DNA of 32,000 bases from Corynebacterium glutamicum ATCC 13032 (GCF_000011325.1 NC_003450.3:2340001-2372000), one strand, 5' to 3'. Shown: positions 1 to 32,000, counted from the first letter of the stretch. Numbers and translations are program-made. Notes: generated by a model from the sequence alone, not told the origin.

Positions 1-1
1 A

Positions 2-1297
2 CTCGGCGAATCCGTCACCGAAGGCACCATTACCCAGTGGCTCAAGGCTGTCGGCGACACCGTCGAAGTAGACGAACCACTTCTTGAGGTCTCCACCGAC
101 AAGGTCGACACCGAAATCCCATCCCCAGTAGCAGGCACCATCGTGGAGATCCTTGCAGACGAAGACGACACCGTCGACGTCGGCGCAGTCATCGCCCGCA
201 TCGGTGACGCAAACGCAGCTGCAGCACCTGCCGAAGAGGAAGCAGCTCCTGCCGAAGAGGAGGAACCAGTTAAGGAAGAGCCAAAGAAGGAAGAGCCCAA
301 GAAGGAAGAGCCCAAGAAGGAAGCAGCTACTACACCTGCTGCGGCATCCGCAACTGTGTCCGCTTCTGGCGACAACGTTCCATACGTCACCCCACTGGTG
401 CGCAAGCTTGCTGAAAAGCACGGCGTTGACTTGAACACCGTGACCGGTACCGGTATCGGTGGCCGTATCCGCAAGCAGGATGTTTTGGCTGCTGCGAACG
501 GCGAGGCTGCACCTGCTGAGGCTGCTGCTCCTGTTTCCGCTTGGTCCACTAAGTCTGTTGACCCTGAGAAGGCTAAGCTCCGTGGTACCACTCAGAAGGT
601 CAACCGCATCCGTGAGATCACCGCGATGAAGACCGTCGAGGCTCTGCAGATTTCTGCTCAGCTCACCCAGCTGCACGAGGTCGATATGACTCGCGTTGCT
701 GAGCTGCGTAAGAAGAACAAGCCCGCGTTCATCGAGAAGCACGGTGTGAACCTCACTTACCTGCCATTCTTCGTGAAGGCAGTTGTCGAGGCTTTGGTTT
801 CCCATCCAAACGTCAACGCGTCTTTCAACGCGAAGACCAAGGAGATGACCTACCACTCCTCCGTTAACCTCTCCATCGCTGTTGATACCCCAGCTGGTCT
901 GTTGACCCCAGTCATTCACGATGCTCAGGATCTCTCCATCCCAGAGATCGCAAAGGCAATTGTTGACCTGGCTGATCGTTCACGCAACAACAAGCTGAAG
1001 CCAAACGATCTGTCCGGTGGCACCTTCACCATCACCAACATTGGTTCTGAAGGCGCACTGTCTGATACCCCAATCCTGGTTCCACCACAGGCTGGCATCT
1101 TGGGCACCGGCGCGATCGTGAAGCGTCCAGTTGTCATCACCGAGGATGGAATTGATTCCATCGCGATCCGTCAGATGGTCTTCCTACCACTGACCTACGA
1201 CCACCAGGTTGTAGATGGCGCAGATGCTGGTCGCTTCCTGACCACCATCAAGGACCGCCTTGAGACCGCTAACTTCGAAGGCGATCTGCAGCTCTAA
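2..1297 (+). CDS. sucB: Dihydrolipoamide acyltransferase E2 of 2-oxoacid dehydrogenase complexes (C-terminal ~430 aa; 5' end outside window)
   Basis: Frame is open from nt 2 to the TAA at 1295-1297. Translation shows a lipoyl domain ([23 protein letters not shown]), Ala/Pro/Glu/Lys linkers, a peripheral-subunit-binding segment ([31 protein letters not shown]) and a catalytic domain with the DHxxxDG motif ([12 protein letters not shown]). Confidence 0.93.
275..319 (+). repeat. In-frame 3 x 15-bp tandem repeat (GAAGAGCC[A/C]AAGAAG) encoding (EEPKK)3 in an E2 interdomain linker
   Basis: Read directly from the sequence. It follows a two-fold AAPAEEE repeat at about 221-262. This is a coding low-complexity linker, not an independent element. 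Confidence 0.85.
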
Positions 1298-1311
1298 GAT
1301 CTCTGCAAGTT

Positions 1312-1350
1312 AAAACCGCCACTCCCCTTTCACTGGGGAGTGGCGGTTTT
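1312..1350 (+). terminator. Rho-independent terminator after the E2 gene
   Basis: AAAACCGCCACTCCCC (1312-1327) pairs perfectly with GGGGAGTGGCGGTTTT (1335-1350). The loop is 7 nt and the 3' side is T-rich. Confidence 0.85.
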
Positions 1351-1412
1351 GTCGTTTCATGCATGCAGTGTGTGACTTATCAACCTTGTTAGGGCTAGGG
1401 TGGATATCTATC

Positions 1413-2168
1413 ATGACTGCACCAAGAGATCCTTTTTTCCCCGCAGATCTTTCTATCCGCGCGTCTGCAGAGCCCATTGAAATTCAGCGGTTGGGTTTGA
1501 TCGATTATCAAGAGGCCTGGGATTATCAAGCAGAGCTTGCTACCCGTAGGGCTAATGATGAAATCCCTGATCAGCTGCTTATTTTGGAGCACCCGTCGGT
1601 GTATACCGCAGGTAAGCGCACCCAGCCGGAAGATCTTCCCACCAACGGACTGCCGGTGATCAATGCTGATCGTGGTGGTCGCATCACGTGGCATGGTCCT
1701 GGCCAATTGGTGATCTATCCGATCATCAAATTAGCCGATCCGATCGATGTGGTTGATTACGTAAGACGCCTCGAGGAAGCGCTCATCCAAGTTGTCGGCG
1801 ATATGGGTGTTGCCGGCGCTGGGCGCATTGATGGGCGTTCGGGTGTGTGGGTGCCAGCTCATGATGGTTGGGTGGACAGCAAGGTTGCGGCCATCGGCAT
1901 TCGAATAACTCGTGGTGTTGCAATGCACGGTGTGGCCATCAACTGCAACAACACGTTGGATTTCTATGAGCACATCATTCCGTGTGGCATTGCTGATGCA
2001 GGCTTGAGCACACTCTCGAGGGAACTGAAAAGGGACGTTTCAGTTGAGGAATTAGTCGAGCCATCGATCCGCGCATTGGATGATGCTTTGGCTGGTCGGC
2101 TGGTTGTTTCTGATCATTCTTTCGGCAGCGCGCCCGACCCAACTAAGAATCTCCCTAAACGGGGGTAG
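1413..2168 (+). CDS. lipB: Octanoyl/lipoyl-[ACP]:protein transferase
   Basis: The ORF track gives 1359-2168. The internal ATG at 1413 (MTAPRDPFF...) yields 251 aa. LipB signatures are present: [22 protein letters not shown] and the catalytic Cys region HIIPCGI. It sits next to lipA. Confidence 0.9.
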
Positions 2169-2238
2169 TACGAGGAATTTTGTCGGTGGGGCGCCTCGTT
2201 GAAGCGAAGTAGAGCCGATTGCAGAATCGGCGGAATGA

Positions 2239-2252
2239 GACGTCGAAAAGCG
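2239..2252 (+). repeat. Copy of the RCGTCGAAAAGCR motif (GACGTCGAAAAGCG)
   Basis: Exact 11-mer at 2241-2251 in the lipB-lipA spacer, 54 nt upstream of the lipA GTG. Confidence 0.9.
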
Positions 2253-2304
2253 TTTAAGCTTTCCCTAAAAATATCACTAACTCGAAAGATGTAAGGTTGC
2301 ATTT

Positions 2305-3351
2305 GTGACTATCGCACCTGAAGGACGACGACTGCTACGCGTCGAAGCTCGAAACTCAGAAACCCCGATTGAGACGAAGCCTCGATGGATTAGAAACCAG
2401 GTCAAAAACGGACCTGAGTATCAGGATATGAAGGAACGTGTCGCTGGCGCATCACTACACACTGTGTGTCAGGAGGCTGGCTGTCCTAATATCCATGAGT
2501 GTTGGGAATCCCGTGAGGCAACCTTCCTCATTGGTGGCGCCAACTGCTCTCGCCGCTGTGATTTCTGCATGATCAACTCGGCTCGCCCTGAGCCACTCGA
2601 CCGCGGTGAGCCACTGCGTGTCGCTGAGTCTGTTCGTGAGATGCAGCTGAATTACTCCACCATCACCGGTGTTACCCGTGATGATCTGGATGATGAAGGC
2701 GCATGGCTGTACTCAGAAGTGGTTCGTAAGATCCACGAGCTGAACCCACACACCGGTGTGGAAAACCTGGTGCCTGATTTCTCCGGCAAGAAGGATCTGC
2801 TGCAGGAAGTTTTTGAATCCCGCCCAGAGGTTTTCGCTCACAACGTGGAAACTGTGCCACGTATTTTCAAGCGCATTCGCCCAGCATTCCGCTACGAGCG
2901 TTCACTTGATGTGATCCGTCAGGCTCGCGATTTCGGTCTGGTGACCAAGTCCAACCTGATTTTGGGCATGGGTGAAACCAAGGAAGAAATCACCGAGGCG
3001 CTGCAGGATCTGCACGACGCTGGCTGTGACATCATCACCATCACCCAGTACCTGCGTCCTGGTCCTTTGTTCCACCCCATCGAGCGTTGGGTGAAGCCTG
3101 AGGAGTTCCTCGAGCACGCTGATGCTGCAAAGGAAATGGGCTTCGCTGCTGTTATGTCCGGCCCATTGGTTCGTTCCTCTTACCGTGCAGGCCGTCTGTA
3201 CGCGCAGGCCATGGAGTTCCGTGGCGAGGAAATCCCAGCACACCTCGCGCACCTGAAGGATACTTCCGGAGGATCCACCGCCCAGGAAGCATCTACACTT
3301 CTGGAGCGTTACGGTGCTTCCGAAGACACCCCAGTGGTGTCCTTCAACTAA
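2305..3351 (+). CDS. lipA: Lipoyl synthase (radical SAM)
   Basis: 348-aa ORF with a GTG start. It carries the auxiliary cluster motif [12 protein letters not shown], the radical-SAM CxxxCxxC motif (CSRRCDFC) and a C-terminal RSSY motif. Confidence 0.95.
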
Positions 3352-3365
3352 GCCCGAAGTTTTTT

Positions 3366-3400
3366 AACCGCCGCATTCGATCACCAAATGTGGCGGTTTT
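3366..3400 (+). terminator. Rho-independent terminator after lipA
   Basis: AACCGCCGCAT (3366-3376) pairs with ATGTGGCGGTT (3388-3398) with one G-U pair, followed by TTTT. Confidence 0.8.
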
Positions 3401-3413
3401 GCGTCGAAAAGCG
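3401..3413 (+). repeat. Copy of the RCGTCGAAAAGCR motif (GCGTCGAAAAGCG)
   Basis: Exact 11-mer at 3402-3412. It directly abuts the U-tract of the lipA terminator and lies 68 nt upstream of the next start codon. Confidence 0.9.
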
Positions 3414-3479
3414 TGCTCTTTCTACACCTCTTTGAGGTTCATTTTCGCGGTTTCCTCACAATCGCCTATTGTTAAGTAC

Positions 3480-4262
3480 ATGGCAGACGCGAAAAAGCAG
3501 GCGGATAAAGCCGCCAAGAAGCAGGTAAGAGCAGCCAAGAAGGCACAGCGCAAGGAGACTCGCTCACAAATGTGGCAGGTCTTCAACATGCAACGCAAGC
3601 AGGATAAGGCTCTTATTCCGCTTCTGTTGCTCGCTATTCTTGGTATCCCGCTGGTCCTTTTCCTCATCGGTTTGATTTGGGGTGGTCAGTGGTGGATGCT
3701 TCCGATCGGCATTGCTGCAGGTGTTGTAGCTGCAATGTTTATTTTCACCCGTCGCGTTGAGCGTGACGTGTACAAGCGCGCCGAAGGTCAGCAGGGTGCT
3801 GCTGGTTGGGCTGTGGAGAACCTCCGCTCTGGCGTGGGCATGACCTGGCGCACCAAGACCGCTGTTGCAGTGACCACTCAGATGGATGCAGTGCACCGCG
3901 TCATTGGTCTGTGTGGTGTTGTGCTGGTCGGCGAGGGCTCCCCTCACCGCCTGAAGCCAATGCTTGCGCAGCAAAAGAAGCGCCTGAACCGCGTGGCACC
4001 TGGTGTTCCAGTGTATGAAATCATCACGGGCAACGGCGAAGGCCAGACCCCTATCGCGAAGCTGCAGCGTGAACTGGTCAAGCTGCCTCGCAACTACAAG
4101 AAGAACGACGTCGCTGCCCTGGCCGCTCGCATTGAGGCTATGGACAATGTCGGAAACGCTCCTGGCGGATCTTTGCCTAAGGGTCCATTGCCAAAGGGCG
4201 CAAGCATGTCCGGTATGAACCGCCGCGCTCGCCGACAGGCTGAACGCAAGGGCGAGGCTTAA
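3480..4262 (+). CDS. DUF4191-type membrane protein (Lys-rich N-terminus, two TM helices)
   Basis: The ORF track gives 3390-4262. The ATG at 3480 (MADAKKQADKAAKKQVRAAKKAQRKE...) gives 260 aa. Two adjacent hydrophobic helices follow (LIPLLLLAILGIPLVLFLIGLIW, WMLPIGIAAGVVAAMFIF). From memory, the position downstream of lipA matches the mycobacterial Rv2219 neighbourhood. Confidence 0.8.
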   Translation: MADAKKQADKAAKKQVRAAKKAQRKETRSQMWQVFNMQRKQDKALIPLLLLAILGIPLVLFLIGLIWGGQWWMLPIGIAAGVVAAMFIFTRRVERDVYKRAEGQQGAAGWAVENLRSGVGMTWRTKTAVAVTTQMDAVHRVIGLCGVVLVGEGSPHRLKPMLAQQKKRLNRVAPGVPVYEIITGNGEGQTPIAKLQRELVKLPRNYKKNDVAALAARIEAMDNVGNAPGGSLPKGPLPKGASMSGMNRRARRQAERKGEA

Positions 4263-4303
4263 AGCCTTTTCGCTTTCGCGTCGGCGCCGAAGTTTTTTAA
4301 AAG

Positions 4304-4337
4304 CCGCACTTCACCAACTTGGGTGTGGTGCGGTTTT
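4304..4337 (+). terminator. Rho-independent terminator
   Basis: CCGCACTTCACC pairs with GGTGTGGTGCGG (2-nt internal mismatch), followed by TTTTT. Confidence 0.75.
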
Positions 4338-4431
4338 TGCGTGCTCTGGTTTAGGGACTGGTTTTGGGAACGTGCCCAGTTCCACATCAAATAACGCTGA
4401 GGTCGTACTTAATCCATGAGATCATGAATGG

Positions 4432-6051
4432 GTGAGCTTCCTTGTAGAAAATCAATTACTCGCGTTGGTTGTCATCATGACGGTCGGACTATTGCTCGGC
4501 CGCATCAAAATTTTCGGGTTCCGTCTCGGCGTCGCCGCTGTACTGTTTGTAGGTCTAGCGCTATCCACCATTGAGCCGGATATTTCCGTCCCATCCCTCA
4601 TTTACGTGGTTGGACTGTCGCTTTTTGTCTACACGATCGGTCTGGAAGCCGGCCCTGGATTCTTCACCTCCATGAAAACCACTGGTCTGCGCAACAACGC
4701 ACTGACCTTGGGCGCCATCATCGCCACCACGGCACTCGCATGGGCACTCATCACAGTTTTGAACATCGATGCCGCCTCCGGCGCCGGCATGCTCACCGGC
4801 GCGCTCACCAACACCCCAGCCATGGCCGCAGTTGTTGACGCACTTCCTTCGCTTATCGACGACACCGGCCAGCTTCACCTCATCGCCGAGCTGCCCGTCG
4901 TCGCATATTCCTTGGCATACCCCCTCGGTGTGCTCATCGTTATTCTCTCCATCGCCATCTTCAGCTCTGTGTTCAAAGTCGACCACAACAAAGAAGCCGA
5001 AGAAGCGGGCGTTGCGGTCCAGGAACTCAAAGGCCGTCGCATCCGCGTCACCGTCGCTGATCTTCCAGCCCTGGAGAACATCCCAGAGCTGCTCAACCTC
5101 CACGTCATTGTGTCCCGAGTGGAACGAGACGGTGAGCAATTCATCCCGCTTTATGGCGAACACGCACGCATCGGCGATGTCTTAACAGTGGTGGGTGCCG
5201 ATGAAGAACTCAACCGCGCGGAAAAAGCCATCGGTGAACTCATTGACGGCGACCCCTACAGCAATGTGGAACTTGATTACCGACGCATCTTCGTCTCAAA
5301 CACAGCAGTCGTGGGCACTCCCCTATCCAAGCTCCAGCCACTGTTTAAAGACATGCTGATCACCCGCATCAGGCGCGGCGACACAGATTTGGTGGCCTCC
5401 TCCGACATGACTTTGCAGCTCGGTGACCGTGTCCGCGTTGTCGCACCAGCAGAAAAACTCCGCGAAGCAACCCAATTGCTCGGCGATTCCTACAAGAAAC
5501 TCTCCGATTTCAACCTGCTCCCACTCGCTGCCGGCCTCATGATCGGTGTGCTTGTCGGCATGGTGGAGTTCCCACTACCAGGTGGAAGCTCCCTGAAACT
5601 GGGTAACGCAGGTGGACCGCTAGTTGTTGCGCTGCTGCTCGGCATGATCAATCGCACAGGCAAGTTCGTCTGGCAAATCCCCTACGGAGCAAACCTTGCC
5701 CTTCGCCAACTGGGCATCACACTATTTTTGGCTGCCATCGGTACCTCAGCGGGCGCAGGATTTCGATCAGCGATCAGCGACCCCCAATCACTCACCATCA
5801 TCGGCTTCGGTGCGCTGCTCACTTTGTTCATCTCCATCACGGTGCTGTTCGTTGGCCACAAACTGATGAAAATCCCCTTCGGTGAAACCGCTGGCATCCT
5901 CGCCGGTACGCAAACCCACCCTGCTGTGCTGAGTTATGTGTCAGATGCCTCCCGCAACGAGCTCCCTGCCATGGGTTATACCTCTGTGTATCCGCTGGCG
6001 ATGATCGCAAAGATCCTGGCCGCCCAAACGTTGTTGTTCCTACTTATCTAG
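4432..6051 (+). CDS. sucE: AAE-family (YidE/YbjL, aspartate:alanine-exchanger family) transporter with two central TrkA-C/RCK-C domains; position matches the C. glutamicum succinate exporter
   Basis: 539 aa with a GTG start. Hydrophobic N- and C-terminal halves flank two soluble repeats (RIRVTVADLP...IGDVLTVVGADEEL and RRIFVSNTAVVG...LGDRVRVVAPAEKL). The gene name is recalled from the locus (cg2425/NCgl2130) and was not verified. Confidence 0.8.
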   Translation: MSFLVENQLLALVVIMTVGLLLGRIKIFGFRLGVAAVLFVGLALSTIEPDISVPSLIYVVGLSLFVYTIGLEAGPGFFTSMKTTGLRNNALTLGAIIATTALAWALITVLNIDAASGAGMLTGALTNTPAMAAVVDALPSLIDDTGQLHLIAELPVVAYSLAYPLGVLIVILSIAIFSSVFKVDHNKEAEEAGVAVQELKGRRIRVTVADLPALENIPELLNLHVIVSRVERDGEQFIPLYGEHARIGDVLTVVGADEELNRAEKAIGELIDGDPYSNVELDYRRIFVSNTAVVGTPLSKLQPLFKDMLITRIRRGDTDLVASSDMTLQLGDRVRVVAPAEKLREATQLLGDSYKKLSDFNLLPLAAGLMIGVLVGMVEFPLPGGSSLKLGNAGGPLVVALLLGMINRTGKFVWQIPYGANLALRQLGITLFLAAIGTSAGAGFRSAISDPQSLTIIGFGALLTLFISITVLFVGHKLMKIPFGETAGILAGTQTHPAVLSYVSDASRNELPAMGYTSVYPLAMIAKILAAQTLLFLLI

Positions 6052-6056
6052 CATTG

Positions 6057-6099
6057 ACCCCTTAAGCGCAGAAGGCGATTTAAGGGGTTGGGTTTTCCC
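6057..6099 (+). terminator. Terminator-like hairpin after the transporter gene
   Basis: ACCCCTTAA (6057-6065) pairs with TTAAGGGGT (6080-6088), followed by TGGGTTTT. Confidence 0.5.
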
Positions 6100-6276
6100 G
6101 ATGACTAGTTGGTCCAGATCGTGTATTTGAGGCCCTTAGGGGCGATTCTGGGGCTGATGTTTTTGTGTCCATTGGGGCTGGTGTGAATACTGAGGAGTTG
6201 CTGCAAGATTGCTGTTCAACTTCTCGGCATAGATCGCCGAGATGCCTCTAAATCGAACGAATTTTTGCATAATAGG

Positions 6277-7918
6277 GACGGCGAATTCAATCGGTGGATG
6301 CACCAACTACGATTTTTTCATATACCTGCGTCGCGCTTTTAAAACCATGCATTTTCCGCGGCCGGTAATTCAGCAGATCCTGTGCCCGCTGAACTTCTTC
6401 GTCACTTACTTTAGCAAAATTAGTGCCCTTCGGGAAAAAATCCCTGACCAATCCATTCGTATTCTCATTCGACCCACGCTGCCACGGCGAATGAGGATCA
6501 CAGAAAAACACCGGACACTTGGTCACCACGCTAAACCGCGCATGCTCTGCCATCTCCACACCCTGATCCCACGTCAAACTCCGACGCAACGCCTGCGGCA
6601 AATCACCCATCATCTCCACCAACGCATCCGTCACAGTCGACGCCTCATGATTAACCCCCAACCGCTTAATCAACGTCAACCGGCTCGTGCGCTCCACCAA
6701 CGTCACCAACGCTGTCGCTTGGTTTTCACCACCAATTACTAAATCGCCCTCCCAGTGCCCAGGCACAGCACGATCAGCAACTTCTGCTGGGCGTTGACTA
6801 ATCAACGCACCCTCCACCCACGGCTTACCTCTCGATGGCAACTTCGACTGCGGTTTACGTCCCTTCCGACCGGTACGAAGAAATTTCTCCACCTTCAATT
6901 CATCACGCAACGCCCCTTTACCTTGAACATATAACGCCTGGTAAATAGTTTCATGACTAATCTGCATAGAGCTATCGTTAGCATGCTCGGTGGCTAAAAG
7001 ACCAGAAATCTGCTCCGGAGATAATTTATTATTCAACGCCTCGACCACCACAGCCCGAAGCCTACGATTGGCATCAAGTTTCGGTGTTTTCGGACGCGCT
7101 AGTTTCCTGATCGCACCTTCATAGGAGTCGCGTGCACGATAACGTCCATCATCATCTTGACCACGTCGAAGTTCCCTGGAAATTGTTTGCCGACACCGAC
7201 CCAGGCGTCGACCGATTTCTGCTGCACTGACCCCGGTGTCATGGAAACGTTGGATCATCATTTTCTCTTCTAACGATAATCGTGTGCCTTGTCCTACGAC
7301 TTTGATTTCATCAGCAAATAACGGCACTACACACGACATATAAGAAAAGCGTAATGATGGTGGTGGAGCAAGATGAAGTAAGGCCCCACACACCTGTGCT
7401 GGCAACCCCAACGCAGATAACTCGTCAAACAGTGTTGTGTAGTCCTCACGCAACACTTGATGGAGTGTGCGTGGCCCATAATAAGGGCCCATCACCGGGG
7501 CGTGGATGAATTCAGCTGCTCGCTTGCCGGTGCGCAAGGTGGCTGCGCGTTGGCGAAGCTTGTCTGGGCCTTGTTTGCGCCATAGGGATATATTGGCCCG
7601 AGTCATGCCGACATACTCGCCGATTTCTCGGGGTAGGCATCCTTTCTCTAGCATGCTGGCTGCAATCTCAAGTTTCTCGGCGGTGTCAAAAGCATTGCCA
7701 CCTCGCGGGCCGCGGGTCAGTTTCACCCCGGCGGCCTTCGCCCACTTTCGCCCGGTGAATTCACTGACCCCGACCGCTGTAGACGCAGCAAGACCTGACA
7801 TACCTTGATTGATCATGTCGAGGAAAGCCGTACGGCTTTCCTCTGGGATTGTTCTACGAATGCCCACTTCGCACCCTTCGGGTTGCTCGTGGTGCATTCA
7901 CCCCCTGAACCCGCCGAC
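6277..7918 (-). mobile_element. IS30-family insertion sequence (ISCg2-like), about 1.64 kb
   Basis: Imperfect terminal inverted repeats match 22 of 29 positions by hand alignment: GACGGCGAATTCAATCGGTGGATGCACCA (6277-6305) against the reverse complement of 7890-7918 (GTCGGCGGGTTCAGGGGGTGAATGCACCA). A single DDE transposase ORF fills the element. Ends are uncertain by about 5 bp. Confidence 0.85.
6287..7897 (-). CDS. IS30-family DDE transposase (536-aa ORF; true start may be an internal Met)
   Basis: The C-terminal half carries IS30-type catalytic-core signatures (HWEGDLV, LTWDQGVEM, FCDPHSPWQRGSNENTNGLVRDFFPKG). The N-terminal part has HTH-like segments. The ATG lies inside the right IR and the TGA inside the left IR. 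Confidence 0.88.
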   Translation of the reverse strand: MHHEQPEGCEVGIRRTIPEESRTAFLDMINQGMSGLAASTAVGVSEFTGRKWAKAAGVKLTRGPRGGNAFDTAEKLEIAASMLEKGCLPREIGEYVGMTRANISLWRKQGPDKLRQRAATLRTGKRAAEFIHAPVMGPYYGPRTLHQVLREDYTTLFDELSALGLPAQVCGALLHLAPPPSLRFSYMSCVVPLFADEIKVVGQGTRLSLEEKMMIQRFHDTGVSAAEIGRRLGRCRQTISRELRRGQDDDGRYRARDSYEGAIRKLARPKTPKLDANRRLRAVVVEALNNKLSPEQISGLLATEHANDSSMQISHETIYQALYVQGKGALRDELKVEKFLRTGRKGRKPQSKLPSRGKPWVEGALISQRPAEVADRAVPGHWEGDLVIGGENQATALVTLVERTSRLTLIKRLGVNHEASTVTDALVEMMGDLPQALRRSLTWDQGVEMAEHARFSVVTKCPVFFCDPHSPWQRGSNENTNGLVRDFFPKGTNFAKVSDEEVQRAQDLLNYRPRKMHGFKSATQVYEKIVVGASTD

Positions 7919-8024
7919 TAATTGGAGCCAATACTCGATTAGGATCAGCGATTCAGCTCTGTGCGGGGACGAAAATTTGCAACTCTCGCTTTGGCTAGCT
8001 AGATCAACCCCAACCAAGCACGAA

Positions 8025-8054
8025 GGGCGTCGATCCCCGCAAAGATCGGCGCCC
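8025..8054 (-). terminator. Hairpin downstream of the RDD gene (weak U-tract)
   Basis: GGGCGTCGATC (8025-8035) pairs with GATCGGCGCCC (8044-8054), giving an 11-bp stem with one G-U pair and an 8-nt loop. It lies 22 nt beyond the stop at 8076. Confidence 0.45.
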
Positions 8055-8075
8055 ATAAATTTCACTCAAGACAAA

Positions 8076-8549
8076 TTACCCGCGGATAACTGCAGTTCCC
8101 GTTGCCTTGTCGTGGAGCCCACGGCCGTCAGCATCCACCATCACGGCAGGCAGAATCAAGATCGTCAGCAGTGGGCGAACCAGCGCACGCCACCAGCCCA
8201 CACGTTCCTCTGCATCCACACGCGCAAGGCCCATGCCAAACACGGCATGACCTGGGGTGCGAGCAAAGATCCAACCGGTAAGCCAACCCAGGATCACGAA
8301 AATAATGAGCGTGGATGTCGCTACATCGCCCAGCACATCCGTGAAATTGGACAGCACAATAGCAATAACCCAGGAAACACCCCAGTCCACGCAGACCCCG
8401 CCGATACGACGAGCCACTGAGGACAGAGAGCCGGCCCCTTCTTGAGGAAGCCCCAACTTTTCGCCAGGCCACCTGCCGGGTGCATCAGGATCGTCAAAAT
8501 CAGCTGGAATTTCGGGTCCGTCAAGCCAACTTCTCTTCGGCTTTGCCAT
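8076..8549 (-). CDS. RDD-family membrane protein
   Basis: The ORF track gives 8076-8567. The ATG at 8549 (MAKPKRSWLDGPE...) is the likely start. There are three hydrophobic segments, and the C-terminal GRGLHDKATGTAVI is typical of RDD domains. Confidence 0.75.
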   Translation of the reverse strand: MAKPKRSWLDGPEIPADFDDPDAPGRWPGEKLGLPQEGAGSLSSVARRIGGVCVDWGVSWVIAIVLSNFTDVLGDVATSTLIIFVILGWLTGWIFARTPGHAVFGMGLARVDAEERVGWWRALVRPLLTILILPAVMVDADGRGLHDKATGTAVIRG

Positions 8550-8603
8550 TGTTACAATCAAATCCAAACATGTAGAGGGCGGATACTGCAGTCAAAAGGC
8601 GTT

Positions 8604-8623
8604 GCTTTTCGACGTCGCAAAGC
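8604..8623. promoter_or_regulatory. 20-bp near-perfect palindrome GCTTTTCGAC|GTCGCAAAGC built from two inverted copies of the recurrent motif
   Basis: 9 of 10 positions are symmetric around a GACGTC centre. It lies in the divergent RDD/glnA intergenic region, 55 nt from the RDD start and 207 nt from the glnA start. Confidence 0.6.
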
Positions 8624-8681
8624 GCAATTTCCTACCTTTAAGATCCTAATCTGTTGAGGTCAGCCACAATTTTTCAGAAAA

Positions 8682-8703
8682 GTTTTGATAGATCGACAGG
8701 TAA
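8682..8703. promoter_or_regulatory. Candidate AmtR box upstream of glnA
   Basis: The minus strand reads CTGT-CGATCT-ATCA followed by AAAA. The recalled AmtR consensus is tttCTAT-N6-AtAGaaA, so there are 2 core mismatches. TATACT at 8709-8714 is a possible -10 element. Confidence 0.4.
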
Positions 8704-8829
8704 TGCATTATACTGACAACGTCGCAAGGACTACATTTGCAGCCAAGTCTACTACTTGATCTTCAAAGGTCAGCAATTGTGAACAAAGCTACAAATAAAC
8801 CGTTCCGCCCATGTCAATGAGGAGTCACC

Positions 8830-10263
8830 GTGGCGTTTGAAACCCCGGAAGAAATTGTCAAGTTCATCAAGGATGAAAACGTCGAGTTCGTTGACGTTCG
8901 ATTCACCGACCTTCCCGGCACCGAGCAGCACTTCAGCATCCCAGCTGCCAGCTTCGATGCAGATACAATCGAAGAAGGTCTCGCATTCGACGGATCCTCG
9001 ATCCGTGGCTTCACCACGATCGACGAATCTGACATGAATCTCCTGCCAGACCTCGGAACGGCCACCCTTGATCCATTCCGCAAGGCAAAGACCCTGAACG
9101 TTAAGTTCTTCGTTCACGATCCTTTCACCCGCGAGGCATTCTCCCGCGACCCACGCAACGTGGCACGCAAGGCAGAGCAGTACCTGGCATCCACCGGCAT
9201 TGCAGACACCTGCAACTTCGGCGCCGAGGCTGAGTTCTACCTCTTCGACTCCGTTCGCTACTCCACCGAGATGAACTCCGGCTTCTACGAAGTAGATACC
9301 GAAGAAGGCTGGTGGAACCGTGGCAAGGAAACCAACCTCGACGGCACCCCAAACCTGGGCGCAAAGAACCGCGTCAAGGGTGGCTACTTCCCAGTAGCAC
9401 CATACGACCAAACCGTTGACGTGCGCGATGACATGGTTCGCAACCTCGCAGCTTCCGGCTTCGCTCTTGAGCGTTTCCACCACGAAGTCGGTGGCGGACA
9501 GCAGGAAATCAACTACCGCTTCAACACCATGCTCCACGCGGCAGATGATATCCAGACCTTCAAGTACATCATCAAGAACACCGCTCGCCTCCACGGCAAG
9601 GCTGCAACCTTCATGCCTAAGCCACTGGCTGGCGACAACGGTTCCGGCATGCACGCTCACCAGTCCCTCTGGAAGGACGGCAAGCCACTCTTCCACGATG
9701 AGTCCGGCTACGCAGGCCTGTCCGACATCGCCCGCTACTACATCGGCGGCATCCTGCACCACGCAGGCGCTGTTCTGGCGTTCACCAACGCAACCCTGAA
9801 CTCCTACCACCGTCTGGTTCCAGGCTTCGAGGCTCCAATCAACCTGGTGTACTCACAGCGCAACCGTTCCGCTGCTGTCCGTATCCCAATCACCGGATCC
9901 AACCCGAAGGCAAAGCGCATCGAATTCCGCGCTCCAGACCCATCAGGCAACCCATACCTGGGCTTTGCAGCGATGATGATGGCCGGCCTCGACGGCATCA
10001 AGAACCGCATCGAGCCACACGCTCCAGTGGACAAGGACCTCTACGAACTACCACCAGAGGAAGCTGCATCCATTCCACAGGCACCAACCTCCCTGGAAGC
10101 ATCCCTGAAGGCACTGCAGGAAGACACCGACTTCCTCACCGAGTCTGACGTCTTCACCGAGGATCTCATCGAGGCGTACATCCAGTACAAGTACGACAAC
10201 GAGATCTCCCCAGTTCGCCTGCGCCCAACCCCGCAGGAATTCGAATTGTACTTCGACTGCTAA
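8830..10263 (+). CDS. glnA: Glutamine synthetase type I
   Basis: 477 aa with a GTG start preceded by GAGGAG. GS-I motifs are present ([28 protein letters not shown]), as is the adenylylation-loop Tyr in [10 protein letters not shown]. Confidence 0.96.
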
Positions 10264-10285
10264 TTCACTTAGCTAGCCGATAGCG

Positions 10286-10331
10286 GAAACCCCCTGAAAT
10301 TCTTCATTGAATTTCAGGGGGTTTCTTTTTT
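10286..10331 (+). terminator. Rho-independent terminator of glnA
   Basis: A perfect 16-bp stem, GAAACCCCCTGAAATT paired with AATTTCAGGGGGTTTC, followed by TTTTTT. Confidence 0.92.
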
Positions 10332-10348
10332 ACATTCCACCTAAAAGG

Positions 10349-10388
10349 AAAGCGCCGGATCCTCCATCATGGTGGATCCGGCGCTTTT
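10349..10388. terminator. Bidirectional terminator hairpin
   Basis: AAAGCGCCGGATCC pairs with GGATCCGGCGCTTT, with T-rich sequence on both strands. It sits between glnA (+) and the small minus-strand ORF. Confidence 0.75.
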
Positions 10389-10405
10389 ATTTATTAGTTT
10401 TTGGG

Positions 10406-10573
10406 CTAGATGCCGATCAGTTCAGATGCAACTACATCGGACAGTGAGACGGTTCCGTGTGGTTCGCCACGGAACAGGAGAAGGTGATCAGCGTTGATAA
10501 TTACTTCCAACTGGCGTTCCAGGGTGAATGTCTCCCAGACCTTCATTTCATTTGGGCGAATTCGTAATCCCAT
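10406..10573 (-). CDS. Small hypothetical protein (55 aa)
   Basis: The internal ATG at 10573 is preceded by a strong RBS (GAAAGGAGAAGGAA). I recognise no domain (MGLRIRPNEMKVWETFTLERQLEV...). Confidence 0.5.
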   Translation of the reverse strand: MGLRIRPNEMKVWETFTLERQLEVIINADHLLLFRGEPHGTVSLSDVVASELIGI

Positions 10574-10821
10574 TTCCTTCTCCTTTCGAAACTGTTTCGA
10601 ACCAAAAAGTTTGTGGTTCAAATCACTTTATTTGTTTCTTGCGTTACACATCATCTTAGGGGGTAGTTTCCTAAATAACTAAGCGAGGGGCGCAAATCAC
10701 TACATATCAACCCCGAAAAATACCCCTGATCAGGTGAGATGTGAGGGTTTGCTCATGTTTCAAACCCAAATCGCACAAACAAAAACAAACATAACGGGGG
10801 TACTGTTTCCTTTTCGATAGC

Positions 10822-10867
10822 AAAAAAGCCACCCTCAATCCGAACAACATCGGATCGAAAGTGGCTT
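10822..10867 (-). terminator. Rho-independent terminator of the cupin/Nudix operon
   Basis: The minus strand reads AAGCCAC..ATCCGA-TGTTGT-TCGGAT..GTGGCTTTTTTG, a nested stem followed by a U-tract. Confidence 0.7.
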
Positions 10868-10892
10868 GGAAAGACGTGAAACACTAGAAGTG

Positions 10893-10906
10893 GACGTCGA
10901 AAAGCA
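10893..10906 (+). repeat. Copy of the RCGTCGAAAAGCR motif (GACGTCGAAAAGCA)
   Basis: Exact 11-mer at 10895-10905, 5 nt beyond the cupin stop codon, between that stop and its terminator. Confidence 0.9.
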
Positions 10907-10909
10907 TTT

Positions 10910-11311
10910 TTATCTTTGTAGCTCCGCGCTCACGCTGCGGTAGTGCTCCTCGTCGACCGGCTCCTCCCAATCGACGGTCTCGCCGTCGATGCCTTTGAGG
11001 TTAACCACCACGTGGAACATCGGTGCACCAGACACGGCGCCGTGCCAGTGGCGAACCCCGGCGGCTGCGAAAACAACATCGCCAGGCTCCAGGAGTCGAG
11101 CAGGCTCCCCCTCCGCCTCATAAATGCCCAAGCCCGACAGCACAATTATGTTTTGACCGACTGGGTGAGTGTGCCAATTGGTGCGACCGCCTGCCTCAAA
11201 AGACACGTTCACAGTCTCAATCTGCACGTTGTCATCAAGCTTGGCCATATGGACCTCGCCAGAAAACCACTGTGCAGGCGCTGGATTACCTAACGGAAAT
11301 TCAATACTCAT
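10910..11311 (-). CDS. Cupin-domain protein
   Basis: 133 aa with a cupin metal-site pattern (NWHTHPVGQ...GDVVFAAAGVRHWHG). Confidence 0.8.
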   Translation of the reverse strand: MSIEFPLGNPAPAQWFSGEVHMAKLDDNVQIETVNVSFEAGGRTNWHTHPVGQNIIVLSGLGIYEAEGEPARLLEPGDVVFAAAGVRHWHGAVSGAPMFHVVVNLKGIDGETVDWEEPVDEEHYRSVSAELQR

Positions 11312-11844
11312 CGTGCATTCCTTTTCTCATATCCCATGCGGGGCTTATAACCTTGCGGATGCTTCAACTGTGCCACCGCATCAGCGATGACCATGCGGAA
11401 ACGCTGATTAGTGACAGGCATCTTAGAAATCGGGAACCATGCAACATCCACGTTCTCGTCATCGCCGACGTGAGGCTCATCGGAATCACCAGAAACAACG
11501 CAACGCATGGTCGTATCCATGTAGCTCGCCACATCACCATTTTGATAGGTCACAGGCCCCACCGCGCCCACGCCAAGCAACGCCTCAACGCTGACATCAA
11601 GGCCGGTTTCCTCCTTGACTTCACGCACCGCAGTCACATGAGGCTGCTCATCCGGATCACAAATACCGGTCGGTGGAGTCCACTCACCAGTATCAGCGCG
11701 CTTGACCAACAACACATCCGGAACCACATGGAAAGGAGACCCCGGAGGAACATCACGAATAACAACCGCAGTTACAGCCGGCAACCACAACGGATCCTGA
11801 CCGACCTTCTCCCGCAAACTAACAATGAACTCTGGAACCGCCAT
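11308..11844 (-). CDS. NUDIX hydrolase
   Basis: Nudix box GICDPDEQPHVTAVREVKEETGL. The start is taken at ATG 11844 (MAVPEFIVSL...). The stop overlaps the cupin start in an ATGA arrangement at 11308-11311. Confidence 0.8.
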   Translation of the reverse strand: MAVPEFIVSLREKVGQDPLWLPAVTAVVIRDVPPGSPFHVVPDVLLVKRADTGEWTPPTGICDPDEQPHVTAVREVKEETGLDVSVEALLGVGAVGPVTYQNGDVASYMDTTMRCVVSGDSDEPHVGDDENVDVAWFPISKMPVTNQRFRMVIADAVAQLKHPQGYKPRMGYEKRNAR

Positions 11845-11923
11845 GCAGCAAAACCTCTCCAATTGGTAATCTTTGACTCCCAGGTTACGCCAGCCCTGCG
11901 ACACCACCATCTAGGGTTAGAGT

Positions 11924-12832
11924 ATGGCCTTCAACAAAGCGTACGATGCACTTCGCGCCCCTCAAATCACCCTCGGACTCATGACACCAAACGGCCCTGA
12001 ACTAGGGCGCAGTGAAATGGTTCCAACCGAAAATAGCATCGAACTAGCCATACAAGCAGAAGCTCAAGGATTCAGAGGCATGTGGGTTCGAGACGTTCCA
12101 CTCGCAGTTCCTCAAGGAATCACTGTTACCGATAAACAGGCTACGTATTTAGATGATCCATTCTTAATGCTCGGTGCGATGGCCTCTGTGACCTCTACAA
12201 TCGCGCTGGGCACTGCAGCGACCGTGCTTCCACTCAGACATCCGCTACATGTGGCGAAATCCGCGCTCACCCTTGATCGACTCAGCCACGGACGTTTCGT
12301 TTTAGGCATCGGCTCTGGCGACAGGCCTGAAGAATTCGAGATTTTTGGCAAAAGCTTAGACAATCGACGCGCTGATATTCAGTCTGGGTGGGCAATTTTG
12401 CGTGCAGCTTTGTCGCCGGATCCTGCGATGCGGGCCGACCTTGAATTTGCGCCAACCACGCCACCTGAAGCTCAGATCCCCATGATCGCTGTAGGTTCTG
12501 CCCGACAAACAGTGCAATGGATCGCCCGAAACGCCGACGGATGGGCAACCTACTACCGCCCCGCTGAAGCTCAAGTCGGACGCCTCGATCTCTGGGACAA
12601 AGCCCGTGGTGGCACCCGCCCCTTGTTGATTTCCTCCATGGGGCTCAACCTCACCGAAGGAAACACCCACAAAGAAATCACTCTGGGCGTAGAGGTAGGC
12701 AGCCAGGAACTCATCGAACACCTCCACCGCCTTTCGGAACTTGGCATCGACCACGTCATCTTCAACATCCAGCGCCGACCAGCAAGCGAAGTACTGACCC
12801 AGATTTACGAAGAAGTGCTCCCCCACCTCTAA
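11924..12832 (+). CDS. Luciferase-like (LLM-class) flavin-dependent oxidoreductase
   Basis: 302 aa with TIM-barrel LLM features (FRGMWVRD, LDRLSHGRFVLGIGSGDRPEEF). Confidence 0.75.
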   Translation: MAFNKAYDALRAPQITLGLMTPNGPELGRSEMVPTENSIELAIQAEAQGFRGMWVRDVPLAVPQGITVTDKQATYLDDPFLMLGAMASVTSTIALGTAATVLPLRHPLHVAKSALTLDRLSHGRFVLGIGSGDRPEEFEIFGKSLDNRRADIQSGWAILRAALSPDPAMRADLEFAPTTPPEAQIPMIAVGSARQTVQWIARNADGWATYYRPAEAQVGRLDLWDKARGGTRPLLISSMGLNLTEGNTHKEITLGVEVGSQELIEHLHRLSELGIDHVIFNIQRRPASEVLTQIYEEVLPHL

Positions 12833-12833
12833 A

Positions 12834-13229
12834 ATGCCTGTTCCGGCACTTCCCTTCGGGGAAACAGCTATGGTTGGCCACATGTCGAATGATCACCCAT
12901 ACTCCCCCGCAAAACGCGTCGGAAATTTCATCTTCGTCTCCGGCGCTCTTTCAGTAGACAAGGACTACCAACCAGTCGTCGGTCGTAAAGAAGCAGTTGA
13001 TGCAGCACTTGAACGCATGCGTGAACGCCTCGCCACCGCTGGTGGTGAACTCAAAGACGTTGTGAAACTCACTTACTTTGTCACCGACATCAGCCTGCGC
13101 GAAGAATGCAACGAGCAATTCCGAGAGCATTTCCTCGAAGGCCGCCCGGCACGCTCTTTCGTGGGTGCATCATCGCTTCCTTATGGTGCAACTGTGGAAA
13201 TTGATGCGATTGCGATGATCGAGGACTAA
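12834..13229 (+). CDS. RidA/YjgF/L-PSP family protein
   Basis: SPAKRVGNFIFVSGAL...VKLTYFVTD...PARSFVGASSLPYGATVEIDAIA is typical of RidA. The start is ambiguous among ATG 12834, 12870 and 12882. The ORF begins 1 nt after the upstream stop. Confidence 0.8.
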   Translation: MPVPALPFGETAMVGHMSNDHPYSPAKRVGNFIFVSGALSVDKDYQPVVGRKEAVDAALERMRERLATAGGELKDVVKLTYFVTDISLREECNEQFREHFLEGRPARSFVGASSLPYGATVEIDAIAMIED

Positions 13230-13340
13230 CCAGAGCATTTTTCGCACGACTCGGACCGGGGAATCAAATATTCTGGGGTCGCAGACACTTCCATTTGGCG
13301 CGATCTGTGTCGTTCAAGGGACTCGCTCGCACCGACAAGA

Positions 13341-13407
13341 GGGAAACCAGACAGGCGTGACAAAACTTCAGGTTTTTAGCCAATCTTGTCACGCCTGTCT
13401 GGTTCCC
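13341..13407. repeat. Long inverted repeat (22-bp stem, 22-nt loop)
   Basis: GGGAAACCAGACAGGCGTGACAA (13341-13363) against TTGTCACGCCTGTCTGGTTCCC (13386-13407). The arms are complementary except for one extra A. No flanking U-tract on either strand. Confidence 0.85.
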
Positions 13408-13544
13408 ATCAGTTCAGCGGAAATTCGACCTCCAACTCCGAAAAACTTGCCCTCCCAGAATCGCTTCTAACGGCTTGACTGTGACCCCTCCATGTCAAAC
13501 ACCCGTTCTAAGAATTGGAGGCCTTAAAACGCCACTCAATGCGA

Positions 13545-13584
13545 AAGGCCTGGTTCCATCCCATAAAGAGAGGAATCAGGCCTT
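13545..13584 (-). terminator. Hairpin downstream of thrC (no clear U-tract)
   Basis: AAGGCCTGGTTCC (13545-13557) pairs with GGAATCAGGCCTT (13572-13584) at 12 of 13 positions. It lies 14 nt beyond the thrC stop. Confidence 0.5.
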
Positions 13585-13597
13585 GGCGTAAAGCAAG

Positions 13598-15043
13598 TTA
13601 CTTCACGGAAGTGTTTGCAATCGCATCGACTATGTACTGCTTAACTGCATCGGTGTCGTTTGGTAGGTCGGAAACCTTGAATGGAGCATCCATGATCGCG
13701 GCGAAACGCTCTGGAGTTTGAGGTGCTTCACCAATTGCTTCGACGATGGTGTCGGCAAATTTCACTGGGAGTGCAGTTTCTAGGACGATGATTGGGGTGT
13801 TGACCTCGTCCCTCCACTGGCGTGCCACGTGAACGCCGTCGGCGGTGTGGGGATCGATTAGTACGTCGAGGCGGGAATGCACGTCAGCGATGGTTGCCAC
13901 ACGGTCAGCATGGGTGGATCGTCCGGAGGCGAAACCGTATTCTGCTGCAGCCTTCTCAAAGTTGGCGTCATCAGCCAGTGAGAATCCGCCTTGGCGAACC
14001 TGGGTACCAAATAGATCGTTGACGCGGGTGGCGTCGCGGCCGAGCAGGTCGAAGATGAAACGCTCGAAGTTGGAGGCGCGGGAGATATCCATCGAAGGTG
14101 AGGAGGTCTCGTGGGTGTCTGCGGAGCTGCGGACTCGGTAGTCGCCGGTACGGAAGAACTCGTCGAGCACATCGTTTTCGTTGGTGGCCACGATGAGGCG
14201 ATCGATGGGAAGTCCCATTTGGCGGGCGATGTGGCCTGCGCAAATGTCACCGAAGTTGCCGGTTGGTACGGAGAAGCTGACCTTTTGGTCATTGCTGGTT
14301 GTGGTGCGGATCCATGAGGAAACGTAGTACACAACCTGTGCCATAAGGCGTGCCCAGTTGATGGAGTTCACGGCACCGATGCGGTTGTCTTTTTTGAATT
14401 CTGCGTCGGCGGAGACAGCCTTGACTACGTCTTGGCAATCGTCGAAAACGCCGTCGAGGGCGATGTTGAAGATGTTTGGATCGTCAAGGCCAAACATCTG
14501 TGCTTGCTGGAATGGGGTCATGCGGCCAGCTGGGGTCAGCATGAATACGCGGATTCCCTCGCGGCCGCGCATGGCGTATTCCGCAGAGGAGCCGGTATCG
14601 CCAGAGGTAGCGCCCAGGATGTTGATGGTTTCGTTGCGGCGGCGAAGCTCGTATTCGAAAAGTTCGCCGAGCAGCTGCATGGCCATGTCTTTGAATGCAG
14701 CGGTTGGGCCTTCGGAAAGGTGGCCCAGGTAAATGTTGTCCTCGAGTTCGGTGACAGGAACGATGTCTTCGCTGTTGAACTTCGGGTAGGTGTAGGCGCG
14801 TGCGGTGATCGCCTTGATGTCTTCTACTGGGATGTCATCAACAAACAGGGAGATAACTTCAGCAGCCAAAGCTGCGTATCCTTCGTTGGCTAATACCTCA
14901 CGCCATTTACTCAGCTGGGCATCATCTAGTTGAGGGTAGGTTGCAGGCAGGTACAGGCCGCCGTCTGGTGCTAGACCGCCCAGCAAAATATCACTGAAGC
15001 GGGCAGGGGTACGGCTGGCATCACGCGTCGAAATGTAGTCCAC
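13598..15043 (-). CDS. thrC: Threonine synthase
   Basis: The ORF track gives 13598-15085. The GTG at 15043 (VDYISTRDAS...) gives 481 aa, the length I recall for corynebacterial ThrC. The PLP-lysine region reads GPTAAFKDMAMQ. Confidence 0.93.
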   Translation of the reverse strand: MDYISTRDASRTPARFSDILLGGLAPDGGLYLPATYPQLDDAQLSKWREVLANEGYAALAAEVISLFVDDIPVEDIKAITARAYTYPKFNSEDIVPVTELEDNIYLGHLSEGPTAAFKDMAMQLLGELFEYELRRRNETINILGATSGDTGSSAEYAMRGREGIRVFMLTPAGRMTPFQQAQMFGLDDPNIFNIALDGVFDDCQDVVKAVSADAEFKKDNRIGAVNSINWARLMAQVVYYVSSWIRTTTSNDQKVSFSVPTGNFGDICAGHIARQMGLPIDRLIVATNENDVLDEFFRTGDYRVRSSADTHETSSPSMDISRASNFERFIFDLLGRDATRVNDLFGTQVRQGGFSLADDANFEKAAAEYGFASGRSTHADRVATIADVHSRLDVLIDPHTADGVHVARQWRDEVNTPIIVLETALPVKFADTIVEAIGEAPQTPERFAAIMDAPFKVSDLPNDTDAVKQYIVDAIANTSVK

Positions 15044-15183
15044 GGATATAACCCTATCCCAAGGGGTGACACAATACTCCCCCACACCGTCTCAAATATG
15101 TTGAAAAAGGTGACTTCGCCCACGCGATACCCTAAAGTGTTGCTGATCACTTTCAATTGTCGGTTTTAGGATGTGCTTTAAAG

Positions 15184-15402
15184 ATGACAGCTCCCGATTA
15201 CCCCAGCTTCTCGAAACTCGAGGACAACAACAAGAAGAATCTCACCGCAGTTGAAATCCTTAATCCAGCGCCGGTGTCCAAGTGGAACCTGTATGTTCTC
15301 ATTGGTTGTTCGGTGCTCGCGGTCGGGCTGGTGCTGCTCGGGCCGTGGCTTTACCCCTACGTTGAGGCACACATCGACGGTTTCTGGGCTCAATTCCAGT
15401 AG
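15184..15402 (+). CDS. Small single-TM hypothetical protein (72 aa)
   Basis: The ATG at 15184 lies 12 nt after AGGA. One hydrophobic helix is present (WNLYVLIGCSVLAVGLVLLGPWL). No homology recognised. Confidence 0.4.
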   Translation: MTAPDYPSFSKLEDNNKKNLTAVEILNPAPVSKWNLYVLIGCSVLAVGLVLLGPWLYPYVEAHIDGFWAQFQ

Positions 15403-15521
15403 GTCTCCATAACGGGTGATTTCATTCGGTCGATCGAACAATTATCTAAATGATCACACTTAGCCATGGATTGGGAATCAAAGTCCCATATTTTCCTGTA
15501 AGAGGGCTACCCTGATCCTCT

Positions 15522-16847
15522 GTGAAGAACAATGATCAACGGCCTTCGCCAAGACCGCATCCCAGAGAGAAAGTAACTACCCGCGCCCTCATAGTTTGGG
15601 CAGCAGCCTGTCTTGTGTATATGGCAGCCATTACCAGCCGCACCAGCTTTGGTGTGGCTGGAGTGGAGGCCATTGATCGTTTTCAGGTAGACGCCACACG
15701 CATTGCAGTATTCACTTCTGTTCAGGTTGGTGTGTACGCGTTTGCTCAGATTCCGATGGGCATTTTGATCGATAAGTTTGGTCCTCGGAAGCTCCTTGCC
15801 ATTGGTGCTTTGGTGATGGGTATCGGCCAGCTCATTTTGGGCTTTACGGATAGCTATTCCATCGCGATTATTGCCCGCGTGTTTATCGGCGCCGGCGATG
15901 CATCGATCTTCCTTTCGGTTATGCGCATCCTGCCGTTTTGGTTCCCACTGAAGCACACCCCTATTTTCACGCAGTTAACTACCTGCCTTGGCCAGTTGGG
16001 CCAGTTCTTTTCTGCGGTGCCTTTCATGGCGTTGTTGGGTGCGCAGGGTTGGCCTGTGGCGTTTGTCAGCCTTGGTTCCGTGGTGGCACTCATTGCGATC
16101 GCAGCGCTGGTGGCCGTTCGGGATACTCCAGATCCTCAGCCAAAACCTGTCGAATCAGCTCAGGAAGCAGATAAACCAAGCCTGCGCGCGAGTTTGAAGT
16201 TGATTGTCCGCAATCCGATTACGTGGCAGGGTTTCTTCATTCACTACGTATTGATGGTGTGGCAGACCGTGTTCTCCATGATGTGGGGCGTCCCGCTGAT
16301 GACTTTGGGCATGGGACTGTCTGCAACGACGGCTGGTTTGGTGTTGAGCATCAACACGCTGTGCATGGTGGTATCGGCGCCAATCATCGGAATAATTTCC
16401 GCACGCCTTGGGTATCGCCGTGACGTGGTCGCCATTGCGCTGTCGTTTGTTCAATCCGCAGTATGGCTGGTGTTCTTGGCCTCCGATGCACCTCGTGGTT
16501 TGATGGCTATCATCTTGGTCAACATCGTCATGGGTCTGACTACTGCGGCTTCTGGTTATGGCTTTGACACCATTCGTGAGCGCCTAGATCGCAAGATTTT
16601 GGCTGCGGGCACGGGACTGGCAAACATGGGTGGATTCTTGTCATCGATGGTTGCAGCGCAGGTTATGGGGTTCCTTCTTGATCACAGCGCGCATGGTAGC
16701 ACCTATACTTGGGTGGACTTCCGTTTTGGTTTCCTTGCGATTCTTGTCACATGGGCCGTCGGAGTCACGGGATTTGTTGTAGCCCGACTCAAGGGTGGAC
16801 CGGGCCGCAGATTACTCGCCCAGATTAGGTCTACCAAGGACTTTTAA
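15522..16847 (+). CDS. MFS transporter (intact copy of a tandem pair)
   Basis: 441 aa with a GTG start and about 12 hydrophobic segments. The MFS loop motif reads GILIDKFGPRKLL. Confidence 0.85.
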   Translation: MKNNDQRPSPRPHPREKVTTRALIVWAAACLVYMAAITSRTSFGVAGVEAIDRFQVDATRIAVFTSVQVGVYAFAQIPMGILIDKFGPRKLLAIGALVMGIGQLILGFTDSYSIAIIARVFIGAGDASIFLSVMRILPFWFPLKHTPIFTQLTTCLGQLGQFFSAVPFMALLGAQGWPVAFVSLGSVVALIAIAALVAVRDTPDPQPKPVESAQEADKPSLRASLKLIVRNPITWQGFFIHYVLMVWQTVFSMMWGVPLMTLGMGLSATTAGLVLSINTLCMVVSAPIIGIISARLGYRRDVVAIALSFVQSAVWLVFLASDAPRGLMAIILVNIVMGLTTAASGYGFDTIRERLDRKILAAGTGLANMGGFLSSMVAAQVMGFLLDHSAHGSTYTWVDFRFGFLAILVTWAVGVTGFVVARLKGGPGRRLLAQIRSTKDF

Positions 16848-16863
16848 AGATCGGGTAAAACCT

Positions 16864-18134
16864 GTGGGCGTTGAAAGGGGCAAGGTCTCTGCCAAGGCAC
16901 TAGTTGTCTGGTTGACGGCAATGTGCGTGTACATCGTGGCCATTGCTGGTCGAACATCATTTGGTGTCGCCGGAGTGCATGCGATCGATCGCTTTGATAT
17001 CGACGCCTCCCGGTTGGCCGTGTTCACTTCTGTTCAGGTTGGAGTCTATGTTCTCGCGCAGATTCCCATGGGCATGCTGGTGGACAGGTTCGACGCCCGG
17101 AAACTCTTGCTGGCTGGCGCTTTAATTTTGGCAGCTGGCCAGCTCATTTTGGGTTTCACTGATTCTTATATGATCGCCATTTTTGCCCGAGTGCTCATCA
17201 GTGTTGGCGATTCTTCTGCATTTTTGTCCGTGATGCGACTGTTGCCCAACTGGTTCCCGATGTCTTGGACACCTGTGTTGCAGCAGCTCACGGGCGCTTT
17301 TGGCTTTGTGGGGCAGTTTTCTCCGCGGTGCCGTTTTTGCACATACTCAACACCTTAGGGTGGACAATTCCTTTCGCATCCCTTGGCGCGGTAGGCATCA
17401 TCGTGGCGATCGCGGCGGCCATCTTGGTGCGCGACGCTCCTGCAAGCAGTGAGCCTGTGAGGCGTGGGGAGGCGTCGATAAGCATCGCTTTTAGGCTTAA
17501 ATCCGTGCTGACCAGCCTTTATTGCTGGCAGGGCGTGTTTAATCACTGGGTGAGCATGGGACCTGTGATGGTATTTTTGCTACTGTGGGGCACGCCGACG
17601 CTGACGCTGGGGCTGGACATAAGCAGCGGCGAAGTGGGCACGGTTCTAACGATTTTCGCCGTCGCAACCGTGATCACCGGTCGCTTTCCGGCATCGTGTC
17701 GTCGCGGCTAGGGGGCCAGGCGCGGGATGATTGGGTTTGTCACGCCGATGATTCAGGCGGCGTTGTGGATCGTGCTCTTTTTATTCGCTGATCGCCTGTC
17801 CAATCCGCTGGTTTTTGTCAGCGCCATCATGTTCGCGATTTCCTTTAGCTCCCCCGTGGCGAACTTCGGTTTCGATACGATCTGCGAAAAACTCGACCGC
17901 CGCGTCATGGTCGCCGGCACCGGCATGGCCAACATGAGCGCCTACATTTGCGCGATGCTGGCCACACAAATCATCGGATTTTTACTCGACTGGAACGCCG
18001 ACGGCCACGCCTACACCTGGTCGAATTTCCAGGTGGCGTGGCTTGGTCTGGGCGCGGTGTGGCTGGCAGGCATGATCGGGCTTGCAGTCTGCCTCCTGCT
18101 GCAGCGTCGAAAAAATATTGCTTTTCGACGCTAA
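16864..18134 (+). pseudogene. MFS transporter paralog disrupted by three single-nucleotide frameshifts
   Basis: Three ORF-track fragments (16795-17358, 17265-17711, 17727-18134) align colinearly with the upstream MFS protein. The frame changes at the T-run 17317-17320, at about 17680-17684 and at the G5/CC run 17711-17717. An in-frame TAG lies at 17709-17711. Confidence 0.75.
18103..18132. other. Hairpin made of two inverted motif copies (AGCGTCGAAAA / TTTTCGACGCT)
   Basis: 11-bp perfect stem (18103-18113 with 18122-18132) and an 8-nt loop. It overlaps the last codons of the MFS pseudogene and lies 19 nt from the stop of the convergent gene. Confidence 0.8.
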
Positions 18135-18150
18135 AACCCGACCGTAACCG

Positions 18151-18633
18151 CTAGAAACGCGGACCGCGGTATCCCGGACCGAATGGTCCAAATGGGCCGA
18201 ATGGACCGTCATTGCGTGGACCGCGAGGGCCGCGTGGCCCACCGAAATCACCGTAACGTCCACCGCGGCGACCCTGGCCAAGGCCATTTACGATGCCATC
18301 AACGAAGCTTGAAATACCATCGCGGATCTCGTTGATAACCTCGTCGTTGATCTGGCTCTTGGTCTGTGCGCGGTAGTCCTCATCCTCATCGATCAGATCA
18401 TCTGCGTAGATGGGGCCGTCTTCGCGAGGGTTGTCGAGCTCAATTTCCGCCTCATCAAAGGCATCAAAAACATCATCAAACTGAAGGTCGCCGTCGAATT
18501 CAATGTTAAGGACTGTACCTTCAAAGGTGAGCTTCTCATCCGCATCAACACCCAACTGATGTGCGTAACCGATGACTGCCGAAAGTTCTGCGAATGTTGC
18601 ATCTGATAGGTCAATGGACAGCTTGATTGCCAT
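18151..18633 (-). CDS. Acidic hypothetical protein with Gly/Pro/Arg/Phe-rich C-terminal tail
   Basis: The start is taken at ATG 18633 (MAIKLSIDLSD...), giving 160 aa. The core is rich in Asp and Glu. The tail reads GRRGGRYGDFGGPRGPRGPRNDGPFGPFGPFGPGYRGPRF. No domain recognised. Confidence 0.65.
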   Translation of the reverse strand: MAIKLSIDLSDATFAELSAVIGYAHQLGVDADEKLTFEGTVLNIEFDGDLQFDDVFDAFDEAEIELDNPREDGPIYADDLIDEDEDYRAQTKSQINDEVINEIRDGISSFVDGIVNGLGQGRRGGRYGDFGGPRGPRGPRNDGPFGPFGPFGPGYRGPRF

Positions 18634-18769
18634 GGTGGAATTCCTAACTTCCTGTCGAGTACCGAAGTGTGCTTTACACCCGAGACTACGTACCATTTTC
18701 CAGCCCGTAAACCACTTAGGGGCAAAGATCAGGGAACTCCCCGACTCTTCGCCAAGACTTCACCTTCGG

Positions 18770-19417
18770 TTAAGCAAGAGCCTGAAAAACTTGCTGATTA
18801 AACCTGAACGCATCAGATGCTTCATCCAGCAACGCAGCACGCTCCTCTGCTGTTAATTCCAAAGCATCAAGCTCTGCACGGTAATTATCCTTGTACGGTT
18901 TGAGCTTGCCAAGATCTTCAAAGCAGTAGAAGCTCAACGCCTCTTCCGAAACTCCATATTCCCTGTTCACCAGACGTGCAATAACCTGCCCACCGGACAA
19001 ATCACCCAGGTAGCGGACATAGTGATGAGCAACCAAACGAGGGAAATCCTTGGCCGCTTCGATGCTTTCAAGACGTTCCACATAAGACGCTGTCGCTGCA
19101 GTGGCCGTGACGTTGTCACGCCAGGTGGTGTTTTCGTGCAGCTTATCCAGATCAGCTTCCAACGTTTCCTTGCGCTCGAGGCGTGGGTCCAGCAGACCAG
19201 CCGCACGGGAATCCTCTGCACATGCACGAGCTGCAGCTTCCAAAGCGGTGTAGAACAACCATGATTGCTCCTGCAACTTGATAAATGCCTGCGCATCGAG
19301 CTTCCCGGTGAGCAGATCATTCATAAACGTTGAGTGCTCGGCCTCTTCATGGGCCTGCGCAGTGTGGGTGCGCAGCGCCTCCGATAGGTCGCTGTTGCTT
19401 GCAATAATGCTTGTCAT
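18770..19417 (-). CDS. hmuO: Heme oxygenase
   Basis: The ATG at 19417 ([32 protein letters not shown]...), preceded by AAAGGA, gives 215 aa. The proximal His region and HO fold motifs ([12 protein letters not shown]) are present. Confidence 0.9.
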
Positions 19418-19537
19418 AGTGGTGTCCTTTGTGAGCCTGCGTGGCCGCAACCGCGGTGTTATCCCGGTCGCTGCCAAGCGGAAGTTAATCTGCGTCTAGA
19501 TTCCTCAGAGAAATCCTCACGCTCACAAAAGATTAAC

Positions 19538-19556
19538 TTAGGTTACCCACACCTAC
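19538..19556. promoter_or_regulatory. Candidate DtxR (iron) box upstream of hmuO
   Basis: TTAGGTTACCCACACCTAC against the recalled consensus TTAGGTTAGCCTAACCTAA, about 14 of 19 by hand count. It lies roughly 120 nt upstream of the hmuO start. Confidence 0.55.
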
Positions 19557-19611
19557 ATATAGTCCCTTAGTTGGAACAATTTTCCGCAACTTTGGGGCTC
19601 CCACCACCTAC

Positions 19612-22600
19612 CTAAAACTCACGTTGCTCCATAGAGTCCACACCCCAGAAGACTTCATCAACAACCTGACGACTCTTCCTGGTCACTTTCAGATAGTTTT
19701 CCAAATACTCCTGGTACTCATTTGGATCCCAACCAGACGCACCAGCCACCTGCGCAAGGTGCGGACCAGGAGTAGGTAACTGATCTAATCTCTTACCCCT
19801 GACCAGCACAAGCGCATTCCTAGCAGCCGTTGCCGTCAGCCACGCTTCCCGAAGCGTCTGCACCTGCACAGGGTTAATAATCTGATGCTTTTCCAGCACT
19901 TCAAGAACTTCCAACGTCGACGTATTGTGCAGCTCCGGAATCTCATGAGCATGCATCATGGTCAACAACTGCACAGTCCACTCGATGTCAGTTAACGCTC
20001 CCCGACCCAGCTTGGTATGGGTATTTCGATCAGCCCCGCGCGGAAGCCTCTCATTATCCACCCTCGCCTTAATTCGACGAACTTCACGAAGCTGCGCCTG
20101 CGTTGCCCCGTCAACTGGGTAGCGGAAACGATCAATCGACTCCAAGAACTTAATACCCAGCTCACGATCACCAGCAACCCACGCAGCCCTCAGCAGCGCC
20201 TGAATCTCCCAAGTTTCACCCCACTTTTCGTAGTACTTCACATAGGAATCAACGGTGCGCACAATCGCACCAGATCTCCCTTCAGGACGCAGCCCCAGAT
20301 CCACCTCCAAAGGTGGATCACCGGAAGGCTGCGCAAGCCTCGACCGCATGGAATCACAGATAGCAATAGACCATGTGACGGCCTCATGCTCTTCCACACC
20401 GGCTACCGGCTCGCATACAAACATCACATCGGCATCAGAACCGTATCCAAGTTCTGCTCCACCCAAACGGCCCATGCCGATCACAGAAATATTGGCCAGA
20501 GGCTGATCTGGTTTCTGTGGATCGTTAAGTGCAGCACGGATTTCCGCATCCAAGGCAGCATCCAACACCGCATCCCAGACTAGTGACAAGCTTTGGCATA
20601 CTTCCTGAACAGTGAGCATGTTGAGCAAATCAGCAGAGGCAATGCGTGCCAGCTCCTGCCTCCTCAGCGATCGTGCAGCCTGGATCGCCCGATCAGGTGA
20701 CTCATGACGCGACACCGTTGCCTTGATTGCTTTCACAACCTGAGTCGGTGCAGTAGCAAGCAATTTAGGACCAGACGCCGCATCACCCAGCTGTTTCATA
20801 AAGTCCGGAGTGGAGATAATCAGTTCAGAAATATAGGGAGAATTTCCCAAAATACGCATCAACCGCTGCCCCACTACGCCCTCATCACGCAGCATGCGCA
20901 AAAACCAGCTGCGATCATAGGAAGCATCAGAAAGCTTGCGGTAATTCAGCAATCCCGCATCTGGTTCAGCTGTTTGAGACAGCCACTCCATCAACGTGGG
21001 CAGCAACATCGCCTGAATCTTGGCTTTACGGCTAGCTCCTGATGCAAGAGCAGTCAGGTGTTCATAAGCACGTGATGGATGCAGGTATCCCAATGCCGCC
21101 AATTGTAGCTTTGCAGCATCCGGAGACAACCTGATGGCATCCGCGCTCAAGTTGACCACAGAGTTCAGCAGTGGCCGATAAAACAGCTGACTATGCAACG
21201 ACTGAATCTGCAAACGAACCTTACGCAAATGCCGTTCCATAGCTTTGGCCGAACTTTGCTCCATCGAACCAGTAAACCCAGAAGCGCGCGCCAACCAGCG
21301 CATATTCATTCGGTCATCAGGTTTCGGTAACAAGTGAGTGCGCTTGATCCGCTCCAATTGAAGGCGATGCTCCAACAGACGCAAAAACTCATACGACTCA
21401 ATGAGATTATGCCCGTCTTCACGACCCACATATCCCTGATCAACCAACACATGCAAAGCATTTACCGTTGACCGAACCCGCAACGTCTCATCAATGCGAC
21501 CATGCACCATCTGAAGGAGCTGGACAGCAAACTCCACATCCCTCAAACCACCGCGACCAAGCTTCAGCTCACGATCACGCAAGTCTTCCGGAACATTGTC
21601 CAACACTCGACGGCGCATAGCTTGGACATCTGTGACAAATGATTCCCGCTGGCTAGCCGTCCAAATCAACGGTGAAAGAGCATCCACATAGGACTGCCCA
21701 AGGTTAATATCACCCGTCATGGGACGAGCTTTCAGCAGTGCCTGAAACTCCCAGGTTTCCGCCCAGCGCTTGTAATACGCCATATGGGAATCCAAAGAGC
21801 GCACAAGAGCGCCACTTTTACCTTCTGGGCGAAGTGCTGCATCCACCTCAAAGAACGAGTTGCTACCGATGCGAATGAGCTCTGCTGCGGTGCGTGTTGA
21901 TTTAGAGTTTGCCGGCTCTGCAACAAACACCACGTCCACATCTGAAATGTAGTTCAATTCCTGCGCGCCACATTTGCCCATCGCGATGACAGATAAAGCT
22001 GAATCAACCGGCTTTTCACCATAAACATTGGCAATTGCCACAGCTAAAGCAGCAGTCAAAGCAGCATCAGCTAGGTCGCTGAGCTGCATGGTCACTGTGC
22101 TAAACGGAACAGGATCGCCACCTTTTCTCCGCATGTCGGTGGGATAGGTACCCGCTAAATCATGCGCAGCAATCCGGGTCAGCAACGTGCGATAAGTCCA
22201 TTTCAAGACTCGCTCTGCTTCAGGCCCGGTAACACTAGCCGTGTAAAAACCAGGCGTGCTCAAATCGTCTCGGGCAATGTTGTGTGCATCGCTGAAATCC
22301 TCAACCTCAAGCACAGCAGGCTGAGCTTTCACAGATTCCAGCAGCGCCTGAAACATCTCTTCCCTCGATGGCGCATCAAGTTTTAAGAGTTTCCACTGCA
22401 AAGGATTGGCGACCAAGTGATCACCGACAGCCGAGGAACCACCCAACAATGCAAAAAGGCGGACTCGTAGTTTTTCATCCTGGCGAATCTCTTGATCAAG
22501 CTCGTTTCGAGCATCCTCGCCGATTGCTTCAAGTGCCTGATACAGCCGAATAAGAAGGTTCAGCGCGACATCGGGATCGCCTGCACCTGACAAGCCCCAC

Positions 22601-22749
22601 AACAAATCCAAAGACTCAACATTGCGCCAACCCAAATGCTCTAGATCTGCTTGGGCATGCTCAGATTTCAGCGATAAAGAACCAACTTTTGGCAGTGGGT
22701 CTCTGACAAAGCCAACGACTTTACGTTCACTTCTTAACGGTCCTGACAT
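19612..22749 (-). CDS. glnE: Glutamine synthetase adenylyltransferase/adenylyl-removing enzyme
   Basis: 1045 aa with two nucleotidyltransferase domains (GKCGAQELNYISDVDVVFV and GRLGGAELGYGSDADVMFV). A strong RBS (GAAGGAGGGGAG) precedes the ATG. Confidence 0.95.
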   Translation of the reverse strand: MSGPLRSERKVVGFVRDPLPKVGSLSLKSEHAQADLEHLGWRNVESLDLLWGLSGAGDPDVALNLLIRLYQALEAIGEDARNELDQEIRQDEKLRVRLFALLGGSSAVGDHLVANPLQWKLLKLDAPSREEMFQALLESVKAQPAVLEVEDFSDAHNIARDDLSTPGFYTASVTGPEAERVLKWTYRTLLTRIAAHDLAGTYPTDMRRKGGDPVPFSTVTMQLSDLADAALTAALAVAIANVYGEKPVDSALSVIAMGKCGAQELNYISDVDVVFVAEPANSKSTRTAAELIRIGSNSFFEVDAALRPEGKSGALVRSLDSHMAYYKRWAETWEFQALLKARPMTGDINLGQSYVDALSPLIWTASQRESFVTDVQAMRRRVLDNVPEDLRDRELKLGRGGLRDVEFAVQLLQMVHGRIDETLRVRSTVNALHVLVDQGYVGREDGHNLIESYEFLRLLEHRLQLERIKRTHLLPKPDDRMNMRWLARASGFTGSMEQSSAKAMERHLRKVRLQIQSLHSQLFYRPLLNSVVNLSADAIRLSPDAAKLQLAALGYLHPSRAYEHLTALASGASRKAKIQAMLLPTLMEWLSQTAEPDAGLLNYRKLSDASYDRSWFLRMLRDEGVVGQRLMRILGNSPYISELIISTPDFMKQLGDAASGPKLLATAPTQVVKAIKATVSRHESPDRAIQAARSLRRQELARIASADLLNMLTVQEVCQSLSLVWDAVLDAALDAEIRAALNDPQKPDQPLANISVIGMGRLGGAELGYGSDADVMFVCEPVAGVEEHEAVTWSIAICDSMRSRLAQPSGDPPLEVDLGLRPEGRSGAIVRTVDSYVKYYEKWGETWEIQALLRAAWVAGDRELGIKFLESIDRFRYPVDGATQAQLREVRRIKARVDNERLPRGADRNTHTKLGRGALTDIEWTVQLLTMMHAHEIPELHNTSTLEVLEVLEKHQIINPVQVQTLREAWLTATAARNALVLVRGKRLDQLPTPGPHLAQVAGASGWDPNEYQEYLENYLKVTRKSRQVVDEVFWGVDSMEQREF

Positions 22750-22815
22750 AGCTTCTCCCCTCCTTCATCGGGTCGCAATTGGGTCGCCGTAGGGTTTCCA
22801 TTGGAGTGCAAAAGT

Positions 22816-24156
22816 CTAGTAATCAAGATTGTTTCGGAGCTCCCACGGAGTGATCTGCTCTTGGTAGTCACGCCATTCACGCCACTTATTGCGCAAGAAA
22901 AACTCAAAAACGTGCTCACCGAGGATGTCAGCAACAAGCTCTGACTTTTCCATTTGGCGCAGTGCCTGATCAAGGCTGCTTGGCAGATCGTTGTAGCCCA
23001 TGGCGCGACGTTCCCGGAAGCTCAAGTTGGAGATATCGTCCTCAGCTGGCTCGTCGAGCTCATAACCTTCTTTAATGCCTTTCAAACCAGCGCCGAGCAT
23101 CACTGAAAACGCCAAATATGGGTTACAAGCGGTATCAGGAAGACGCACCTCCACCCGGCGCGACTCCTCCTTATTCAAACGGTAGGTAGGAACACGAACC
23201 AGCGCAGAACGATTAGATACACCCCAGGTTGCCGCAGTTGGAGCTTCGTTTCCGTACACGATGCGTTTGTAGGAATTGACCCACTGGTTGGTCACAGCGG
23301 TGAATTCTGGAGCGTGATGCAAGATTCCAGCGATGAACTGTTTTGCGGTTTTGGACAGCATGTAAGAATCGTCTGGATCGTGGAACGCGTTGGTATCGCC
23401 CTCAAATAAGGACATGTGCGTGTGCATGGCGGAGCCTGCATGTTCTTGGAATGGCTTGGGCATAAATGATGCCCCGACGCCTTGGTCCCTTGCCACCTGT
23501 TTCATGATGTAGCGGAAGGTCATGATGTTGTCGGCCATGGTGAGCGCATCCGCATGGCGTAAATCGATTTCTTGCTGGCCAGGTGCAGTTTCATGGTGGG
23601 AGAACTCGACAGGGATGCCGAGTTCCTCCAGCGCTACCATCGCGTTTCGACGGAAATTCGGCGCCTCATTGAATGTGGCTTGGTCGAAATATCCGCCGTT
23701 GTCAGTGGGCACAGGTGGCAGTCCGTTGGTGCGAAGGCTTTGCACCAAATAGAACTCAATCTCTGGTGAGATCATGCAGGTCAAGCCTTCATCTGCAGCT
23801 AGTTGGACCTGCCTGCGCAGCACTTGGCGCGGGTCAGAAAAAGATGGCTGTCCGTCTGGCATCGTGACATCGCAAAACAGGCGTGCTGCCTGCAGTTTTG
23901 AGATGCCCGCTTCTAGTGGGAGGACCTGGAATGTCGATGGATCTGGGCGGGCAATGGTGTCCGCTTCCGAGATACGCGCGTAGCCCTCAATGGCTGAGCC
24001 ATCGAATCCGATGCCTTCTTCCAACGCAGACTCTAGTTCTGCAGGAGCCACAACCACTGACTTCAAGTGGCCAAGAATGTCAGTGAACCATAGACGCACA
24101 AACTTAATGTCGCGTTCTTCAATGGCGCTGAGTACAAATTCCTGTTCGCTGTTCAT
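22816..24156 (-). CDS. glnA2: Glutamine synthetase-like protein GlnA2
   Basis: The ORF track gives 22816-24246 with a TTG start. The ATG at 24156 (MNSEQEFVLSAIEERDIKFVRLWFTD...) gives 446 aa. GS motifs are present (FDGSAIEGY, AGSAMHTHMSLF). Confidence 0.9.
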   Translation of the reverse strand: MNSEQEFVLSAIEERDIKFVRLWFTDILGHLKSVVVAPAELESALEEGIGFDGSAIEGYARISEADTIARPDPSTFQVLPLEAGISKLQAARLFCDVTMPDGQPSFSDPRQVLRRQVQLAADEGLTCMISPEIEFYLVQSLRTNGLPPVPTDNGGYFDQATFNEAPNFRRNAMVALEELGIPVEFSHHETAPGQQEIDLRHADALTMADNIMTFRYIMKQVARDQGVGASFMPKPFQEHAGSAMHTHMSLFEGDTNAFHDPDDSYMLSKTAKQFIAGILHHAPEFTAVTNQWVNSYKRIVYGNEAPTAATWGVSNRSALVRVPTYRLNKEESRRVEVRLPDTACNPYLAFSVMLGAGLKGIKEGYELDEPAEDDISNLSFRERRAMGYNDLPSSLDQALRQMEKSELVADILGEHVFEFFLRNKWREWRDYQEQITPWELRNNLDY

Positions 24157-24352
24157 GAAAACTAATCTACGCAGCGATGGGACATCGACTGCGCATTTGC
24201 CACTTTTATACTCCCATCGGGGGTAGTTTTTCTCAGAGTTACTCAAGGATGTCGCGGTTTTTTGATGACACGGGGGTGGGAGGTGTCCAGCTTGGGTGGT
24301 TCACTGAGAACCGCACCGAAATTAGAACACTCCTACGAATAAGGAAACCGCA

Positions 24353-25459
24353 ATGACTCTCTCCCACTTCTCCGACAACGTCACCGACGCACAAGACTCT
24401 TACCGTCAGATTTTAGAAGAAAGCATCATCAGCCACCTAGGTTTCTGTGCGCTTCGTGGGTGGACTCCCGCCGATCTCCGCCATGAGTTTTCCGCCGATA
24501 TTGATCCACTCCTGTTTCACGCGCTACCTGAGATTGCTTACTCCTGCTCCGATGAGATGTACACACTGTGGGTGAACGGAACGCGTGCCGCCGAAACTAG
24601 CCACTTGCCGGTGATGACCCTGGAGAAGATTCTCACCGAGCTACCGAAGCTAAGTACCTTGCCTGACTGGGCAATGCTCGCAGAGCTCCACGCCTTAGAC
24701 AATCAAGACACCAGCCCAATGACCCCGGCACAGGCCAAAGCGCATCATCGTATCACCGCACTTTTGAAAAAGGCAGAGTCCACCAACTTCGAAGAAGAAG
24801 CCGAAGCATTGATCCTTAAAGCAGAGACACTTCGACAGCAGTACCGGATTGAATCACTGCTGATTAATTCCTATGACCAAGATGTCCAAGCTCGATCTTC
24901 TACGATTCGTGCATCTCGGGTGTATCTGGAAGCTCCATGGATCCGACACCAATACAAACTGCTCAATGCCATTGCTCGGGTGCATTCCAGCGAAGCGCTG
25001 CTGATCACCAAATCTGGCATCTGCACCCTCTTCGGCGAGCAAGATGACGTAGCCCACATTATTGATCTGTTCAACAGTCTTAATCGACAACGTGCCCACT
25101 TCATGAAAACGTCAGCAGGTGCCCGAATTGCCCAATTAAATGGCGAAACAAGCTCATATCGCCGTAGTTTTATGATCTCCTACGCCAGCCAAATCTCTAG
25201 ACTTCTCATCTCAGCAAAAGAGGATGCATTCAACGAACTAGCTGGTCAGGCACCACTAGCTCACAGCGCCATCGTTCCTGTCCTAGAGAACAGAAGTGTG
25301 AGGTCAAAGGAAGCACTGAAGGAAACCTTCCCGAATATGCGGACAATGACCTTCAAATCGACCAACCGACGAGGCATTATTGACGGATTTAATGCTGCCA
25401 ATGAATCCCACCTTGGCGGGGAATCTGCCAGCTTGGAAGACTCAACATTCATGTTCTAG
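24353..25459 (+). CDS. DUF2786-domain hypothetical protein
   Basis: 368 aa with AAGGAA 6 nt upstream of the ATG. The central ITALLKKAESTNFEEEAEALILKAETLRQQY segment matches the DUF2786 signature as I recall it. Confidence 0.7.
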   Translation: MTLSHFSDNVTDAQDSYRQILEESIISHLGFCALRGWTPADLRHEFSADIDPLLFHALPEIAYSCSDEMYTLWVNGTRAAETSHLPVMTLEKILTELPKLSTLPDWAMLAELHALDNQDTSPMTPAQAKAHHRITALLKKAESTNFEEEAEALILKAETLRQQYRIESLLINSYDQDVQARSSTIRASRVYLEAPWIRHQYKLLNAIARVHSSEALLITKSGICTLFGEQDDVAHIIDLFNSLNRQRAHFMKTSAGARIAQLNGETSSYRRSFMISYASQISRLLISAKEDAFNELAGQAPLAHSAIVPVLENRSVRSKEALKETFPNMRTMTFKSTNRRGIIDGFNAANESHLGGESASLEDSTFMF

Positions 25460-25509
25460 AGCGGGTGAAAGCCCCATTTCCCGCGTAACATGAGGTGGGC
25501 AAAGACAAC

Positions 25510-25550
25510 ACAGGTTCCCTATGAAAACGGGGAACCTGTTTCACCTACTT
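25510..25550 (+). terminator. Terminator-like hairpin
   Basis: ACAGGTTCCC (25510-25519) pairs with GGGAACCTGT (25530-25539), followed by a weak T-rich tail. Confidence 0.55.
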
Positions 25551-25587
25551 TTTAATCACGCTTCACAATCACATAAGTCTTTAAAGG

Positions 25588-27417
25588 ATGGATACAACAA
25601 TGGGCCAGCATCTAGAAGTGGAAACTAAGTTTTCCGTCAGTGAATCAACTCAGATTCCACAACTTGAGGCTATCGCAGAAGTCGACCACATTGATCGCAC
25701 CGAAATCCACCAACTAAGCGCTGTTTACTTTGACACCGTAGATTTGCGCCTCACCCGCGCAAAAATTACCCTCCGTCGCCGCACCGGTGGAAACGATGCC
25801 GGCTGGCACATTAAGTTCCCCGGAACCATCGGTCGCCGTGAAGTCCAAGCCCCACTTGATGGCGAAGGCGCAACAGAAACCCTCCCTCCACGTGAGCTCT
25901 TGGGACACATCCGAGCGCTGATCCAAGGCCGTGAGCTGACCCCTATCGCCCAGGTGGATAATGAACGCCACATGTCTTACCTCGCGGATGAGGACGGCGC
26001 AGTCATCGCAGAATTCTGCGACGATCATGTATCCACCGTGTCCCACCTTCCAGGTGGCGTGCGCAAGCAGTGGCGTGAGTGGGAATTCGAACTCGCTGAT
26101 GGCACCCTCGCCGAAGAAGCCATCTCAGTACTGCTGCAATCTGCACAGTCAGTCCTGACCGCAGCTGGAGCTTTTGTCTCCAACAGCCCATCCAAACTTG
26201 TTTCGGCGCTGGACGAATCAGTCAACCACGCGCCAAAGCCTCCACAGATGGCGCAGCTGGACAAGAATGACCCAGCACGTGGTGTTCTTGCAGCAATCGC
26301 AGCCAACGCCTCAAAGATCGCCGAATACGATCCTCGAGTACGCGCCGATGAATATGATTCAGTCCACCAGATGCGCGTAGCTACCCGAGAACTACGCAGC
26401 CACCTCCAAACCTTTGAGGGCATCCTCGGCGGCGAAGACTACCTCAACCTGGAAAAGGAACTGAAGGTTCTCGCCAACATCTTGGGTCGCGCACGCGATG
26501 CTGAAGTTGTGGAAGAGCGCCTCAGCAACCTGATTAACACTGAGGTTGGCGACTCCATCGAGGAGGAGACTAAGAAGGAACTGCTTGAAGATCTTGGTGC
26601 AGAATACCGTCGTGAGCATGAGCGAGTAGTTCGTGCGCTGGATAATGATCGCTACACTGATCTTCTTCAGGCACTGGAAAACCTCCTTGTTGATCCACCG
26701 CTGATCACAGAAGTCGAAGAACCCGAAGCTACCGAAGCCCCTGAGTCCGCTGAGACTACCGAGTCCACTGACGTCTCTGAAGCAACCGAAGAAGCAGACG
26801 CAGAAGCTGAGTCTGTCGAAGAAGCTACTGAGCAGGAAGAATCAGCAGACGCGCCTGAATCTGCAGATCTGGACGCTCTCGATGAGGAGTACTCCCCTGG
26901 TTCCCAAGCGCCGGTGGAGGAGCCGAAGGAACCGAAGAAGGTTGATGCTGCTCTCGTACTTCTAGAGCACCTTGATAAGGCGCACGTGAAGCTCGTCAAG
27001 CTGGAAAAGAAGGCTCGCTCACAGTGGGATGATCTCAGCATTCCGATGCTGGAGCGGGAAGAAAACTTCCACAACCTGCGCAAGGCTGCCAAGAAGCTTC
27101 GCTACAGTGCAGAGGCAGTGGGCAAAGCAACCACCGTTGAGACGAAGAAACTGTACAAGGCGTGCAGTGGTTTGCAGTCAGTTCTTGGCGATTACCAAGA
27201 TGCCATTACTTCCCGTAATGAGCTGTTGCGCCGAGCTCAGGTTGCCCGCCGCCAAGGCCGGGATACCTTCGCATACGGAATCCTCTACCAGCACGAACAA
27301 ACCCTGTCGAGGGAATACCTGACTGGTTATTCCGATGCGTTCAAGAGCGTAGAAAAAGCCTATGCAAAGCTGGCTGAAGATACCGCCAAGCGTTCAAAGA
27401 AGAACAAGCGTAAGTAA
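25588..27417 (+). CDS. CYTH-CHAD two-domain protein
   Basis: The N-terminus carries the ExExK motif of triphosphate-tunnel (CYTH) enzymes (LEVETKFSV). The C-terminal half is helical CHAD with an acidic insertion, and the protein ends in a basic tail (KRSKKNKRK). Spacing to AGGA suggests the start may be ATG 25600 rather than 25588. Confidence 0.82.
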   Translation: MDTTMGQHLEVETKFSVSESTQIPQLEAIAEVDHIDRTEIHQLSAVYFDTVDLRLTRAKITLRRRTGGNDAGWHIKFPGTIGRREVQAPLDGEGATETLPPRELLGHIRALIQGRELTPIAQVDNERHMSYLADEDGAVIAEFCDDHVSTVSHLPGGVRKQWREWEFELADGTLAEEAISVLLQSAQSVLTAAGAFVSNSPSKLVSALDESVNHAPKPPQMAQLDKNDPARGVLAAIAANASKIAEYDPRVRADEYDSVHQMRVATRELRSHLQTFEGILGGEDYLNLEKELKVLANILGRARDAEVVEERLSNLINTEVGDSIEEETKKELLEDLGAEYRREHERVVRALDNDRYTDLLQALENLLVDPPLITEVEEPEATEAPESAETTESTDVSEATEEADAEAESVEEATEQEESADAPESADLDALDEEYSPGSQAPVEEPKEPKKVDAALVLLEHLDKAHVKLVKLEKKARSQWDDLSIPMLEREENFHNLRKAAKKLRYSAEAVGKATTVETKKLYKACSGLQSVLGDYQDAITSRNELLRRAQVARRQGRDTFAYGILYQHEQTLSREYLTGYSDAFKSVEKAYAKLAEDTAKRSKKNKRK

Positions 27418-27427
27418 ACGCAGGCAA

Positions 27428-27472
27428 TAAAAAACTGGGGTCGCATCTGAAAGTGTGACCCCAGTTTTTTTT
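27428..27472. terminator. Bidirectional rho-independent terminator
   Basis: AAAAAACTGGGGTC pairs with GACCCCAGTTTTTTTT. It serves the CYTH-CHAD gene (+) and the convergent small ORF (-). Confidence 0.88.
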
Positions 27473-27653
27473 AGTCTTCCTTGTCGTCCCAAATTTCGGC
27501 TGCCTTGGTTCGGGCTGCCGCAATGGAGATGGCGTGATGGGCTTCCTCTTCAGTGTCATATGGGCCCATGCGGGTTTCAAAGCCGGAAACCTTGCCTTGA
27601 AAAACCTTGCCGGTTGCCAGATCGTAGAACCACTTCAAATCTTCTTTAGCCAT
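27471..27653 (-). CDS. Small conserved-looking hypothetical protein (60 aa)
   Basis: The ATG is preceded by GGAG at about 11 nt. The sequence (MAKEDLKWFYDLATGKVFQGKVSGFETRMGPYDTEEEA...) is soluble and not low-complexity. The stop lies in the terminator T-run. Confidence 0.6.
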   Translation of the reverse strand: MAKEDLKWFYDLATGKVFQGKVSGFETRMGPYDTEEEAHHAISIAAARTKAAEIWDDKED

Positions 27654-27791
27654 GTGGGCTCAGCTCCAATCACGAAACAAATCACGGTTTGTAGTGTGTA
27701 GCACCCCACTATAGACCTCAATAAGAACCCGCAACGGCTAGAGTGGGTCTGTTATTTATTTGTGATTTCTATCTGTGGAGGCTTCTCTCAC

Positions 27792-29087
27792 ATGGCCATT
27801 TGGCAGCCAACTCTCACCGGCCCGCACGGCGCACAAGTTGGATCGTCTCCCACTGAACTTCTTGAAGCCTGCGTGGCTTTCCACCGCACTTTCTTTGACG
27901 TCAATCCCAAAGGCGCTGCTACCGCACCGGCAACATGGACGCTTATTGGTGAGCATTCGGATTACGCCGGTGGTGTGGTGCTGGCGGCTAATGCGAATTG
28001 GCGGACTGCGGTTGCCGTCAATAAGAACCGCGACGATGTTGTTAACGTATGCGTTGTGGATGTGGAGGGAGGCGTCGAAAAGCATTCTTTAAGCACTGCG
28101 GACATTGCAGCTCGCGCACACGCCCATATGAAATCCCATGATGTTTTGGGGCGGCAGACTACGCCGCCTCAGCCGGAGGGCGGCGTTGCTGCCCGGTTGG
28201 GCGGGATTGCGTGGACAATGATCCATAAGCAAATGCTTTCGCGTGACACAAAAGGCCTGGATATCACCGTGTTGAGCACCATTCCTGAGGGGGTGGGGCT
28301 GGGTGAAAATTCCGCCATGGATGTGGCGCTCGCATTGGCGCTGTATCGGGAAAATATTGAGGAAGCCCCCACGAAGGCGCGCATTGCGGAGATTTGTTCG
28401 CAGTCCGCATTCATGTTCAGTGAGACTTCAGTGTTGCGTGCGCGGCACACCGTGGCGTTGCGGGGTGAAACTGGACAGATTTCGGTGGTTGATTACGCCG
28501 ATGGTTCGGTCACTCAGGCGCCACATCCGGTGAGTCGTTCCGCTGGTTTGTCGGCATTTGTTGTTGCTGCGCAAACTGAAACTGATCCGAGCATTTACCG
28601 CGAGATCTATGCTCGACATGCGTTTATCGATGAAGCTGCGCGCGCTTTCAGTGTGGAATCTTTGCGGTTGCTTCCCGACGCTTCCACTCGTGTTGTGGAT
28701 TGGTTGCAGGCCGTGATTGAGGTGACTGGTCGAGAGGATCTGCCCTCGATTGAACAAGCCCAGCGCTGGTTGAATCTGTGGGAAAACGAAACCCGGCGCG
28801 CTCAGAGGACAGCCAATGCCCTGCGTTCGAGAAGGCTGAGTGAGTTTTCTGAGCTGCTGATGGAATCCCAAGATGATTTGAGCGACACCTTCGATTTCCC
28901 CCCTGCTGATTTGGCGCTTGCTCGTTTGTGCGTCGAGCGGGGTGCCACAGCTGCTCGGTCCACGTCAGCGCGCGGTGTGATTGCGTTGGTTGATGCCCAT
29001 CATGCGCACAATTTTGCTGCGGATCTCAGCGAGGATGGCTTGTTGGTGGTTCCTCTCGGGCACGGGGACGTCGCGGAACAGGGCTAG
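27792..29087 (+). CDS. Galactokinase-like GHMP-family protein with degenerate catalytic motifs
   Basis: The ATG at 27792 lies about 12 nt after GGAGG. The GalK signature LIGEHSDYAGGVVL is present. GHMP motif II is degenerate (PEGVGLGENSAMDVA). The GIMDQ and GGGFGG regions are not recognisable. Confidence 0.75.
   Translation: MAIWQPTLTGPHGAQVGSSPTELLEACVAFHRTFFDVNPKGAATAPATWTLIGEHSDYAGGVVLAANANWRTAVAVNKNRDDVVNVCVVDVEGGVEKHSLSTADIAARAHAHMKSHDVLGRQTTPPQPEGGVAARLGGIAWTMIHKQMLSRDTKGLDITVLSTIPEGVGLGENSAMDVALALALYRENIEEAPTKARIAEICSQSAFMFSETSVLRARHTVALRGETGQISVVDYADGSVTQAPHPVSRSAGLSAFVVAAQTETDPSIYREIYARHAFIDEAARAFSVESLRLLPDASTRVVDWLQAVIEVTGREDLPSIEQAQRWLNLWENETRRAQRTANALRSRRLSEFSELLMESQDDLSDTFDFPPADLALARLCVERGATAARSTSARGVIALVDAHHAHNFAADLSEDGLLVVPLGHGDVAEQG
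28072..28084 (+). repeat. Copy of the RCGTCGAAAAGCR motif (GCGTCGAAAAGCA), intragenic
   Basis: Exact 11-mer at 28073-28083 inside the GalK-like CDS, where it encodes ..GVEKH.. Confidence 0.9.
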
Positions 29088-29113
29088 CACGCCTACTTAA
29101 CCAGCCTGCATGC

Positions 29114-30631
29114 TTAGTCAGCCGGCCACGCAAACAAAACTTCACGCTTCTTCAAGTTCGCAGTCACCAGTGTGACATCTTGGTTTGTTCCCTGTTCTGG
29201 GGCGCCAATACACTTTGCCAACACTGGCGGTTTGTACACAAAAAGTCGAGCAGAGTTCTTTTCAGGTTCGCTCGCTACAACCACCGCGTTGAAGTTTTGG
29301 CCCTCCCAGTATTTCAACACGGTGGCTTCTGTGAGGTCGAGGCAGGCATTATCCACTTGGCTGGCCAAAATGGAGGAGTATTTCATGGTGTCGAGAACTT
29401 GCTCTTCCACCCTGGTCACCCATTCAGGAACGTCCGTTCCGGAGGCAATCGCAAGGCAATGTTCGGTGGCGAAACGGTCGATAAGTCGGCGCAGCGGTGC
29501 GGTGACGTGAGCATAGTAACCACCAACACCGGAATGCACTTCCGAGTCCCCATTTTTCACGCTGGCGTAGCCGGAGCCCCGCAAGAGTTTCTGTGCTTCC
29601 CTCTGAATGGCCATCCCTTTGGGCGTATTGGGATCCACACTTTGAAGAAACTCACCGATGGGTTGTTCGGGCGCGATCTCAAAACCAAGGGCTTGCGCCT
29701 CTGATCTGAAAGTAGCTTCGGATTCTTTGGTCGCCGGGGCGAGTGTACGCAGCAAACCGTGCCCCGCTTTCACCATCATCTCCCCCGCTACCATGCCTGT
29801 GAGCAGGGAAATCTCGGAATTGTAATCCATGATGTGCGGGCGTGGCTCGATGACAATTTCATAGTGTTCACCGGCGTCATCATTGGGCACTTTCACCACT
29901 CGCTGGCTGGGAATAGAAAGATTCACGGCTTCGCGCCGTAGCGCGCTTTCCTGCCTCAGCTGCCCGACCTTGGGCAATAAGCTTATCGACGGATGCAACC
30001 GACCATTCTCGGCATCTATTTGAGCCTGATCATAATCCAAACGCGCCCGGGATTTCACCAACCCGCGACGCACCTTGGTGGCTGTGACTTCGCCACGTTC
30101 ATCTAGATCAATCGACCACACAACCGCTGGTCTCGTTTGTCCCTCCAGCAGGCTTGCCGCATCTTCGGATAATTCCTCAGGGTGCAGTCGCGCTGGGGAA
30201 TCCGGCAGATAAATAGTCTGCCCGCGGTGAAGGGAAATCTTTTCCAATTCACTGCCCGGCTCCACGAAGGCTGCGACATCTGCAATCGCGTAATGCACCC
30301 GAAATCCGCTGTCGATCTCCTCAATCAGCACAGCTTGATCGAGGTCTCTGGAACCTACGGGATCGATGGTGACAAAGGGCATGTGCAGGAGATCTTCCCG
30401 CTCTTGCGCATACCTATCGACACTTGACGCGGCTTCGTCGTGGATATGAGGGTCAAAACCTCGCTCCACACCGAACTCTTGTGCCACTGGTTCAAAGTCG
30501 AGGACTGCTGCATAGAGCTTCATGCGCTCCCATTGTTCCACAGCGGAAAAGTATATGCAGGGGTGTTGAGTTTCCTTGGGCACAGAAGGGTCGAGGTTCC
30601 CCAGATAGGTCTTGGTATGGGTCGAGCTCAT
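29114..30631 (-). CDS. RNB-domain (RNase II/R family) exoribonuclease
   Basis: 505 aa. RNB motif I reads TIDPVGSRDLDQAV. Further RNB blocks are present (HYAIADVAAFV, IYLPD, HSGVGGYYAHVTAPLRRLIDR). Confidence 0.85.
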   Translation of the reverse strand: MSSTHTKTYLGNLDPSVPKETQHPCIYFSAVEQWERMKLYAAVLDFEPVAQEFGVERGFDPHIHDEAASSVDRYAQEREDLLHMPFVTIDPVGSRDLDQAVLIEEIDSGFRVHYAIADVAAFVEPGSELEKISLHRGQTIYLPDSPARLHPEELSEDAASLLEGQTRPAVVWSIDLDERGEVTATKVRRGLVKSRARLDYDQAQIDAENGRLHPSISLLPKVGQLRQESALRREAVNLSIPSQRVVKVPNDDAGEHYEIVIEPRPHIMDYNSEISLLTGMVAGEMMVKAGHGLLRTLAPATKESEATFRSEAQALGFEIAPEQPIGEFLQSVDPNTPKGMAIQREAQKLLRGSGYASVKNGDSEVHSGVGGYYAHVTAPLRRLIDRFATEHCLAIASGTDVPEWVTRVEEQVLDTMKYSSILASQVDNACLDLTEATVLKYWEGQNFNAVVVASEPEKNSARLFVYKPPVLAKCIGAPEQGTNQDVTLVTANLKKREVLFAWPAD

Positions 30632-30915
30632 TTAGCCCGTTAAAAGCGATTCTGAGAGGGTTCCATTTTGGGACTGGTGGGGCAAATGTGATTTCTGCAG
30701 GTTTACTGATCAAGGACTCACCACATTCCCGTGGTCAGACCTTCAAATCGAACATATTTTTGCAGTCAAATGACCCAAACTTGCAAAAATCCACGACAAT
30801 CGGCCAAGTCAAGGCGATTTGTGGTGTATATTCGCACATTCATTCCACTCCCGGCAAGCCCAAGGATGAGCATTCCATCCCCCAGCAACCAGAGCGCCAA
30901 AAACACAAATAAAAA

Positions 30916-31333
<418 letters not shown>

Positions 31334-31359
31334 CGTTTTACTTTACACCTCGAGGGTGG

Positions 31360-31395
31360 AAAAACTTAAAAACTCCGGCGAGCTTCGCCGAGCTT
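31360..31395 (-). terminator. Terminator-like hairpin after the phosphatase gene, upstream of rnpB
   Basis: The minus strand reads CUCGGCGAAGCUCGCCGGAG followed by UUUUUAAGUUUUU. The stem is short. Confidence 0.45.
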
Positions 31396-31409
31396 CCGTC
31401 AGACTGTCG

Positions 31410-32000
31410 TCACGCTTCCAGGTGTGAGGTGTCGTTGAACAGTCTTACGCAGGTTGGGCCGTCTTCGTAAAACTCTGCGATCGACAGCGACGCCAAGTCA
31501 AGGTGTGCCTTCTGAAAGAAGGATGGGCCTGCGTCCAATGCTTGCCTCATGATGGCTTTGATTGGGGTGACGTGGCTGACCACCAAAACATTCGCTGCAC
31601 CGTATTCGCGTTGGAGGCTTTCACGAGCCTTTTTCACACGTCGATTAACCGTCTGCAGGGACTCACCACCGGGTGGGGCTACAGATGAGTCAGTGAGCCA
31701 CTTGGTGTGCAGTTCTGGATCTTGTTCGTGGGCTTCTGAAAATGATTTTCCATCCCACAGTCCAAAGTCAGTTTCGATGAGATCATCGATAACACGTACT
31801 TTCATTCCCAGTGCGGCCGCTGCTGCTTCTGCGGTTTGCATCGTGCGGGTGAGCGGAGAACTCACAATAGCGTCGATGCCACCGGTTTGAGCGAGTCGTC
31901 GTGCTGCCGCTGCTGCTTGTTTTTCACCAAGTTCAGACAGCTCTGGGTTGGACCTACCGGAGTAAAGGCGTGCCACTGACATAGCAGTTTGGCCGTGGCG
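31410..32000 (-). CDS. Histidine phosphatase (PGM/CobC-type) domain protein, 5' end outside window
   Basis: The frame stays open to the window edge. The last codons read RHGQTAMSVARLYSG, which is the RHG catalytic motif. SSPLTRTMQTAE and a VVSHVTPIK block lie downstream. It may be the C-terminal domain of a larger protein. Confidence 0.8.
   Translation of the reverse strand, partial: RHGQTAMSVARLYSGRSNPELSELGEKQAAAAARRLAQTGGIDAIVSSPLTRTMQTAEAAAAALGMKVRVIDDLIETDFGLWDGKSFSEAHEQDPELHTKWLTDSSVAPPGGESLQTVNRRVKKARESLQREYGAANVLVVSHVTPIKAIMRQALDAGPSFFQKAHLDLASLSIAEFYEDGPTCVRLFNDTSHLEA

What the first reader, a model, noticed from the sequence alone, without database searches (positions are those of the whole stretch)
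2239..28084. The 11-mer CGTCGAAAAGC occurs six times in 32 kb, always flanked by purines
Exact copies on the plus strand lie at 2241-2251, 3402-3412, 10895-10905 and 28073-28083. Minus-strand copies (GCTTTTCGACG) lie at 8604-8614 and 18120-18130. A 9-nt partial arm, CGTCGAAAA, lies at 18105-18113. Every copy fits RCGTCGAAAAGCR. A given 11-mer is expected about 64,000/4^11 = 0.015 times on both strands of a window this size, so six copies cannot be chance. The sequence is not a low-complexity run. Five of the six copies sit within about 70 nt of a gene boundary:
- the lipB-lipA spacer;
- abutting the lipA terminator U-tract;
- the divergent RDD/glnA region;
- 5 nt after the cupin stop;
- between two convergent stops.
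The sixth is inside a CDS. Orientation and position relative to genes are not consistent with a simple promoter-operator regulon. I know no corynebacterial regulator motif that matches: not AmtR, DtxR, GlxR, McbR or RamB, and the LexA SOS box shares only TCGAA. Possible explanations are a dispersed half-site for an uncharacterised DNA- or RNA-binding protein, a very small REP/MITE-like element, a transcript 3'-end or processing signal, or an assembly or engineering artefact.
Basis: seen in the sequence. Interest (0 to 1): 0.8.

Follow-up and report, generated by a model that had tools for sequence, protein, structure and literature searches.

The report
Hyperabundant Corynebacterium chromosome watermark motif
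The repeated 11-letter word is real: it is a local sample of a sharply defined DNA motif, CGTCGANAAGC, that most Corynebacterium chromosomes (but not their phages) carry about once every 3-4 kb, inside genes as well as between them, which most resembles the DNA-uptake signature sequences of Neisseria and Haemophilus and points to an undescribed way these bacteria recognise their own DNA.

Summary
In detail: CGTCGAAAAGC occurs six times in this Corynebacterium glutamicum window, against 0.01 expected, and is present in more than 10 independent assemblies.

It is one face of a wider motif, CGTCGANAAGC, with ten fixed bases and a free seventh.
- **Density.** C. glutamicum has 14 copies in 48 kb. 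Eight of nine named species sampled have 1.4-5.7 per 10 kb, and 27 of 34 metagenomic Corynebacterium lineages have it. Expectation is about 0.03 per 10 kb.
- **Sharpness.** Single-mismatch variants are near background.
- **Strands.** Both strands are used equally.
- **Inside genes.** Copies arise by point substitution and codon choice: 20 seen against 0.64 in synonymous shuffles. They fill 29 of 44 peptide sites that can encode the motif.
- **Between genes.** Copies stay conserved while their flanks drift, and in C. glutamicum relatives they form inverted pairs at gene ends.
- **Mobile DNA.** C. glutamicum phages and a phage-plasmid have about 20-fold fewer.

This rules out chance, artefact, a REP/MITE element, an RNA signal, an operator regulon and Chi/KOPS-type skewed motifs.

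The anatomy matches DNA uptake sequences best, and I commit to that reading with confidence 0.4. A self-marker or chromosomal protein site is the main rival. I found no description of the motif in the searchable literature.

The parts
2241..2251 (+). Exact CGTCGAAAAGC in the lipB-lipA spacer (72 nt after lipB, 53 nt before lipA).
   Evidence: It is conserved in C. crudilactis although the spacer is only 80% identical. C. ulcerans has a copy in the same spacer on the opposite strand.
3402..3412 (+). Exact copy 3 nt after the lipA terminator hairpin (3366-3398) and its U-tract.
   Evidence: In C. crudilactis this copy reads CGTCGATAAGC, so the only change is at the free position 7.
4851..4861 (-). 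T-variant CGTCGATAAGC inside the Asp-Al_Ex transporter gene, antisense to the gene. The gene strand reads G-CTT-ATC-GAC-G, encoding L-I-D.
   Evidence: The codons are identical in C. crudilactis and C. efficiens while neighbouring codons differ.
8604..8614 (-). Exact copy in the divergent RDD/glnA region. It is the left half of the 20-bp near-palindrome 8604-8623, whose right half CGTCGCAAAGC has one mismatch. An imperfect partner arm GTCAAAAGGC lies at 8591-8600.
   Evidence: Strain L001 has two substitutions here. C. crudilactis has a copy with one base deleted. The fold is not significant, z -0.4.
10895..10905 (+). Exact copy about 4 nt downstream of the cupin gene stop, antisense to that gene and upstream of its terminator hairpin (10826-10867).
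   Evidence: It is conserved in C. crudilactis while the flanks diverge. The flank varies among C. glutamicum strains while the motif is invariant.
17473..17483 (+). T-variant CGTCGATAAGC inside a 148-aa MFS-fragment ORF, in the sense orientation.
18105..18130 (.). Inverted pair between convergent gene ends: a 9-nt arm CGTCGAAAA (18105-18113), an 8-nt loop, and the exact copy on the minus strand (18120-18130).
   Evidence: This is the only copy in the window that forms a significant hairpin: -15.3 kcal/mol, z -5.3.
28073..28083 (+). Exact copy inside galK, in the sense orientation, read as GGC-GTC-GAA-AAG-CAT (G-V-E-K-H).
29981..29991 (-). T-variant CGTCGATAAGC inside the RNB (RNase II-like) gene, in the sense orientation.

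Best explanation
CGTCGAAAAGC is the preferred form of a genus-wide, sharply defined DNA-level motif, CGTCGANAAGC. It marks Corynebacterium chromosomal DNA about once per 3-4 kb.

I propose that it works like a DNA uptake sequence (DUS/USS). A sequence-specific component of a DNA-uptake or recombination route prefers fragments that carry the word. Near-matches that mutate to the exact word are then preferentially re-imported and fixed (molecular drive), wherever the protein code or an intergenic spacer tolerates it. Inverted pairs at gene ends double as hairpins.

**Shown here:** abundance, sharpness, strand symmetry, origin by point mutation and codon choice, conservation, species-to-species differences in the base used at position 7, and depletion from phages.

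**Inferred, not shown:** that the recognising machinery is DNA uptake, and that any Corynebacterium is naturally competent.
For: **Abundance.**
- The window has 6 exact copies plus 3 T-variants, against 0.01 and 0.08 expected.
- C. glutamicum has 14 copies in 48.3 kb when the flanks are included.
- Unbiased 21-kb lipA loci hold: C. efficiens 8, C. ulcerans 7, C. pelargi 7, C. sanguinis 12, C. renale 6, C. crudilactis 5, C. occultum 3. Expectation is 0.04-0.11 per locus.
- Of 34 dereplicated metagenomic Corynebacterium lineages, 27 carry 118 copies in 416 kb.
- Controls: non-Corynebacterium genome loci have 3 unseeded variants in 634 kb, and viral loci have 4 in 1.0 Mb.

**Sharpness.** The consensus occurs 36 times in 116 kb, while each single-mismatch variant at the fixed positions occurs 0-4 times. 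The result is similar in 416 kb.

**Strand symmetry.** The named-species loci give 28 plus-strand and 29 minus-strand copies.

**Copies inside genes.**
- Synonymous-codon shuffles give 0.64 against 20 observed.
- 24 of 39 L-[FLIV]-D-x sites and 5 of 5 V-[ED]-K-x sites that could encode the motif do encode it. In motif-free C. halotolerans the figure is 0 of 5.
- Codon alignments show substitutions, not insertions, often at poorly conserved residues. This is as reported for uptake sequences (PMC2817400).

**Copies between genes.** Three of four keep all ten fixed bases between C. glutamicum and C. crudilactis, although flank identity is 80%. The one change falls on the free base.

**Inverted pairs.** Pairs with variable loops (arms overlapping by 2 nt up to a 9-nt loop) lie just after stop codons in C. 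callunae and three unnamed species. This is the configuration described for USS/DUS terminators (PMC1852404).

**Mobile DNA.** Phages BFK20 and P1201 and the phage-plasmid pCGR1 hold 2 copies in 142 kb, against 41 expected at the chromosomal rate.

**Comparable density.** The density is close to that of the Actinobacillus pleuropneumoniae USS, 765 per genome.
Against: - No Corynebacterium is known to be naturally transformable. This rests on my own knowledge, and a literature search found nothing.
- No receptor or competence gene was examined here.
- The density is 3-fold below that of Neisseria and Haemophilus.
- Near-saturation of compatible codon sites looks stronger than the roughly 2-fold tripeptide effect reported for USS. 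That could instead mean direct selection on each site.
- 7 of 34 lineages, plus C. halotolerans, lack the motif entirely, with no replacement motif evident.
- Inverted pairs are rare outside the C. glutamicum clade.
- Only 48 kb of C. glutamicum and one syntenic region per species were sampled.
- Every anatomical feature except terminator pairing would also fit a non-uptake self-marker.
Confidence: 0.4

Rival explanations
1. The motif is the binding or recognition site of a chromosomal DNA-processing or organising protein and is selected site by site as a 'self' mark. One possibility is a Chi-like attenuator of a helicase-nuclease (AdnAB/RecBCD). Others are a signal that lets a condensin or defence system (such as MksBEFG) tell chromosome from plasmid or phage, or a nucleoid-structuring site.
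For: - The density of about one per 3.5 kb is close to that of E. coli Chi (my own knowledge).
- The motif is very sharp.
- Compatible sites are nearly saturated, and intergenic copies are conserved, which suggests selection on individual sites.
- The motif is 20-fold depleted in phages and a phage-plasmid.
- HIP1 in cyanobacteria is a precedent for a selected, hyperabundant motif with a proposed role in chromosome structure (PMC5861425).
Against: - There is no replication-strand skew (28:29:7 in C. glutamicum). Known Chi and KOPS motifs are skewed (my own knowledge).
- Eleven nucleotides is long for a Chi site.
- No protein candidate has been identified.
- About a fifth of the lineages do without the motif, which is odd for an essential chromosome function.
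Confidence: 0.3
2. The motif is a by-product of a sequence-specific mutational or repair bias, such as very-short-patch-like correction or modification-linked repair. That bias would convert near-cognate sequences into the motif, and the motif itself would have no function.
For: - Copies arise by point substitution.
- The motif is lineage-specific in presence and absence.
- It is absent from phages that spend little evolutionary time under the host's repair systems.
Against: - All ten fixed positions are equally sharp. Known repair biases correct one mismatch type at one position and give only modest over-representation (my own knowledge).
- Copies are conserved in diverged intergenic DNA.
- For HIP1, conservation was taken as evidence for selection over biased repair.
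Confidence: 0.1
3. The motif is a very small REP/MITE-like mobile palindrome, or a terminator or transcript 3'-end RNA signal. These are two of the first reader's options.
For: - Five of the six exact copies in the window are intergenic and near gene ends.
- The hairpin at 18105-18130 is significant.
- Perfect inverted pairs follow stop codons in C. callunae and relatives.
- Several copies directly follow a terminator U-tract.
Against: - 9 of 14 C. glutamicum copies, and most copies in other species, are inside genes, in both orientations.
- Copies inside genes arise by substitution without indels.
- Loops of the inverted pairs vary in length and sequence, so the pairs are two juxtaposed words rather than one element.
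- Five of the six window copies have no significant fold.
- There is no Rfam match.
Confidence: 0.05
4. The motif is a half-site of a transcription-factor operator, defining a regulon that includes glnA, lipA and other genes.
For: A 20-bp near-palindrome lies 215 nt upstream of glnA.
Against: - Copies lie downstream of genes and inside genes.
- There would be hundreds per genome by extrapolation.
- Exact conservation of 10 bases, with no degenerate variants, is unlike operator sets.
- The glnA-upstream palindrome is disrupted in C. crudilactis and in one C. glutamicum strain.
Confidence: 0.03
5. The repeat is due to chance, to composition or codon usage, or to an assembly or engineering artefact.
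For: None found.
Against: - Dinucleotide shuffles, Markov expectation and synonymous-codon shuffles all fall 30- to 600-fold short of the observed counts.
- The copies are present in 10 or more independent assemblies and in many species.
Confidence: 0.01

Closest known systems
Neisseriaceae DNA uptake sequence (DUS, GCCGTCTGAA, 12-mer AT-DUS, and its dialects)
   Same: - It is a short exact word in hundreds to thousands of copies, on both strands, in genes and between them.
- Inverted pairs with variable spacers occur at gene ends.
- Lineages differ in the favoured form. Here position 7 is A in the C. glutamicum clade, C in C. efficiens, and mixed elsewhere.
- It is scarce in foreign DNA.
- It arises by point mutation.
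   Different: - The host is a Gram-positive actinobacterium with no known competence.
- The density is about 3 per 10 kb, against about 8.6 (1,892 per genome).
- The motif has a fully free central base.
- No ComP-like receptor is known.
- Uptake has not been tested.
Pasteurellaceae uptake signal sequence (USS, e.g. AAGTGCGGT in H. influenzae; the A. pleuropneumoniae type)
   Same: - Copies are mostly intragenic and sit in preferred reading frames that encode common tripeptides, at poorly conserved residues (PMC2817400).
- The fraction in ORFs is similar: 9 of 14 (64%) here, against 65% in H. influenzae.
- The density is close to that of A. pleuropneumoniae (765 per genome).
- USS pairs occur in terminators (PMC1852404).
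   Different: - Compatible codon sites are occupied to a higher degree here (29 of 44).
- No AT-rich flanking segments were seen. Instead there is a G-rich 5' flank and 'not C' after the motif.
- Function is untested.
HIP1 (GCGATCGC) of cyanobacteria
   Same: - It is over-represented 15- to 300-fold.
- It occurs in genes and between them.
- It is conserved between genomes.
- It has no gene-level function, and its mechanism has been unknown for decades (PMC5861425).
   Different: HIP1 is an 8-bp palindrome that overlaps methylation sites. The motif here is an asymmetric 11-mer with ten fixed bases.
Chi (RecBCD/AddAB) and KOPS/SRS (FtsK/SpoIIIE) polar motifs
   Same: They are sharply defined, occur at kilobase-scale density in chromosomal DNA, and are rare in phages.
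   Different: Those motifs are 5-8 nt long and strongly co-oriented with replication (my own knowledge). This one is 11 nt and strand-symmetric.
REP/BIME/REPIN elements and the TRIT-type repeated terminators of mycobacteria
   Same: In the C. glutamicum clade, intergenic inverted pairs form hairpins after stop codons.
   Different: - The motif occurs inside genes through codon choice.
- Single copies predominate.
- Loop sequence and length are not conserved.
- There is no evidence of insertion.

Membership tests
DNA uptake sequences (DUS/USS) | A short (9-12 nt), highly conserved word present hundreds to thousands of times per genome. | tested here: met
   There are 14 copies in 48.3 kb of C. 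glutamicum, which extrapolates to about 950 per genome (Poisson range roughly 500-1,600). Most other species have 1.4-5.7 per 10 kb. The whole-genome count itself could not be made.
DNA uptake sequences (DUS/USS) | Both orientations are about equally frequent, with no replication polarity. | tested here: met
   The named-species loci give 28 plus and 29 minus copies, and C. glutamicum gives 7:7. The mild 107:139 split in metagenomic loci fits the local gene orientation combined with the antisense coding preference.
DNA uptake sequences (DUS/USS) | Copies inside genes are created by substitution and codon choice in favoured reading frames, often at poorly conserved residues. | tested here: met
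DNA uptake sequences (DUS/USS) | Closely spaced inverted copies form terminator-like hairpins at gene ends. | tested here: inconclusive
   This is common in C. callunae and three unnamed species, but those loci were selected by the search pattern. There is one pair in the window, and only 2 pairs in 416 kb of other lineages.
DNA uptake sequences (DUS/USS) | Depleted in phage, plasmid or recently acquired DNA. | tested here: met
   There are 2 copies in 142 kb of C. glutamicum phage and phage-plasmid DNA, against 41 expected.
DNA uptake sequences (DUS/USS) | The host is naturally competent, and uptake or transformation is enhanced by the motif. | not testable with these tools
   No report was found. 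An uptake competition assay is needed.
DNA uptake sequences (DUS/USS) | A cognate receptor in the uptake machinery (such as the ComP minor pilin). | not tested
   No competence or pilus genes lie in the sequences available here.
REP/REPIN/MITE | Extragenic location and spread by insertion. | tested here: not met
   Most copies are intragenic, and codon alignments show substitutions without indels.
REP/REPIN/MITE | A conserved imperfect palindrome as the repeating unit. | tested here: not met
   Only one of six window copies folds significantly, and pair loops vary in length and sequence.
Chi / KOPS-type polar motifs | Strong co-orientation with replication. | tested here: not met
   The window lies on a replichore whose plus strand is C-rich, yet the copies split evenly.
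Transcription-factor operator regulon | Promoter-proximal, degenerate sites that are conserved upstream of orthologous genes. | tested here: not met
   Sites lie in coding sequence and downstream of genes. They are all-or-none in sequence. The glnA-upstream copy is not conserved.
Known RNA families (Rfam) | A match to a curated covariance model. | tested here: not met
   Only RNase P RNA (30919-31326) matched in the window.
HIP1-like hyperabundant motif | Over-representation of 15-fold or more in genes and spacers, with conservation between genomes. | tested here: met
   HIP1's palindromy, however, is not shared.

The most novel reading that the evidence does not exclude
Corynebacterium possesses a DNA uptake sequence. 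This includes the industrial workhorse C. glutamicum and the C. diphtheriae/ulcerans group. It would mean these bacteria are cryptically naturally competent, with a preference for their own DNA. That would be the first uptake sequence outside Neisseriaceae and Pasteurellaceae, and the first in a Gram-positive or actinobacterial lineage.
Probability: 0.35. Interest if true: 0.9.

Novelty: new member of a known kind. Interest (0 to 1): 0.8.

Why it matters
**What would follow if the motif is real and functional.**
- A ten-base word kept at near-saturation across a whole genus implies a strong, still unidentified sequence-specific process acting on the DNA of C. glutamicum and of pathogens such as C. 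ulcerans and C. diphtheriae.
- If that process is DNA uptake, it would explain recombination in these species. It would also give a simple handle for genetic engineering: add the word to donor DNA.
- If it is a self-marker for a nuclease, condensin or defence system, it would explain how plasmids and phages are told apart from the chromosome. It would also matter for vector design.

**Practical consequences that hold either way.**
- The motif is a species-level DNA signature, useful for binning and for spotting horizontally acquired regions.
- It biases codon choice at L-[FLIV]-D and V-[ED]-K sites.

Tried and rejected
- **Genome-collection scan.** It returned 101 stretches, mostly chance hairpins in unrelated taxa. 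C. glutamicum itself did not appear, although the window contains a match, so that genome is evidently masked or absent.
- **Rfam.** Nothing was found at the motif.
- **Hairpin or terminator idea.** I first noted CTTT 3-8 nt downstream in 5 of 6 copies, which suggested a degenerate second arm. Folding showed only one significant hairpin, so I dropped this as the general explanation.
- **ECF-sigma -10 (CGTC) idea.** No consistent -35 element or spacing was seen by eye.
- **Mycobacterial topoisomerase I site.** CGCTT(C/G) overlaps the reverse complement only partly and explains only 5-6 of the 10 fixed bases. This comparison comes from memory and was not pursued.
- **Transcription-strand asymmetry.** Inside genes there are 24 antisense and 5 sense copies. 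This looked like an RNA-level clue but is explained by the number of compatible peptide sites: 39 against 5, both nearly saturated.
- **Plasmid search.** A search with the IS30 transposase found no Corynebacterium plasmids. I used pCGR1, BFK20 and P1201 by accession instead.
- **Outgroup genera.** Mycobacterium, Rhodococcus and others could not be reached. All 120 listed LipA homologues and all 80 metagenomic loci were Corynebacterium-like.
- **Literature.** Seven searches found the 11-mer only inside primers of three C. glutamicum papers. They found no description of the motif, of a Corynebacterium uptake sequence, or of a Corynebacterium Chi site.


Full report
**1.

CGTCGAAAAGC occurs exactly six times in the window: at 2241+, 3402+, 8604-, 10895+, 18120- and 28073+. 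Dinucleotide-preserving shuffles give a mean of 0.01 and never more than one copy. It is the single outlier among all k-mers of length 9-12 in the window. Repeat finding shows no longer shared element around the copies.

The window is Corynebacterium glutamicum, ATCC 13032 type, covering the lipB-lipA-glnA-glnE region at about 2.3 Mb. Its LipA and GlnE proteins are identical to those of many C. glutamicum assemblies, and locus L002 is identical to the first 13 kb of the window.

The copies are present in 10-14 independent assemblies. Their flanks vary between strains while the 11-mer does not, except for two substitutions in one strain at the 8604 copy. Artefact and chance are therefore excluded.

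**2.

One-mismatch searches showed three copies of CGTCGATAAGC in the window. LipA-centred 21-kb loci from other species, chosen without reference to the motif, showed the same word with any base at position 7.

| Species | Copies per 21-kb locus | Notes |
|---|---|---|
| C. efficiens | 8 | six are CGTCGACAAGC, the top 11-mer of that locus |
| C. crudilactis | 5 | |
| C. ulcerans | 7 | |
| C. pelargi | 7 | |
| C. sanguinis | 12 | |
| C. renale | 6 | |
| C. occultum | 3 | |
| C. halotolerans | 0 | |

First-order Markov expectations are 0.04-0.11 per locus.

In C. glutamicum the 16 kb flanking the window add five more copies. That makes 14 in 48.3 kb, or 2.9 per 10 kb, and extrapolates to about 950 per genome, of which about 540 would be the A form.

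A metagenome scan with a LipA alignment returned 80 Corynebacterium-like loci (1.12 Mb, 246 copies). After dereplication, 27 of 34 lineages carry 118 copies in 416 kb, and 7 lineages carry none in 125 kb. That is a bimodal pattern. The motif-free lineages are scattered among the motif-rich ones by LipA similarity.

Controls are low. Variants not selected by my search patterns occur 3 times in 634 kb of non-Corynebacterium genome loci and 4 times in 1.0 Mb of viral contigs, against 15 in 93 kb of Corynebacterium loci.

**3. Anatomy of the motif**

- **Sharpness.** The ten fixed positions are all-or-none. There are 36 consensus copies in 116 kb, against 0-4 for every single-mismatch variant. The picture is the same in 416 kb.
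- **Position 7.** It is free (A13, C11, T9, G3). A dominates the intergenic copies of the C. glutamicum clade.
- **Flanks.** The base after the motif is almost never C, and the 5' flank is G-rich.
- **Strands.** Both are used equally: 28:29 over the named species and 7:7 in C. glutamicum. This holds although the window's plus strand is clearly the C-rich, lagging-type strand. That argues against Chi- or KOPS-type polar motifs.

**4. Copies inside genes are made by codon choice, not by insertion**

In C. glutamicum 9 of 14 copies are intragenic, and in the other species most are.

Most are antisense to the gene, in the frame G-CTT-NTC-GAC-G. This encodes Leu-(Phe/Leu/Ile/Val)-Asp followed by a residue whose codon starts with G. 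The sense copies read GTC-GAN-AAG, encoding Val-(Glu/Asp)-Lys.

Shuffling synonymous codons within each locus, which keeps proteins and codon usage, gives 0.64 copies where 20 are observed, with a maximum of 3 in 300 shuffles.

Codon alignments of orthologues show that motif copies differ from non-motif orthologues by substitutions only. Two examples:
- The peptide LVDA is TTG GTT GAT GCT in C. glutamicum and CTT GTC GAC GCC in C. efficiens.
- MVDA in four species is LVDA encoded by the motif in C. ulcerans and C. pelargi.

Several copies sit in variable protein segments.

The antisense excess (24 against 5) reflects how many peptide sites can host each orientation. Of the sites that could encode the motif synonymously, 24 of 39 antisense-type and 5 of 5 sense-type sites actually do. 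In motif-free C. halotolerans the figure is 0 of 5. The motif is thus close to saturation wherever the protein allows it.

**5. Intergenic copies are constrained**

Between C. glutamicum and C. crudilactis the four motif-bearing spacers are 80% identical outside the motif. Three of the four copies nevertheless keep all ten fixed bases, where about 0.11 per site is expected. The only change in those three is A to T at the free position. The fourth copy, upstream of glnA, has lost one T in C. crudilactis.

The lipB-lipA spacer carries a copy on the plus strand in C. glutamicum and C. crudilactis, and on the minus strand in C. ulcerans. That is hard to explain by descent of one element.

**6. Hairpins are a clade-specific extra, not the essence**

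Twelve were from Corynebacterium: C. callunae five times, three unnamed species, and one likely chance hit. Only those loci held further copies.

There the motif often forms perfect inverted pairs just after stop codons. Their spacing ranges from a 2-nt overlap of the arms to a 9-nt loop of unrelated sequence, and G-runs and C-runs flank them. These are two juxtaposed words, not one repeated element.

In the window only the 18105-18130 pair folds significantly (z -5.3). The other five copies do not. Pairs are rare in the other lineages, with 2 in 416 kb. Rfam has nothing at these sites.

**7. Mobile DNA lacks the motif**

The C. glutamicum phage-plasmid pCGR1 (49 kb), phage BFK20 (43 kb) and 50 kb of phage P1201 have host-like G+C content. 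Together they hold 2 copies in 142 kb, where the chromosomal rate predicts 41 (P about 1e-15). The IS30-family element inserted at 6287-7897 has none.

**8. What it is**

The evidence describes a DNA-level, strand-symmetric, sharply specified word. It accumulates by point mutation wherever it is tolerated, is held against drift, differs in preferred form between lineages, marks chromosomal but not phage DNA, and in one clade pairs up at gene ends.

This is, feature for feature, the anatomy of the DNA uptake sequences of Neisseriaceae and Pasteurellaceae:
- 9-12-nt words, with 765-1,892 copies per genome and 35-65% in ORFs;
- favoured reading frames and poorly conserved residues;
- absence from genes without homologues in related genomes;
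- pairs inside terminators (PMC2817400; PMC1852404).

I therefore commit to 'it works like an uptake sequence, accumulated by uptake-biased recombination' as the most likely mechanism, with confidence 0.4.

The steps not shown are the decisive ones. No Corynebacterium is known to be competent (and my own knowledge). No receptor was examined.

The near-saturation of compatible sites, and the total absence of the motif from about a fifth of the lineages, fit at least as well with a site-by-site selected self-marker. Examples would be an unskewed Chi-like nuclease attenuator, or a signal read by a condensin or defence system. A nucleoid-structure role like that proposed for HIP1 (PMC5861425) would fit too. 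That rival gets 0.3. A pure repair-bias by-product gets 0.1, because all ten positions are equally sharp and the copies are conserved.

The REP/MITE, RNA-signal, operator-regulon and artefact readings are rejected for the reasons given in sections 4-6.

**9. Novelty and limits**

Seven full-text searches found the 11-mer only inside primers of three C. glutamicum papers. They found no description of the motif, of a Corynebacterium uptake sequence, or of a Corynebacterium Chi site. Surveys of stem-loop families and of terminators with uptake signals do not cover C. glutamicum. Subscription literature was not searchable.

I file the finding as a new member of a known kind, the hyperabundant genomic watermark motifs of the DUS/USS type. 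It occurs in a phylum where none is known.

The limits are these:
- only 48 kb of C. glutamicum was seen;
- each species was sampled in one syntenic region;
- no outgroup genera could be reached;
- the C. callunae-type loci were selected by the search pattern;
- there are no functional data.

Noticed in passing
window 6287-7897 (-): An IS30-family (ISCg2-like) transposase ORF sits between the Asp-Al_Ex transporter gene and the RDD gene. It is present in the window, L002 and L006 and absent from seven other strains. Strain L010 has a different rve-type IS in the same spacer, so this spacer is an IS insertion hot spot. The IS contains no motif copy.
   Followed up: partly
window 30919-31326 (-): Bacterial RNase P RNA class A (Rfam RF00010, 280 bits). 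It was the only Rfam hit in the window.
   Followed up: no
window 258-317: 15-nt tandem repeats (AGGAAGAGCCCAAGA-like) lie in the linker of the E2 lipoyl-domain protein. The E2 product length varies from 670 to 696 aa among C. glutamicum strains.
   Followed up: no
window 13339-13410, 10285-10326 and 10826-10867: A 25-nt-arm inverted repeat lies between the convergent RidA and ThrC ends. Two strong 18-bp terminator-like hairpins flank the small ORF downstream of glnA.
   Followed up: no
window 15522-17711: An MFS transporter appears split into three ORFs (441 aa, 164 aa and an overlapping 148 aa). This is possibly a frameshifted pseudogene. One T-variant motif copy lies in the last fragment.
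   Followed up: no
L274, L280, L323, L279 (metagenomic Corynebacterium lineage, LipA nearest C. canis): These lineages have no, or almost no, CGTCGANAAGC, but they carry GCGTCGATA four times per 21 kb, usually preceded by GCG/GCGG. This may be a different dialect or a decayed remnant.
   Followed up: partly
L205 4120-7701 (Corynebacterium sp. S18M_Sa_4): Seven motif copies lie within 3.6 kb. Two of them have 35-nt flanks that resemble each other, so a longer repeat family may embed the motif there.
   Followed up: no
L236 19622 (C. crudilactis) versus window 12831-12833: C. crudilactis has a motif-bearing 36-nt spacer between the luciferase-like gene and the RidA gene. In C. glutamicum those two genes abut and RidA is 12 residues longer, so the N-terminal coding region appears to have been remodelled around a motif copy.
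   Followed up: partly
literature: The widely used Bxb1 attB site (from Mycobacterium smegmatis groEL1) contains GCTTGTCGACG, the C-variant of the motif. This is a single instance and allows no inference, but it is a reason to count the motif in mycobacteria.
   Followed up: no
Genome-contig scan: The window's own inverted pair (18105-18130) matches the scan pattern, yet no C. glutamicum record was returned. The species appears to be masked in, or missing from, that collection.
   Followed up: no
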